Part shown: positions 1-64,000 of the stretch, piece after piece
Position numbering within the stretch: the stretch's first letter is position 1
Layout: each line of letters starts with the position of its first letter
Source of the DNA: an uncultured delta proteobacterium
Lineage (GTDB): Bacteria; Myxococcota_A; Polyangia; Fen-1088
NCBI GenBank assembly: GCA_963767925.1
Contig: CAVYGB010000008.1
Location: 1,120,001 to 1,184,000 of the forward strand
DNA: 64,000 bases
Direction of reading: 5' to 3'
Notes under the pieces: model-generated
The model's input: only the letters and a program-made list of their open reading frames with translations
Told to the model about the DNA's origin: nothing
The model's database searches: none
Made by a program: the position numbers and the translations under genes

Positions 1-186
1 GTGCCAGCGGACGAACCGCACCAGGTAGTTGGCCGCGGCCAGCCCGAGCGCCGCCAGGGCGGCGCCGGGAGCGAAGCCAGCGAGAGCCTCCCCGACCTTC
101 CCGGCGTCGGCCCAGATCGAGAAGCCGACGTAGACCGCAACCCCCACCGCCACGCCGATGAGGACGCGGGTGAGGAGCCCCTTCAC
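1..186 (-). CDS. N-terminal part of a lysylphosphatidylglycerol-synthase-TM / flippase-like (UPF0104/YbhN) membrane protein; runs off the window edge
   Basis: Not in the ORF track. Manual translation: [62 protein letters not shown]. The GTG start overlaps the typA stop (GTGA). Hydrophobic helices and an NYxxRxxRW motif are typical of this family. Confidence 0.6.
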
Positions 187-2051
187 GCCTCGACGCCCGC
201 GTCGCGCAGCTTCTCGACCCGTTTGCGTTCGTTGTGGTCGAGCACCCGCTTGCGCAGGCGGATCGCCTTGGGCGTGACCTCCACCAGCTCGTCTTCGTTG
301 ATGAACTCGAGCGCCGCCTCGAGGGACAGGTCCCGGGGCGGGGTCAGGAACAGCTTCTCGTCGGCCGCCGTGGTGCGGATGTTGGTGAGCTTCTTGGACT
401 TGGAAGGGTTGACGACGAGGTCGTTGTCGCGCGAGTGCATGCCGACGATCTGGCCGCCGTAGACCTTGATCCCCGGACCGAGGAAGAGGGCGCCGCGCTC
501 CTGCAGGGAGAAGAGGGCGTAGGTGTTGGTCTCCCCGTTCTCCTGGGCGATGATCACCCCGTTGGGCCGGGGCTTGATGGCCCCCGCGTAGGGCCCGTAG
601 TGGCTGAAGTTGTGGTGCAACACCCCGGTGCCCCGGGTGCCGGTGAGGAACTGCGAGCGGTAGCCGATGAGGCCCCGGGCCGGACAGATGTACTCCAGCC
701 TGGTACGGCCGGTGCCGGCCGGCTGCATGTCCTGCATGCGCCCGCCCCGGCGACCCAGCTCCTCGATGACGGTGCCGGCGAAGGCCTCGTCGAGGTCGAT
801 CACCACCTCCTCGTAGGGCTCCATCTTCTCGCCGTTGGCGCCCTCCTTGAAGATCACCTGCGGCTGGGAGACCGCCATCTCGTAGCCCTCCCGGCGCATG
901 GTCTCGATCAGCACCGACAGGTGCAGCTCACCCCGCCCCAGCACCTCGAAGGTGTCGGGCGTCTCCGTCTCCTTGACCCGCAGGGCGACGTTGGATTTGA
1001 TCTCCTTGTACAGCCGCTCGCGCAGGTTTCGCGAGGTCACGTAGCGCCCCTCGGTTCCCGAGAAGGGGCTGCTGTTGGCCATGAACTGCATCTGCACGGT
1101 GGGCTCCTCGATCTCGAGGAGCGGCAGCACCTGCGGTCGGGCCACCTCGGTGACGGTTTCGCCCACCGTCAGGTCGTGCATGCCCGTCACGGCGCAGATG
1201 TCGCCGGCGGCCACCTCGGCCAGCTCGAACCGCTTGAGCGACTGGTAGCCGAGCAGCTTGGCCACCCGGAAGTCTTCCCGCTTGCCGTCGCGGTGGATGC
1301 ACAGGGCCCGGTCGCCCTGGCGCAGGCGCCCCGAGAGCACCCGGCCGATTCCCACGTAGCCCAGGTAGTCGTCGTAGTCGAGGGTGACGACGTGCATGGC
1401 AAAAGGGGCGTCCCGATCGGCCACCGGCGGCGGCACCTTCTCCACCACCAGGTCGAGCAGGGGGCCGAGGTCGGTGCGTTCGTCGGTGAGCTTCCGGACC
1501 GCGAAGCCCTCCCGGCCCGAGGCATAGATGACCGGGAAGTCGAGCTGCTCATCGGTGGCGCCGAGCGCGACGAACAGGTCGAAGGTGTCGTTGACCGCGG
1601 CCTCCGGGTCGCAGCCGGCGCGGTCGATCTTGTTCACCACCAGGATCGGACGCAGGCCCAGGGCCAGCGCCTTGCGGGTGACGAAGCGGGTCTGGGGCAT
1701 GGGCCCCTCGAAGGCGTCCACCAGCAGGAGGACCGAGTCGACCATCTTGAGCACCCGCTCGACCTCGCCGCCGAAGTCGGCGTGGCCAGGGGTATCCACG
1801 ATGTTGATACGGGTCCCCTTCCAGGTGATGGCGGTGAACTTCGCCAGGATAGTGATTCCGCGCTCGCGCTCCAGATCGTTCGAGTCCATCGCGCAGTCCG
1901 CGACCACCTCGCCCGGGCGGAACGAACCTGCCTGTCGAAGGAAGCCATCGACGAGCGTCGTCTTTCCGTGATCGACGTGGGCAATGATCGCGATGTTGCG
2001 CACGTCGTCGCGGGCGACGGGGGAAGGGATCTGGGACGGCATCTGGGTCAT
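183..2051 (-). CDS. typA: Translational GTPase TypA/BipA
   Basis: [49 protein letters not shown] and C-terminal [14 protein letters not shown]. Start placed at ATG 2051. Confidence 0.97.
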
Positions 2052-2182
2052 AGGAGGCGGGAGGTGTACCACGGCCCGGTGGTTGCGTCAGCGCGACCAG
2101 ACGCAGCATCGTCGCGCTCGGCAGAAATCTTGAGCTTTTTCGCCATCCGCTGCGCCGAGCCTCGTAGAGGTATGCTGTCCGC

Positions 2183-3091
2183 GTGAGTCAGCCGGCGGAC
2201 GCCCTCGATCCCACCCTGGCGGCGCTCGATCCGACCGAGCGGGCCTTCGTGCTGGGCTCGACGGTGCTCGGGCTGGGGCCGGAGAACGCGGCCGTCCTGG
2301 CGGGGCCCGCGGGCGAGCGTTGCGCTGCTGCGCTGCGGACGCTGGCCAAGGTCCCCCGCGACCAGAAGGCCGGCCGCATCGGCCAGCTCGCGCGCGAGCT
2401 GGGCGCGGCCTTTCCTCCTGCGGTCGAGATCGTGCACCCGAGCTGGCTGCCCAAGGCCCTGGCCGCCGAGCCCTCCGATCTCTTGCCCGCCCTGGTAGTG
2501 GGAGCCTCGCCCTCGGTCCGGCAGGCGGTTGGTGAGGTGATGCAGTCCCGCCGCGCCGAGGGGGAGCTGGCCAACCCGGCCACGCTCTCGCCCGAGCTCG
2601 CCGCCGAGCTACGACGGGTGGTCTTTGCCTCGCTGAGGCATGTCTTCGCTGCCTGCCAGGGGCCCCTGGCGGCGGTGCTCGAGCGCACCGGCCCGGGTGC
2701 CCTCCAGGAGGTGCGGCGCCTGGGCGCGCGGTCGCTGGGGGCCTCGCTGGCCGGCTCTCCGCACGAGGTGCTGGCGCGGGCCATGGCGGTGGTGGGCGGG
2801 AGCTTCGCCGGGGATCTTCGCCAGTCCGCCGAGGCGGCTGACCCCGCCGCCCGCCGGGAAGGGGAGGCCGACGTCAAGGCCGCCGCCGCGGACGCGGCCG
2901 CCACCTCCGAGGAGCGGCTCGAGCGGATCGGCCACCGGGCGATGCTCCGGCTGGCGCGGGCCCAGGACGACGAGGTCAAGCGGGCGGTGGCCCTGCGGTT
3001 GCCCCGCGAGCTGGGCAAACACCTCCTCGGCACGGGAGCGGCGGCCGAGGGGGCGCAGGGGGGACGGCGAGGAGCGGGCGACAGGCCATGA
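2183..3091 (+). CDS. Ala/Arg-rich hypothetical protein; positional SctK-like candidate (T3SS sorting platform)
   Basis: First gene of an operon with sctL and sctN, the position SctK occupies in sctJKL clusters. It contains an IVHPSWL motif. The function is inferred from position only. Confidence 0.4.
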   Translation: MSQPADALDPTLAALDPTERAFVLGSTVLGLGPENAAVLAGPAGERCAAALRTLAKVPRDQKAGRIGQLARELGAAFPPAVEIVHPSWLPKALAAEPSDLLPALVVGASPSVRQAVGEVMQSRRAEGELANPATLSPELAAELRRVVFASLRHVFAACQGPLAAVLERTGPGALQEVRRLGARSLGASLAGSPHEVLARAMAVVGGSFAGDLRQSAEAADPAARREGEADVKAAAADAAATSEERLERIGHRAMLRLARAQDDEVKRAVALRLPRELGKHLLGTGAAAEGAQGGRRGAGDRP

Positions 3092-3104
3092 GCAGGAGCG
3101 GGAC

Positions 3105-3692
3105 ATGGGTCGTTTGATGAAAGGCAAGGGGTACGTCGTGCCCCGGGTGGTGATGGGCGCACGCGAGCAGGCGGATCTCCTGCTCGCAGCGGCCCAGTCG
3201 GCCGCCGAGGAGGACCGCCGTCGCGGCTACGAGCAAGGGCTGACCGAGGGGCGCGAGGCCGCCCTCGCGGAGATGACCGAGATCCTGGTGCGGGCCCAGC
3301 AAGAGGCCGACGAGCTGCGCACCGCCAGCAAGGAGGCCGCCATCCCCATCGCCCGTCGCATGGCCGAGCGGATCGTGGGGCGAGCCCTCGAGCTGCACCC
3401 CAGCTTGATCGGCGACATCGCCGCCCAGGCGCTGGCCGCCAGCCGGGCCCGGTCCGGCCTGGTGACCTTGCGGGTGCACCCCGTCGACCTCGTGGCCCTC
3501 GAGCAGGAGCGCCCGCGCCTGGCGGCGCGCCTCGGTGGCGCCCTCGATCTGCAGCTCGTGGCCGACGAGGCCATCGTCCAGGGCGGTTGTATCGTCGAGA
3601 CCACCTCGGGCCGGCTGGACGCCCGCCTCGACCGCCAGCTCGACGCCATCGAAAAGGCCCTCGGGCAAAAGATGAGCGGCTCCCGTTCATGA
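3105..3692 (+). CDS. sctL: Type III secretion stator SctL / FliH family
   Basis: RBS AGGAG then ATG 3105. GxxxG repeat (RGYEQGLTEGRE), LRVHPVD and GGCIVETTSGRLDARLDRQL are FliH/SctL signatures. Confidence 0.85.
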   Translation: MGRLMKGKGYVVPRVVMGAREQADLLLAAAQSAAEEDRRRGYEQGLTEGREAALAEMTEILVRAQQEADELRTASKEAAIPIARRMAERIVGRALELHPSLIGDIAAQALAASRARSGLVTLRVHPVDLVALEQERPRLAARLGGALDLQLVADEAIVQGGCIVETTSGRLDARLDRQLDAIEKALGQKMSGSRS

Positions 3693-3704
3693 GAGGATGA
3701 GACC

Positions 3705-5027
3705 GTGGCAGGCGAAAGGCAGGCTCCGCTGATCGAGCTCGGGGAAGCGCTGGCGGCGCTCGACGAGATAAATCCCCTGCGCATCTCCGGCCGGGTGACC
3801 GAGGTGACCGGTCTGGTGGTCCGGGCCCTGGTCCCGGGCATCCGCATGGGCGAGATGGTGATCATCGAGTGCACCCCGCGTCTGCGGGCCGAGGTGGTGG
3901 GTTTTCGCGGCGACGAGGCGGTCCTGATGCCGCTCGGAGATCTCAGCGGGGTGGGGCCAGACGCCGCGGTCAGCCCGCTGGGCCGACCGCTCTCGATCCG
4001 GATGGGGGAGGGGGTGCTCGGGCGGGTGCTCGACGGCCTGGGTGAGCCGATGGACGGCCTCGGGCCTCTCGCCGGTCCTACCCAGGACTGGGCGGTCGAC
4101 CGAGCGGCGCCCGATCCCCTCCGCCGCCGCCGGGTCGATCGCCCCCTGACCCTCGGCGTGCGGGCCATCGATTCGTTGCTCACCGTGGGGGAGGGCCAAA
4201 GGGTGGGCGTCTTCGCCGGCTCCGGCGTCGGCAAGTCGACCCTCATGGGCCAGATCGCTCGCAACACGGAGGCCGACGTCAACGTCATCTGCCTGGTCGG
4301 CGAGCGTGGTCGCGAGGTCGTCGAGTTCATCGAGGACTCGCTCGGCGCCGAAGGGCGAGCCCGCTCGGTCGTGATCTGCGCCACCAGCGACGTGCCCAGC
4401 CTGGTCCGGCTCAAGTCGACCTTCGTCGCCACCTCGGTGGCAGAGTGGTTCCGCGACCGGGGCTTGCGGGTCCTGCTGATGATGGACTCGGTTACCCGGT
4501 TCGCCCGGGCCCAGCGCGAGGTCGGGCTGGCCGCCGGGGAGCCACCCGCGCGGCAGGGCTACCCGCCCAGCGTGTTCGCCATCATGCCCCGCCTGCTCGA
4601 GCGAACCGGCAACTCCGAGCTGGGATCGATCACGGCGCTCTACACCGTGCTGGTCTCCGGCGGCGACATGGAGGAGCCCATCGCCGACGAGGTGCGCGGT
4701 ATCCTCGACGGCCACATTATCCTGTCGCGCGACCTCGGCGCTCGCAACCACTGGCCGGCCATCGACGTCCTGCCCTCGCTGTCCCGGGTCATGCCGCTGG
4801 TCACCGACGCCGAGCACCGCAAGGCAGCCGGGCGCATGCGCGAGCTGATGGCCACCTACGAGCGCCAGCGCGACCTGATCCTGCTGGGCGCCTACCAGAA
4901 GGGCAGCGACCCACGCACCGACGAGGCCATCGCCAAGATCGACGTCATCAACGCCTTTTTGCGCCAGGGCGTCCAGGAGAACACCCCCTTTGCCGAGACC
5001 CGCCAGCGGCTGATCTCGCTGGTCTGA
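3705..5027 (+). CDS. sctN: Type III secretion ATPase SctN (FliI/YscN family)
   Basis: Walker A GSGVGKS, GERGRE, Walker B LLMMD and FARAQREVGLAAGEPP..GYPPSVF, which reads more like YscN than flagellar FliI. Confidence 0.93.
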   Translation: MAGERQAPLIELGEALAALDEINPLRISGRVTEVTGLVVRALVPGIRMGEMVIIECTPRLRAEVVGFRGDEAVLMPLGDLSGVGPDAAVSPLGRPLSIRMGEGVLGRVLDGLGEPMDGLGPLAGPTQDWAVDRAAPDPLRRRRVDRPLTLGVRAIDSLLTVGEGQRVGVFAGSGVGKSTLMGQIARNTEADVNVICLVGERGREVVEFIEDSLGAEGRARSVVICATSDVPSLVRLKSTFVATSVAEWFRDRGLRVLLMMDSVTRFARAQREVGLAAGEPPARQGYPPSVFAIMPRLLERTGNSELGSITALYTVLVSGGDMEEPIADEVRGILDGHIILSRDLGARNHWPAIDVLPSLSRVMPLVTDAEHRKAAGRMRELMATYERQRDLILLGAYQKGSDPRTDEAIAKIDVINAFLRQGVQENTPFAETRQRLISLV

Positions 5028-5047
5028 CGGGACCGAGGAGAATCGAG

Positions 5048-5392
5048 ATGACCGACTGCCTGTTCTGCAAGCTGCGCGACGGCGGCCTCCCCGCCCAGAT
5101 CACCTACCGCGACGACGACGTCCTCGCCTTCAAGGACATCAAGTCCCAGGCTCCGCTGCACGAGCTCGTGATCCCGACCCGGCACGTCAGCAGCCTCGCC
5201 ACCGCCAAGCCCGAAGACGCCGCCATCCTCGGCAAGCTCATGCTGGTGGCGGCCGAGCGGGCCCGCGACGCCGGATACGACGACAGCGGCTTCCGGGTGG
5301 TCATGAACTCCGGGGCCGACGCCGGCCAGACCGTCTTTCACGTGCACCTGCACGTGCTGGCCGGCCGCCGCCTGGGCTGGCCCCCCGGGTAG
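5048..5392 (+). CDS. hinT: Histidine triad nucleotide-binding protein (HIT)
   Basis: MTDCLFCK, AGQTVFHVHLHVL triad, C-terminal LGWPPG; RBS GAGGAG. Confidence 0.92.
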   Translation: MTDCLFCKLRDGGLPAQITYRDDDVLAFKDIKSQAPLHELVIPTRHVSSLATAKPEDAAILGKLMLVAAERARDAGYDDSGFRVVMNSGADAGQTVFHVHLHVLAGRRLGWPPG

Positions 5393-5416
5393 CTGGCAGG
5401 GCCGGCCCGGCCGGCC

Positions 5417-6394
5417 TCACAGCCGGACTTCGACCAGGGTCTTCTTGCGCAGCTCGCTGAGGTAGATCTTGGTCTGACGCTCCATCTCCTTCTGACGGAG
5501 CTGCAGGCGGAGCTGCTCCTTGACGTCGGCCAGGGGCTTGACGTCGGCGGCGCGGCGGTCGACCAGCTTGATCACGTGAAAGCCCTGGTTGCCGCGCACC
5601 GGACCGCCGATCTCGCCGACGCCCATGGAGAACACCAGCTCCTCCACCGGCTTGGGCAGCCCCATCTCCTTGCCGAAGTAGCCGAGGTCGCCACCTTCGG
5701 CCCGGGTGGCCCGGTCCTCCGATAGCTCCTTGGCCAGGGTGGCGAAGTCCTCCCCGGCCCGGGCCCGGGCCAGGATCTTGCGGGCGTACTCCTCGCGCTC
5801 GAGGACCTTGGCCGCGTCGGCGTTTTCGGGGATGGCGACGAAGATGTGGCTGACCTTGACGTTGTCGTTCTTGCCCGACTTCATGTTCCGCTCGTAGTAG
5901 CTCTCGACGTCGTTGTCGCTGACCTGGATCTTCGAGCCCACGGCGATGTTGATGACCCGGTAGCGCAGGATCTCCTTGCGGGTGTTCTGCCGGTAGGAGG
6001 CCAGGCTCATCCCCTGGCGTCGCAGCTCGTCGGCGAGCTGGGTGTCGCTGAGGCTGTAGTCCTTCTTGATCTGCTCGATCGAGCGGTCGACCTCCTCGCT
6101 GCTGACCGAGAGCTTGAGCTCGTTGGCCTGCTGGAGCAGCAGGTGCTCGTCGACGATCCGCTCGAGCACCTCCCGGCGGAGGGCGGACGTCCGCTGCTTG
6201 CGCTGGTTGGCGTCGGGCAGGGCCGCGATCTCCTCGAGGAAGGGCCGCGACCGTTCGTTGACCTCGCTCTCCAAGACGACCTCGTCACCCACCAGGGCGA
6301 CGATGCGTTCGACGATCCGGGCCTGGGCCGCGGTCGAGGAGGCGGCGGCGACGAGCGCCGCCGCCAGTGGAAGCAGATACTGGCGTTTGCTCAT
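5417..6394 (-). CDS. surA: SurA-like periplasmic chaperone / parvulin PPIase
   Basis: Signal peptide, IVERIVALVGDEVVLESE SurA N-domain, and rotamase motifs SHIFV..EDFATLAKELSED..GGDLG..GFHVIK. Confidence 0.82.
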   Translation of the reverse strand: MSKRQYLLPLAAALVAAASSTAAQARIVERIVALVGDEVVLESEVNERSRPFLEEIAALPDANQRKQRTSALRREVLERIVDEHLLLQQANELKLSVSSEEVDRSIEQIKKDYSLSDTQLADELRRQGMSLASYRQNTRKEILRYRVINIAVGSKIQVSDNDVESYYERNMKSGKNDNVKVSHIFVAIPENADAAKVLEREEYARKILARARAGEDFATLAKELSEDRATRAEGGDLGYFGKEMGLPKPVEELVFSMGVGEIGGPVRGNQGFHVIKLVDRRAADVKPLADVKEQLRLQLRQKEMERQTKIYLSELRKKTLVEVRL

Positions 6395-7302
6395 GGTGGG
6401 CTCTTGATGTCCTTCAGCTTGTCTTCGAAAACCTCGATTTTGACCCGTCCCCGCATCTCCTGCACCCATTCCTCGACTTTCTGCCCCCGCCGCTCCTGGT
6501 GCAGGCGGGTCCTGACCTGCCGCTTCACCTCCTCGAAGGGACGGAGGAACCCGGCCCGCCTTTGCGTCAGCCTGAGGATGTGAAACCCCTTTTCGGTCTC
6601 GACCGGGTCGGAGACGTCACCGATCTGCCGGAGAGCATGAGCGGCGTCGACCACGGGCCGGGGCGGCTCGGGGCTGTCGCGCTCCAGGAAGGTCAGGTCG
6701 CCGCCGCGTTGCTTCGAGTCCTCGTCCCGGGAGTGACGCTCGACGAGGCCCCGGAAGCCCTTCTCGTCGCGCGCCCCCAGGGCCCGGGCCTCCTGGACCA
6801 GGCGGGCGGCGCTCTCCCGATCCTTGACCAGGATCTGGCTCACCCGGACCGCCTCCTTCTGGGTGAACAGGTCGGCGTGGCTCCGGTAGTAGGGCTCGAG
6901 GTCGGCCTCCGGGATGTCCTCCGCCTTGAAGGTCGCGTCCAGCTCCTTGGCGATCATCTCCTCGATCGAGCGCTGCTTGACGAAGCGGACCACGTCGGGG
7001 TCCCGCCGGTAGCCCCGCTTGTCGGCCTCCATCGCCATCACCTCGAAGCGGATGAGGTTCTGCAGGAACTCCTTGCGCCGCTCTGGCGACCGGTAGCGGG
7101 CCTGGGCGTAGGGGGACTGGCGCCCGAGGTGCCGTTCGAAGTCGCTGCGGGTGATGGCCTTCCCGTCGATACGGGCCACCACCTCGGCCTCGTCCTGGCT
7201 CCCCGGCCCGCGCGCCGATCCCCCCGACCCTGCTTCCGTGCGGTCACAGGCGATCAGCAGGCCGAGCCCGAAGCCGATCCGTGCCGCGCACCCTGGGCGC
7301 AT
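6391..7302 (-). CDS. PpiC-type peptidyl-prolyl isomerase, probable lipoprotein (PrsA-like)
   Basis: LLIAC lipobox, VVARIDGKAIT, VSQILV..SKQRGGDL..GFHILRL. Stop overlaps the surA start (ATGA). Confidence 0.8.
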   Translation of the reverse strand: MRPGCAARIGFGLGLLIACDRTEAGSGGSARGPGSQDEAEVVARIDGKAITRSDFERHLGRQSPYAQARYRSPERRKEFLQNLIRFEVMAMEADKRGYRRDPDVVRFVKQRSIEEMIAKELDATFKAEDIPEADLEPYYRSHADLFTQKEAVRVSQILVKDRESAARLVQEARALGARDEKGFRGLVERHSRDEDSKQRGGDLTFLERDSPEPPRPVVDAAHALRQIGDVSDPVETEKGFHILRLTQRRAGFLRPFEEVKRQVRTRLHQERRGQKVEEWVQEMRGRVKIEVFEDKLKDIKSPP

Positions 7303-7443
7303 GGTCTCTAGATGACATGGTCGGCCCGCTGCCCGCAAGCGTGCGGGTTCACCTGCGACCCCGCCCCACACGACCGTCCTCTCCTGGGCCACCCCTTTGC
7401 TTCGATCGACCTGGGCGGTCCAGGTAGCGTAATTTAATAGGAC

Positions 7444-8541
7444 ATGGCACTGAGGTTGGGGGAGCTGCTCATGTCCCGGGGGTTGCTGACGTCCGAGCAG
7501 CTCGCGCAGGCCTTGCACGGCCAGAGCATCTTCGGTGGACGTCTGGGAACCAACCTCGTGGAGATGGGCTTCGTCACCGAGGAGCAGATCGCGGCCAGCC
7601 TGAGCCAGCAGCTCGGTCTGCCCTGCGCGCGCCCGCAATGGGTGGCGGCCATTCCCCGCGAGGTCATAAGCTGCATGTCCCGGGACATCGCCGAGCGGTA
7701 CCGGGTCATCCCCCTCAAGAAAGAGGGGCGAGAGCTGCACGTTGGGCTGGCCGATCCCCAGAACCTCGAGCGGGTGGACGAGCTGAGCTTCGCCACCGGC
7801 TGCCCCTTGCGCGCCTTCGTCATCACCGAGGTGACCCTGAACTACGCGCTCGAGCGGTATTACGGCATCCGGCGCGAGGTCCGCTACCTCAAGCTGGCCG
7901 GCGCCGAGTCGGCCGAGATGCGCCTCACCACCATCGCCGAGAGCGTCGACCATCGGATGGGCATGGCCACCCCGACGCCGGCGACGGCGGCCCACGCCCC
8001 GGCCGGTTCCGCGCTGGCGGCTCCCGGCACCCATGTCGCCCAGGCGCTCGCCGACACGCCCAACTCCGACCTCGTCGAGCGGCTGGCCAGCGTGATGTCC
8101 GACACCGACTTCCTGGAGATCGTGTTCGCCTTTCTGATCCGGCTGTTCGACGACGTCGCCATCCTGGTGCCGCGGGGCGAGTCGGTCCAGGGCATCATGA
8201 TCGGCAACGGGACCGCCCGCCGCCCCTACGCCAGCGCCCTGCACGCGCCCTGCGGGCCCGGCACCTTGCTGGGGGAGGTGGTCAGCAAGGCCCAGATCGC
8301 CTACCGGGCCGAGCTCACCGACGACGGCCTGCTCGCCTTCTGTCACGCGGCCGGCATCCGCGCGGCCCGCATCGCCGTCATCCCCATCTTCGACAACCGG
8401 GCGCCCGTGCTGATCGCGCTCGGGCAGGGGATGGAGCAGCCGATCCTCGTCGAATACATCGACCAGATCCGGACCTTCCTGGCCAAGGCCTCGAGCGCCT
8501 TCCAGATCATCGCCCTGCGCAAGCAGATCCTCGCGCGCTGA
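7444..8541 (+). CDS. Stand-alone MshEN / T2SSE_N domain protein (c-di-GMP receptor candidate), no ATPase domain
   Basis: Tandem 24-aa motifs RLGELLMSRGLLTSEQLAQALHGQ and RLGTNLVEMGFVTEEQIAASLSQQ with a 5-aa linker, then a T2SSE_N-like domain. No Walker A motif. Confidence 0.85.
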   Translation: MALRLGELLMSRGLLTSEQLAQALHGQSIFGGRLGTNLVEMGFVTEEQIAASLSQQLGLPCARPQWVAAIPREVISCMSRDIAERYRVIPLKKEGRELHVGLADPQNLERVDELSFATGCPLRAFVITEVTLNYALERYYGIRREVRYLKLAGAESAEMRLTTIAESVDHRMGMATPTPATAAHAPAGSALAAPGTHVAQALADTPNSDLVERLASVMSDTDFLEIVFAFLIRLFDDVAILVPRGESVQGIMIGNGTARRPYASALHAPCGPGTLLGEVVSKAQIAYRAELTDDGLLAFCHAAGIRAARIAVIPIFDNRAPVLIALGQGMEQPILVEYIDQIRTFLAKASSAFQIIALRKQILAR

Positions 8542-8565
8542 CCGGTCCGGACGCGCCGCGGCCGA

Positions 8566-11500
8566 CTACCGGCAGGCCAGGACCTGCTGCAGCCGCTTGC
8601 GGCTCGCGGCCAGGCGATCGTCCTTTTCCCGGTCGTCGAAGGTGTAGGCCAGCCGCATGTCGGGCGTGAGCTTCCAGCGGCTCCCCTTGTCCTGGACGAG
8701 GCGCATGATCTTGGCAGGGGCCAGGCTCGCCTCGGTCCCCAGGCTCAAAACCAGCCGGGTGGGGCCCAGGTCGTAGGCCTGGGCGCCCATCTTCCGCAGC
8801 AGGGTCTTCTGAGCCATGACCTCTCCCAGGAGAAGCGCCTCCTCGGGCAGCGCCCCGTAGCGGTCTTCGATCTCTGCCAGGGTCGCCCGAACGTCGTCCT
8901 CGTCGCCGGCCTGGGCGAGCCGCCGGTAGAAGTCCAGGCGCTGCCCGGTGTCGGGCACGTAGTCGTCGGGCAGGAAGGCGGGAACGTCCACCGAAACCTC
9001 GGGGTCCTGCTCGCGCTGGATCGGTTGACCCTGCAGCTCGGCCACCGCCTCCTCGAGGATGCGCACGTAGGTGTCGAACCCCACCGCCGCCACCAGGCCA
9101 TGCTGGCGTTCACCCAGCAGATCCCCCGCCCCCCGGATCTCGAGGTCGTGGGTCGCGATCTGGAAGCCGGCCCCCAGCTCGGTGAAGCGCTGCAAGGCCG
9201 CCAGGCGCTGCTTGGCCTCGGCGGAGAGGGCCGACTCGGCCGGCACCACCAGGTAACAGAAGGCCCGCTCCCGGGCCCGTCCGATGCGGCCCCGGAGCTG
9301 ATAGAGCTGGGCCAGCCCGAAGCGCTCGGCCTGGTTGACGATCATCGTGTTGGCCCGGGGGATGTCCAGCCCCGACTCGATGATTGTGGTCGAGCACAAC
9401 ACGTCGTAGCGGCCGTCGACGAAGTCGTACATGACCTTCTCGAGCTCCCCCTCCGCCATTTGCCCGTGAGCCATTGCGACGCGGGCGCTGGGCACCAGGG
9501 CCTCGATCTTCTTGCACCACTCGGCCAGGTCCTGCACCCGGCTATGCACGAAGAACACCTGGCCCCCCCGGGCCAGCTCCTTGGTGATCGCCTCGGTCAG
9601 GAGGGCGGGGTCCCAGTGGCAGAGGAAGGTCCGGATGGCGAGCCGGTCGGCCGGCGGGGTGGCGATGATCGAGATCTCGCGCAGGCCGCTCATCGCCATC
9701 TGCATGGTGCGAGGGATGGGGGTGGCGGTCAGGGTCAACACGTCGAGCTGCGAGCGCAGCTCCTTGAGCCGCTCCTTGTGGGTGACCCCGAAGCGCTGCT
9801 CTTCGTCAATGACACAGAGCCCGAGGTTCTTCCAGCGGACGTCCCGGGACAGGACCCGGTGGGTCCCGATGACCACGTCGAGCGAGCCGTCGGCCACCGC
9901 CGCCACCGTCCGCTTCTGATCCTTGGGGCTGCGGAAGCGGGACAGCGAGCCGACCCGCACCGGGAAGTCCCGCAACCGTTCGGAGAAGGTCACGAAGTGC
10001 TGCTCGGCCAGCACGGTGGTGGGGGCCAGCACCGCCACCTGGAACCCGCCGAGCACGGCCAGCAGGGTGGCGCGCAGGGCTACCTCGGTCTTGCCGTAGC
10101 CGACATCGCCGCAGATGAGCCGATCCATCGGCGTGTCGGCCTGCATGTCGGCCAGCACCGCCTCGATGGCCTTCTCCTGATCGGCCGTCTCCTCGAAGGG
10201 GAAGGTCTCCTCGAACTCGCGAAACACCAGGTCGGGCGGGGCGAAGGCGTGGCCGGGCAGGGCGCGCCGCTGGGCATAGAGCTGCAGGAGCTGCTCGGCC
10301 ACCTTGCGGGCCTCCAGCGAGACGCGCCGCCGTTTCTCCTGCCAGGTCTTGCCGCCCAGCTTGTCGAGGCGGGCCACGTCGCCCGGTCCGCCCACGTAGC
10401 GGCGGACCATGCCGATGCGGTACACCGGCACGTACACGCTGCCCCCGTCGTATTCGAGGTGCAGGAAGTCCTGCGCCACCCCTCGCACCTCGAGCTTCCG
10501 GAGCCCACGGTAGCGGCCCACCCCGTGCTCTTCGTGGACCGCCAGGTCCCCCTCCGAGATCTCGCCGAGGTCCCCCAGGCCGGGAGTCCGGGAGGGGCGG
10601 CTCTCACGCTGGGCTCGGGCCCCGAAGATCTCCGCCTCCGCGATGAGGGCCAGCCGATCGGCGGGCAGGCGGAAGCCGTGGGCCAGCGACCCCACCACCA
10701 CGCTGAGCCGGGGTCCGCTGTCCGCCTCCGCGAGCAAGGCGTCGACAGTCGTCGGGCTGGGCTGCCCGGCCGGGGCCAGTGTGGGCTCCAGCCCGAGCGC
10801 GGTGAGCAGGCCGGCCAGCCGATCGGCGTGGGTCCGGTTGCCCGCCACCAGGACGACCTTCATGCCCTCGTCGACGAACCGGTCCAGCCGGGCCCGCAGG
10901 GCCTGACCGAGCTGGGTGCCGGCCCCCGCCGCGGCGTCGTCCGCCTTGCGCCGCTCGGCGAGCTCGGCGCGCAGGCTCGTGTTCGAGTCGGCCGAGACGC
11001 GCACCGCCAGCTCGGCCGGGTCGGCCTCGACCGGGAGATCGAGGGGGCGCAGCTCCACCCGGGCCCGCGGGGTCAGCTCTTCCCGGGCCTGCTCGACGTC
11101 GAGGAAGAACTCGGCGGGGGCCAGCGCCAGGCGGTGTTCGGCTCGCCTCCGTTCGGCCCCCTCGCGCAGCCGGCTGGCGTTGCGCCGCAGCTCTTCCCAG
11201 ATGGCCTCCGGGTCCTCGACGACGAACAGCGCCTCGGGGGGCAGGTACTCGAGGGCGCTGACCATGTCGCGATGGAAGACCGGGGCCAGCGACTCGACCC
11301 CGAAGAAGTCCTCCCCGGCGTCGAGTTGCTCGAGCAGGTGGCGGATCTGGCTCGAGGGGACCGAGGCGGCATCGGCCGCCGCCAGGATGCGCGCTCGGGG
11401 CTCGGCCCCCTCGGTGACGATGGTCTCGCGAACGGGATGCAGGCGGGCTTCGCTCAGCTTGCGCAGGGTACGCTGGGTGCTGGCGTCGAACAGCCGGACC

Positions 11501-12162
11501 GACTCCAGCTCGTCGCCGTCCAGCTCGAGCCGCAGGGGGTGCCGGTACACCGGGGGATAGACGTCGAGCACGGCCCCCCGCACCGCGAACGACCCGGGAT
11601 CCTCGACCACCTGGACCCGGGTGTAGCCGGCCCGGACCAGGCGGCCGATGAGGGCCTCCCGCTCGAGCCGCGTCCCGGCCCGGACCTCGAAGCAGAGCTT
11701 CTCGAACTCGCTCCGCCGGAGCACGCGGCGCCACAGCCCGGCCGCCGACACGACGAGGATGGCGGGTGGCCGTCCCCCGGCGAGCTGGGACAGCACGGCC
11801 ATGCGCCGCATGATGGTCCGGCGCTCGGGCTGGATCTCCGCGTAAGGCGAGCTGTCCAGCGCGGGGAGGAGCTCGACCCGGGCCGGCACCAGGGGGTCCT
11901 CGCTCGTCGCCTTGTGGGGGAGGAAAAATCCCACGTCCGCGACCCGGGCCTCGGCCAGCCGCTCGTCGGCCACCAGGTACACGAGGGTCGTCCGGCGTCC
12001 GCTGCCAGACAGGTGCCCGGCGATGGCCGCCCCCAGCGCGCCATCGGCGCCGACCACGCGCGCCAGGCGCGAGCCGCGCCCCAGCGCGGCCTGCAAGCTG
12101 CGCAGGGTCTCGCGCAGGCCGAGCTGCGGAGGTGGGTGCGATACCGGTGCCGGGGCGGACAT
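8566..12162 (-). CDS. mfd: Transcription-repair coupling factor
   Basis: UvrB-like N-terminus, RID (HEEHGVGRY), GDVGYGKTE, DEEQRFG, QLRGRIGR and TRCF C-terminus. Confidence 0.97.
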   Translation of the reverse strand: MSAPAPVSHPPPQLGLRETLRSLQAALGRGSRLARVVGADGALGAAIAGHLSGSGRRTTLVYLVADERLAEARVADVGFFLPHKATSEDPLVPARVELLPALDSSPYAEIQPERRTIMRRMAVLSQLAGGRPPAILVVSAAGLWRRVLRRSEFEKLCFEVRAGTRLEREALIGRLVRAGYTRVQVVEDPGSFAVRGAVLDVYPPVYRHPLRLELDGDELESVRLFDASTQRTLRKLSEARLHPVRETIVTEGAEPRARILAAADAASVPSSQIRHLLEQLDAGEDFFGVESLAPVFHRDMVSALEYLPPEALFVVEDPEAIWEELRRNASRLREGAERRRAEHRLALAPAEFFLDVEQAREELTPRARVELRPLDLPVEADPAELAVRVSADSNTSLRAELAERRKADDAAAGAGTQLGQALRARLDRFVDEGMKVVLVAGNRTHADRLAGLLTALGLEPTLAPAGQPSPTTVDALLAEADSGPRLSVVVGSLAHGFRLPADRLALIAEAEIFGARAQRESRPSRTPGLGDLGEISEGDLAVHEEHGVGRYRGLRKLEVRGVAQDFLHLEYDGGSVYVPVYRIGMVRRYVGGPGDVARLDKLGGKTWQEKRRRVSLEARKVAEQLLQLYAQRRALPGHAFAPPDLVFREFEETFPFEETADQEKAIEAVLADMQADTPMDRLICGDVGYGKTEVALRATLLAVLGGFQVAVLAPTTVLAEQHFVTFSERLRDFPVRVGSLSRFRSPKDQKRTVAAVADGSLDVVIGTHRVLSRDVRWKNLGLCVIDEEQRFGVTHKERLKELRSQLDVLTLTATPIPRTMQMAMSGLREISIIATPPADRLAIRTFLCHWDPALLTEAITKELARGGQVFFVHSRVQDLAEWCKKIEALVPSARVAMAHGQMAEGELEKVMYDFVDGRYDVLCSTTIIESGLDIPRANTMIVNQAERFGLAQLYQLRGRIGRARERAFCYLVVPAESALSAEAKQRLAALQRFTELGAGFQIATHDLEIRGAGDLLGERQHGLVAAVGFDTYVRILEEAVAELQGQPIQREQDPEVSVDVPAFLPDDYVPDTGQRLDFYRRLAQAGDEDDVRATLAEIEDRYGALPEEALLLGEVMAQKTLLRKMGAQAYDLGPTRLVLSLGTEASLAPAKIMRLVQDKGSRWKLTPDMRLAYTFDDREKDDRLAASRKRLQQVLACR

Positions 12163-12230
12163 TGGGCTGGGCTTTTTACCTCACGTCGGGCGGGCGAGCC
12201 GACGCCGCGTTGCCTTCGCGGTGGGCGTGT

Positions 12231-12258
12231 TGACCCCCCCTGCCGGGCGGGCTATCGT
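12231..12258 (+). promoter_or_regulatory. Sigma70-type promoter of the IPT/TIG lipoprotein gene
   Basis: TTGACC-N16-TATCGT, 25 nt upstream of ATG 12284. Confidence 0.5.
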
Positions 12259-12283
12259 CCAGTCCTCGGAAGGGGCCAGCCAC

Positions 12284-12718
12284 ATGAAAATTTTGCCGTC
12301 ATTGTCGGTGTTTGCGGTGATGCTGTCGCTGGCCGCCTGCCAGAGCAAGGGCCAGCTCACGATCGACGAGGTCGAGCCCAACACGGGGATAACGCCCGGC
12401 GGGGACCAGGTCGTCATCAAGGGCGCTGGCTTCGAGCCGGGCAAGACCCAGGTCGAGGTGCGCTTCGGCCGGGCCAAGGCCGACCAGGTCAGCATCACCT
12501 CGGCCGGCACCATCGTGGTGGTGACCCCGCCCGGGGACAAGGGGCCGGTCGATGTCACGCTGATGTTCGACCACGGCCCCCAGTTCAAGATCCCCCAGGG
12601 CTTCCGCTACGTCCCGACCACGACCGCGGACGACGTGCGCAAGGCGTTCTACTCGAACACCCCGCCCGGCACAAAGGCCGGCCAGACCAACACCGCCACG
12701 ACTCCGCCGCCCAAATAG
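12284..12718 (+). CDS. IPT/TIG domain lipoprotein
   Basis: Lipobox LAAC; IDEVEPNTG..GGDQVVIKGAGF..VRFG..VVTPPG..GPVDV..FRY is the IPT/TIG pattern. Confidence 0.8.
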   Translation: MKILPSLSVFAVMLSLAACQSKGQLTIDEVEPNTGITPGGDQVVIKGAGFEPGKTQVEVRFGRAKADQVSITSAGTIVVVTPPGDKGPVDVTLMFDHGPQFKIPQGFRYVPTTTADDVRKAFYSNTPPGTKAGQTNTATTPPPK

Positions 12719-12758
12719 GGTCAGCGAGGCGGGCGGGGGGCGCGGGCAGCGCCGTCGA

Positions 12759-13934
12759 TCAGCGGAACGACGCCCGGAAGAGCTGCTGCCCCATGAGCAG
12801 CAGGCTCCCCGAGGGGATCACCCGGTTGCCCCGGATGCGGAAGAAGGTGCCGTTGGAGGATCCCAGATCGGAGAGGAAGACCTCGCTGTTGCGCAGCGTG
12901 ATCTGGGCGTGGGTGCCCGAGACGTAACCGTCCTCGGGAAACAGGATGTCTCCGCGCTCCCGCCCCAGCACGACGGCCTCGTCGAACAGGGGGAAGGCCG
13001 GGCCGTCGACGTCGCGGCCCACGATCACCGACACCCGCCCCCAGAAGCCCGGATTCGGGGTCCCGATGATCTCGGTCCCGTCTTCGAGCGGCACCGGCGC
13101 CGAGATGGCATCGAAGCGGAGCAACTCCTGACCGATGCGCAGGATGTCCCCCGACTCGAGCTTCTCCTCGTGCGTGATCTTGATGAAGACCCCGTTGAGG
13201 CTGCGCAGGTCCCGGACGACGAGCCCCTCGGCGGTGAAGGTGAACTCCGCGTGGCGCGGTGACAGGTAAGGGTCGGCATCGAACAGGGACCCCTGTCCGC
13301 GGCCGATCAGGTTCTCCGCCTCGTGCAGCGGATGGACCCCCCCTTCGGTCCCGTCGGGACGGATGAGGGTCAGGTGGCCACGGGGGGCCGGCCGGGCCGA
13401 GGGGACGCCCGAAGCCATGTACATGGTGCGGGCGGCCGAGACGGCGCCGCCGGCGGCAGGTTTCATGCGCTGGCCACAGGACCCGCAGAAGGCGTAGGTG
13501 GAGACCACCATCTTCCCGCAGGAGGGGCAGGCGATCATGTCTCGCGCTCCCACCGTTCCGCTGCCCGCGCCATCGGTCAGGGGCTGGATGGGGGCCGGTG
13601 ACAGCGGGCCGGGGGAGGGGGTGGGTGTGAGGATCGACCCGCTCACCCCGCCCGGGCGCTTGGAGACCCCCGAGGGGGTCGGCTGAAAGACCGCCTGGGC
13701 GCCGGGGATGCCGGCCGGAACCGGGGGCAACACGGGCGCGGGGCCCATCCCGGCGGTCAGCGCGGGGCCGGGCGACGGTGGGGTCTTGGTGCGGACCGGG
13801 CCGGTCGGCTCGCCAGGCGGAGCGGCGCCGACCGCCGGCGGGGGCGCCGCGGGAGCCTCGAGCTTGGCGCCGCACCCCAGGCAGAACTTGTAGTGTTTCT
13901 GGTTCTCTTTTCCGCAGCGGGCACAGGTGATCAC
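12759..13934 (-). CDS. Zinc-ribbon + tandem FHA domain protein
   Basis: Two CxxC..FCxxCG ribbons, a Pro-rich linker, and two FHA domains with GR, SxxH and NG motifs. GTG start with GGGAG RBS. Confidence 0.87.
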   Translation of the reverse strand: MITCARCGKENQKHYKFCLGCGAKLEAPAAPPPAVGAAPPGEPTGPVRTKTPPSPGPALTAGMGPAPVLPPVPAGIPGAQAVFQPTPSGVSKRPGGVSGSILTPTPSPGPLSPAPIQPLTDGAGSGTVGARDMIACPSCGKMVVSTYAFCGSCGQRMKPAAGGAVSAARTMYMASGVPSARPAPRGHLTLIRPDGTEGGVHPLHEAENLIGRGQGSLFDADPYLSPRHAEFTFTAEGLVVRDLRSLNGVFIKITHEEKLESGDILRIGQELLRFDAISAPVPLEDGTEIIGTPNPGFWGRVSVIVGRDVDGPAFPLFDEAVVLGRERGDILFPEDGYVSGTHAQITLRNSEVFLSDLGSSNGTFFRIRGNRVIPSGSLLLMGQQLFRASFR

Positions 13935-13965
13935 GACGTACTCCCAGGCGTTGTGTCAGCGTGTG

Positions 13966-14952
13966 TCATGCGACCTCCACGCGCAAGAGCTGCTGGCCGA
14001 TGAAGACGAAGTCGCCGTTCACCAGGGGCGCCTCCTCCGCGATCCGGATGAAGGTGCCGTTCTTCGATCCGAGGTCCGTCAGGGTGAACAGCCCGTCGGC
14101 CCCGATCCCCACCTGGGCGTGCCGGCCCGAGATGAACGGATCGTCGGGGAAGTTGACGTCGCTGCCCTCGCGCCCGATCGAGATGGTGTCGCCCCGCGCG
14201 CGGTAGATGATCCCGATGCCCCCGCCCCGCAGGCGCTGGGTCAGTCGCATCTTGGAGGCGCGCCGGGGGCTCGCGTAGTAGTAGGTGCCCTCGGCGTCGG
14301 GCTGGGGGCCGAAGTCGGGGGCCGAAGCCTCCACCTGGAGGAGCTGCTCGCCGACCAGGAACAGGCCCCCCGATTCGATGGGGACGGCGTTGCGGATGCG
14401 GACGAAGACTCCGTTTGTCGACCCTTCGTCGCGAACCAAGAGCTTGCCGTCGCGGTAGATGAAGTTGGCGTGCCGGGGCGACAGGAGGGCGTCTTCCGGG
14501 AACAGGATGGCCCCTTCGACCCGTCCGACCAGGTGCTCGTTCCCGTTGAGCTGGTAGCTGATGCCGTCGCCGTTGTCCCCCTTGACCAGGACCAGCTTGG
14601 CCTTGCTCTGCTGCTGTAGGCCCGAGAAGTACATGGTCTTGCTGGGACCGGTGGGAGGCGCGGGGTCCGCCGCGGCCAGCCGGGCGCCACACTTGCCGCA
14701 GAAGCGGTCGTCGACCGGCACCGGGTTGCTGCAGCCTGGGCAGTTCTTCATCGACATCGAGGCCTCCATGCGGGCAGCGCCCTCCCCTGGGTTACCTCCC
14801 CCGCGAGGCTCGATGGGGTGGACCGGCGCTTTGGACCCGGCGCCCGCCACGGCGACTCCATTCCAGCCGAGAGCCGCCCCGCAAGCGGGGCATCGGGCAA
14901 CTCCGAGATCCGTCAGTGCATCGCACTGGGGACAAACGAATCCGACGGGCAT
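13966..14952 (-). CDS. Zinc-ribbon + tandem FHA domain protein (paralog)
   Basis: CPQC..CPACG and CPGC..FCGKCG, then two FHA domains (VGR..SPRH..STNG; IGR..SGRH..SKNG). Confidence 0.87.
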   Translation of the reverse strand: MPVGFVCPQCDALTDLGVARCPACGAALGWNGVAVAGAGSKAPVHPIEPRGGGNPGEGAARMEASMSMKNCPGCSNPVPVDDRFCGKCGARLAAADPAPPTGPSKTMYFSGLQQQSKAKLVLVKGDNGDGISYQLNGNEHLVGRVEGAILFPEDALLSPRHANFIYRDGKLLVRDEGSTNGVFVRIRNAVPIESGGLFLVGEQLLQVEASAPDFGPQPDAEGTYYYASPRRASKMRLTQRLRGGGIGIIYRARGDTISIGREGSDVNFPDDPFISGRHAQVGIGADGLFTLTDLGSKNGTFIRIAEEAPLVNGDFVFIGQQLLRVEVA

Positions 14953-15057
14953 CCGATTCGATCATGCTCTTGGGCTCGGACCTGTCAATAAGAACGGCAA
15001 GGTTATTGCCTGATGGGAGCCCAAGAACGGACGCAACGGACGCCTTCACCTTCACCT

Positions 15058-18000
15058 TCACCCGCCGCCCGGACGGGGGCGCGCTGTCGCTGGACCGACT
15101 GCGGGACCGACATTGTCCGCCGGGCGGCTCCCGGCCGACGCTCGCCGGGCGGCCGCCCGGACCAGCGGGCTCGGGTCTTCGAGCGCGGGCCGCAGCAGCG
15201 GATCGGGTGGCTGACCGGCCAGGCCCAGGGCCTCCACCGTGGCCAGCCGGACCGACCATGCGGGGTGGGCGAGGAGCCGGGGCGCCTGCTGCCACAGCCG
15301 CTGGCTGTCGAGCGCCGTCCACTGTCCCCGGCTCCGGAGGGCGGCCAGCGCCTGCAGGGCCACCTGAGCCGGATCGAGGCCCTCGAGGTCGGCGGCGCCG
15401 CTCGCCTGGGCGGGACCGCGCCCGGCCGCCTCCCGGAGCGCGGAGACGATGTGGGTGCTCGTGATCCGGCCGTCCTGCAGGCGGGTCGCCAGCCGCAACG
15501 CCCTCAGTCGCACAACGGTGTCCGGGTCGGTCAGCAGCCGGCCGAGCGACTCCCGCAGCCGGGCGGCCAGCGCCGCCCGCGGTCCAGCCAGCCCGCCGCT
15601 GGCGGCGCTGCCGTCGAGCGTGACGAGCGCGCGCCGCCGGTCCTCGACCCGTCCCCGCAGGGCAGCCTCGAACAGCTCGGCGATCTCGCCGGCGTGCTCG
15701 ACGAAGAGGCCCTCCACCTCGACCTCGGCGTCGCGGGGCAGGGCACACAGCTCGTCGAGCAGGGGGCCCGGATCCAGGCGGTCCCCCCGGATCGAGGGCG
15801 CGTCGTCGGGGATGGCCGCCTCGGAGGCGTGGGTGGCGAGGGCGAGGGCGGCGACCTCCTGGCTCTGGCCGCCACCGAGCAGGGCGCGCCGCCAGAGCCC
15901 CGCGAGCGCGCTCCGTTCCCGCAACACACCCACCGCACAGGCGGCCGAACGGGCCAGCAGGGGGTCGGAGGCGTCGAGCAACGGGAGCAAGGTCCCGTCG
16001 GGATCCGGCGCCCGCGCCATCGCCAGCCCCACGAGGGCCGCCCGGCGGGCGTCGACCGGGCGGCTCGCATCGAGGGCCATGCTGCGCAGGGCCTGGCTGG
16101 CGCTGCCGGTCCCGAGCCGCCCGAGCCCGAGCGCCGCGAAGGCGGCCACCTCGCCGCGGGGATCCCGGGTCGCCGTCCGCAGGCTCGCTTCCGCCTCGAC
16201 CATCTCGAGTCGGCCGAGCGCCCACACCGCCGCCGCCCGCAGCCGGGCCTCCGGGTGGACGCTCAGCTCCAGCAGCCGGGCGAGGGCCGGGCGCGCCTTC
16301 AAACGGCCGAGCGCGACGAGCGCCGCGACCGCCACCCGCTCGGCCTGGGCGGTGTCGACCAGGTCGCTCGCGTCGGCCCGGGGGTCCCCGGCCACCGGGA
16401 CCGCCTCTGGCTCGGGGTCCCGGTCCACCTCGAGCAGCCGGAGCAGGGCCGGCAAGACGTCCCGATTTCCTGCCATCCCAGCCAGCTCGATGACGGCCGG
16501 ATCCGGCGCTCCGTCGGGGTCGATCAAGACGGCGATGAGCGGGCGGCTCGCCCCACCCGCCAGATCCAGCCAGCGCGCGCGGGCCCCCTCGTCGCGGCCG
16601 GCCCGGCGGTAGAGCGCGGGCAGGACGCGGCGGTACACCTCGACGACGAGGCGGCGCTCGCCCGCGCTGGCCGCGACCGGCTCGGCCGCCAGCCGTTCGA
16701 GCAGGTCGGGCAGCTCTCCCGCGTATTCCGCGATGTCGAGCTCCCGCGCGATCAGATCGGCCCGGGTTTCTGGATCCGAGCTGTTCCGCCCGGCGGCGCG
16801 CAGCACATCGAGGGCCTCCGCCGCCTGCCCCCGCCGCACCAGGAGGTCGGCGGCCGAGAGGGCGGCCTTGGCCGAGGCCGGCTCACCGAGCGCAGCCCGG
16901 AGGCTCTCCAGCGCCAGGTCGGGCTGGCCGGCCCGGTCCTGCAGCTCGGCCGCTCGGAGCAGCACCTCGGGCGCCCGCCTGGCCAGCTCGACCGCCCGGG
17001 AGGCGGCGGCCATGGCCGCCTGGTCCTCGTAGCGCTCCAAACGGATCTCGGCGATCTGCAGCAGCGCCTCGGGGGCCCGGGCCGGGACCTGGTCGGCGAA
17101 GCGCTCCAGCCAGGTCACCGCCCGGTCGGTCTGGCGGGACTGGCGCAGCAGCCGCACGAGCATGAGCACCAGCTCGGCGTCCCCCGGTGCGGACCCGCAG
17201 GCCGCGGTGAGGGTCTGGACCGCCTCGGCCGGCGCCTGCAGCTTGAGCTGCAGCTCCGCCAGGAAAAGCGCCGCCTCGCGGTCCTCGGGGTGCCGACCGA
17301 CCCGGTCCTTGAGCAGGACGGTCTCTGCCCGCAACCGCTCGCGGCCCTCCCGGGCCAGCAGGTTGACGATGCGCGCCCGCGCCTCCCGGCGCTCGTGGCT
17401 GCGCTGCGGGCCCAGGCTCTTTTGCAGGACCGACCGCCACTCCGAGACGGCCGCGGACAGCTCCCGCTTCTTCTCCAGGATGCGGGCGAGCGTCCGGTGG
17501 TGGGCCGGCTCGGCGGGCTCGAGCCGCTGCGCCGCGCGGGCCAGCGGCAGGGCCTCGTCGAGCAGGTCGTGGTCGCCCAGCAGCTCGGCCAGACGGGCGT
17601 GGGCGGCCGCGGGTGGCTTGACCACCCGGAGCAGGCCCTGCCAGGTGCGGCGGGCCAGCTCGCGCCGGCCGGACTGGAAGTGGGCCTCCCCCAGGCCGAC
17701 GATGGCCCGCTCGTCGCGGGGGTCGAGCGCGAACAGGGCGTCCCAGCAGGCCAGCACCCGCTCCCCCTCGTTCCAGCGCGAGGCCAGATCCGCCAGCCGG
17801 ACCAGCGCGGGGGGCGAGCGCCGCAGCCGCCGGAGGGCCTGATCGAACCGCCGCTGGGCGTCCTGGCGCTGCCCGCGGCGGTACTTGCGCTCGATCATCT
17901 CGAGGACCGTGTCGGTGTCGACGCCCAGGCGGGCGACGCTGGCCTCGTAGACGCGGGCCACCTCGTCGTCGCGGCCCAGGCGATCGAGCAAGGCCACCAG

Positions 18001-19053
18001 CTTCCGGGTATGGAGACCGTGGCCCGGCTCCTGCCGGTGAAGCGCCTCCCAGGCCCGCGCGGCGCCCGGATAGTCGCCCAGCTCCTCGCGCAGCTCGGCC
18101 AGCGCCTGCCAGGCGGGCACCTGGTCGATGCGGCTACCACCGGTGGTCCGGGCAGCCAGCCAGGGCTCGAGATCGACCCCCCGGCCGCGCCGGAGGGCCA
18201 GCCGCACCACCTGACGATAGAGCTCGAGCCGCTCGGAGGGGGGCGCCGACCGGCGCTCGATCGCGGCGCGCAGGATCTTCTCCGCCGCCTCGGGGTCGCC
18301 GGCCGCTTCGCGCAAGGCGGCCGCCTGCAGCGCCAGTCTGGTTCGCCGGCTGCCGCCGAGCCCGGAGCGGGCCAGGAGCTGCTCGACCGCGTCCGCGCCC
18401 TCGGCGGCATGTCCACCCCGGCCCAGCGCCCGGGCCAGCGCCAGCACCAGCGCGGGGTCGCCGGGCCGCGCGGCCAGCAGGTGTCGACGGACCTCGATCT
18501 CGATCGCGGCCAGGCCGAGGCGATCGGCCAGCGCGGCTGTCCGCTGCAGGAGGTCCCGGCGGCGCCCGGGCGAGCGCTCCCGCGCCGCCGCCGCCTGGTA
18601 ATCCCGCACAGCAGGAGTCAACTGCCCCAGGTGCTCAAGCGCACGCGCCCGCCCCAGCAAGGGGGCCGCCGCTGCGGGGTCGAGCGAGACGGCCCGGTCG
18701 AACTCTGGCCGGGCCTGCCCGGGACGCCCGGCGGCCAGGAGCAACTGGGCGTGCGCCAGCACGGCCGGGTAGGGGGCGCCTGTCGCGCGCGCCGCCGTGC
18801 CGGTGCGCTCGAGGAGGCGCTCGGTCTCCAGCGCGCCGGCTCCCCGGATCACCGCGGCGGCCAGGCCCGGATCATCCGGGCGTGCCCGCAAGGCTCGGAG
18901 CGCCTGCTCGCGCTGCGCCCGAGGCTGGTCCCGCTTGACCTGCCAGTCGGCGGCGACCGCGGGAGCGGCGAGCGCCAGCGATAGAAACCCGCAGCCGGCG
19001 ACCACCCGCAGCCACCGCGCCAGAGCCGGCCTCGCGGCTGCTAGGGGGCGCAT
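15058..19053 (-). CDS. Large exported TPR + HEAT-repeat protein (~1330 aa)
   Basis: Signal-like ALAAPAVAA, many TPR-like helical repeats, then HEAT-like repeats (RAAAVWALGRL, VRLATVEALG, LEDPSPLVRAAA). Start approximate. Confidence 0.72.
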   Translation of the reverse strand: MRPLAAARPALARWLRVVAGCGFLSLALAAPAVAADWQVKRDQPRAQREQALRALRARPDDPGLAAAVIRGAGALETERLLERTGTAARATGAPYPAVLAHAQLLLAAGRPGQARPEFDRAVSLDPAAAAPLLGRARALEHLGQLTPAVRDYQAAAARERSPGRRRDLLQRTAALADRLGLAAIEIEVRRHLLAARPGDPALVLALARALGRGGHAAEGADAVEQLLARSGLGGSRRTRLALQAAALREAAGDPEAAEKILRAAIERRSAPPSERLELYRQVVRLALRRGRGVDLEPWLAARTTGGSRIDQVPAWQALAELREELGDYPGAARAWEALHRQEPGHGLHTRKLVALLDRLGRDDEVARVYEASVARLGVDTDTVLEMIERKYRRGQRQDAQRRFDQALRRLRRSPPALVRLADLASRWNEGERVLACWDALFALDPRDERAIVGLGEAHFQSGRRELARRTWQGLLRVVKPPAAAHARLAELLGDHDLLDEALPLARAAQRLEPAEPAHHRTLARILEKKRELSAAVSEWRSVLQKSLGPQRSHERREARARIVNLLAREGRERLRAETVLLKDRVGRHPEDREAALFLAELQLKLQAPAEAVQTLTAACGSAPGDAELVLMLVRLLRQSRQTDRAVTWLERFADQVPARAPEALLQIAEIRLERYEDQAAMAAASRAVELARRAPEVLLRAAELQDRAGQPDLALESLRAALGEPASAKAALSAADLLVRRGQAAEALDVLRAAGRNSSDPETRADLIARELDIAEYAGELPDLLERLAAEPVAASAGERRLVVEVYRRVLPALYRRAGRDEGARARWLDLAGGASRPLIAVLIDPDGAPDPAVIELAGMAGNRDVLPALLRLLEVDRDPEPEAVPVAGDPRADASDLVDTAQAERVAVAALVALGRLKARPALARLLELSVHPEARLRAAAVWALGRLEMVEAEASLRTATRDPRGEVAAFAALGLGRLGTGSASQALRSMALDASRPVDARRAALVGLAMARAPDPDGTLLPLLDASDPLLARSAACAVGVLRERSALAGLWRRALLGGGQSQEVAALALATHASEAAIPDDAPSIRGDRLDPGPLLDELCALPRDAEVEVEGLFVEHAGEIAELFEAALRGRVEDRRRALVTLDGSAASGGLAGPRAALAARLRESLGRLLTDPDTVVRLRALRLATRLQDGRITSTHIVSALREAAGRGPAQASGAADLEGLDPAQVALQALAALRSRGQWTALDSQRLWQQAPRLLAHPAWSVRLATVEALGLAGQPPDPLLRPALEDPSPLVRAAARRASAGSRPADNVGPAVGPATARPRPGGG

Positions 19054-19274
19054 CGGCTGCGCAGGTAGACGCGAACCGCCTCCTTGACCTGCGCCGGCAT
19101 CTCGAGGGCCAGCGCCTGCCGCGAGATCTCGGGGGTGCGGCGGTAAGTCTCGAAAAACGTGACACAGGGGGCGCACACCGAGAGATGGCGCTGGAACCGT
19201 CCTTGCTCCTCTTCGGGGAGGACTCCCTCCAGGTATTCGAGGCAGAAATCCAGCACGTCCTGGCAGCCGATCAT
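19041..19274 (-). CDS. Small zinc-binding anti-sigma-like protein (zf-HC2, 77 aa)
   Basis: MIGCQDVLDFCLEYLEGVLPEEEQGRFQRHLSVCAPC contains HxxxCxxC. RBS GAGG present. Overlaps the start of the TPR/HEAT gene. Confidence 0.8.
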   Translation of the reverse strand: MIGCQDVLDFCLEYLEGVLPEEEQGRFQRHLSVCAPCVTFFETYRRTPEISRQALALEMPAQVKEAVRVYLRSRCAP

Positions 19275-19345
19275 GTCCTCACTCCCGAAGCCGGGCCGAA
19301 ATATAACCGACGTGAACGAATTCCGCACAACCTGGGGCGGCGATG

Positions 19346-19353
19346 GCCGATAA
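19346..19353 (+). promoter_or_regulatory. Possible sigma28/FliA-type -10 element upstream of the sctP-like gene
   Basis: Exact GCCGATAA, 8 nt before ATG 19362. The expected -35 position reads ACAA, a weak match to TAAA. Confidence 0.35.
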
Positions 19354-19361
19354 AGCCCTCC

Positions 19362-20189
19362 ATGGTGCAGCGAATCGCAGGGAAGGACTCCGCCTCCAGC
19401 GCTTCGGATGCTCAGGGCCCGAAGCGTCAAGAGGAGCGTGCCCCGGCGGACCGCGCCGCCAAGTTCCGCGACATGCTCGGCCCCGGAGCTCAGCGCGAAG
19501 CCGCCGGGCAGGAGCGGGCCAAGAACGCCGGCCGTGCTGGGGCCGAGGGTGCGCCCGGGGCGGCGGGCGCGACCGCGGGCACGAAGCCGAACGGCGCCGG
19601 CCAGGCTGACCCAGGCGGCGCCGGGGCAACCGGTCGGTCCGGACCGGGTACGCCCGCCGAGGTCGCCGCAGCCGCCAGGGACTTGCAGGCTGCCCTGGAC
19701 GAGATCGGAGTGAAGGCCACCCAGGTGCGCGGCGGGGGCGGCAAGGCGGGCGGCGAAGACGCTGGCGGAGAGGCCGCCGCTCTCGGCGCCCAGCTCGCCA
19801 GCGCCATGGGCGCCCCTTCCTGGGGGCGGCCGGAGGGGCCGACCCGGGTCGAGGCCGCCGGCCGGATGATGCCCGCCGAGATGGAGGGCATGGAGAAGAT
19901 GCACAGGCTCCTCATCGGCCAGGGGCCGCAGGGAGCCGAGGCTCGGCTGTCGATCACCGACGGTCCGCTGGCCGGGGCGCAGATCCACCTCAAGACCGGC
20001 CCGGGCGGGGTCCAGGCCGCTGTCTCGACCAGCACCGAATCGTCGCGCCAGACCCTGGTCTCGGCGATGGAAGAGGTCGCCCGCCGCATGAAGGACAAGG
20101 GCCACCGCCTGAGCGTTCAGCAGGCTCCACCGCCCACCCGTCCCGAGCACTCCGGCTGGCCACCCGACCAGGGGGGACAGACTCCCTGA
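19362..20189 (+). CDS. SctP/FliK-like ruler / substrate-switch candidate
   Basis: Long low-complexity Gly/Ala N-terminal region, then a compact C-domain (EARLSITDGPLAGAQIHLK..GVQAAV..LVSAMEEVARRMKDKG) resembling FliK_C/T3S4. Lies directly upstream of sctQ. Confidence 0.55.
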   Translation: MVQRIAGKDSASSASDAQGPKRQEERAPADRAAKFRDMLGPGAQREAAGQERAKNAGRAGAEGAPGAAGATAGTKPNGAGQADPGGAGATGRSGPGTPAEVAAAARDLQAALDEIGVKATQVRGGGGKAGGEDAGGEAAALGAQLASAMGAPSWGRPEGPTRVEAAGRMMPAEMEGMEKMHRLLIGQGPQGAEARLSITDGPLAGAQIHLKTGPGGVQAAVSTSTESSRQTLVSAMEEVARRMKDKGHRLSVQQAPPPTRPEHSGWPPDQGGQTP

Positions 20190-20218
20190 CCGGCGGAGAC
20201 CGTCGGAGAGCGGGCTGA

Positions 20219-21301
20219 ATGGCCAGGCAGGTCAAGGCCTTCGCCTACGAGGGATTACCCACCGTGCCCGCGATGTCCGTGGCCAACGCCCGATCGCTGG
20301 CCCGGGCCCTGGCCGCGAGCGGCGGCTTCGGGACGATCAACGCGCGTGGGCTCGGCCGCCTGCAGCTCGCGGTCGAGCGGGTGGATGTCAGCCCGTGGAA
20401 GGGCGATCCGGGAGCGCACCCCTCGCCCGAGACCGGCTTCATGCTCGTCCGGGTCGACGGTACGTTCGGCTGCGTGACGGTGGAGCGCTTCTTCGCCCTG
20501 GGCCTCGTGCGGATGGTTCTGGGGGCGCCCGCGCCGCCGGTGTTGCGGCCGCTGAGCCCTTCGGAGCGGGGCGTGCTGGGGGCCATCGTGGCCGCGGTGC
20601 TGGCCTCGACCGGAGGGAGCACGCGGGTCTCGCTCGAACGGCCGCGGCCCCCCGAGGGGGAATACGTCGGGTTGAACCTGCTGGCGCGCACGTCGACCCT
20701 GTCTGGCGGCGCCTTGCTGGAGCTCCCGGTGAGCTGGTTGCCGGCCCGGGCCGGCCCGCTGTCCGCGGATGCGAGCTGGCTGCTCGAGACCGTCCTCGTG
20801 ATCGAGGCCGGCAGGACCTCGCTGCCAGGCGGCGCTTTTGCGACCGCCGAGGTTGGCGACGTGGTGGTTTTTGAGGGAGTATCTGCCCTTCGTGATGACT
20901 CCCCGTGGCCTTGCGAGCTGCGCCTCGGTCCCAACCGAGCCCCGGCGCTGCTGGTATCCAGTGGAGAGCTGCGCCTCGAGGCAGCCTTCGTCCTCGGCCC
21001 GCAACCGGCGGCAGAGTCCGACATGAGCGACGAGCAGGATCCCCGCGCGGAGGGCTTCGCGCCGGAAGCCGCGGCGGTGCTGGCCTCGGCCCCGGTCGAG
21101 ATCGTGGCCGAGCTAGGCCGGATTGCCCTGCGAGGGGACGAGGTGCTCGGCTTGACCAGCGGCTCGGTGCTGCCGCTCGGTCCCCGCCGGCGGGACCTGG
21201 TCACCTTGCGGGTGGGGGGCCGGATCTGGGCCCGGGGCGAGCTGGTTCACATCGAAGAGGAGCTCGGCGTTCGCATCACCGAGGTCCTCCGACCGCGCTA
21301 G
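20219..21301 (+). CDS. sctQ: T3SS C-ring protein SctQ (FliM/FliN SpoA domains)
   Basis: C-terminal SpoA motif PVEIVAELGRIAL..GSVLPL..VTLRVGGRIWARGELVHIEEELGVRITEV, plus an earlier degenerate SpoA segment (VIEAGRTSL..EVGDVVV). Confidence 0.8.
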   Translation: MARQVKAFAYEGLPTVPAMSVANARSLARALAASGGFGTINARGLGRLQLAVERVDVSPWKGDPGAHPSPETGFMLVRVDGTFGCVTVERFFALGLVRMVLGAPAPPVLRPLSPSERGVLGAIVAAVLASTGGSTRVSLERPRPPEGEYVGLNLLARTSTLSGGALLELPVSWLPARAGPLSADASWLLETVLVIEAGRTSLPGGAFATAEVGDVVVFEGVSALRDDSPWPCELRLGPNRAPALLVSSGELRLEAAFVLGPQPAAESDMSDEQDPRAEGFAPEAAAVLASAPVEIVAELGRIALRGDEVLGLTSGSVLPLGPRRRDLVTLRVGGRIWARGELVHIEEELGVRITEVLRPR

Positions 21302-22683
21302 GCCGGCGCAGGTACCGGGCTCAGGACGGTGGCGGCGGGCGCCTCCGGGGGGGGCTGGCTCAGGGTCTCGAACAGGACGGCCGCGCTGCTCCACCTTGGG
21401 GCGTTGCGCATGAGCGAGGCGGGTAAGGCCGACCAGAGATCACTCTGGGCGCGAAGGCCGAGGGCCCGTCGGAGCGTGCCCAGGAGCTCGAAGGAGCTGC
21501 CCGCGCCGTAAAGCAGCCCGGTCCCGGTTGCCGATCCGGGGTCGAAGTCGACGAGGAAGTCGGCGAAGGCACCGGCATCGGGGGCCAGGGGAAGGGTCCC
21601 GTAGCGGAGGCTGAGCCCGGCGCTACGGCCGGTCAGCTCGTTTTCGCTGCAGAGCAGGAGGGCGTCGGCGGCCGCCAGCAGCTCCCGCCGGGCCAGCGGG
21701 TCCCCGTCGGTCACCACGGCGATCTTTCCCGGGTTCTGGATGGCAAGCAGCTTGGCCTTCTCGTTGAGAGCCCGGTCGGTCCCCGCGGTCAGGATGACCG
21801 AGACGTCGAGGCCCGAGAGCTGGGAGAGCGCCGCGATCACGGCCCCGGATTCCGGCCCTGGCTCGAGGGGCAAGGTTGCCACCAGCAACGTGCGGGGCCC
21901 GACCGCCAGGGACAGGCGCCGGGCGAGCGCCTTCCGGCATTCGGTCTTGCCGGCGGCGGTGTTCTCGGCCGAGTAGTGGAAGGAGACGGCCGGGTCGCTC
22001 TGGGGGTCGTGGGGCGCGTCGTCGCAGCCCATCTTGACCACCGCGATGGGTTGATCCGAGGCGAGCGCGGTCAGCGCCGGGTGCTGGGCCAGGGCCGCAG
22101 CCGCGGTGGGGCTGGGCACCACCATGGCGTCTGACGAGATGATGCCGCGGGCGAGCAGGGAGCGCCCGGCGCCCAGGTCGTCGACCTCGGCCAGGGCAGC
22201 GACCTCCTCCTGAGGAAGCGGTTCGCCGGCCTGACCCTCCGGCACGACGAAGATCCGACGCGGGCTGTTCGGCCCCGTGATGGCGGAGAGCGCGCCTGCG
22301 GCGGTCTCGCCCCAGCCGACGACGAGCGACGGCCGGAAGAGCCCATCGGCAGCGAGAGCCGCGGCGGCGCTGCCGAGCAGCGCCGCTGTCCGCCCCCGCG
22401 ACCCGGGCTCTACCGCCAGGACGAACAGATGCGCCGCGCTCCCCGACGCCCGTCCTTCATAAAGTGGTACGGCCAGCGGTTGCCCGCCGACCGAGACGTT
22501 GACCGTACGCAGACGCCGAGCCAGACCGGGCTGGCTCGCCGCCTGCTCCGGCGTTGCCTGCGACAGGACGCAGACCCGCCGGTTGGAAGAGGCGAAGGCG
22601 GCGGCCAGGCCCGTGGCACCGGCTGCCGCTGCGCCTTCGGCCAGCGGGGCGATCGCTTCGGCGACGATGACGTAATCGGACAT
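21298..22683 (-). CDS. Glycogen synthase (GT5/GlgA)-like protein with degenerate catalytic motifs
   Basis: GlgA landmarks are present (VAEAIAPLA, DAMVVPSP, DPQSDP..HYSAENT.AGKTECRKAL, AADALL, LRYGTLPL), but KxGGL, HDW and R..K motifs are absent. Confidence 0.7.
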   Translation of the reverse strand: MSDYVIVAEAIAPLAEGAAAAGATGLAAAFASSNRRVCVLSQATPEQAASQPGLARRLRTVNVSVGGQPLAVPLYEGRASGSAAHLFVLAVEPGSRGRTAALLGSAAAALAADGLFRPSLVVGWGETAAGALSAITGPNSPRRIFVVPEGQAGEPLPQEEVAALAEVDDLGAGRSLLARGIISSDAMVVPSPTAAAALAQHPALTALASDQPIAVVKMGCDDAPHDPQSDPAVSFHYSAENTAAGKTECRKALARRLSLAVGPRTLLVATLPLEPGPESGAVIAALSQLSGLDVSVILTAGTDRALNEKAKLLAIQNPGKIAVVTDGDPLARRELLAAADALLLCSENELTGRSAGLSLRYGTLPLAPDAGAFADFLVDFDPGSATGTGLLYGAGSSFELLGTLRRALGLRAQSDLWSALPASLMRNAPRWSSAAVLFETLSQPPPEAPAATVLSPVPAPA

Positions 22684-22740
22684 GTTACAGCCGACCAGTA
22701 CCTCGAGCGCACCGGCCTTGGCTAGCGATAACGGACGTAT

Positions 22741-22806
22741 TCAGGCGGGAGCGGCTATCTCTCTCGAGTGGGGTGAGCCACCCGGAAGTGGGCTGCGCCC
22801 GCCTGA
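22741..22806. other. Long intergenic stem-loop between cdbA and the glgA-like gene
   Basis: TCAGGCGGG (22741) pairs with CCCGCCTGA (ends 22806); inner stems are also present. Confidence 0.55.
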
Positions 22807-22828
22807 CGCGTCTGGGCCGCTGGGGGGA

Positions 22829-23032
22829 CTATTCGTTGGCGCCCCGTTCATCTTCCTCGCCGGGGAACTCGTTCACCGACGGGTACTTCATGATCTCCTT
22901 GCGAGAGATCTTCCACGCCTTCTGCACTATCCAGGAAAGCGAGCGATCCTGACGCGTCGCCTCCTCCTGAATCTCCTTAAGCATTTCCTCAGGAAAATAG
23001 AGACTCTGTTTCCTCTTGTCGGAACCAGCCAT
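22829..23032 (-). CDS. cdbA: CdbA-like ribbon-helix-helix, c-di-GMP-binding nucleoid protein (TIGR04563 family)
   Basis: 67 aa: MAGSDKRKQSLYFPEEMLKEIQEEATRQDRSLSWIVQKAWKI.., recognised as the MXAN_4361/4362 family. Confidence 0.88.
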   Translation of the reverse strand: MAGSDKRKQSLYFPEEMLKEIQEEATRQDRSLSWIVQKAWKISRKEIMKYPSVNEFPGEEDERGANE

Positions 23033-23074
23033 GAAGCCCCCCCGGTGGTGGTGGAATGCGCTTTGGGGTGCAGG

Positions 23075-23104
23075 CATCTACGTGTGTACTGCCCACACTG
23101 TCAA
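23075..23104 (-). promoter_or_regulatory. Sigma70-type promoter of cdbA
   Basis: Minus strand TTGACA-N18-TAGATG, 42 nt upstream of the start codon. Confidence 0.45.
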
Positions 23105-23592
23105 GGTCTGCGGCATCATATCACCCACCTGGCGATCCTTGATACCTTTTTCTACACAGGCTTCGTTGCCGAGGGCGTGAAGTCTTGGTGAAGGCCTCTG
23201 TCAGGGGCCTCGGATGGTGCGCGGTTTCCCCGCATTTTTTGCGGTTTTCGCCTGGTTCCTTGCTCTTGGTTCCTTGGTCCGGGCCTGGTTTTTCGTCACG
23301 AGGCTCTGGCGAATTTTTTCGCGATCTTTCGTCAGTCGCGTGCAGTCGCCTGGTGCGCCTGGGTCCTCCTGCTCACGGGGTTTGCATCCGGGGGTGCTCT
23401 CGGCTAGCGGCGACGCCGGCGGCCGGCGGCGGTCGTGAAACGCTGCTCGGTCCAGTCTGGACACGGGTCGTCGAGCGGGCATTTTTGGCGACCGAGGTCG
23501 GTTATCGACCCTTGAGGCTTGGACTTTGGCGGCGGCAAAGGCTGCGGTAGACTCGCCCGACACCACGGGTTAACCTCGGAAAAAGGGGCCTT

Positions 23593-23970
23593 ATGGAAGG
23601 GTCAGGACTCAAGAAGAAGGATCTCAAGCGGTTTCGGGAAGTCTTGCTAGCGAGGAAAAGGGAGATTCTGCGCAACGCCCAGCGGACCCTGAGTGAGGAC
23701 ATGACGCTGGAGACGGACGACCTGCCCGACGAGATGGACCTGGCGTCCTCCGAGTACCTCCAGTCCTTCACCTTTCGCCTCAGGGGCCGAGAGAAGACCT
23801 TCCTCCAGAAGATCGATCACGCCCTTGGCCGGATCGACGATGGGAGCTTCGGGCTCTGCGAACAGTGCGGGGAGCCGATCTCCCTGAAGCGCCTTGAGGC
23901 GCGCCTCGAGACCACGCTCTGCATCCGCTGCAAAGAGGATCAGGAGCGCATGGAAAAGGCGTACGGCTGA
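23593..23970 (+). CDS. dksA: RNA polymerase-binding protein DksA (C4 zinc finger)
   Basis: DEMDLA (DxxDxA) coiled-coil tip; CEQC..RL..CIRC zinc finger. Confidence 0.9.
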   Translation: MEGSGLKKKDLKRFREVLLARKREILRNAQRTLSEDMTLETDDLPDEMDLASSEYLQSFTFRLRGREKTFLQKIDHALGRIDDGSFGLCEQCGEPISLKRLEARLETTLCIRCKEDQERMEKAYG

Positions 23971-23989
23971 CGGATCCGGGCGGCTCCCG

Positions 23990-25468
23990 TCAGATCGACT
24001 CGCAGAACTCGATCTGACGGGGGACCTTGTGCGGGGCCAGGCTCCGCGCGCAGTGGTCGATCAGGTCGTCGGCGCGGCAGCCGGGGGCGGCCACCACCCG
24101 GGCGACCATCGTCGGGTTCCCGGCCTCGTCGATGGACAGCCGGGCCTCGGCCTCCCGGACCTTGGCGAAGGACTCCAGGCAGCCCGCCACCTCGCCCAGG
24201 GCCACCCGCTTGCCGTCGATCTTCACCAGGTCGTCCTCGCGTCCCCTGAGGATCAGGCGGCCTGCCCGGTCCTGATAGCCCAGATCCCCGGTGTGGAACC
24301 ATCCCTCCGGATCGGAGCTGCCGATCGGGACGGTGCCGGCCCGGAGAGGAACCCGCACCGGGGGCACGAACTGGCGGCTGGTCCCGCTGGAGCGCACCCA
24401 GATCGGCTGCGGGGTGTCGGGACCGGCGGCCGGGCCCCCGTCGCCCGGTCCGAGCCGGATCTCCACACCCTCGAGCGGCTTGCCCACCGCCGCCGGCTCC
24501 TTCCCTGATTTTTCCAGGGTGATCGGTCCGGTCTCGGTCGCGTGGTAGCAGGAGAGGAGCCGGACCCGGAAGCGTTCGTAGAACGAGTCGGCCAGCGCGG
24601 TGGGCAGGGGGGACCCCGAGCTGAGGAACCGCGCCTTCTTGACCTGCAGCGGTTTGACCGCCACCTCGCGGGCCAGCCCGCCGAACAGCGGCGGGCTCCC
24701 CGGAAAGACGTCGATTCGCTCGTCCCGCAAGAGCTTGGTCAGCCGCTTGCTCGAGACCTCGTCTTCGAGATACATGGTGGCGCCACACAGGAACGGCGCC
24801 AGCATCCCGACGTCGAGGCCGAAGCTGTGGTGCAGGGGGGCCGCATCGAGCACCCGCTCCTCGGGCCGGAGCTCGAGGGCCGCCGCCAAGGTCTCGGCGA
24901 TCGCCTGCAGCTCCCCTTCCGAGCGGACGATCCCCTTGGGATCCCCCCCCGCATCGCCCGTGAAGAGCACCATCGAGGGGGTCACGCCGTCTTCCAGCTC
25001 GGGGGCCGGGCGGCGGTAGAGATGGACGTTCAGCAGCGTGCCCTGCAACCGGCGCCGGCCTTCGGGCTGGACCCGGCTGAGGTTCTTGCGGCCGTCCGCC
25101 CGTGCGGGCGAGGCCGGGGCGGGGGTGGGCGCGTCCCCGCCGTGGGGCCGGGTGACCAGGGCCCGCAGGGGTGCGGCCTCCAGGATCATGTCGAGCTCCC
25201 GGCTGGCGGTGGTTGGATCGAGGGGGACCAGCACCGCCTCCAGCTTGGAGCAGGCAGCGGCCAGGATGACGAACTCGGGAACGTTGCCCAGCATGACCCC
25301 CACCCAGGTACCAGGGACGACACCGACCGAGGCCAGCTCCTGCGCGCGACGGTCTGCCCGATGGGCCAGCCCCCGCCACGACAGATAGGTGTCCCGATAT
25401 ACCAGCGCCGTGCCGCCACCCCCCTGGTCCTTGATGATCCGTTGCAGCCAATCGTACAGGAGCGGCAT
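23990..25468 (-). CDS. AMP-binding (ANL) acyl-CoA-ligase-like protein with degenerate motifs
   Basis: GWFHTGDLG and [11 protein letters not shown] are present. The P-loop reads [11 protein letters not shown], and the protein ends at [13 protein letters not shown]. Confidence 0.8.
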
Positions 25469-25732
25469 TGGGGTGCAGCGCGGAGGTTCGCGTCGGGCAG
25501 TCTAACGGTCAGAGGTGGTCCCCACAAGCGAAGGGCATTGGTCCCTCGCGTTGCAGAGCCCGCCGCGAGCGCCTCCCAGGTCCCGGGGAGCAGGTCCGCC
25601 GAGCGGGTCGAGGAGCGTGGATTGCACCCATTGGGCCACAAGGTGGGCGGATATGCACCGCAGACGTGTATGCTCTGCCGCGTCCCTGTCTTTACGCGGC
25701 GTCTTTCCTGCCATAACCTTGGAGAGCGTCCC

Positions 25733-26650
25733 TTGGCTAAAACACCTCCTCGCCGCGAGACCGCCGAGTCGGATCACGTCCGCGCCAAGACGGTCGTCAC
25801 GAGCATTAGCAAGATCACCGACCGGGCGCCGGGGAAGGAAGCGTGCCTGGTCGTGATCTACGGAAACGACCTGGGCAAGAAGTACAACCTCGACGCGGCC
25901 ACCCTGGTGCTCGGTCGCTCTTCCAAGTGCGACATCCAGATCGACCAGGAGTCGGTCTCGCGTGCCCACTCGAAGATCATCAACACCGGCAAGTCGATCC
26001 GCATCCGCGACCTGGGTTCGACGAACGGCACCTACGTCAACGACGAGCCGATCGAGGAGCGGGTGCTCGGCGACGGCGACCTGATCAAGATCGGCCGGAC
26101 CATCTTCAAGTTCCTCTCGGGCGGCAACATCGAGCGCGCTTACCACGAGGAGATCTACCGCCTCACCACCATCGATGGTCTGACCCAGATCTACAACAAG
26201 CGGTATTTCCTGGAGACGCTCGAGCGGGAGATCGCCCGCTCCAGCCGCTACCGGCGCGACATGTCCCTGGTGCTGTTCGACATCGACCACTTCAAGAAGA
26301 TCAACGACACCTTCGGGCACCTGGCGGGGGATCAGGTGCTCAAGGTCCTGGCCTCCACGGTGAAGACCAAGATCCGGCGTGAGGACCTCTTCGCCCGCTA
26401 CGGCGGAGAGGAGTTCGCCATCGTCCTGCCCGAGATCGACGGGTACAACGCCCATCAGTTCGCGGAGAAGGTGCGGCGGATCGTCGAGACCACCGAGTTC
26501 ACCTTCGAGGACACCCGCATCCCCGTCACCATCTCGATGGGGGTGGCCACCCTGGACGCCGAGACCGCCGACTCGGCCGCACTCATCAAGCGCGCCGACG
26601 ATCGCCTGTACGAGGCGAAAAAAGGCGGCCGCAACTGTGTGCGCGGCTAG
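25733..26650 (+). CDS. FHA-GGDEF diguanylate cyclase
   Basis: TTG start with GGAGAG RBS. FHA (LGR..SRAH..STNG), then [13 protein letters not shown]-site RRED and active site GGEEF. Confidence 0.92.
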
Positions 26651-26682
26651 TTCGAAGACGGTGCGCTGACAGCGGCTAGCGG

Positions 26683-27657
26683 CTAGCAGGCGCCCAGCAC
26701 TTCGGCGAGGGAGGGCAGGCCGGCCCGGGCTCCCAGGCTGCGGCAGGAGAGCCCGGCGGCGGCGTTGGCGAAGGGCAGCGCGTCCTCGAGGGCCCAGCCG
26801 GCGGCGGTGGCGTAGGCGAAGGCCCCGCAGAACACGTCGCCCGCGCCGGTCCGGTCGGCGACCGGCACGTCGAGGGGGTCTTGCTGCACCAGCTTGTCGC
26901 CCTCGAGGGCCATGGCCCCCTCGGGGCCCAGGGTGATGACGGCGACCCGGGGACCGAGGCGGGTGATCTCGCGCAGGCTGCTCTCGATCTGGTCGGAGGG
27001 GGCGATCTCGCTGGCGAACCGCTCCGACCCGATGACCACGTCGGCCAGCGAGAGCAGCTCGCCCATCCCGCCCCCCAGGTGACCGGCGTTGAGCAGAACG
27101 GGGATCTTCTTGGCCCGGGCCTTCTCGGCCAGGGCCGCCTGCAGGGCCGGCTGGTAGCCGTCGAGGCAAAGCAGGGAGCACCCCACCAGCAGCCGGGGGG
27201 GCAGGTCCCGGGTCTCGAGGGCGGTGGTGCTGCCACCGGTGCACAACATGCGCTGCCGGCGGGTGAACTCGTCCATCTCGACGATGGAGACCGGCGAGAG
27301 CTTCTGCTGCTCGATCTGGACCAGCGAGGTGTCGACGCCAACGTCGGACAGCCCGCTGAGGATGAACCGGCCGAAGTGGTCGTCACCGACCCGCCCGAAG
27401 AAGCGGGCGTTGGCCCCCAGCAGGGCGATGGTGGCGAGGGCCGTGCCGGTGGCGCCTCCCCCTTGCATGCTGAAGACGCTCAGCTCGACCCGCCGCTCGT
27501 CGAGGCGGGGCGCCACGCAAATGAGCTCCACGGTGGCCTGACCCACCCCCACCACCACGCCCCGGGGCGCCGGCCGGGCGCGGCCCCGCCTCGGTGCCGG
27601 CTTGCGGGTTCGAGGACTGGGCGAGCGGGCCGGGCGGCGCGGGCGACGCGCGAGCAT
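26683..27657 (-). CDS. PfkB/ribokinase-family carbohydrate kinase
   Basis: GGG..GRVGDDHFG..GVDTS and DRTGAGDVF motifs. Start supported by an extended -10 element 7 nt upstream. Confidence 0.88.
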   Translation of the reverse strand: MLARRPRRPARSPSPRTRKPAPRRGRARPAPRGVVVGVGQATVELICVAPRLDERRVELSVFSMQGGGATGTALATIALLGANARFFGRVGDDHFGRFILSGLSDVGVDTSLVQIEQQKLSPVSIVEMDEFTRRQRMLCTGGSTTALETRDLPPRLLVGCSLLCLDGYQPALQAALAEKARAKKIPVLLNAGHLGGGMGELLSLADVVIGSERFASEIAPSDQIESSLREITRLGPRVAVITLGPEGAMALEGDKLVQQDPLDVPVADRTGAGDVFCGAFAYATAAGWALEDALPFANAAAGLSCRSLGARAGLPSLAEVLGAC

Positions 27658-27670
27658 CGGGACAATCGTA

Positions 27671-30600
27671 TCACCTCGCAGAGGCCGGGAGGAGTGGTTG
27701 GCCCGCCGCCTCCTGCGCGGCGATGTACCGTTCGAGCGCGGCGACCGCCTTGCCGTAGGTGACGCTCGCGTAATGTGCGCGGCCCAGATAGTAGAGGACC
27801 GCGGGCCGCTTGGCGACGAAGGCGGGATCGTCGGCGAGCGGCTTGAGCTGCTCGACCGCATCGCCGTAGAGCTCGGCCTTGTAGTGCAGAAAGCCCGAGA
27901 CGAGGGTGAAGTCCTGGCCCAGCTGGCCCCAGACGTCCTCGGGCCAGGCCTCGAGGACCTTGTAGGCGGTTGCGTAGCGGCGGCCGGCCATCAGGGCCTG
28001 GACCTCCGCGTACTCGCGGCGAATGCGCTCGCCGTGCCGTTCGGCCAGCCGGGCGGGCGGCGACGGCGGCGCGAGGTCAGCGGCGGGCGCCAGGGGGATC
28101 TCGGGGTCCCGGTCTTCGCGGGTGTCGACGAGATCGATCAGCAGACGCGCCCGGTCCGCCTCGGGGCCTCCCCCGCTGGCCCGCGCGGCCATCGCCCAGG
28201 CCTGCGCCTCCCGGATCTTGCCGTGCGACAGGAGGCTGCGGGACAGCAGGCCGCGCGCCGCGGCCTCCGTCTCCTGATAGCCGGAGACCAGGCCGCTCAG
28301 CCGTCCGTAGGGCCAGCGCGGTCCGTAGACCCGGGCCAGGTAGGGCTCGAAGCGCGAGTAGCCGAGGAGGTCGCGGGGTGCGTTGAACTCGATGCGGGCG
28401 TTGTCGTCGGTGTTGAGCTGGGCTCCCGCGGAGAAGGACTCCACCTCTTCGGGCGCGAGCAAGAGGTGGGCGAAGACGTCGTGGGCGGTCGCCAGGCCGG
28501 CCCGGCGGGCCTCCGCCCCGGTTGTCGGATCGGCCAGGCGGCGTTCGACCCGCTGCCGATCGAGGGTCAGGGGGCGGTTGCTCGCGATGAGGATCGTGTC
28601 AGACGAGAGGTCCTCGGGAGAGAAGACGAGGACGTGGCGGAACTCCTCGCGCAGGGTCCGGTAGATCGATTTGACGTTCCAGGGCGCCAGCTCGTAGAGC
28701 TGCGCCCACTGGCAGAAGATCCCATCGGGCGCCAGGCGGGCCTTGACCGCCTGGAAGTACTCCCGGGTAAAGAGGTTCGAGACGCCGGTGATCCAGGGGT
28801 TGGAGGGCTGGCTCACGATCACGTCGAAGGGGTCGCGCCGCTGGGTGAGGAAGTTCCGGCCGTCGCCCACCCGGGCCCGGACCTTGGGGTTGACCAGGGG
28901 CCGGTGGTTGACGTGATCGAAGAAGCGGGAGGCCCGGTAGATGGCCGGCTCGAGCTCCACAACCTCGAGCGAGGCGATCGGGAACTGGGTGATCGATCCG
29001 GCGGTCGCGCCCGAGCCGAAGCCGATCAGCGCCACCCGGGGCGGCCGCGTCCGCTCGTCGTGGGGATAGAGCAGCAGGGGCAGCAGCCCCACGCTGATCT
29101 GGGTCGGCATGTCGGCCTCGCTGGAGGCGTCGACCTTGCCGTTGTTCTTGAGGGAGTAGGTCTTGCCCCAGCGGTCGACCGACACGGTGGTGGCCACCCC
29201 GTCCTCGTAGAACACCAGCTCCGGCTTGTCCCAGCCGCGGCGCTGGGCCCGCCGCTCGATGTAGTCCTTGGCGATCGAGACCCGGAAGAAGCCCACCGAG
29301 AAGTTGGTCAGGTTCCAGCGTGGCAAGAGCAGGCCGGTCACGGCGAAGGCCACCGCCAGGCCCGTGCCGGCCAGCCGTTGTAGGCGGGGCAGGGCGGGGG
29401 CCACCAGGAAGAGCAGGCCGGCCAGGAGCAGCCCGGTGAGGACGGCGGCGTAGATCCCCCGCTGCAGCCCGAGCAGGGGCAACACCACGAAGCCCGACAG
29501 GAAAGACCCGGTGATGGCCCCGAGCGTGTTGATCCCGTAGGCCCGCCCCAGGTCGGTCCCCACGCGATCGAAGTCGGAAGCGACGATGCGGATGGTGAGG
29601 GGAAACACCCCGCCCATGAGGAGGGTCGCCGGCAGCACGGTGACGCAGGCGGCGACGAACTGGCAAATCTGGATGGCGTCGACCCCGGCGCGGGTCGAGG
29701 AGACCAGCCAGGCGAACACGAAGGGCAGCTCGTCGGTGATGAGGTAGGAGAAGCCGACTGCCACCGCGATGCCGAGGTGCAGGCAGGCCAGCGCCCGCAC
29801 CGGATGGGCGGCCCGATCGGCCACCCGGCCGAAGATCGCCGAGCCGCCTCCCAGCCCCACCAGGAAGGCCAGGAGGATGAGGGTGAAGGAGAAGATGGAG
29901 GAGCCCAGCACCACCGCCAGAGCCCGGGTCCAGAGCACCTGCAGGGTCATCGCCGTGAGCCCCGAGAGGGCGAAGCCGGCGAGCACCAGGCGGCGGGCGG
30001 CGCGGGTGGGCCGAACGGCTGCCACCCGCAGGCGGGGCTCGATCTCCAGCCCGAGCTGCTCGGCCAGGGCGTCGAGGGTGGGGCGTTGCTGGACGCGGGC
30101 CAGCAGGGGGCGGGCCAGCAGCACCACCGCCGCCAGGGTCAGGTTGATCCCCGCGGCGGTGAAGTTGGTGAGCCGCACGCCCAGCCCGGGGAGGAAGACG
30201 AACCCGGCGAGGAAGGCGCCCGCGACCGCCCCGAAGAGGTTGAGCGCGTAGAGCGACCCGAGCTGCGACCCCAGGCCCCCCATCTGACCCGGGCGGGACA
30301 CCAGGTATCGCCCCAGGAGCGGCAGGGTGGCCCCCATGAGGGTGGTGGGGAGCAGGAGCAAGACGGCCGACGCCAGAAAGCGCAGGGTGGAGAGGAGGGC
30401 GTAGTTCCAGCCACCGGCCGCCCCGGCCGGCGCGGCGTCGCCGAACGTCGTCCACAGCCAGGTGTTCAGGGCGGGGTAGCGGACCAGAACCAGCGGGAGC
30501 GCCAGGGCGTACAGGCCCACGCCCAGCTCCGCCAGGGCATAGGCGCGCAGCGGGTCGCGAATCCGGTCCGAGGCCCTGCCGGCCAGCGCCGAGCCGAGGC

Positions 30601-30805
30601 CGAGGCCACCCATGTAGGCGGTGAGGACGGTCGAGATGGCCAGAGTCGTCGACCCGAACACCAGGGTGAGACCCCGGGTCCAGACCATCTCGAACATCAG
30701 GCCTGACGCCCCCGAGAGAAAGAAACAGGCCAGCGCAAGGGCCCGGAGGGGGTGCCCCGAGACCGGTGAGCCAGTGGCCGATCCAGTGGTAGCGAGCGGT
30801 GGCAT
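27671..30805 (-). CDS. Fused membrane (MFS-like) / spermidine-synthase-like protein with C-terminal TPR
   Basis: About 14 TM segments (FFLSGASGLMFEMVWTR..), then NNGKVDA, LIGFGSG, VVELEP, GDGRNF, TDDNARIEF and a TPR tail. Confidence 0.85.
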   Translation of the reverse strand: MPPLATTGSATGSPVSGHPLRALALACFFLSGASGLMFEMVWTRGLTLVFGSTTLAISTVLTAYMGGLGLGSALAGRASDRIRDPLRAYALAELGVGLYALALPLVLVRYPALNTWLWTTFGDAAPAGAAGGWNYALLSTLRFLASAVLLLLPTTLMGATLPLLGRYLVSRPGQMGGLGSQLGSLYALNLFGAVAGAFLAGFVFLPGLGVRLTNFTAAGINLTLAAVVLLARPLLARVQQRPTLDALAEQLGLEIEPRLRVAAVRPTRAARRLVLAGFALSGLTAMTLQVLWTRALAVVLGSSIFSFTLILLAFLVGLGGGSAIFGRVADRAAHPVRALACLHLGIAVAVGFSYLITDELPFVFAWLVSSTRAGVDAIQICQFVAACVTVLPATLLMGGVFPLTIRIVASDFDRVGTDLGRAYGINTLGAITGSFLSGFVVLPLLGLQRGIYAAVLTGLLLAGLLFLVAPALPRLQRLAGTGLAVAFAVTGLLLPRWNLTNFSVGFFRVSIAKDYIERRAQRRGWDKPELVFYEDGVATTVSVDRWGKTYSLKNNGKVDASSEADMPTQISVGLLPLLLYPHDERTRPPRVALIGFGSGATAGSITQFPIASLEVVELEPAIYRASRFFDHVNHRPLVNPKVRARVGDGRNFLTQRRDPFDVIVSQPSNPWITGVSNLFTREYFQAVKARLAPDGIFCQWAQLYELAPWNVKSIYRTLREEFRHVLVFSPEDLSSDTILIASNRPLTLDRQRVERRLADPTTGAEARRAGLATAHDVFAHLLLAPEEVESFSAGAQLNTDDNARIEFNAPRDLLGYSRFEPYLARVYGPRWPYGRLSGLVSGYQETEAAARGLLSRSLLSHGKIREAQAWAMAARASGGGPEADRARLLIDLVDTREDRDPEIPLAPAADLAPPSPPARLAERHGERIRREYAEVQALMAGRRYATAYKVLEAWPEDVWGQLGQDFTLVSGFLHYKAELYGDAVEQLKPLADDPAFVAKRPAVLYYLGRAHYASVTYGKAVAALERYIAAQEAAGQPLLPASAR

Positions 30806-30919
30806 GAGATCGCGATCCGTTGGCAGGGCTCAAGGAGCCGTCAACCGCGCCGATCAGGAGCCTGAGGCGTGGTGTCGAACCCCGCACCGGCTACGCGATG
30901 GTGGTATAGTAGAGTTTTC

Positions 30920-31657
30920 ATGCGATACGGCATCCTCTCCGACACACACGCCAACATCGAGGCTCTGGAATCGGTGTTCAAGGCCCTCGAGAGCGAGTCC
31001 ATCGATCGCTACGTGTGTCTCGGCGATACGGTCGGTTACGGGGCCAGTCCCAACGAGGCCTGCGCGCTGATGCGCAAGAAGGTCGCGTTCGCGATCCTCG
31101 GCAACCACGACGCCGCCGTGGCCGGCCGCATGGACTATTCCTACTACTACTACGCCGCCCGACACGCCCTCGACAAGCACGCCCAGATCCTCGACCGTGA
31201 GAACATGGCCTGGCTCAAGGAGCTGCCCTACGAGGTGCGCGAGCACGAGGTCCTCTTTTGCCACGGTTCACCCATCAACGCGCAGGAGTTCGACTACATC
31301 TTCGCGCGCGACCAGGCAGCCCGCTGTCTGAGCATCTGGGACACGATTCCCCGCCTCACCGTGATCGGGCACTCCCACCTCTGCAAGTCGTTCGCCCTCA
31401 ACCCCGAGCACCCGGGCGCGCAGGAGGTGGTGTCCCTCAAGTTCCAGCTCCGGCCCGGCTGGAAATACATCGTCAGCGTCGGATCGGTGGGGCAGCCGCG
31501 CGACTTCGATCCGCGGGCCAGCTACACCATCTTCGACACCGAGACCGCCACCTTCGAGTTCAAGCGGGTCGAATACGACGTGAAGGCCGCCGCCAGCAAG
31601 ATCCTCTCGTCCGACCTGGAGCCGAACTTCGGCACCCGGCTATTTCTCGGCATCTGA
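30920..31657 (+). CDS. Metallophosphoesterase (calcineurin-like)
   Basis: SDTHAN, LGDTVGYG, GNHD, HGSP, GHSH and GSVGQPRD. Confidence 0.92.
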   Translation: MRYGILSDTHANIEALESVFKALESESIDRYVCLGDTVGYGASPNEACALMRKKVAFAILGNHDAAVAGRMDYSYYYYAARHALDKHAQILDRENMAWLKELPYEVREHEVLFCHGSPINAQEFDYIFARDQAARCLSIWDTIPRLTVIGHSHLCKSFALNPEHPGAQEVVSLKFQLRPGWKYIVSVGSVGQPRDFDPRASYTIFDTETATFEFKRVEYDVKAAASKILSSDLEPNFGTRLFLGI

Positions 31658-33073
31658 GGCGGTCGGGGCGGGCAGGGCCACCTCCGCGCCGGTGGCGCGG
31701 GACAGGCTGGCCGCCGCCATGTTGAGATCGAAGATGGCCTGCAGGGCCCGGATGCGGAACTGAAACGAGGCCACCAGGGCGTCGGCGAAGTCCTTGGCCT
31801 CGGCCAGGCCGGTCGCGAAGTTCGCCCCCACTGCGGTGATCCAGGCCTTGGCCGCCCGCTCGCCCTTGCGGACCGCCGCGAGCCGCTTCGTCGCCTCCCG
31901 CAGGCTGGCGTGGGCCCGCTCGACCTCGAAGCCGATGCCCCCTATCGCCTCGCGCCGCCGGTGGATCGTCTCCTCGGCGTCGGCGCGGAGCTGGGCCGCG
32001 CGGGCGTTGCGCACCCCCAGGTCGAGGGGCAAACGCAGGGCGGCCGCTACCCCCGCGCCCCGTGAGTTGAAGGGATCGTTGAAGAACGCGTTCTGAGGAT
32101 CGTCGATCGAGCTGGCGTAGGCCAGGGTGGCGCTGCCCACCAGCACCAGGTCGGGGTATTGTTTCCGGCGCTCGAGGTCGGCGAGGGCCCGCTTGCTGGC
32201 CACCAGGTGTTCGAGGGCGCGCAGCTCGGGCCGAGCCAGCCGGGCCTGCTCCTCGTAGTGCGACAGGGTGCGCTGCGGGACGTTGAGCGGCTCGAGCGGC
32301 TCGCCATCGATCTCGATGTCGGCGGGCGCGTCCGGTCCGATGAGCGCGCGCAGGCCGCCCCGGGCCTCGTCGGCCCCCTTTTGCGCCTCGAGCAGGCGCA
32401 GCTCCACCTCGGCCTCCACAGTCAGCATCCGCAGCCGATCGGTCTGGGTAACGCTGCCGGTTCCCTCCTTGAGGTCCTTCTCGATCTGGGCCTGGGCCTC
32501 CTGCAGGCGGCCCTGGCCCTCGTTGATGGTCTCCAGCACGGCCCGGGCCAGCTTGAGGCCGTAGTAGGCCCGCTTGACGTTGAGGGCGACCTCCGCGGCC
32601 AGCCCGTCCTCGCGCTTGCGGGAGGCGGACAGCCCTTCGCGGGCGGCCTGGCGGCCGGCGGTGAGCTTGCCGAAGGTGAACAGGGGCTGGACCAGGCGGA
32701 ATTCGGTGCGGGTGAAGATGCCCCGGAACTTCAGGGCCTCGCTGACGTCGTTGATATCCTTGAGGCTGGTGCTCGTGCAGTTCTCGACGCTGGGCCAGCA
32801 GCGGATCTCCGGGACCGGCGCCAGCACGCTGAGCATCTCGCCGCTCGGCAGCCAGCTCCAGTTCGCCTCGTCGAGCTGGGCCTCCACCCGGGCGGTGGCC
32901 CGGGCCCCTGCCGCCAGGCCCGGGTTGCTCTTGCGGACCAGGTCGAGGAGCTCGGGCAGGGTGTAGGCCCGCCCCGCCGCCGCCGGCCCCGCCAGGAGCC
33001 CGACCAAGACGAAGACCAATAACAAGACGAGGGCGAGACCGGAGAGGCGCGGACGGACCTGGCGGTGACACAT
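31640..33073 (-). CDS. TolC-family outer-membrane efflux protein
   Basis: Signal peptide, TLPELLDLVRKSNPGL, QPLFTFG, VKRAYY, RPEL, YPDL, LPLDLG and LSRATG. Confidence 0.85.
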   Translation of the reverse strand: MCHRQVRPRLSGLALVLLLVFVLVGLLAGPAAAGRAYTLPELLDLVRKSNPGLAAGARATARVEAQLDEANWSWLPSGEMLSVLAPVPEIRCWPSVENCTSTSLKDINDVSEALKFRGIFTRTEFRLVQPLFTFGKLTAGRQAAREGLSASRKREDGLAAEVALNVKRAYYGLKLARAVLETINEGQGRLQEAQAQIEKDLKEGTGSVTQTDRLRMLTVEAEVELRLLEAQKGADEARGGLRALIGPDAPADIEIDGEPLEPLNVPQRTLSHYEEQARLARPELRALEHLVASKRALADLERRKQYPDLVLVGSATLAYASSIDDPQNAFFNDPFNSRGAGVAAALRLPLDLGVRNARAAQLRADAEETIHRRREAIGGIGFEVERAHASLREATKRLAAVRKGERAAKAWITAVGANFATGLAEAKDFADALVASFQFRIRALQAIFDLNMAAASLSRATGAEVALPAPTASDAEK

Positions 33074-33137
33074 GGTTCGAGGCGCAGTGTACACTGTGGT
33101 TTGACCCTCGCGGGCCCGCGTGCTACCGGAAGCGGTG

Positions 33138-33746
33138 ATGGACGCCACCGGTCGCGCTCCTCCGGAGCCGCCTTCGCTCTCGACGCCGCCGGCTTCCTCG
33201 ACGCCGCCGGCTTCCTCGACGCCGCCGGCTTCCTCGACGCCGCCGGCTTCCTCGACGCCGCCGGCTTCCTCGACGCCACGGGCCTCGCGGGTCGAGACGG
33301 CGAACCTGGTCCTGCCCGGACTGACCAACGCTCGCGGGAGCATCTTCGGGGGAATGTTGATGCAGTGGATCGACATCGCCGGCGCCATCGCCGCCGGCCG
33401 CCACGCCCAGGGTGCGGTGGTCACCGCTTCGATGGACCGGCTGCACTTCATGGAGCCGGTGCGGCTGGGGGCGGTGGTGATCATCCAGGCCCAGGTCAAC
33501 TTCGCGGCCCGGACCTCCCTCGAGGTCGGCGTGCGGGTGTTCGTGGAGGATCCCCGCACCGGCTCGCGCCTGCAGGCCACGCGGGCTTACCTCACCTTCG
33601 TGGCCGTCGACGAGGCCGGTCGCCCCCGGCCGGTCACGCCTCTCGTCCTCGAGGACGAAGAAGATCGGCGGAGGTTCGATCTCGCGGCCCGCCGCCGCCA
33701 GGATCGGCTGGCCGAGCGGCGGGAGATCGAGACGCGCCATGACTGA
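33138..33746 (+). CDS. Hot-dog acyl-CoA thioesterase with repetitive N-terminal extension
   Basis: VLPGLTNARGSIFGG..WIDIAG..VVTASMD..F..PV..TSLEVGV..YLTFVAVD. Confidence 0.9.
   Translation: MDATGRAPPEPPSLSTPPASSTPPASSTPPASSTPPASSTPPASSTPRASRVETANLVLPGLTNARGSIFGGMLMQWIDIAGAIAAGRHAQGAVVTASMDRLHFMEPVRLGAVVIIQAQVNFAARTSLEVGVRVFVEDPRTGSRLQATRAYLTFVAVDEAGRPRPVTPLVLEDEEDRRRFDLAARRRQDRLAERREIETRHD
33180..33287 (+). repeat. 18-bp tandem repeat (5 perfect copies + 1 degenerate) encoding STPPAS
   Basis: Unit TCGACGCCGCCGGCTTCC at 33180, 33198, 33216, 33234 and 33252; degenerate copy at 33270. Confidence 0.95.
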
Positions 33747-34746
33747 GCGGGCCAATGTCAACGAGGTGACCAGCGGGACGACCGGCGAGGTGCTCGAGCG
33801 GGACGCCGCCCTCGTCGAAGGAGAGCCCTGGGAGGTGATCGGCGCCACCGGAGGGGACCGCATCGGTTTCCTGCACCGGTTGCTCACGGGGAAGATAGAG
33901 GGCGTGGCCGCGGGGCACGGGGGGCGCACCCTGCTGCTGACCACCAAGGGGCACACCGTCGCCGACCTCCTGTTCTTCGTGCGCGAGCAGGATCTGCGCC
34001 TGGTGGTCCCGCCCGGGCAGGGTGCGGCCACCGCGGCCGCCCTCACGCGCTACGCGATCATGGACGACTTCGCGGCCCGGTTTCAGCCGGAGCTCCGCCA
34101 GCTCGCGATCCACGGCCCGCGCGCCGCCGATCGCCTGCAAGCCGCCGGCGTGCCGGTGCCCGGGCCCCTGGCCGGCCCGGAAGAGTTCCTGCACGCCGAC
34201 GTGGAAGGTCCCGAAGGCCCCCTCTGGCTGGTCCGCCTCCGGGGGCTGGGAGCGCCCGGGCTGTGGGTCTTCGGCGCTCAGGATGCCACCGGAGCGCTGC
34301 GTGGCCGCCTCGAGCAGGCCGGGGTCCCGACCATCGACACCGCCCGGGCCGAGGCGCTGCGGATCGGGGCCGGTGAGCCCCGCTTCGGCGTCGAGATCAC
34401 GCCCGATTACTTTCCGATGGAGGTCGGGCGCAGCTCGGCCATCGACTACTCCAAGGGCTGTTACCTGGGGCAGGAGCCGATCGTCCGCATCCGCGACCGC
34501 GGCCACATCAACTGGCGGCTCGTCGGTCTCCGGCTCGGGCCGGGGGCGCAGGTGGCGGCCGACGACCGGCTGGAGACCGACAGCAAGCCCAAGGCGGGGC
34601 GGGTGACGAGCGCGGCGGTCCTGCCGGACGGCCGGCCGGTGGCCCTGGCCCTCCTGCACGTCAGCATTCCGGCGGGGGCCGAGGTCCGGGTCCGGCATGG
34701 CGAGGACCTGGCGCCAGCCGAGGTGGTCGCCCTCCCGGAAGACTGA
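33739..34746 (+). CDS. ygfZ: Folate-binding Fe-S/tRNA modification protein YgfZ
   Basis: GcvT-like fold with the KGCYLGQE signature. Confidence 0.9.
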   Translation: MTERANVNEVTSGTTGEVLERDAALVEGEPWEVIGATGGDRIGFLHRLLTGKIEGVAAGHGGRTLLLTTKGHTVADLLFFVREQDLRLVVPPGQGAATAAALTRYAIMDDFAARFQPELRQLAIHGPRAADRLQAAGVPVPGPLAGPEEFLHADVEGPEGPLWLVRLRGLGAPGLWVFGAQDATGALRGRLEQAGVPTIDTARAEALRIGAGEPRFGVEITPDYFPMEVGRSSAIDYSKGCYLGQEPIVRIRDRGHINWRLVGLRLGPGAQVAADDRLETDSKPKAGRVTSAAVLPDGRPVALALLHVSIPAGAEVRVRHGEDLAPAEVVALPED

Positions 34747-34793
34747 GCGGGGCTCTTTCGCTGCACCGGGGAAAGCTGCTAAATAGTCGCCGC

Positions 34794-34949
34794 ATGGGGA
34801 AACACGACAACCGCCGTTCGATGAAGATGCGCCGCCGCGTGGGGCAAAAGAAGCTCAAGGCCCGCATCAAGCGCCGCAAAGCAGCGCGGGCTCCCGCCAA
34901 GACCGTCGCCAGCAAGGCGCCCGCCAAGAAGAAGCCGGCCAAGGAGTAG
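34794..34949 (+). CDS. Small highly basic protein (51 aa), not in the ORF track
   Basis: MGKHDNRRSMKMRRRVGQKKLKARIKRRKAARAPAKTVASKAPAKKKPAKE*. Host-like codons (AAG, CGC, GCC); TGC-TAAATA element 8 nt upstream; fills the ygfZ-mutS gap. Confidence 0.75.
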   Translation: MGKHDNRRSMKMRRRVGQKKLKARIKRRKAARAPAKTVASKAPAKKKPAKE

Positions 34950-34996
34950 GGCTGGCCCTGCGCCCCGAGCTGCGCCGACCGGGCGAGGCACGTGAC

Positions 34997-37654
34997 GTGA
35001 CCGAGGCCAAGGACAGCGGAGGCACCGGCCTCATGCGCCAGTACCTCGAGGTCAAGGCGCGCTACCCCGACGCCGTGCTGTTCTTCCGGCTCGGCGACTT
35101 CTACGAGATGTTCCTCGACGACGCCGTGCTGGCCGCGCGGTTGCTGTCGTTGACCCTGACCACCCGGGACAAGGGCAAGGAAGACCCGGTCCCGATGTGC
35201 GGTGTCCCGCACCACGCCGCGCGGGGCTATGTCCAGAAGCTGACCGAGCTCGGCTACCGGGTGGCCGTGTGCGAGCAGCTCGAGGATCCCCGTATGGTCA
35301 AGGGGATCGTCAAGCGGGATGTGGTCCGGGTGGTGACCCCCGGCGTGATCCTCGATGAGGAGTCGCTCGATCCCCGGACCCCCCACTTCGTGGCGGCGGT
35401 GACGGGCGACGCCCGGGCCGGGCTGGGCCTGGCCTTCATCGACGTGAGCACGGGCGACTTCCGGGCCACCGAGGCGGCCAGCTTCGAGGCCCTGCTCGAC
35501 GAGATGGCCCGGGTGGAGCCGCGCGAGCTGGTGGTTCCCCGCGCCGACCCGGCGCTGGCCGCCAGCTTGCGCCGGGCCTATCCGAGACTTCCCCAGAGCC
35601 CCGCGCCGGGCCGGGAGGGCGAGGGCCCCCGGCTGCTCCGGGAGGTGTTGCCGCCCGAGAACCTCGACGAGGCCCTGCTGCGGAAGTGGCCCCGCGCCAC
35701 CGCGGCAGCGGGCGACGTCCTGGCTTATGTCCGGGCCACCCAGCTCGCCACCCCGCTGCCGGTGTCCCGGCTGGAGTTCTTCGAGCGGCGCGACTACCTC
35801 GTCATCGACGAGCAGGCCCGCACCCACCTCGAGCTGTGCGAGACCATGCTCGAGCGGAAGCGGGACGGCTCGCTGCTGGAGGTCCTCGACGCCACCCGCT
35901 CGGCCCCCGGCGCGCGCTTGCTGCGCCGCTGGCTCCTGTTTCCCCTCATGCAGATCGGGCCCATTCGCCGCCGGCAGGACGCCGTCGAGCGGCTGATCGC
36001 CCGCCCCTCGGCCCGCGAGGCGGTGCGGAAGGTCCTCGGCGAGGTGGGTGACATCGAGCGGCTGGCCAGCCGGGCACGGCTGGGCCTGGCCACCCCCCGC
36101 GATCTGTTCGCCCTGGGACGGAGCCTGGGCCGCATGCCCGTGCTGGCTCAGGCGCTGGCCGCCTCGGGCGAAGATCTGCCGGTCACCGAGCCAGGTGAGG
36201 ACCTCCTGTCGCTCGGCGCCGACCTCGGCGCCGACCTCGCCACCCGGCTGACCACCACCCTCAGCGACGACGCGCCCGCCGCCACCAGGGAGGGAGGTTT
36301 CATCCGGCCCGGATATTCGCCGGCCCTGGACGAGCTGCGATCGCTGGCCGCCGGGGGGCGTGAGCGGGTGTCGGCCATCGAGGCCCGCGAGCGGGAGCGC
36401 ACCGGGATCAGCTCGCTGAAGGTCAAGTTCAACAATGTCTTCGGCTACTACATCGAGGTGACGCGGGCCAACCTGGGCAACGTCCCGGCCGACTACATCC
36501 GCAAGCAGACGGTGGCCAACGCCGAGCGCTTCGTCACGGCCGAGCTGAACGAATACGAGAGCCAGATCAGCAGCGCCGACGAGCGGCGGGTCACTCTCGA
36601 GCTGGAGCTGTTCGAGCGGCTCCGCCGGGAGGTCGGGGAGGCCGCTTCCCGGCTGCAGGCCCTGGCCGCCCGGGTGGCGGCAGTGGATGTCCTGGCCGGA
36701 CTGGCCGAGGTGGCCCACCGCCAGGGCTTCGTTCGCCCCCTCGTCGATGACTCGACGATCATCGCCCTCGAGCAGAGCCGCCATCCGGTTGTGGAACGGC
36801 TGGCCGCCGAGGGGGGCTTCGTCCCCAACGACATCCGGCTCGACGCCGAGCGGGAGCAGCTCCTGCTGGTGACGGGGCCCAACATGGCCGGCAAGTCCAC
36901 CCTCATTCGCCAGGTGGCGCTGGCGGTGATCCTGGCCCAGATGGGCAGCTTCGTGCCGGCGCGCTCGGCCAGGGTGGGGCTGTGCGACCGCGTCTTCACC
37001 CGGGTAGGCGCGGGCGACAACCTGGCCCGCGGTGAGTCGACCTTCATGGTGGAGATGCGGGAGACCTCCCACATCCTGCGCTACGCGACCTCCCGCAGCC
37101 TGATCGTCCTCGACGAGATCGGCCGGGGGACGTCGACTTACGATGGCGTCTCCATCGCCTGGGCGGTGGCCGAGCACCTGCACGAGCGGGTCGGCGCCCG
37201 CACGCTGTTCGCGACCCACTACCACGAGCTGTGCGCGCTGTGCGAGACGCACCCCCGGGTGGTGAACCTCAGCGTGGCGGCCCGCGAGTGGAAGGGCGAG
37301 ATCGTGTTCCTGCGCAAGCTCACCCCCGGGGGCGCCAGCCGCTCCTTTGGCGTCGAGGTGGCGAAGCTGGCCGGCCTGCCGCCCGAAGTGGTGGCCAGGG
37401 CCCGTGACATCCTGGGCACTCTCGAGCGCGGGGGGTCCAGCCCGGGTGGCCCCCGATCGGTGGCTCCTGCCGCCGGGACTACCCCTCAGCTCGGCCTCTT
37501 CGATGGCGGCGAATCGCGGGTTTCGAGCCGGACGGATGGCGTCACGGAGGAGGTGCTGCGCACCCTGCGTAGCGTCGATCTCGACGGGACTTCCCCCCGG
37601 GGGGCCTGGGAGCTCCTGGCGGAGCTGAGAAGAAAGTTGACGGACCCTGCCTGA
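34997..37654 (+). CDS. mutS: DNA mismatch repair protein MutS
   Basis: GDFYEMF, GPNMAGKS, STFMVEM, DEIGRGTS and ATHYHEL. Confidence 0.97.
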   Translation: MTEAKDSGGTGLMRQYLEVKARYPDAVLFFRLGDFYEMFLDDAVLAARLLSLTLTTRDKGKEDPVPMCGVPHHAARGYVQKLTELGYRVAVCEQLEDPRMVKGIVKRDVVRVVTPGVILDEESLDPRTPHFVAAVTGDARAGLGLAFIDVSTGDFRATEAASFEALLDEMARVEPRELVVPRADPALAASLRRAYPRLPQSPAPGREGEGPRLLREVLPPENLDEALLRKWPRATAAAGDVLAYVRATQLATPLPVSRLEFFERRDYLVIDEQARTHLELCETMLERKRDGSLLEVLDATRSAPGARLLRRWLLFPLMQIGPIRRRQDAVERLIARPSAREAVRKVLGEVGDIERLASRARLGLATPRDLFALGRSLGRMPVLAQALAASGEDLPVTEPGEDLLSLGADLGADLATRLTTTLSDDAPAATREGGFIRPGYSPALDELRSLAAGGRERVSAIEARERERTGISSLKVKFNNVFGYYIEVTRANLGNVPADYIRKQTVANAERFVTAELNEYESQISSADERRVTLELELFERLRREVGEAASRLQALAARVAAVDVLAGLAEVAHRQGFVRPLVDDSTIIALEQSRHPVVERLAAEGGFVPNDIRLDAEREQLLLVTGPNMAGKSTLIRQVALAVILAQMGSFVPARSARVGLCDRVFTRVGAGDNLARGESTFMVEMRETSHILRYATSRSLIVLDEIGRGTSTYDGVSIAWAVAEHLHERVGARTLFATHYHELCALCETHPRVVNLSVAAREWKGEIVFLRKLTPGGASRSFGVEVAKLAGLPPEVVARARDILGTLERGGSSPGGPRSVAPAAGTTPQLGLFDGGESRVSSRTDGVTEEVLRTLRSVDLDGTSPRGAWELLAELRRKLTDPA

Positions 37655-37716
37655 GGGGGCCCATCATGGCTACGCTAGAAGGGCGACCCAAACATGGCGA
37701 CCCTCGAGTCTCGACC

Positions 37717-37732
37717 TGGTATTTCCGATGCT
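37717..37732 (+). promoter_or_regulatory. Candidate sigma54 promoter of the DUF882 peptidase gene
   Basis: TGGTAT-TTCCG-ATGCT (GG-N10-GC), with upstream direct repeats CATGGC and GGCGACCC. Confidence 0.4.
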
Positions 37733-37780
37733 TCAGATACCGGTGTTTCGATGAGCGACGGCCACCTCTCCCGTGGAGCG

Positions 37781-38539
37781 ATGACAGTGTCCAGGACGAC
37801 CCAGAAAGCGAGTCTCTTGCTGGTGCTGACGGCGATCGGTCTGGGCCTTCCCGGCCGGGCCTCGGCCGCCAGCTTGCCCCAGGGCGGGTCGGCCAGCGCC
37901 CGCGTCAATCTGGCCGCCGGGGCGAAGCGCAAGGCGCGGGTGCCCACGGTGGTGCTCTTCCACGTCAACCGCCGCGACACGTTGAGGCTGCGCCTGTTCG
38001 ACGATCGAGGCCGGCCGGTGGCCGGGCTCAGCCGCCGCCTCAACAACTTCTTCCGCTGCCACCACACGAACAAGCGGCACTCCATCAACCCGCGCCTGGT
38101 GCGCCTGCTGTACGAGACCGGGCGGCACTACGGCGATCGCCGCATCGAGGTGATCTCCGGCTACCGGCACCCCCGGGTAGCCAAGAATCCCCGTAGCCCC
38201 CACATGAAGGGCCTGGCCTGCGACCTGCGGGTGGCGGGGGTCAAGAACGCCGAGCTGCGGGACTTCCTGCGCCAGCGCTTCAAGAACGTCGGCGTGGGCT
38301 ATTACCCGAACTCGTCGTTCGTGCACCTCGACGTGCGCAAGGGCAACTCCGCCTTCTGGATCGACTATTCGGGGCCGGGCGAGACGGCGCTCTATTCGGA
38401 CGACCCCGCCTTCGACCTCATGACCGGCCGGGCCGAGAGCTGGAAGCGGACGACCATCGACCCCGACTGGGCCGAGTGGGACGGGAACGAGGACGAGGCC
38501 GAGCTGGCCGCGGACGGCTCGGACGACATCGCGCCCTGA
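37781..38539 (+). CDS. DUF882/YcbK (MepK-like, peptidase M15) cell-wall peptidase
   Basis: Signal peptide, VISGYR, SPHMKGLACD and GVGYYPNSSFVHLDVR zinc motifs; GGAG RBS. Confidence 0.88.
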   Translation: MTVSRTTQKASLLLVLTAIGLGLPGRASAASLPQGGSASARVNLAAGAKRKARVPTVVLFHVNRRDTLRLRLFDDRGRPVAGLSRRLNNFFRCHHTNKRHSINPRLVRLLYETGRHYGDRRIEVISGYRHPRVAKNPRSPHMKGLACDLRVAGVKNAELRDFLRQRFKNVGVGYYPNSSFVHLDVRKGNSAFWIDYSGPGETALYSDDPAFDLMTGRAESWKRTTIDPDWAEWDGNEDEAELAADGSDDIAP

Positions 38540-38616
38540 CCTCCGAAGCGGCGTTGTGAGCCGTCGGCGCGGGTGCTAAAACGCCTACCGCCCCGCCGAT
38601 TCAAGGAGGCCGCCCG

Positions 38617-39591
38617 ATGACTCGCACCGCCATCGCATTCTGGACCGCGCTGCTGGTCGCCCCCGCCGGGGCCCTCGCCGTGCCGAGCAAGGCGGCCAGA
38701 GCGGCCCGCGTGACCGTCGCGCCCGCCGCGGCGGCAGCCGAGATCACCAAGCTCAAGGGTGAGTTCAAGTGGGGCATGACCTCCGAGGAGGTCGTGCAGA
38801 AGGTGCAGGACCGGGTCCGAGCCTCCTTCCAGGAGCGGCTCGACAAGAGCGCCAACGATCCCACCCGCAACGATCGACTGCGCAAGGAGATGGTGGCCGA
38901 CACCGAAAAGCTCAAGGGCAAGGTGATCAAGTTCGACGATCAGAAGACGGGCTACGACGTCTCGATCGTCGACCAGGAGTTCCTGCGCAACGCCGGCGAG
39001 TCGATGCTCGTCGCCAAGGAAGACACCGCAACCCGGTACTTCTTCTTCAGCAGCGATCGCCTCTACAAGATGTTCCTGGCGTTCGACAAGGACATCCTGC
39101 AGGGCAAGTCGTTCCGGGACTTCGGCAAGCTGATGCAGAAGCGCTTCGGCAAGGCCCGCGAGGTGAACGTCCAGGAGAAGAGCAAGGCGGGGGTGCGGAC
39201 CAAGCTCGACCACTTCATCTGGAGCGCCAAGGACGGGGACACGCTCCGGCTGGTCGACCGCTCCGAGTTCTACGACGTCTACTGCCTCGTCATCTCCGAC
39301 CCGGCTGTCTCCCGGCAGCAGGAGGAGCTACGACAGGCCCGCGCGGCCGGCCCCAAGCCCGACAGCCTGATCGAGGCGGTCACCGCCCCGGGCAGCAACG
39401 AGCGCGACCCCAACGACAACATCATCGACCGGATCAGCGGCAAGGAGACGCCCAAGCCGGGCGAGCAGCGCCCCGAGGACGTCTCGGTCCCGGCCGTGAC
39501 GCCCCCCCCGGCCGACAAGCCGATCCAGCCGCCCCCCGTCCCGGCGCCCAACGCGCGTTCGCCCAGGCCCGCCCAGGACCCGCCCCTGTAG
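38617..39591 (+). CDS. Exported hypothetical protein with Pro-rich tail
   Basis: Strong RBS AAGGAGG, signal peptide, host-like codon usage. Family not recognised. Confidence 0.7.
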   Translation: MTRTAIAFWTALLVAPAGALAVPSKAARAARVTVAPAAAAAEITKLKGEFKWGMTSEEVVQKVQDRVRASFQERLDKSANDPTRNDRLRKEMVADTEKLKGKVIKFDDQKTGYDVSIVDQEFLRNAGESMLVAKEDTATRYFFFSSDRLYKMFLAFDKDILQGKSFRDFGKLMQKRFGKAREVNVQEKSKAGVRTKLDHFIWSAKDGDTLRLVDRSEFYDVYCLVISDPAVSRQQEELRQARAAGPKPDSLIEAVTAPGSNERDPNDNIIDRISGKETPKPGEQRPEDVSVPAVTPPPADKPIQPPPVPAPNARSPRPAQDPPL

Positions 39592-39675
39592 TCCCGCCCC
39601 GGTCGACCCGCCGCCCAAGGTGGCAAGCAAGCTAGAGAGAACGGAAGCAGGGGGGCGTCCGGCCCGGCGCGGCGC

Positions 39676-39704
39676 TTGACAGGAGGTACCGGGGACCGCA
39701 TTAT
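39676..39704 (+). promoter_or_regulatory. Sigma70 promoter of rpsT
   Basis: TTGACA-N17-CATTAT, followed by GAGGA RBS and TTG start. Confidence 0.6.
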
Positions 39705-39730
39705 CTCCCCCTTTCGAGGAACAAGCGCAC

Positions 39731-39994
39731 TTGGCCAACATTCAATCGTCGGAGAAGAAGAACCGTCAGCGCATCACCCATGAGGCGCGCAACCGGGCCA
39801 AGAAGTCCGAGCTGCGTACTGCGGTGAAGAAGCTGCGTACCGCCCTCACCGCCAAAGATGCCTCCGAGGCCAAGGCGGCCCTCACCCCGGCCGTCCGGTT
39901 GCTCGATCGGGCAGGGCGGCGTGGGCTCGTCGAGCGCAACGCCAGCGCCCGCATCATCTCGCGGCTCACCCGCGCCGTGGGCTCGCTGAAGTAG
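39731..39994 (+). CDS. rpsT: 30S ribosomal protein S20
   Basis: MANIQSSEKKNRQ..RNRAKKSELRTAVKK..LDRA..N.SAR..SRL. Confidence 0.95.
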   Translation: MANIQSSEKKNRQRITHEARNRAKKSELRTAVKKLRTALTAKDASEAKAALTPAVRLLDRAGRRGLVERNASARIISRLTRAVGSLK

Positions 39995-41027
39995 CCGGGC
40001 GGGCCGCCGCCAGCTCGGCCAGGGCGCGGACCAGCCGCGCCACCTGGACGTCCGGATCGGCGCGCGAGGATTTGAGGTTCCGGTCGGCCTGGTAGAGCAG
40101 CTCGAAGCTGCGAACCAGCGCCGCCTCCGACATGCGCCGGGCCGGCACGAGCACGTCGTCGAGGAAGTGGGGCGACAGGCCCACCCGGGAGGCCAGCTCC
40201 GACCGGGGTGCGCCTGCTGCCTCCAGCTCCTTGGCCCGCCAGATCTGCCGGAGCTGCCGCAGCAGCATGAACTGGATGCGCAGAGGCGGCTCGCGGTTGC
40301 GCAGCATGTTGCCAAGCAGCTCCAGGGCGCGCCGGGGCTGACCGGCGCCGATGGCCTTGGTCAGCTCGAACACACCCCGGGCCCGGCTCTCCGGGACCAC
40401 GGCCTCGACGTCCGCGGTCGTGACGGGGGCCTCCGCTCCGGCGTGCAGCGCGGCCTGCTCGAGGCAGAGGGACAGTCGCCCGAGATCCGGGCCGGTGGCC
40501 TCGGCCAGGGCGCGGGCCGCTTCCGGGTCGAGCCGCAGCCGGCGGCGGCGGGCCTCGGCCGCCAGCCAGTCCGGGAGCTGCCAGTCGCGCAGGGGAGGGA
40601 ACTCGTGCAGGAAACCTCCCTTGCGCAGGGCCTGTACGAACTTCAGCCGGCCGTCGATCCGCCCTGGCAGTACGAGCACCAGGCAGGTGCTGGGGTTCGG
40701 ATCGCGGAGGTACTCGAGCAGGGGCGCCTGCTGCTCGCCCGGCAGCTCACCGACGTCCCGGATGATCACCAGCCGCCGCCGAGCGAACATCGGCAGCGTG
40801 CGGGCGGCGTTCATCGCCGCGCCCAGACCGTGTTCCCGCAGATCGTAGACGTCGAGGTTGAGGTTGGATCCACCGACGGCGCCCTCCTCGCCGAGGACGG
40901 CACGCCGGAGCGCCGTCAGACAGCGCCCGACCAGGTACGGTTCCTCTCCGGTGAGGGCGTAGACGGGTGCGATCTCGCCGCGCTCGATGGCGGCCACCAC
41001 GTCATCGCTCTTGCCAGCCGGAGGCAC
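39966..41027 (-). CDS. holA: DNA polymerase III delta subunit
   Basis: PVYALTGEEPYL, TLPMFARRRLV, VFELTKAI and ADRNLKSS; convergent with rpsT. Confidence 0.9.
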   Translation of the reverse strand: MPPAGKSDDVVAAIERGEIAPVYALTGEEPYLVGRCLTALRRAVLGEEGAVGGSNLNLDVYDLREHGLGAAMNAARTLPMFARRRLVIIRDVGELPGEQQAPLLEYLRDPNPSTCLVLVLPGRIDGRLKFVQALRKGGFLHEFPPLRDWQLPDWLAAEARRRRLRLDPEAARALAEATGPDLGRLSLCLEQAALHAGAEAPVTTADVEAVVPESRARGVFELTKAIGAGQPRRALELLGNMLRNREPPLRIQFMLLRQLRQIWRAKELEAAGAPRSELASRVGLSPHFLDDVLVPARRMSEAALVRSFELLYQADRNLKSSRADPDVQVARLVRALAELAAARPATSASPRRG

Positions 41028-41086
41028 CGGGCCATGTACTACATTGGGCCGCGGCGCTTGGCCACCGAAAGCCGGGGCCTGCGGGT

Positions 41087-42151
41087 ATGACCCAGACCAT
41101 GAAGCCGGGAACCGATCGGGGCGCGTTCGCGCGTGCCCTCCTGGCCTTTTACGATCGGGTGGCGCGCGATTTGCCCTGGCGGCGGGACCCCGACGCCTAC
41201 CGGACGCTGGTGTCGGAGCTGATGTTGCAGCAGACCGGGGTCAGCACCGTGATCCCCTACTTTCACCGGTTCTGCGCCCGCTTCCCGGACCTCGCCGCCC
41301 TGGCCCGGGCGGGAGAGGAGGAGGTCCTGACTGCCTGGTCGGGGCTCGGCTATTACGCCCGGGCCCGCAACCTCCACCGGACGGCGCAGCTGGTGGTGCA
41401 GCGCCACGGCGGCCAGCTCCCCGCCAGCGAGCAGGCGCTGCGCGAGCTGCCCGGACTGGGCCCCTACACGGCGGCGGCGGTGGCCGCGATCGCGTTCGGC
41501 GCCCGGGCGGTGGCTGTCGACGGCAATGCGGCGCGAGTGCTGGCCCGCCTGTTCGGCGAGGTCCGTCCCATCGATCGTCCCGCCGTCCGGGCCGAGCTGC
41601 GGGAGCGCGGCGAGACCCTGGCCCCGAACGATCGCTGCGGCGACTTCGTTCAGGCCATCATGGAGCTTGGCGCCACCGTCTGCGTCCCGGTGGCGCCCAG
41701 CTGCTCGAGCTGTCCCGTGCAGCGCTGGTGCGAGGCCCATCGGGCGGGGACACAGGACCGGCTGCCGCAGCGATCGGCCCGGGTGGCCAAGCGGAAGGTG
41801 GCGCTGGTCTGCGCAGCGGTGGAGCGGGGCGGGCGCCTGCTGCTGGTCCGGCGTCCGCCCGGAAGCCTGCTCGGTGGCACCTGGACCATGCCGTCCGAGG
41901 AGCTCGAGCCCGACGAGGAGGCGCCCCGGGCCCTGGCGCGCGCGCTGGCGCCGGTCGGCCTGGCCAGCGCCGGGCCGGGCGAACGCCTGGGCGTGATCCG
42001 GCACATCTTCACCCATCGGGACGTGACCGCCGAGGTGTGGCGGCAGCCCGTCCGCGGGCAGGTGCGGGCGCCCGCGCGCTGGGTGGACCGGCTCGCGATG
42101 TCCCAGCTCCCGATCTCGAGCTTCACCCGCAAGACGCTGGCGCTGTTGTGA
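41087..42151 (+). CDS. mutY: A/G-specific adenine glycosylase
   Basis: RDLPWR, VSELMLQQT, GLGYYARARNL, HhH LPGLGPYTA, Fe-S Cys cluster, and NUDIX-like C-terminus with HIFTH. Confidence 0.95.
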   Translation: MTQTMKPGTDRGAFARALLAFYDRVARDLPWRRDPDAYRTLVSELMLQQTGVSTVIPYFHRFCARFPDLAALARAGEEEVLTAWSGLGYYARARNLHRTAQLVVQRHGGQLPASEQALRELPGLGPYTAAAVAAIAFGARAVAVDGNAARVLARLFGEVRPIDRPAVRAELRERGETLAPNDRCGDFVQAIMELGATVCVPVAPSCSSCPVQRWCEAHRAGTQDRLPQRSARVAKRKVALVCAAVERGGRLLLVRRPPGSLLGGTWTMPSEELEPDEEAPRALARALAPVGLASAGPGERLGVIRHIFTHRDVTAEVWRQPVRGQVRAPARWVDRLAMSQLPISSFTRKTLALL

Positions 42152-42155
42152 CGGG

Positions 42156-42172
42156 CTGGCACGGGGCTTGAA
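42156..42172 (+). promoter_or_regulatory. Candidate sigma54 promoter
   Basis: CTGGCACG-GGGC-TTGAA: perfect -24 element; -12 reads TTGA instead of TTGC. Confidence 0.5.
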
Positions 42173-42305
42173 GTTCTCTCGTCCCGCGACCGGTCATGAA
42201 CCACAAAGAACGCGTAGTTGCATGGAAACGGGGTGGGTCGGTTACTTCGAGGAGCGGAGGGCGTCACCATCCGGTGACGGTGACCGGGCGCGAAGGAAGG
42301 TAATC

Positions 42306-42641
42306 ATGGGTCTTCTCATCTCATTGGCGATTCCGATTGGCGCGACGATGGGCATCGCGACGTGGGCCATCATCCGGGGGCGGGGGGGAGCGTTGGGCGG
42401 GCTGCTGTGCACGTTCTTCGGGATCATCGGCGCGCTGATCGGCGGGCTGGCAGCGAACGCCATCGTGCAGGACGCCTCCCGGGCCGCCGTGGCCGTCGGG
42501 GCGGTGCTCGGTGCGCTCGGCGCGAGCCTGGTCGAGGCGTTCGGCTTCGGCATGCGGCCCAAGCGGGTGAAGTGGGTGGACCCGAAGGGCGTGGCGGCGA
42601 CCCAGCCCGACGACGGCGGCGTCCCGAAGTCGCTGGTCTGA
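42306..42641 (+). CDS. Small membrane protein (about 3 TM, GlsB-like Gly-rich helices)
   Basis: RBS GGAAGG; hydrophobic GIIGALIGG segments. Confidence 0.65.
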   Translation: MGLLISLAIPIGATMGIATWAIIRGRGGALGGLLCTFFGIIGALIGGLAANAIVQDASRAAVAVGAVLGALGASLVEAFGFGMRPKRVKWVDPKGVAATQPDDGGVPKSLV

Positions 42642-42699
42642 TCGTCGGCAACGACGTATCTCGGCCCGATATCAAACAACAGCACACTGGAGGGAACAC

Positions 42700-42963
42700 A
42701 TGTCCTTGGAAACTTTCTTGCTTTGGCTCGTCGTCGGTCTGATCGCCGGATGGCTCGCGTCGGCGGTGGTGGGCGGTGGGTTCGGGCTCGTCGGCGACAT
42801 CGTGGTCGGCATCGTGGGCGCCTTCCTGGGCGGGTTCATCTTCCGCGCCCTCGGCGTGGGCAGCCCGTTCGGGGGCCTGGCCGGATCGATCTTCGTGGCA
42901 TTCATCGGAGCGGTGGTCCTGCTCCTGCTCCTGCGGCTGGTACGGCGCGGACGAAGTGTCTGA
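42700..42963 (+). CDS. GlsB/YeaQ/YmgE (transglycosylase-associated) stress membrane protein
   Basis: WLVVGLIAGWLA..GLVGDIVVGIVGAFLGG..AFIGAVVLL; RBS GGAGG. Confidence 0.92.
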   Translation: MSLETFLLWLVVGLIAGWLASAVVGGGFGLVGDIVVGIVGAFLGGFIFRALGVGSPFGGLAGSIFVAFIGAVVLLLLLRLVRRGRSV

Positions 42964-42969
42964 CGACGG

Positions 42970-44886
42970 TCAGCGCAGGGCGCGGATCGCGTCGCCCTCT
43001 ACCATGTAGATGGGCGGCGCATCCACGCGGGTGTGATCGGGACCGAAGCGAAAGGTCCCGGTCACACCCTCGAATCCGCCCGCCGCCAGCGCCTGCAGGA
43101 GCTCGGCGCGGCTGCGCGCCCCCCGGTCGATGGCGGCGGTGAGCATCCGGAAGGCGTCGTATCCGTAGGCGTCGGCGGCCCCCGGATCCTGGCCGTACAG
43201 CGCGCGGTAGTGCGCCACGAAGCGCCCGGAGCGGGGATCTTCGGCGTCGGAGAAGAACCCGGGGGCGAGCAATGCGCCCTGGACGTAGCGGCCGGCGTTG
43301 CGGATCAGCTGGGCGCTCAACCCCACCGCGGTCGAGAGCAGGAGCACCTCTTTCCGGGCGGGCGCTCCCGGCGGGCGGGCGGGGCGTGGGCCGGTCGTCG
43401 GACCGGACCAGGGCTGCGGCCAGATGTCGCCCGCGGCCAGCGCCGGCGCCACCAGCTCGAGCCGGTTGGCATCGTCGGCCACGAACACGGCCTCGAACGA
43501 GGCCCGGCGAAGCTGGCCGACGGCGGCCGTGAACGCGTTGGAGCCGGCCGGATAGGTGGCCCGGCCGGTCACCCGACCACCACCCGCCGCCACCGTCCGG
43601 TTGAACGCCTCGGCCAGCCGCTGGCCGGTGCCGCTCTCGGGGCCGAGGATGGCAAAGCGACGGACGCCGAGGGCGAGGGCCCGGCGGGCCAGCTCGGCAG
43701 CCCGGACCTCCGGCGTGTGCAGCACCTGGAAGCCCGTGCTCGACGAACCCGGCGCCGCCTCGTCGAGCAGCAGGACCGGAACCCCGTCCCGAGCGGCGCT
43801 GCTCACGGTACGCCGGTCGCCCACGCCCACCAGCGCGATGGCCGCCTCCTCGCGCACCAGCTCGAAGGCAGCGCGCTCGGACACCCCGTCCCGTTCCGCG
43901 GCGGCGTCGCGGGCGACGATCTGGAAGGGGAGAGGCTCGGGGCTCTGAGCGGCGTCGCCGATGGCGAGCATCGCGCCGCGCAGGACGAAGTCGCCCAGCA
44001 GGCCGCTGGGTCCGGAGAAGGGGGCCAGCAGGCCCAGGCGACGGGGATCGCCCGGGCCGACGCCGACCGCCTCGTCGCCCCAGCCCAGCGAGCGGCGCAG
44101 GCGCCCGGTGTCCTCTTCGATCCGGCGGGCCCCGCCGGCGTCCCCCTGGGCGCGCAGGGCGGCGGCCGCCCGCACGCCGACGGCGGCCCGGATGAAGTCG
44201 CTGCCCGTGCTCCGGTAGACGCCGGCCGCCGTCTCCTCGTCGAGCCGGGCGCCGATGGCCTCCGCGCGCTGGCCGGCATAGGCCCGTTCGGCCTCCCGGG
44301 CGGCGCCGTGGCGGGCGTAGCGCTCCCATTCGGCGAGGCCCCCCGCGGGATCTCCGCTGGCCGCGCGCGTCTCTCCGAGGGCCGCCAGCAGGGCGAGCTC
44401 GGCCTCCTCCCGTTCGGGGAATCCGGGTGGTGGGCCGGCGTCGGCGAAGGGGGTGAGCAGCGCGAGGGCCGAGCGGGCCTGATTCTCCCGGGCCTCGACC
44501 AGGCCGCGCACGAACAGCACCACCGGGTCGGCGGTGGAGGGGCGGGTGTGCTCCTGCAAGCGAGCGCGGGCCCCACCGGCGTCTCCCCGGGAGAGGTCGA
44601 GGCGGGCCAGCAGCGCCGCCGCCCGCGGGCGCTGCGCCGAACGGGGGTGCCGGGCCACGAACCCTTCGAGGGCGGTGCGTGCCGGCTCGGGATTGGCCAC
44701 CGAGTAGGACTGGATCGCCTGCTGCAGCTCCGCCTCCTCGTCGGCGCGGATGGCCTCCACCGGAGGGGGACCCTCGCCGGGGGGCAACGGGGGGAGGGGC
44801 TCCGGTGTTGGCGGGCTCTTGACGACCGGCCTCACCAGGCCACATCCGGTCAGGGCCAGGAGCGCGACCGCGGTGTATGCGCGCAT
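42970..44886 (-). CDS. LppC/LpoA-like lipoprotein (TPR-like region + periplasmic binding fold)
   Basis: Lipobox [27 protein letters not shown] and [10 protein letters not shown]. Confidence 0.78.
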
Positions 44887-44985
44887 CCCTTGGTTTTACG
44901 CGATCGAGCCGCCGCGCGCGACCGGGGGTGCGGTGGGCGGACCGGCGGCGTTCGCGGGGGCGGTTTGTGTTATGACCCATCGGCC

Positions 44986-46751
<1,766 letters not shown>

Positions 46752-46755
<4 letters not shown>

Positions 46756-47462
46756 GCGGAGCCGGCGCGCGTCCGGCCCGGGAGCGGGTCATCGTGGCTC
46801 TCGACGTGCCCGATCGGGCCGCCCTCTCGGATCTGCTCGATCGCCTGGAGGGTCAACCCCGGCTGTACAAGGTCGGGCTGGAGCTGTTCGTCGCCGAGGG
46901 GGCCGGCGCGGTGGAGCTGGTGAAGGCCCGCGGCGGCCGGGTCTTCCTCGACCTGAAGCTGCACGACATCCCGGAGACGGTGGCCCGCTCGGTCACCGCC
47001 GCCACCGCGCTCGGCGTCGACCTGCTCACCGTACATGTGGCGGGGGGCAAGGAGATGTTGACCCGGGCGGTAGAGGCGGCCGCGGGTCGGCTGGAGCTCC
47101 TGGGGGTGACCGTGTTGACCAGCCTCACCGCCCAGGACCTGCAGGACGACGGCGGCTCGCTGGCCCCGGCCGACCTCGTGGCGCGCCGGGCCCGCCTGGC
47201 CACCGCGGCCGGGGTCAGAGGTCTGGTCTGCTCGGCCCACGAGATCACCCTGGCCCGGGCGGCCGCGCCCGACAGCGTGCTGGTGGTGCCGGGGGTGCGC
47301 CCGGTCGGGGCGGCGGCCGGCGACCAGAAGCGAATCGCCACCCCGGCCGCGGCCGCGCGGGCGGGCGCCGACTACCTGGTTGTGGGCCGGCCGATCCGGG
47401 ATGCCCCCGCGCCGGCGCGGGCCTTCGCCGCGATCGTCGAAGAGATCGAGTCCTCCGCGTGA
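46752..47462 (+). CDS. pyrF: Orotidine-5'-phosphate decarboxylase
   Basis: [36 protein letters not shown] and VVGRPI; GTGA overlap with proS. Confidence 0.95.
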
Positions 47463-48250
47463 TCGAGGAGACCAGCCGGAGGGTCGTGTTCGGCGTCCAC
47501 CCGGTCGAGGAAGTCTGCCGGGCGCGCCCGCGCGAGGTCGCCGTCGTGTACGTGGCCGAGGGGCACCGGGCCGGCGAGATCGAGCGGGCGATCGCGGTGG
47601 CCCGCGATCGGGGGATCGCCGTGGAGGTGCGCCCGCGGTCGCTGATCGCGGATCTTGCAGGGCGGACCGCGACCCACCAGGGGATCGCCGCGGTGGTGGG
47701 CGAATACCGCTACGCCACCGTCGAGAACATGCTGCTGAAGGCGACGGCGGCGGGCGAGCCTCCCCTGCTGGTGCTGCTCGATGGCGTGACCGATCCCCAC
47801 AACCTGGGCGCGGTGGTACGCAGCGCCGAGGTCCTCGGCGCCCACGGGGTGATCGTGCCCGACCGGGCTTCGGCGCCGGTGCGGGGGGCGGCGGTCAAGG
47901 CCTCGGCCGGGGCGACCGAGCGGTTCCTGATCGCCCAGGTCTCCCGACTCCTGGTCACCATCGACCACCTGCGGGAGCAGGGGCTGCGCGTGCTGGGCGC
48001 GACCGCCCAGCAGGCCGAGCCGATCGGGAAGGTCGACCTGCGCGGTCCTGTCGCCTTCGTGCTCGGCAGCGAGGGCAAGGGCACGCGCGAAGCAGTGGCC
48101 CGCCGCTGCGACGGCCTGGTGCAGATCCCCCAGCGCGGACAGGTAGCTTCGTTGAACGTCTCGGTCGCCGGCGCCATCCTGCTCTACGAGGCCATGCGCC
48201 AGCGGCAGGGCGCGGAGAGCGGGTCAGGACCAGCTCGCGAGACGCCGTGA
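47459..48250 (+). CDS. rlmB: 23S rRNA G2251 2'-O-methyltransferase (SpoU family)
   Basis: FGVHPVEE, HQG, LDGVTDPHNLGA, GSEGKG and SLNVSVA. Confidence 0.92.
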   Translation: MIEETSRRVVFGVHPVEEVCRARPREVAVVYVAEGHRAGEIERAIAVARDRGIAVEVRPRSLIADLAGRTATHQGIAAVVGEYRYATVENMLLKATAAGEPPLLVLLDGVTDPHNLGAVVRSAEVLGAHGVIVPDRASAPVRGAAVKASAGATERFLIAQVSRLLVTIDHLREQGLRVLGATAQQAEPIGKVDLRGPVAFVLGSEGKGTREAVARRCDGLVQIPQRGQVASLNVSVAGAILLYEAMRQRQGAESGSGPARETP

Positions 48251-48344
48251 CGCGAGCCTCCCCATCCTTGGCGCCGATTCCCTCGGCAAACGCCGCCGTC
48301 GGTCCCTCAGCGGGCCGCTCCGTCGGGCCGGGCCCGGGCCCCGC

Positions 48345-49181
48345 TCAGAGCGTGAGGGCGTCGAGCTTGACCAGGAGGGCGGCCAGCACCTTGCTGATGG
48401 CCGCCATCTGGTCGGGCCGGCGCTCGAGCGTCGCCTCTTTCATGTAGAGGTCTCGCCGCATTTCGATCTGGATGGCGTGGATGCGCTCGGCCGGTCGGCC
48501 GTGGTGGCTGGTGATGAAGCCGCCCCGGTAGGGATCGTTGAAGGCCACCCGCATCCCGTGTTCCCGGAAGTGATCGCCCACCAGGCGCGAAAGGGCCGGC
48601 GCGCAGCTCGTCCCCAGCTTGTCGCCCGGCACGATCTCGGCGCGCGCGTGGCCCGGGTCGCTGTGTCCGCTGCGGCCCACCGAGGGCATCGAGTGCCCGT
48701 CGACGAGGATGGCAAAGCCGAAGACGCTGCGCGCCCGGGCCAGGGCGTCGGCGATGGCGCCGTGGTAGGCGGCGTGGATCGACCGCCGGGTCTCCCACTC
48801 GGCGCCGGTGAGGGGACGGGACAGGGCGCGCCGGCCGGTGGTCGTCACCTCCCAGAGGAAGCCCCGGCCGTCGATGTTCTGGGGGGCGGGGTGGCTGGGC
48901 ACTCCCCGGGCCGAAACGTCGTCGGGGTGCCGGTTCAGGTCGCACACGAACCGGGACAGCTTGGCCCGCAAGAAGGCCTTGGGAGCGGCCGGCTGGTACA
49001 GCTCGTCGACGAACAGGTCGGCGTCGCAGCGGACGTCGAGCCCGGGGGCGAAGACCTCGGCGAACCCCTCGATCGAGACGCCGGCATGAGGAACGCTCAC
49101 AACGACCGGGCTCGTGGGCGGGTCAGGCAACATGGCAGCGTAGGCCAGGTCGGAGATGCTGGACGCTGGAGCGGGGTTCAT
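48345..49181 (-). CDS. N-formylglutamate amidohydrolase family protein
   Basis: SVPHAG, DLFVDELY, SRFVCDLNR, DGHSMPS, NDPYRGG and HAIQIE. Start uncertain. Confidence 0.88.
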   Translation of the reverse strand: MNPAPASSISDLAYAAMLPDPPTSPVVVSVPHAGVSIEGFAEVFAPGLDVRCDADLFVDELYQPAAPKAFLRAKLSRFVCDLNRHPDDVSARGVPSHPAPQNIDGRGFLWEVTTTGRRALSRPLTGAEWETRRSIHAAYHGAIADALARARSVFGFAILVDGHSMPSVGRSGHSDPGHARAEIVPGDKLGTSCAPALSRLVGDHFREHGMRVAFNDPYRGGFITSHHGRPAERIHAIQIEMRRDLYMKEATLERRPDQMAAISKVLAALLVKLDALTL

Positions 49182-49282
49182 CGTGAGCAGGCGCGGGACC
49201 GGCCCCTTCATCATAACCCAGGCCGGCCGGGTGACTGTTGCAGAAAATAGCCCGGTTGCCTTGAGCTTGCGCTCGGGCCCGG

Positions 49283-49999
49283 CTAATCGAAGAAGGCTTC
49301 GGTCCGGATGTGTTTCTTGCGGTCGATGCCCTGGGCGATGAGCGAACGTTTGAGCTCGTCGATCATCGCCCCGTTTCCCACGATGTAGAAGGTGGGAGCG
49401 GTCCAGGAGGGGAGGGCGGCCATCACCGCGGGGATGATCCGCCCCCGGGGTCCCGACCAGGTGTCCGCAGGTCGCGAAAGGTACGTTTGCAGGCTGGCGC
49501 CCGCGTCGGCGCAGGCCGCCGCGACCTCCCCGGGCACGAACAGATCCTCCTCGCGGCGCAGGCCCCAGTAGACCACCCGGCGGCCGCCCGGTTGCCGCTG
49601 CGACAGCTCGGCCAGCATCGGCAGCACCGGGGCCAGGCCGGTACCCGTCGCGGCGAACACCACGTCACCGGTGTGCTCCGGGTCGAGGGTGAAGAACCCA
49701 TGCGGCCCCGTCATCTCGACCTGGGCGCCCACGGGCAGGCTCCGCCAGAAATCTGAGGCCACCCCCTGGGGCAAGATCCGGATGATGAAGCGCAGGGCGT
49801 GAGCCTCGTCCGAGCGGGAGGCGATGGAGTAGCTGCGTCGAACGTCGCGGCCGTCGGTATCTTTGCCCACCGGCAGCGTCATGAACTGTCCGGCCCGGAA
49901 CGGGACCCGCGCGGGATCCACGAGATCGAAACGGACGTCGACGACGCCATCGGCGACGGGCTCGCTCTTGACGAGGCGGGCTGAGATGGGCTGGGACAT
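49283..49999 (-). CDS. FNR-family FAD/NAD(P)-binding oxidoreductase
   Basis: FRAGQF, RSYSIAS, GVAS, GPHG, ATGTGLAP and terminal EAFFD. Confidence 0.88.
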   Translation of the reverse strand: MSQPISARLVKSEPVADGVVDVRFDLVDPARVPFRAGQFMTLPVGKDTDGRDVRRSYSIASRSDEAHALRFIIRILPQGVASDFWRSLPVGAQVEMTGPHGFFTLDPEHTGDVVFAATGTGLAPVLPMLAELSQRQPGGRRVVYWGLRREEDLFVPGEVAAACADAGASLQTYLSRPADTWSGPRGRIIPAVMAALPSWTAPTFYIVGNGAMIDELKRSLIAQGIDRKKHIRTEAFFD

Positions 50000-50061
50000 G
50001 AAGCTGGGGTGTGGAACCCTCTCCGGACGGCTGGGTCCGGCAAAGGCTATCGCGGATCATC

Positions 50062-50781
50062 TTAGCGCGTTTGCCGCGCGCCGCCCCGTCCCATCGCCGC
50101 CGCTTCGCCCTGCCCCTCGCTCTGCCAGCCTTCGGCCCCGACCAGCGGGACGAAGGCCACGCCGCCGAGGTCCACATTGCGAAAGTGCGACTCCGAGTGG
50201 CGGTCGACCCGCAGCAGCCGCTGCCGGTCCGACTCCTTGCCCACCGGGATGACGATCCGTCCGCCAAGCGCGAGCTGCTCGAGCAGGGCAGGGGGGACCT
50301 TGGGGCCCGCTGCGGTGACCACGATTGCCTCGAAGGGGGCACACTCTGGCAGGCCGAGCGTGCCGTCGCCGGTGCTCACGTGGACGTTGATGAAGCCGAG
50401 CTCGGCCAGGCGCGCGCTTGCCTGCTCCGCGAGGTCCTCGTGGCGCTCGATGCTGTACACCTCGCGCGCCAACCGTCCCAGCACGGCCGCGCCGTAGCCC
50501 GAGCCGGTCCCGACCTCCAGCACCCGTTCGGTTCCCACCAGGCCGAGCGCGTCGCACATGAGGGCGACGATGTACGGCTGCGAGATGGTCTGACCACTGC
50601 CGATGGCGAGCGGCACATCCTCGAAAGCTCGGGGCGCCTGGCCGATCTCGACGAACCGCTCCCGGGGCGTCTCGCGCATGGCGGAGAGCACCCGACGGTC
50701 CCGGATCCCTCGGGCGGCGATCTGCCGCTCGACCATCTCCTGTCGCTTGTCGGCCTGCCAGTCCCGCCACTCTTTTGCCAC
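50062..50781 (-). CDS. pcm: Protein-L-isoaspartate O-methyltransferase
   Basis: GQTISQPY, VLEVGTGSGY, GDG..G..APF.AIVVTA and FVPLVG; GGAGG RBS 7 nt before GTG 50781. Confidence 0.95.
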   Translation of the reverse strand: MAKEWRDWQADKRQEMVERQIAARGIRDRRVLSAMRETPRERFVEIGQAPRAFEDVPLAIGSGQTISQPYIVALMCDALGLVGTERVLEVGTGSGYGAAVLGRLAREVYSIERHEDLAEQASARLAELGFINVHVSTGDGTLGLPECAPFEAIVVTAAGPKVPPALLEQLALGGRIVIPVGKESDRQRLLRVDRHSESHFRNVDLGGVAFVPLVGAEGWQSEGQGEAAAMGRGGARQTR

Positions 50782-51215
50782 GGACACACCTCCACCCGCT
50801 CAGTTCACGCGTAAGTCATACCAAGACGGACTCGAGCGCGGGCAAGATAGGGTTTTACCCCTTCTGGCGCCGCGCGTCGGAGTAAACCAGGAGGAAGGCT
50901 CATCTCGCTATCGGGGAGTCCCCCCGGTAGTGACCCCGTCAGGCCGGATACTCATGACCGGCCCGGGGTGCTCTCTCGACGACCGGTGGGCAGGCGCGAG
51001 CCGGCCGGTCCGGCGGGGCGGCCGATCGTCGCAGGGCGGGGCGCGGCTCGATCGCGCGCGAGCCCGATCGGAGATCCCCGCGGCCGTCGTGGCGGGCGCA
51101 CGTTTCATCGGGGGTCTTGTGCCGGTGCCACGAGCGGGCGTGCGGATGGCTGGTGAAGGTCCGGTTGGTAGAGACGCAAGTCAGGGGTGTAAGCTGAAGC
51201 TGGAGCCAAGGTCGC

Positions 51216-51827
51216 GTGAAACACTTCTCGATGATCCGCGGGTTTCACCTGGCGGATTTCTTCACCCTCGCGAACGCGGCCTGCGGAATGGCCTCGATCT
51301 TCACCTCGTTGGGGTACGTCGCCTCCCAGGTCCGGGGCCAGTTCCTCTGGGCGGCCGGGCTGCTGCCGCTCGCCCTCATCTTCGACATCCTCGACGGCCG
51401 CATTGCCCGCTGGCGGCAGAAGCACTCCCCGCTCGGCCGCGAGCTGGACTCGCTGGCCGACATCATCTCCTTCGGGGTGGCGCCGGCGGCGCTGGCCTTC
51501 GCCGCCGGCATGCGCGCCCCCCTCGATCGCGCCGTCCTCATCTTCTTCGTCGCCTGTGGGGTGAGCCGGCTCGCCCGCTTCAACGTCACCGCCGAGGAGC
51601 TGGCCGACGGCAGCGACAAGGTAAGGTACTTCGAGGGGACGCCGATCCCGACCAGCGTGCTGCTGGTGCTGATCCTGGGGGTGGCCGCCTGGCGCGGGCG
51701 AATGGGAGAGAGCCTGTGGTTCGGGGAGATGGCGCTTCCGGTAGGGAGCTTTCACCCCCTGGTGATCATGTTCGCGGTGTCGGGCAGCCTGATGATCAGC
51801 AAGACGTTGCGGGTCCCCAAGCTCTGA
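51216..51827 (+). CDS. pssA: CDP-diacylglycerol--serine O-phosphatidyltransferase (CDP-alcohol phosphotransferase)
   Basis: FDILDGRIAR..GRELDSLAD.ISFGVAP, RLARFN and FEGTPIP. Confidence 0.88.
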   Translation: MKHFSMIRGFHLADFFTLANAACGMASIFTSLGYVASQVRGQFLWAAGLLPLALIFDILDGRIARWRQKHSPLGRELDSLADIISFGVAPAALAFAAGMRAPLDRAVLIFFVACGVSRLARFNVTAEELADGSDKVRYFEGTPIPTSVLLVLILGVAAWRGRMGESLWFGEMALPVGSFHPLVIMFAVSGSLMISKTLRVPKL

Positions 51828-51846
51828 CCGCGGGTTGCCCACCCCC

Positions 51847-54021
51847 ATGAGCGGATCCGCCTCCGATTTCCTGCGCAGCTTCGCCGAGACCCGCGCCTTC
51901 TCGCTGGGCCGTCCCACCCGCATCCAGCTCACAGCGGCGGGTGACGTGGCCCTGTTCTTGCGCAGCCCCGCCCGCTCTCCCGACCACGACCTGTATGAGC
52001 TGGAGGTGGCCAGCGGAAGGGTCCGCCGGCTGGCCAGCCCGGCCGATCTGCTCGGCGGGGTCGAGGAGGAGCTCTCGTTCGAAGAGCGCGCGCGCCGCGA
52101 GCGCCTGCGCATCGCCGACCGAGGGTTCACCTGGTACGCGCTGTCGCCCGATGGCGCCGACGTGTTGCTACCCGCCTCGGGCCGGCTGTTCCTGCTGGGC
52201 CGGCTGGATGGCCGGATCCGCGCCTTGACGCCTCCCGGTCAGGGGGTGCTCGAGCCCCGCTTCTCCCCCGACGGCAACCGGATAGCCTTCGTGCGGGCCG
52301 GCGACCTGCACGTGCTCGATCTCGACCACCCCGGTGAGCCGGTCCCGCCCCGCCGCCTCACGCCGGGGGCCAGCGAGCACGTCCGCTTCGGCCTGGCCGA
52401 GTTCGTGGCCCAGGAGGAGATGGGGCGCTTCGAGGGCTACTGGTGGTCGCCCGACGGCGCCTGGCTGGCGTTCGCCGAGGTGAACGAGGCGGGGCTGGAG
52501 CGCTTCGTGATCGGCGACCCGGCCCGACCCGAGCAAGCGCCCCTGCGCATCCCCTACCCGCGGGCCGGGCGCAACAACGCCGAGGTACGCCTGGGCATCG
52601 CCCCGGCCGATCCCGCGCCCGGCACCGCCCCCGCCCCGATCTGGGTGACCTGGGACCGCGACCGTTATCCCTATCTTTGCCGGGTGCTCTGGGACAGCGA
52701 CCGGGCGCCCCTCTCCATTCTGGTGCAGACCCGCGACCAGCGCGAGGTGGCGCTGCTTGCGGTCGACAGCGGCGAGGGCACCACGCGCACGCTGCTCTCC
52801 GAGCGGGACGAGCACTGGGTTAACCTCGACCGGGACCTGCCCCGCTGGTTGCCGGACGGCAGCGCGCTGCTCTGGGGAAGCGAGCGATCCGGCCGGCGGG
52901 TCCTCGAGCTGCGCGACCCCGAGGGGCGCTTCGTCCGGGAGATCTCCGCCAATGGGGACGGGTTCATCGCCCTGTGCCACGTGGCCCCGGATTCCAGCTC
53001 CCTCTTCGTCCTCGAGGGGGGGCCGGTCGGCAACCGCCTGGCCCGCATCGAGCTGCAGTCGGGCCAGCGCGAGACCTTGACCGCGGACCGGGCCGAGCAC
53101 GCGCCGGTGTTCGCTGCCAGCGGCAGGGTCTGGGTGGATTCCCTGACCAGCCCCGATGGGTTGCCTCGCAGCGTGGTGGTGACCCGGGGTGGGGGGCCAC
53201 CCGTCCCGGTGCCCGATTTGGCCGAGACGCCTCCCTGGACGGTGAACCTCGAACTCGTCGAGACCGCGGACGAACGGCGCTTCCAGGCCGTGCTCATCCG
53301 CCCGCGGGCCTTCGAGCCGGGGCGCCGGTATCCCGTCGTGCTGCACGTCTACGGCGGCCCCCACAGCTTGATGGTGCGGGCCGACCAGCGGCACTACCTC
53401 TACGACCAGTGGCTCGCCGATCAGGGATGTGTCGTCGTGGCCCTCGACAACCGCGGCACCCCCCGGCGCGATCGGGCCTGGGAGCGGGCCATCAAGGGCG
53501 GCTTCGGGGACGTCCCCCTCGACGATCAGGTGGCCGGGCTGCAGGCCCTGGGCCGGCGTTTCCCGGAGCTCGACCTGGATCGGGTGGCGGTCTACGGCTG
53601 GTCGTTCGGGGGATACCTCGCCTGCCTGGCCCTCCTGCGCCGGCCCGACGTGTTCAAGGTCGCGGTGGCCGGAGCGCCGGTCGTCGACTGGCACGACTAC
53701 GACACCCACTACACCGAGCGCTACCTCGATCTGCCCGGCCAGGCGCCGGAGGCGTACCGGGGCGCCAGCCTGCTCACCTACGCAGCCCAGCTCCAGCGCC
53801 CGCTCCTGATCGTCCACGGCACCGCCGACGACAACGTGTACTTCTTTCACTCGCTCAAGCTGGCCGACGCCCTGCTGCGGGCCGGTCGACCGTTCACCTT
53901 CCTCCCGCTGCCGGGGGTGACCCACCAGATCAGCGACGCGGTCGTTCGGGAAAAACTTTGGTGCCGGATTGGCGAGTTCCTGCTGGGGGAGCTGGCCCGG
54001 GTTCACCCGGAGTGTCGCTAG
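51847..54021 (+). CDS. S9B dipeptidyl peptidase IV family protein
   Basis: DPPIV beta-propeller (YWWSPDG, YPRAG), VYGGP, GWSFGG nucleophile, HGTADDNV and catalytic His. Confidence 0.93.
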   Translation: MSGSASDFLRSFAETRAFSLGRPTRIQLTAAGDVALFLRSPARSPDHDLYELEVASGRVRRLASPADLLGGVEEELSFEERARRERLRIADRGFTWYALSPDGADVLLPASGRLFLLGRLDGRIRALTPPGQGVLEPRFSPDGNRIAFVRAGDLHVLDLDHPGEPVPPRRLTPGASEHVRFGLAEFVAQEEMGRFEGYWWSPDGAWLAFAEVNEAGLERFVIGDPARPEQAPLRIPYPRAGRNNAEVRLGIAPADPAPGTAPAPIWVTWDRDRYPYLCRVLWDSDRAPLSILVQTRDQREVALLAVDSGEGTTRTLLSERDEHWVNLDRDLPRWLPDGSALLWGSERSGRRVLELRDPEGRFVREISANGDGFIALCHVAPDSSSLFVLEGGPVGNRLARIELQSGQRETLTADRAEHAPVFAASGRVWVDSLTSPDGLPRSVVVTRGGGPPVPVPDLAETPPWTVNLELVETADERRFQAVLIRPRAFEPGRRYPVVLHVYGGPHSLMVRADQRHYLYDQWLADQGCVVVALDNRGTPRRDRAWERAIKGGFGDVPLDDQVAGLQALGRRFPELDLDRVAVYGWSFGGYLACLALLRRPDVFKVAVAGAPVVDWHDYDTHYTERYLDLPGQAPEAYRGASLLTYAAQLQRPLLIVHGTADDNVYFFHSLKLADALLRAGRPFTFLPLPGVTHQISDAVVREKLWCRIGEFLLGELARVHPECR

Positions 54022-54070
54022 CGAGCCCCCTGGCCCGTCGGTGGGCCTTCGGGCTAGCTCGAGTTTTAGA

Positions 54071-54085
54071 TTAGACTCCGTCTAG
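54071..54085. promoter_or_regulatory. Imperfect 7-1-7 inverted repeat (PerR/Fur-family-like box) upstream of rubrerythrin
   Basis: TTAGACT-C-CGTCTAG in an AT-rich stretch; TAAACT -10 candidate nearby. Confidence 0.5.
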
Positions 54086-54128
54086 CTTTAGAGTAAACTA
54101 CGACCCGACGACGCAGGAGGACGCGCGC

Positions 54129-54548
54129 ATGCCCAATCTCAAAGGATCCAAGACCCACACCAACCTCAAGGACGCCTTCGCGGGGGAGTCCCAGGCCAAC
54201 CGGCGGTACCTGTACTTCGCCAAGCAGGCCGACGTGGAAGGCTACCCCGAGATCGCCGGAAATTTCCGGGACACGGCCGAGGGGGAGACCGGCCACGCCC
54301 ACGGGCACCTCGACTATCTCAAGAGCGTGGGCGACCCCGCCACCGACCTTCCCATCGGGGACACCTCCCGGAACCTCAAGTCGGCGGTCGCCGGGGAGAC
54401 CCACGAGTACACGAGCATGTACCCGGGCATGGCCAAGACCGCCCGCGAGGAAGGCTTCGCCGAGGTCGCCGACTGGTTCGAGACCCTGGCCAAGGCCGAA
54501 AAGGCCCACGCTGGCCGTTTCCAGAGCCTCCTCGACAAGATCGGCTGA
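54129..54548 (+). CDS. rbr: Rubrerythrin without rubredoxin domain (erythrin/sulerythrin type)
   Basis: [26 protein letters not shown] and AEKAHA di-iron motifs; ends without a CxxC domain; RBS AGGAGG. Confidence 0.93.
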
Positions 54549-54558
54549 GTAACCCCCC

Positions 54559-54628
54559 GAGGCAGGGACTGCCTCCGGGTCCTGCACGGCTCCCGTCCCG
54601 GATCGGCAACGGTCCCGGGGACGGGGGC
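54559..54628 (+). other. Two intercistronic hairpins downstream of rbr
   Basis: GAGGCAG/CTGCCTC (54559-54575) and GCTCCCGTCCC-GGATCG-GCAA-CGGTCC..GGGACGGGGGC (54589-54628) with a GNRA loop. Confidence 0.55.
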
Positions 54629-54661
54629 GTGCGAGACCGGTGAGGTCCCGGAGAGACTGGC

Positions 54662-56038
54662 ATGTCCGATCCGATCTCCTACGCGCCCACCGATGGCCTT
54701 TCTTACGATCCCGAGGAGCCGGCCTACTGGGACGAAGGGGCGCTCCGGAAGGAGGTCGATCGGGTCTTCGACATCTGCCACGGCTGTCGCATGTGCTTCA
54801 AGTACTGCGACGCCTTCCCGAACCTGTTCAAGCTCATCGACGAGAAACACGACGGGAGGGTGGCCACGCTGAGCGAGGGCGAGCGGGAGGCGGTCATGGA
54901 CGACTGCTTCCAGTGCAAGCTGTGCGAGGTGCAGTGCCCCTACACGCCCCGGGACAAACACCCCTTCAAGCTGGACTTTCCCAAGCTGGTGCACCGCTAC
55001 CGGGCGGTCCTGCAGCGCAAGCGCGGATCGACCCTGCGCGAGCGATTCCTTGGCGATCCGGACAGCGCCGGGCGGGCGGCGCGGGCCAGCGGTGGGCTGG
55101 TCAACCGCATGAATCGCCTGGCGGCCCACCGCTGGTTCCTCGAGAAGACCATCGGGATCCACCGCAAGAAGCTGCTCCCGGCCTTCGCTCGACAGACCTT
55201 CGAGGAGTGGGCCTCGGCCGAGAACCTGATCCCGGCCGTGCCGGGCGGGGAGGCGGTCCTCTTCCAGACTTGCTACGTGCAGAACAACGAACCGGAGATC
55301 GGCCAGGACACCATCGAGGTGCTCCGGCGCAACCAGGTCGACGTGCGCTGCGCCCGCGGGCTCGAGTGTTGCGGCATGCCCGCCTGGGAGAGCGGCAACT
55401 TGCCCGAGTTGCAGAAGCGGGCCCACCGGAACCTCGACGTGTTGCTGCCCTATGTGGAAAAAGGGGCCAAGGTGCTGGCCATCAACCCGACCTGTTCGAT
55501 GATGATGCGGCGGGAGTATCCCACCCTCGTGGCGGGCGAAGATCGGGAGCGGGCCGGCCGGCTGGCCGAGGCCATCCGGGATCCCAGCGAATACCTCTGG
55601 TCGCTGCGGGACGAGCCGCGCTTCTCCCGTGACTTCAAGTCCCACCCCGAGCAGGTCGCTTACCACGCCCCCTGCCACCTGCGGGCGCAGGCCATCGGGT
55701 TCCGGGGCCGGGACCTGATCCGGCGCACGGGCGTGCAGGACGTGGCGTTCGTGGGCGAGTGCTGCGGCCACGACGGCACCTACGCCATGACGGTCGAGGG
55801 CTTCGAGCCGTCGGCCCGGATCGGTCAGAAGGCCTTCGCCGGCATGAAGGAGCCGGAGAAGGCCACCTGGGTGACCGACTGTCCGCTGGCGGCGCTGCAG
55901 TTCGAGCAGCACGCCGGCACCAAACCCCTGCACCCGATGTCGCTGCTCGCCCGCGCCTACCGGGGCGACTCGTTCCAGATCGGCGCGGAAGCCAGCGCTC
56001 CGGAAGCCAGCGACTCGGACAACGGCGAGAAGAGGTGA
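54662..56038 (+). CDS. Rubrerythrin-associated Fe-S oxidoreductase (GlpC/HdrD-like, CCG domains)
   Basis: CHGCRMC..C, CFQCKLC..CP and two CCG motifs. Confidence 0.88.
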
Positions 56039-56043
56039 GTCAG

Positions 56044-56598
56044 ATGCGCAAGGTCCAGCGCTCGGAGATCGTCGACTATCAGACCTACAACGACCAGCGG
56101 GAGGTCACCCGCGCCGCCATCTTCGACGCGAAGAAGGTCCGGCGGATACACCTCGGGGACTGTCTCACCTTCTTGTTCGAGAACGCCGACACCATCCGCT
56201 ACCAGATCCAGGAGATGATGCGGGCCGAACGCATCGTGCGGGAGGCCGACATCCAGCGGGAGGTGGACACCTACAACGCCCTGCTGGGCGACCCGGGCGA
56301 GCTGGGCTGCTGCCTGCTGATCGAGATCGACGAGCGCAGCGAGCGGGAGCGCCGCCTGCGCGAGTGGAAGGGGCTCCCCCGGCACCTGTATCTGCGCTGC
56401 GACGACGGTAGCCTGGTGCGGGCCCAGTTCGACGCGAGCCAGATCGACGACGAGAAGATCTCGGCGGTGCAATACCTGAAGTTCTCCCTGGGCCAGCGGC
56501 TGCCGACCGGGGTGGGCTGCGATCTGCCCGACCTCACCGCCGAGGCCGCCCTGAGCGAGGCGCAGCGGTCGGCCTTGCGGGCCGATCTGGCGAGCTGA
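56044..56598 (+). CDS. DUF3501 family protein
   Basis: [40 protein letters not shown]; position after rbr and the Fe-S oxidoreductase. Confidence 0.85.
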
Positions 56599-56686
56599 CT
56601 CCAGCCCCGGGGTCGGTCGGCCGATGAGCGCCGGCCGGTTGCTTGCCTGGCGCCCCTACGTTTCCTTGAGGTAAGGTTTCTCTTCC

Positions 56687-57865
56687 ATGCCGCTCAGTAC
56701 CTACCGCCTGTCCCTGCTGCCACCCTATGTGCTGGCCCGGGTCGACGAGCTCAAATCGCGCCTGCGCGCCGAGGGCCGCGAGGTCTACGACTTCGGGCTC
56801 GGCAATCCGGATGGTCCCAGCCCCGCCGCGGCGGTGGCCCGCCTCACCGCCGAGCTGGGGCGACCGGGCTTTCAGCGGTACATGCCCTCGCGGGGGTTGC
56901 CCGAGGTTCGTCAGGCCATCTGCGCCTGGTATCAGCGCCGCTACAGCGTGACCTTCAACCCCGACACCGAGGCGGTGGCCACCATCGGCTCGAAAGAAGG
57001 CATCGCCCACCTCCTGCTCGCGCTGGTGGGGCCGGGCGACGGCGTGCTGGCGCCCGATCCGGGCTATCCCATTCATCAATGGGGGGTGGTGCTGGCCGGG
57101 GGTCAGCCCTTGCCGGTCGCGGTGGGGCCCGACAAGAACCCCTTCGCCGAGATCGAGGCCGCGCTGGCCCGGGCGCCGCGGCCACCGGTCGGGCTCATCG
57201 TCAATTTCCCCCACAACCCCACCACCGCGATCGCCGACCTGGCGTTCTACGAGCGGGTTGTGGACCTGGCCCGCCGTTCGAAGATGTGGGTGATCTCCGA
57301 CCTGGCCTACGCCGACCTGGTGTTCGACGATCGGCCGGCCCCGAGCATCTTCCTGGTCAAGGGCGCGCGGGACGTGGCCATCGAGTTCTTCACCGTGTCG
57401 AAGAGCTATTCGATGCCCGGCTGGCGGGTCGGCTTCGCGGTCGGCAATCCCGATCTGGTGGGCGGGCTGGCCACGATCAAGGGGTACCTGGACTACGGCG
57501 CGTTCGCGCCCACCCAGCTCGCGGCGGCTACCGCCCTGGGACAGGGCTGCGATGGCGAGGTCGCCTCCAATCGGGCCCTGTACCGCCGCCGGGCGGAGGT
57601 GCTCGGGGGAGCCCTGGCGGCGGCCGGCTGGCAGGTGGCGGCGCCGCGCGCCACCATGTTCCTCTGGGCTCCCATTCCGGAGCGCTTCCGGGCCATGGGA
57701 GCCGTCGACTTCTCGGCCGAGATGCTCGAGAAAGCCGGGGTGGCGGTGGCGCCTGGGGTGGGTTTCGGGGCCGGGGGGGAGGGGTACGTCCGGTTCTCCC
57801 TCATCGAGTCGGATGACCGCGTGCAGCGCGCCGCCGAGCAAATCGGCAAGCTGCTGAAGTCGTGA
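56687..57865 (+). CDS. PLP-dependent class I/II aminotransferase (AlaC / LL-DAP aminotransferase-like)
   Basis: DFGLGNPD, IGSKEG, NFPHNPT, DLAY and SKSYSMPGWRVG. Confidence 0.9.
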   Translation: MPLSTYRLSLLPPYVLARVDELKSRLRAEGREVYDFGLGNPDGPSPAAAVARLTAELGRPGFQRYMPSRGLPEVRQAICAWYQRRYSVTFNPDTEAVATIGSKEGIAHLLLALVGPGDGVLAPDPGYPIHQWGVVLAGGQPLPVAVGPDKNPFAEIEAALARAPRPPVGLIVNFPHNPTTAIADLAFYERVVDLARRSKMWVISDLAYADLVFDDRPAPSIFLVKGARDVAIEFFTVSKSYSMPGWRVGFAVGNPDLVGGLATIKGYLDYGAFAPTQLAAATALGQGCDGEVASNRALYRRRAEVLGGALAAAGWQVAAPRATMFLWAPIPERFRAMGAVDFSAEMLEKAGVAVAPGVGFGAGGEGYVRFSLIESDDRVQRAAEQIGKLLKS

Positions 57866-57870
57866 GGGAA

Positions 57871-57900
57871 TTGACAGGGCCCCTGTCGACAGAGTAAAAC
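57871..57900 (+). promoter_or_regulatory. Sigma70 promoter of rplM with an overlapping palindrome
   Basis: TTGACA-N18-TAAAAC; inverted repeat GACAGGG-C-CCCTGTC at 57873-57887; ATG 9 nt downstream with no SD. Confidence 0.55.
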
Positions 57901-57909
57901 TCGCGCCTC

Positions 57910-58359
57910 ATGCCGGCCGTAGCTATCAAAAACCGCTCCACGTTCCAGGCGAAACAACCCTTCGATCACGCCTGGTTCGTCGCCGACGTCGAGGGGAAGA
58001 CCCTGGGGCGCGCCGCGACCCGCATCGCGCACATCCTGCGCGGCAAGCACCGCGCCTCGTTCACCACCCACGAGGACGCAGGCGACTTCGTCGTCGTGAT
58101 CAACGCCGAGAAGATCGCCCTGACCGGCAAGAAGTGGACGGACAAGGTCTACCACGACCACTCGCTTTACCCGGGCGGTCTGCGCACCAAGACGGCCTCG
58201 CAGCTTCGCGATCGTCACCCCACCGACCTCGTGAAGCGAGCGGTCTGGGGGATGTTGCCGAAGGGGCCGCTCGGCCGCCGCATCTACAAGAAGCTGAAGG
58301 TCTACGCGGGCGCCCAGCACCCGCACGCGGCCCAGCAGCCCAAACCCCTTGCCCTGTAA
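57910..58359 (+). CDS. rplM: 50S ribosomal protein L13
   Basis: W..D..GKTLGR..ILRGKH, GDFVVVINAEK, GMLPKGPLGR and HPHAAQQP. Confidence 0.97.
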   Translation: MPAVAIKNRSTFQAKQPFDHAWFVADVEGKTLGRAATRIAHILRGKHRASFTTHEDAGDFVVVINAEKIALTGKKWTDKVYHDHSLYPGGLRTKTASQLRDRHPTDLVKRAVWGMLPKGPLGRRIYKKLKVYAGAQHPHAAQQPKPLAL

Positions 58360-58380
58360 ATCGGACCTCGGGAGACGTTG

Positions 58381-58779
58381 ATGATCGATAGCGACAAGAG
58401 CTTGTATTCCACCGGCCGCCGCAAGAAGGCGGTCGCCCGTGTCTGGTTGCAGCCGGGCAACGGCAAGATCGAGATCAACACCCGCAGCCTCGAGGACTAC
58501 TTCGGGCGCGAGACCTCCCGGATGGTGTTCCGGCAGCCGATGGAGCTGACCGAGACCTCGGGGCAGTTCGACGTGTTCGTCACCGTGCTCGGCGGCGGCC
58601 TGTCCGGGCAGGCGGAGGCCATCCGCCACGGGATCTCCCGGGCCTTGATCAAGGTCAATCCGGAGCTGCGTCCCGCGCTCAAGAAGGCCGGCTACCTGAC
58701 GCGCGATTCGCGCGCCCGTGAGCGCAAGAAGTACGGTCAGCGCGGCGCCCGCGCTCGCTTCCAGTACAGCAAGCGCTGA
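58381..58779 (+). CDS. rpsI: 30S ribosomal protein S9
   Basis: [34 protein letters not shown]. Confidence 0.97.
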
Positions 58780-60251
58780 TGTCGCCTCCGCGCGGCGGAG
58801 GACCACCGGTTCGGTCTTTTGCGCGCGGTCCTCGACGGAGGCTCCTCGGCAAGCTCCTGCTTGCCGCGCTGGGGCCCACCCTGGCTGCGCTCGGCGGTTT
58901 CGGTTTCTTTGCGCACGAGACCGCCCGGCGCACGCTCGAGGAGGAGATGGGCCGCCGGCTGGGAACCGCGGCGGCCGGCGCCGCCCTGCAGGTGCTGCCG
59001 GCCCAGATCCGGAGCATAGGGGCGGGTGACGAGGAGCTGCTGACCTACGCCCGCTTGCAGCGGATCCTGGATCAGGCGCGGCAGCAGCTCCAGGTTCGGC
59101 GGGTGGCCCTCATCGCCGCCGATCTGACCGGGCGGGGCGACAGCGAAGGCCGGATTGCGCTGGGGGCGCGGGCGCACGAGCTCAGCGCCGACGCGGTCGA
59201 GCTGGCCCGGGCCGCCCGGGGCGGAACCGCCGCCTCACCCCTGTTCGTCGGCTACGACGGACGGGCCTACAAGCGGGCCTACGCCCGGGTGGGGACGCCC
59301 GACGACGTGGCCGGCTTCGTCGTGGTGGAGGCCAGCGCCGACTACCTGCTCTCCCTGGCTCGCTTCCGCCGCTGGTTCATGGCGGCGGGCGCGCTGGGCC
59401 TGGGGCTCATCGTGGCCTTCACGGCGGCGTTCGCCCGCCACCTCACCCGTCCCCTGGGGCGCCTGGCGGCGGCCGCCGAACGGATCGGGCGCGGCGACCT
59501 GGAGGCGGCGGTGCCCATCGAGACCCAGGACGAGGTGGGGCTGCTGGCCGCCCGCCTCGACGACATGCGCTCGGCGCTGCGGGCCCGGGACGAACGGCTG
59601 CAGATGATGCTGGCGGGGATCGCCCACGAGGTCCGCAATCCGCTCGGCGGCCTGGAGCTGTACGCCGGGCTGCTGCGGGAGAGTCTGGCCCACGAGCCCG
59701 AGCGGCTGGCTGACCTCGCCCGCATCGAGCGGGAGATCAAGTACCTCGAGAACGTGGTCACCGACTTCCTGGAGTACGCCCGCCGCCCCCGGGCCGAGCT
59801 GCGTCCGGTGCCCCTGGGACCGCTGCTCGAGGAGGTGGCCGAGGTGGGGGCGTTTGGCCGCGGCCCTCCCGGGCCGGGGGCGGTCGCCATCGAGGCCGCT
59901 GCCGATCTGGTGGTGCTCGCCGACCGCGGCCAGCTCCGGCGTGCGTTCCTCAACCTGGTCCGCAACGCCCTGACGGCCGCCGGGCCGGGGGGCCGCGTGG
60001 TGCTGTCGGCCCGGCTGGAGGACGGTCCCGAGGGACGGACCATCGCCTGCGAGGTGCGCGACAGCGGCGGGGGCGTCCCCGAGCCGCTGCGCGAGAAGGT
60101 GTTCGAGCCGTTCTTCACGACCGGCGAGAAGGGGACCGGCCTCGGTCTGGCCTTCGTGCGCGAGATCGTGCGTGATCACGGGGGGGAGGTGACGGTGGAC
60201 GTCGCCCCGGAGGGGGGCGCCCGGTTTCGCTTTCGCGTGGCCGCGGCCTGA
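58779..60251 (+). CDS. Membrane HAMP-domain sensor histidine kinase
   Basis: Two TM segments, HAMP, H-box AHEVRNPL, N-box NLVRNA, DSGGG, FEPFFTT and GTGLGL. Confidence 0.92.
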
Positions 60252-60270
60252 TCGCGTATGCTTGCCGGCG

Positions 60271-61724
<1,454 letters not shown>

Positions 61725-61728
<4 letters not shown>

Positions 61729-62748
61729 GCCAGCCCACCCTGCTGTTCGCCGATGAACGGATGCTGGGGCACGACCCGGGGCCCGGTCACCCGGAGTCAC
61801 CCGCCCGCCTGGAGGCGCTCCTGGCCGACTTCGCGCGCAGCCCCCTGCCCGGGGTCGTGCGCCGGGCCCCCCGGCTCGCCACCCGGGCCGAGCTGGAGGC
61901 GGTGCACACGCCGGCCTACGTGGGCAGCCCTCGAGGCCCTCGCCGGCAAGGCCGCGCGGCTCGACCCCGACACCGTCGTGTCGAGCGGGAGCTGGGAGGC
62001 CGCTTGCCTCGGGGCGGGGGCCGCCGTGGCGGCTGTCGAGGCCGTCTGGGCCCGGGAGGCGGCCAACGCCTTCGTCTGGGCCCGGCCGCCCGGGCACCAC
62101 GCCGAGCAGGCCCAGGCGATGGGCTTCTGCCTGTTCAACAACGTGGCGGTCGCCGCCGAGGCCGCGCGCCGGCTGGGCGCCGAGCGGGTGATGATCCTCG
62201 ACTGGGACGTGCACCACGGGAACGGCACCCAGCACTTCTACGAGACCCGCCGGGACGTGCTCTTCCTGTCGTCGCACCAGTACCCGTTTTACCCGGGCAC
62301 CGGCGGTCCGGAGGAGATCGGGCGGGGGGCCGGGCAAGGGTTCACCGTGAACTGTGGTCTCCCCGCCGGGCAGACCGACGCCGACTACGGCGCGGTCTTC
62401 GAGGATCTGTTCCTGCCGATCGCCGACGCCTTCGCGCCCGACCTGGTCCTCGTGTCGGCGGGCTTCGATCCTCACGCGCGCGATCCGCTGGCCGAGATGG
62501 AGGTCAGCGAGCGGGGCTTCGCCGCCATGTGTGCGGCCATGCGCCGGCTGGCGGCGGCCCATTGCGACGGCCGGCTCGTGCTGGTGCTCGAGGGCGGTTA
62601 CGACCGGGCGGCCCTAACCGGGTCGGCTCGCGCCTGCCTCGAGGTGCTCACCGGCCGCGACGAGACCTTCCCGACGGGTGTGCAGCGGGCGGGGGAGGCG
62701 CTGGCGCGCAGCCGGGAGGCGCTGGCCGGCTTCTGGCCGCTGCGGTGA
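61725..62748 (+). pseudogene. Histone deacetylase (AcuC/HDAC) family gene with a +1 frameshift near 61922-61924
   Basis: The frame from ATG 61725 gives GHPESPARL..LEAVHTPAYV. The next frame gives AALEALAG..RPPGHHA..GFCLFNN..DWDVHHGNGT..SAGFD..LEGGY. There is one extra G in GTGGGCA. Confidence 0.85.
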
Positions 62749-64000
62749 CGGCGCGGCTGCCCTCCGGCCTGTGGCCGGGGCCCTCGGGCCCGGCCGTGGC
62801 GACGCTGTTCTCCCGGCTCTACGCCCTGCTGCTGATCGTAGCCTGGCTGTCGCTGGCGGTGCAGGTCGAGGTGCTGATCGGCCGGGAGGGCCTGCTCCCC
62901 CTGCGCGAGCTCGTCGCGCGCGCGGCGGGAGCCAGATTCCTCGACTTCCCGTCGATCCTGCGCTGGCCGATCCTGGCCCGGGACGGCGTCTTGCTGGCCG
63001 GCACCCTGCTGGGGGCGGGGCTCGGCGGGGCGGCGCTGCTGGGTCGCTGGCCCAGGCTGGCCTTCTTCCTCTCCACGTTCCTGTACCTGAGCTACGCCAC
63101 CGCCTGCCGCAGCTTCCTGGCCTTCCAGTGGGACAACCTGCTGCTGGAGTGCGGCCTGCTGGCCACCTTCTTGCCCCGGGACCGCAGCAGCCCCGCCGCC
63201 CACCTGCTGTTCCGGATCGTCCTCTTCAAGCTCTACTTCGAGTCGGGCCTGGCCAAGTGGCAGTCGCCCATCGGCGACTGGCACGACGGCAGCGCCATGA
63301 CCTACTACTACGAGACCGCGCCCCTGCCGACCGCCCTGGGGTTCATCGCCCACAACTTGCCGCCCTGGTGGCACCACCTCGAGAGCCGGACCGCGCTGGC
63401 CCTGGAGCTGGTGGTCCCCTTTGCCATCTTCGGCCCGCGTCGGGCCCGCCTCATCGCGGCCGCCGCCTTCACCCTTTTCCAGCTCATCGACGCCGTCACC
63501 GCCAACTACGGCTTCTTCTGTTATCTGGCCCTGGCCCTGCACCTGTTCGTCCTGGAGGACCGGGATCTGGTCCGGGCCCGCGAGGGGATCGCCAAGCGGC
63601 TGCCGGGCGCGCTGGCCGCCCGGTTGCGGCTGGTCCCCGCCGCCAGCCCCGGACCACCGGCCGGCGGCTCTCCCTCCGCCCCGGACTGGCGCCGGCGGCT
63701 TCGACGGGGCCTCACCGCGCTGGGGCTGGGCACCTTCATCGGGATCTCGCTGATCGAGGGGCTGGAGCGGTTCGGCGGGCGGGGGGCCTGGTCCCGGACC
63801 CTCCTCCCTATCGAGCGTCTCTATGGCCCCCTGCGGCTGATCAACACCTACCACCTGTTCGCCTCGGTCACCCGCGAGCGGATCGAGCCGCAGGTCGAGG
63901 TCCGCACCGCCGGCCAGTGGCGCGAGCTCGATCTTCGCTACAAGCCGGGTGACCCTGGGCGCCTGCCCTCCTTCGTGGCCCCCCATCAACCCCGGGTCGA
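62745..64000 (+). CDS. Lipase maturation factor (LMF) family membrane protein, partial
   Basis: Not in the ORF track (no stop in the window). Manual translation shows LIGREGLLP, FQWDNLLLECG, SGLAK, YYETAPLP, TANYGFF, YHLFA, YKPGD and APHQPR. GTGA overlap with the HDAC stop. Confidence 0.88.
   Translation, partial: MTARLPSGLWPGPSGPAVATLFSRLYALLLIVAWLSLAVQVEVLIGREGLLPLRELVARAAGARFLDFPSILRWPILARDGVLLAGTLLGAGLGGAALLGRWPRLAFFLSTFLYLSYATACRSFLAFQWDNLLLECGLLATFLPRDRSSPAAHLLFRIVLFKLYFESGLAKWQSPIGDWHDGSAMTYYYETAPLPTALGFIAHNLPPWWHHLESRTALALELVVPFAIFGPRRARLIAAAAFTLFQLIDAVTANYGFFCYLALALHLFVLEDRDLVRAREGIAKRLPGALAARLRLVPAASPGPPAGGSPSAPDWRRRLRRGLTALGLGTFIGISLIEGLERFGGRGAWSRTLLPIERLYGPLRLINTYHLFASVTRERIEPQVEVRTAGQWRELDLRYKPGDPGRLPSFVAPHQPRV

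Follow-up and report, generated by a model that had tools for sequence, protein, structure and literature searches.

[quoted passage not shown] We judge it probable that they are two collinear fragments, together the cytoplasmic module, of a functional, vertically inherited and genome-dispersed Myxo-type T3SS. Needle-less 'Myxo' T3SSs, regarded as the earliest branch among non-flagellar T3SSs, act in prey lysis in M. xanthus. In Myxococcota outside the Myxococcaceae, an ATPase and sorting-platform set is retained under strong constraint as fragments, which range down to a solitary sctN beside ribosomal protein genes, despite the few T3SS genes found in surveys; cluster-based detectors will miss such fragmented sct genes or call them degenerate. 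Furthermore, a FliG-like protein encoded before sctL is relevant to the origin of the injectisome sorting platform from the flagellar C-ring. Should the export gate lie elsewhere in the genome, this would be a second, independent fully dispersed T3SS, after that of the Chlamydiae; should the genome hold no gate, the ATPase module would have gained a new role.

Two fragments among core genes

Fragment 1 is one tight operon, orf302-sctL-sctN-hinT (2183-5392). Fragment 2, a SctP/FliK-like gene followed by sctQ (19362-21301), lies downstream of it on the same strand, with 14,334 nt and about ten unrelated genes between the sctN stop and the sctP start (Table 1). The start of sctL was refined to ATG 3105, behind an AGGAG and 13 nt after the orf302 stop; hinT starts at ATG 5048, 20 nt after sctN, and is probably co-transcribed with it as a housekeeping passenger. 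The SctP-like gene is directly upstream of sctQ (29-nt gap), as in two contiguous Myxococcaceae clusters (L033, L037).

Table 1. T3SS-derived genes and selected neighbours in the 64-kb window
Feature	Coordinates	Strand	Basis
typA	183-2072	-	TIGR01394, 913 bits, above cutoff
orf302, putative FliG-like adaptor, slot before sctL	2183-3091	+	homology to slot proteins
sctL (FliH/SctL stator), 195 aa	3105-3692	+	FliH PF02108
sctN (T3SS ATPase), 440 aa	3705-5027	+	TIGR02546
hinT (HIT hydrolase)	5048-5392	+	HIT PF01230, 87.8 bits, E 8e-25
TPR/HEAT protein, about 1331 aa	15058-19053	-	TPR and HEAT Pfam matches
zf-HC2 anti-sigma-like ORF, 77 aa	19041-19274	-	zf-HC2, 31.1 bits vs 22.2 cutoff
SctP/FliK-like ORF, 275 aa	19362-20189	+	Flg_hook in relatives, position
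sctQ (pod / C-ring protein), 360 aa	20219-21301	+	FliMN_C
'glgA-like' gene	21298-22683	-	glgA models weak: 95 bits vs 328 cutoff

A first-pass annotation, made from the sequence, had described this split into mini-operons among core genes, and its coordinates and gene calls hold, as does its statement that the window contains no other T3SS gene. A Pfam scan of 49 window ORFs gave no additional match to a T3SS, flagellar, secretin, needle or mobility family, flagellar rod, hook, filament and stator genes included. When 31 proteins from the clusters of related loci were compared by tblastn with the full window, only sctL, sctN, sctQ and one weak HEAT-repeat match were returned. By both searches, SctRSTUV and SctJ are absent within the 64 kb and sctO is in neither fragment. 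The annotation had also reported no mobility gene and a core-like codon style; indeed, GC3 is 0.79-0.91 in the T3SS genes and 0.83-0.94 in their neighbours, giving no sign of recent transfer. Two flanking genes that it named are likewise present: the 'anti-sigma-like gene' is a real zf-HC2 ORF, divergent from sctP, with an RsrA-like NCBIfam match below its cutoff, and the 'glgA-like' gene is there with a name that glgA models match only weakly. The TPR/HEAT neighbour has a signal-peptide-like N-terminus, its start refined by frame and GC3, and weakly resembles a HEAT protein encoded in cluster L033 (E 4.9e-5).

Identity of the encoded proteins

The genes sctL and sctN belong to the families for which they are named, as sctQ probably does. 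For sctL, the FliH family PF02108 matches at 67.8 bits (cutoff 24.1, E 1.1e-18), with the SctL equivalog TIGR02499 at 69.5 bits, under its 78.7 cutoff. SctN passes the TIGR02546 equivalog (611.2 bits vs a cutoff of 604.75), and the earlier impression of an intact ATPase is supported by strong constraint and by its motifs: GSGVGKS at residue 172, which we take to be the P-loop, and GERGRE at 199 and LLMMDS at 257, presumably the nucleotide-binding/catalytic ATPase motifs. It is 65% identical to the M. xanthus protein, 65-67% to those of Myxococcaceae clusters and 72-76% to those of uncultured Myxococcota MAGs. The source organism is no Myxococcus but belongs to an uncultured and deeper lineage of the Myxococcota. 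SctQ matches FliMN_C at 67.1 bits (cutoff 23.8, E 1.3e-18), a domain found in all 40 of the SctQ family members; the TIGR02551 equivalog reaches 91.0 bits, under its 100.8 cutoff, 72 representatives match at E <= 1e-30, and identity to the SctQ of L033 is 27% over 343 aa. The Pfam FliM domain, present in the SctQ of L033 and L037, is by contrast found in none of the 40.

The SctP-like protein combines a disordered N-terminus with a putative C-terminal T3S4-type domain, modelled by AF2 as four strands plus a helix at a pLDDT of about 76-89. Flg_hook PF02120 weakly matches 21 of the 23 members of its family (best E 8.9e-5) and the window protein itself at 15.8 bits (E 0.013), under the 29.8 cutoff, while its atlas scores are 0.92 for Flg_hook, 0.91 for HpaP and 0.90 for SPAN. 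An hhalign comparison with two cluster SctPs was not significant (probability 3%), and Foldseek placed FliK (2rrl) at rank 39 with E 0.47 and returned nothing at E <= 0.001.

Upstream of sctL, orf302 itself has no Pfam or NCBIfam match, and its family comprises 29 clusters, all labelled hypothetical. Its homology to the FliG-like protein that fills this slot, between sctJ and sctL, in Myxo-type clusters nevertheless marks orf302 as a FliG-like adaptor rather than SctK. Aligned with the FliG_C-like proteins that precede sctL in four contiguous clusters, it scores an hhalign probability of 94.7% (E 5.7e-8, 265 columns); its named atlas neighbours are FliG families in every case, and the FliG_C Pfam model matches 4 of the 29 relatives (best E 0.015). 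AF2 predicts an all-helical protein (pLDDT 85.4), and Foldseek lists FliG structures 3hjl, 8wiw and 1lkv at E 2.2-3.4, with nothing at E <= 0.001. The first-pass annotation had called this gene 'sctK-like', which was right as to position and wrong as to identity: SctK (YscK/OrgA) was rejected, as no SctK family matches in Pfam or NCBIfam or among the 29 relatives at E <= 1, and no SctK structure is among the 50 Foldseek rows listed.

A predicted complex of SctQ and orf302 gave an ipSAE of 0.72 (runs 0.71, 0.74 and 0.72) against 0.00 for the best of three controls. Among 157 solved complexes 116 attain that mark, and among 215 mismatched pairs 2 do so; as structures of FliG-FliM complexes exist, the result may reflect likeness to these. 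At least 75% of contacts agree between runs, the partner pLDDT is at least 74, and the predicted interface takes in the invariant SctQ residue G118; the model supports docking of orf302 on the N-terminal domain of SctQ.

Fragmented relatives and known systems

Contiguous Myxococcaceae clusters run J, FliG-like, L, N, O, P, Q, FliO, R, S, T, U, an order present in L030, L033 and L037 and, by tblastn, in 11 Myxococcaceae-type loci, and the window genes match it in order and strand. Closer relatives share the local surroundings of fragment 1. Locus L012 reads typA(-), orf302-like, sctL, sctN, hinT, an unannotated ORF, surA(-), ppi(-), mfd(-), and its synteny with the window stops after mfd; the X-L-N-hinT island is common to L001 and L003, the typA junction recurs in L001, L012 and partly L003, and sctN adjoins hinT in three of the four closest loci (L001, L003, L012). 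Comparison of the orf302-family with the orf334-family clusters, the latter from fragment 2, gave no longest contig of equal bp other than the window's own; the linkage of the two fragments is seen in the window itself.

A SctN/FliI phylogeny and a comparison of typA-sctKLN-hinT synteny had both been proposed in the first-pass annotation, and just as the synteny is found in independent MAGs, the tree places the ATPase with the Myxococcota needle-less systems, apart from the FliI sequences in it. The tree (81 rows, quick search, LG+G4, SH-aLRT support only) has no canonical injectisome SctN, its flagellar FliI are Firmicutes-type, and composition was flagged for L003, L012 and L014. Within it, a Myxococcota clade of 23 rows (SH-aLRT 99) includes the window as well as locus L030 from M. 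xanthus; the contiguous loci, 11 in number, group together (support 100) as sister to a clade of 12 fragmented rows, the window and 11 other loci (support 87). As all 11 of the other non-Myxococcaceae Myxococcota loci in the tree are fragmented (the downstream side of L029 cannot be judged), fragmentation appears old and lineage-wide. The split layout noted earlier for this T3SS derivative is borne out, but as a property of the lineage and not a peculiarity of one genome.

The nearest known systems are the needle-less T3SS* (MXAN_2434-2464) and T3SS(2) (MXAN_5643-5654) of M. xanthus, of the 'Myxo' NF-T3SS. Like the Myxococcaceae clusters, the window encodes FliG_C-like, SctL, SctN, SctP-like (with a putative Flg_hook domain) and SctQ proteins, and in both cases needle, secretin and translocon are missing from the vicinity. 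Unlike them, it has L-N and P-Q 14.3 kb apart among core genes, and J, O, FliO, R, S, T, U, a cluster sigma factor and a TPR chaperone are missing nearby. The Myxococcaceae clusters are the needle-less 'Myxo' NF-T3SS described by Abby and Rocha (2012; PMC3459982), and by its place in the clade that includes them the window ATPase can be assigned to that lineage.

Within the fragmented ATPase clade, like the window, lies the T3SS* of the Bradymonabacteria (L002, L004), in which the sctN fragment is J-?-L-N-O, whereas the window clade has FliG-like-L-N with neither J nor O, and P-Q lies nearby. According to the accessible part of PMC11509652, sctV and sctR, S, T and U are encoded at distant sites; for strain YN101, its supplementary Table S4 places sctV at 0.85 Mb, both sctT and sctU at 3.53 Mb, and finally sctN at 5.99 Mb, so that a dispersed gate does exist in one lineage of the fragmented clade, and the accessible text does not discuss this dispersal. 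By analogy, we infer that the gate of the window system is encoded elsewhere in the source genome. A search for SctR on the source contig gave 7,648 matches in all, the best 120 of which are all from Myxococcaceae, at 72% identity or more. Scattered systems are also found in the Chlamydiales, a different phylum with a different NF-T3SS family, whose systems are full injectisomes equipped with needle, secretin and translocon. Like the window system, the chlamydial one is a single machine split over several loci interspersed with unrelated genes (Abby and Rocha, 2012; PMC3459982).

It is possible to outline how a dispersed Myxo-type T3SS might have arisen and might work. An ancestral contiguous cluster of the order given above would have come apart in the ancestor shared by the lineages outside the Myxococcaceae, and its pieces, still expressed, would assemble on a SctJ/SctRSTUV membrane gate encoded elsewhere in the genome. 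The FliG-like protein would tie SctQ pods to the membrane ring and SctL would hold SctN on the pods; SctN would unfold substrates and feed them into the gate, and the T3S4 domain of SctP would act on SctU as a specificity switch.

Weighing other explanations

It is rather unlikely that the gate has been lost, leaving the ATPase and sorting platform to work alone, perhaps as an unfoldase/chaperone hub, or on another envelope machine. Such a loss would fit the lack of a gate gene in the 64 kb and, in each of the 11 other fragmented loci, up to 10 kb from sctN, as well as the solitary sctN of three loci (L006, L013, L039). It sits poorly with the apparent SctP/FliK-type switch domain, retained and conserved, whose known partner is the gate protein SctU, and with the distant gate genes of the Bradymonabacteria. 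Published surveys, in their accessible parts, do find few T3SS homologs outside the Myxococcaceae (PMC10469934, PMC11821767), which favours loss. We likewise consider unlikely a re-wiring of the platform, in which FliG-like, L, N, P and Q lack a T3SS gate of their own and serve another envelope machine or a signalling scaffold. Candidates for such a scaffold may be the FHA-domain proteins between and beside the fragments, whose FHA domains match Pfam Yop-YscD_cpl, a model built on the SctD cytoplasmic domain; the genes would then encode an ATPase module of T3SS origin that stands by itself and serves a new client. A flagellar remnant (fliG, fliH, fliI, fliK and fliN/M, the other genes being elsewhere or decayed) is distinctly unlikely, even though the Pfam families are shared with the flagellum and bear flagellar names (FliH, FliMN_C, Flg_hook), orf302 is FliG-like by atlas and hhalign, the ATPase tree lacks a canonical injectisome ATPase, and SctN is almost equally close to FliI (PDB 5b0o, E 1.2e-114) and EscN (6njo, E 9.8e-116). 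Scores for the models of FliI clades 1, 2 and 3 are 553.5, 580.6 and 512.7 bits, the second nearly equal to the SctN model, yet all three fall under their cutoffs while the SctN model passes. Moreover, families of the flagellar rod, hook, filament or stator are absent from the 49 window ORFs scanned and from the scanned ORFs of 13 related loci (L001, L003, L004, L006, L010, L012, L013, L014, L024, L030, L033, L037, L039). Finally, the ATPase is nested in a clade defined by Myxococcaceae clusters that carry YscO-like proteins and a short ring protein of SctJ type (TIGR02544, below cutoff at E 1e-40), and those clusters are published as a needle-less NF-T3SS (PMC3459982).

A functional dispersed T3SS must also be weighed against the view that these genes are defunct remains of a broken cluster on which selection has relaxed, as would suit the fragmentation, the missing sctO and the fast divergence of orf302 and sctL (35-37% and 40-58% identity to syntenic relatives). 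Relaxed selection, raised in the first-pass annotation as a possible refutation, is contradicted for sctN: its dN of 0.16-0.22, beside 0.13-0.14 for typA and 0.26 for mfd, shows that it is strongly constrained, about as much as typA, although saturation and GC3 bias of dS make absolute dN/dS (0.18-0.71) unreliable. None of the five ORFs is disrupted, 25 and 24 invariant columns are kept in the families of orf302 and orf334 (29 and 23 clusters), and the same island is still present in relatives that share no more than 72-76% SctN identity, making decay very unlikely. Nothing was found to favour the splitting of a contiguous cluster by misassembly, another refutation foreseen by the annotation, and its chance is next to none because the layout recurs in independent assemblies: typA adjoins X-L-N-hinT in separate MAG contigs, and the longest contig for the window's own protein cluster spans 3,312,238 bp.

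Two secretion-gene fragments in a housekeeping neighbourhood

Gene calling by third-position GC in the window (G+C content about 70%), with subsequent Pfam and NCBIfam scans, places type III secretion system (T3SS) genes at two sites: fragment 1, orf302-sctL-sctN-hinT, and fragment 2, a 275-aa SctP/FliK-like ORF, here called sctP, followed by sctQ. Because the intergenic gaps are short (13, 12 and 20 nt in fragment 1, 29 nt in fragment 2), we read each fragment as one operon; from the sctN stop to the next T3SS gene, sctP, the distance is 14,334 nt. The other 40 kb of the window is housekeeping, with mutS, holA, mutY, proS, pcm, rplM-rpsI and an NtrC-type pair among others, and a tblastn search of the window with 31 proteins of relatives' contiguous T3SS clusters matched sctL, sctN and sctQ only. 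The first-pass annotation had described T3SS mini-operons scattered among housekeeping genes, and gene calls, Pfam/NCBIfam scans and tblastn bear this description out, flanking genes included.

Genes of the two fragments and their neighbours, in window coordinates
Gene	Position	Strand	Source
typA	183-2072	-	
orf302	2183-3091	+	
sctL	3105-3692	+	
sctN	3705-5027	+	
hinT	5048-5392	+	
SurA/PPIase genes (n=2)	after hinT	-	
MshEN / c-di-GMP-binding-domain gene	7444-8541	+	Pfam, NCBIfam
mfd	after MshEN gene	-	
zinc-ribbon/double-FHA genes (n=2)	12759-13934, 13966-14952	-	Pfam, NCBIfam
~1331-aa TPR/HEAT gene	15058-19053	-	
77-aa zf-HC2 anti-sigma-like ORF	19041-19274	-	
275-aa ORF (SctP/FliK-like)	19362-20189	+	
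sctQ	20219-21301	+	
weakly glgA-like glycosyltransferase	after sctQ	-	
FHA-GGDEF gene	24542-26650	+	Pfam, NCBIfam

The reference arrangement comes from 11 Myxococcaceae-type loci, in which the gene order, by Pfam annotation and a tblastn presence matrix, is fixed and contiguous: TPR, FliA/WhiG-like sigma, sctJ, FliG_C-like, sctL, sctN, sctO (YscO-like), SctP with Flg_hook, sctQ with FliM and FliMN_C, FliO, sctR, S, T and U. This is the needle-less system described in passages of earlier papers (Abby & Rocha, 2012, PMC3459982; PMC10433427, PMC12075869, PMC10196010). Compared with it, the window keeps [X-L-N] (X being orf302) and [P-Q] in the same order and on the same strand, whereas its fragments are without J, O and all genes downstream of Q. 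Two of the Myxococcaceae clusters (L033 17956-18234, L037 9361-9645) additionally carry a separate ~92-aa gene after a full-length sctU, whose product covers only the C-terminal end of the FlhB/SctU profile (positions 260-335); in a search with the L033 SctR, the best 120 of 7,648 matches were all Myxococcaceae.

An Rfam scan of the window at gathering thresholds found no family, tRNA included. ARAGORN called a 92-nt tRNA-Ala (GGC) at 50980-51071 (+), where Rfam has no tRNA; this may be a spurious call, or the gene may be atypical.

Recurrence of the fragmented layout and placement of the ATPase

Among related loci collected from other genomes with the window SctN as query, SctN identity is highest in uncultured Myxococcota MAGs (L001 76%, L012 74%, L014 73%, L003 72%) and stands at 65% for M. 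xanthus (L030), a distance that rules out Myxococcus as the source of the window. L012 has the same layout, running from typA through an orf302-like gene, sctL, sctN, hinT, surA and ppi to mfd, with phosphate-metabolism genes and no export gate (SctRSTUV and SctJ) upstream of its typA; the X-L-N-hinT island is common to L001 and L003, so that the arrangement described at first pass does recur, and L014 holds L-N within a different housekeeping context. The ORFs after hinT in L012, L003 and L001 showed no kinship to one another, to cluster components or to the window. Other loci are cut differently: L010, L004 and L002 carry J-?-L-N-O and then housekeeping genes, L029 carries L-N-O on a 5-kb contig with its downstream part beyond the contig end (L002 and L029 as seen by tblastn only), and sctN is solitary in L006, L013 and L039. 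In L001, two overlapping ORFs take the place of a single typA (6840-8344, -), which points to a frameshift or assembly error.

Ribosomal genes lie near some of these fragments. In L013 (9872-13453) the solitary sctN is ~1.2 kb from rplM-rpsI, and in L010 (7229-16851) the J-L-N-O fragment is ~4 kb from rpsI-rplM; in the window, rplM-rpsI (57910-58779) and sctN are 53 kb apart. An old linkage may tie these ribosomal genes to the T3SS cluster.

We placed the ATPase in a tree of 81 rows (quick search, LG+G4, SH-aLRT support; composition flagged for the L003, L012 and L014 rows). The 23 Myxococcota rows group together (SH-aLRT 99), and among them the 11 contiguous loci group at 100 and 12 fragmented rows, the window included, are their sister with support of 87. 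The Myxococcota clade in turn has a sister of ten Acidobacteriota-type rows (99); FliI sequences, from Firmicutes and others, fall outside both clades. The T3SS assignment made at first pass thus agrees with a tree, built without reference injectisome SctN sequences, in which the window ATPase lies within the Myxococcota clade and apart from the FliI rows. By tblastn only, seven Acidobacteriota-type MAGs (L005, L007, L008, L009, L018, L026, L042) have compact clusters, with sigma, short J, L, N, O, P, Q, FliO, R, S, T and U; their ATPases are the Acidobacteriota-type sister (99) of the Myxococcota clade.

Predicted identities of orf302 and the 275-aa protein

The orf302 family is small, its 29 clusters all labelled hypothetical, and the AF2 model of orf302 is all-helical and confident (pLDDT 85.4). 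In profile-profile alignment the family matched the FliG_C-like proteins encoded ahead of sctL in four contiguous clusters at 94.7% probability (E 5.7e-8, 265 columns), every named neighbour in a language-model atlas belongs to the FliG family, and the SctK family matched neither orf302 (Pfam, NCBIfam) nor its 29 relatives; because of these three results, we regard orf302 as a predicted FliG-like adaptor in the SctK position. Foldseek with the AF2 model, a multi-domain helical structure and hence a poor query, found no PDB match at E <= 0.001.

For orf302 and SctQ, which are encoded 17 kb apart, a complex model built from the SctQ (A5, 40 rows) and orf302 (A1, 29 rows) alignments supports a putative interaction. 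The median ipSAE was 0.72 (runs 0.71, 0.74, 0.72) against 0.00 for the best of three controls, passing a mark reached in 116 of 157 cases for solved complexes and in 2 of 215 for mismatched pairs. FliG-FliM complexes have been solved, and resemblance to these may account in part for the score. Contact agreement among runs was at least 75%, partner pLDDT was at least 74, and the modelled interface brings orf302 residues 17-43 to SctQ 114-140, invariant G118 among them.

In the 275-aa protein, which has 23 relatives, the N-terminal two-thirds are disordered, and the conserved C-terminal domain consists of four strands and a helix. Weak Flg_hook matches (21 of 23 family members), atlas neighbours (Flg_hook, HpaP, SPAN) and its place directly before sctQ make a SctP/FliK-type identity likely but not proven. 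A PDB profile search with the family gave 0 hits, hhalign against a two-sequence alignment of the cluster SctP gave 3% probability, with the C-terminal domains of both as the aligned segment, and Foldseek found no PDB match at E <= 0.001 for the AF2 model, whose disorder makes it a poor query.

Upstream of sctP, GCCGATAA, which we take to be the sigma-28 -10 consensus, occurs at 19346-19353 (+), 8 nt before the ATG and as the sole copy in the window; a FliA/WhiG-like sigma factor is among the genes of the contiguous Myxococcaceae clusters. We rejected the motif as evidence, since a single copy does not exceed chance, with 0.56 copies expected and at least one copy in 42 of 100 shuffles. In 373 kb of Myxococcota loci it occurs 6 times, likewise near the chance rate.

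Constraint, the export gate and neighbouring genes

The fragment genes are not decaying. To compare the window with its four nearest loci, we used relative dN only, since dS (0.5-1.5) is saturated and GC3 bias compresses it: sctN (0.16-0.22) is near typA (0.13-0.14) and below mfd (0.26), hinT (0.21-0.47) and surA (0.33-0.64), and sctL (0.39-0.60) and orf302 (0.64-0.66) keep pace with the PPIases. The sctN ATPase motifs are intact, in line with the first-pass view that the ATPase looks intact. Gene decay is accordingly very improbable, given the sctN rate and motifs; a flagellar remnant, to be read beside the Flg_hook and FliG likenesses and the position of the ATPase apart from FliI, is somewhat less so, though still improbable, and an assembly artefact, with the same layout found in L012, is hardly credible.

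The partner of an SctP-type switch domain is SctU, so that conservation of such a domain argues for a gate. An orphan cytoplasmic module, to which the want of gate matches in the window would correspond, is on this account unlikely. A dispersed but complete machine is the probable reading, favoured by the conserved switch domain and, indirectly, by Bradymonabacteria gene coordinates: as tabulated in PMC11509652 Table S4, the positions in strain YN101 are 0.85 Mb for sctV, 3.53 Mb for sctT and sctU, and 5.99 Mb for sctN, and strain SEH01 has sctN, sctV and sctS-sctR at separate sites or scaffolds. The Bradymonabacteria sctN loci L002 and L004 sit in the fragmented clade. A predatory role for the window T3SS would be plausible by analogy with T3SS* of M. 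xanthus.

Among the papers searched for T3SS gene dispersal in Myxococcota, only Abby & Rocha (PMC3459982) came up; there, scattered T3SS are described for Chlamydiales and a few other cases, whereas the "long" and "short" loci of Cystobacterineae are contiguous, and the Fig. 5 legend has runs of 4-16 unannotated genes. Survey passages report few T3SS homologs in non-Myxococcaceae bins (PMC10469934, PMC11821767), and dispersal is visible in the Bradymonabacteria table of PMC11509652, the text passages of which hold no discussion of it.

Divergent from sctP-sctQ is a gene pair in which the zf-HC2 ORF overlaps the start of the TPR/HEAT gene by about 13 nt; the TPR/HEAT protein has a signal-peptide or lipobox-like N-terminus, and its HEAT part weakly matches a HEAT-repeat protein in the L033 T3SS cluster (E 4.9e-5). 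Genes between and beside the fragments are rich in signalling (the MshEN protein, two double-FHA proteins and the FHA-GGDEF protein), and their FHA domains give matches to the Yop-YscD_cpl model as well (E 1e-11, 4e-9, 6.6e-18). The long FHA-GGDEF ORF overlaps an opposite-strand acyl-CoA ligase gene and for this reason probably begins further downstream than 24542.
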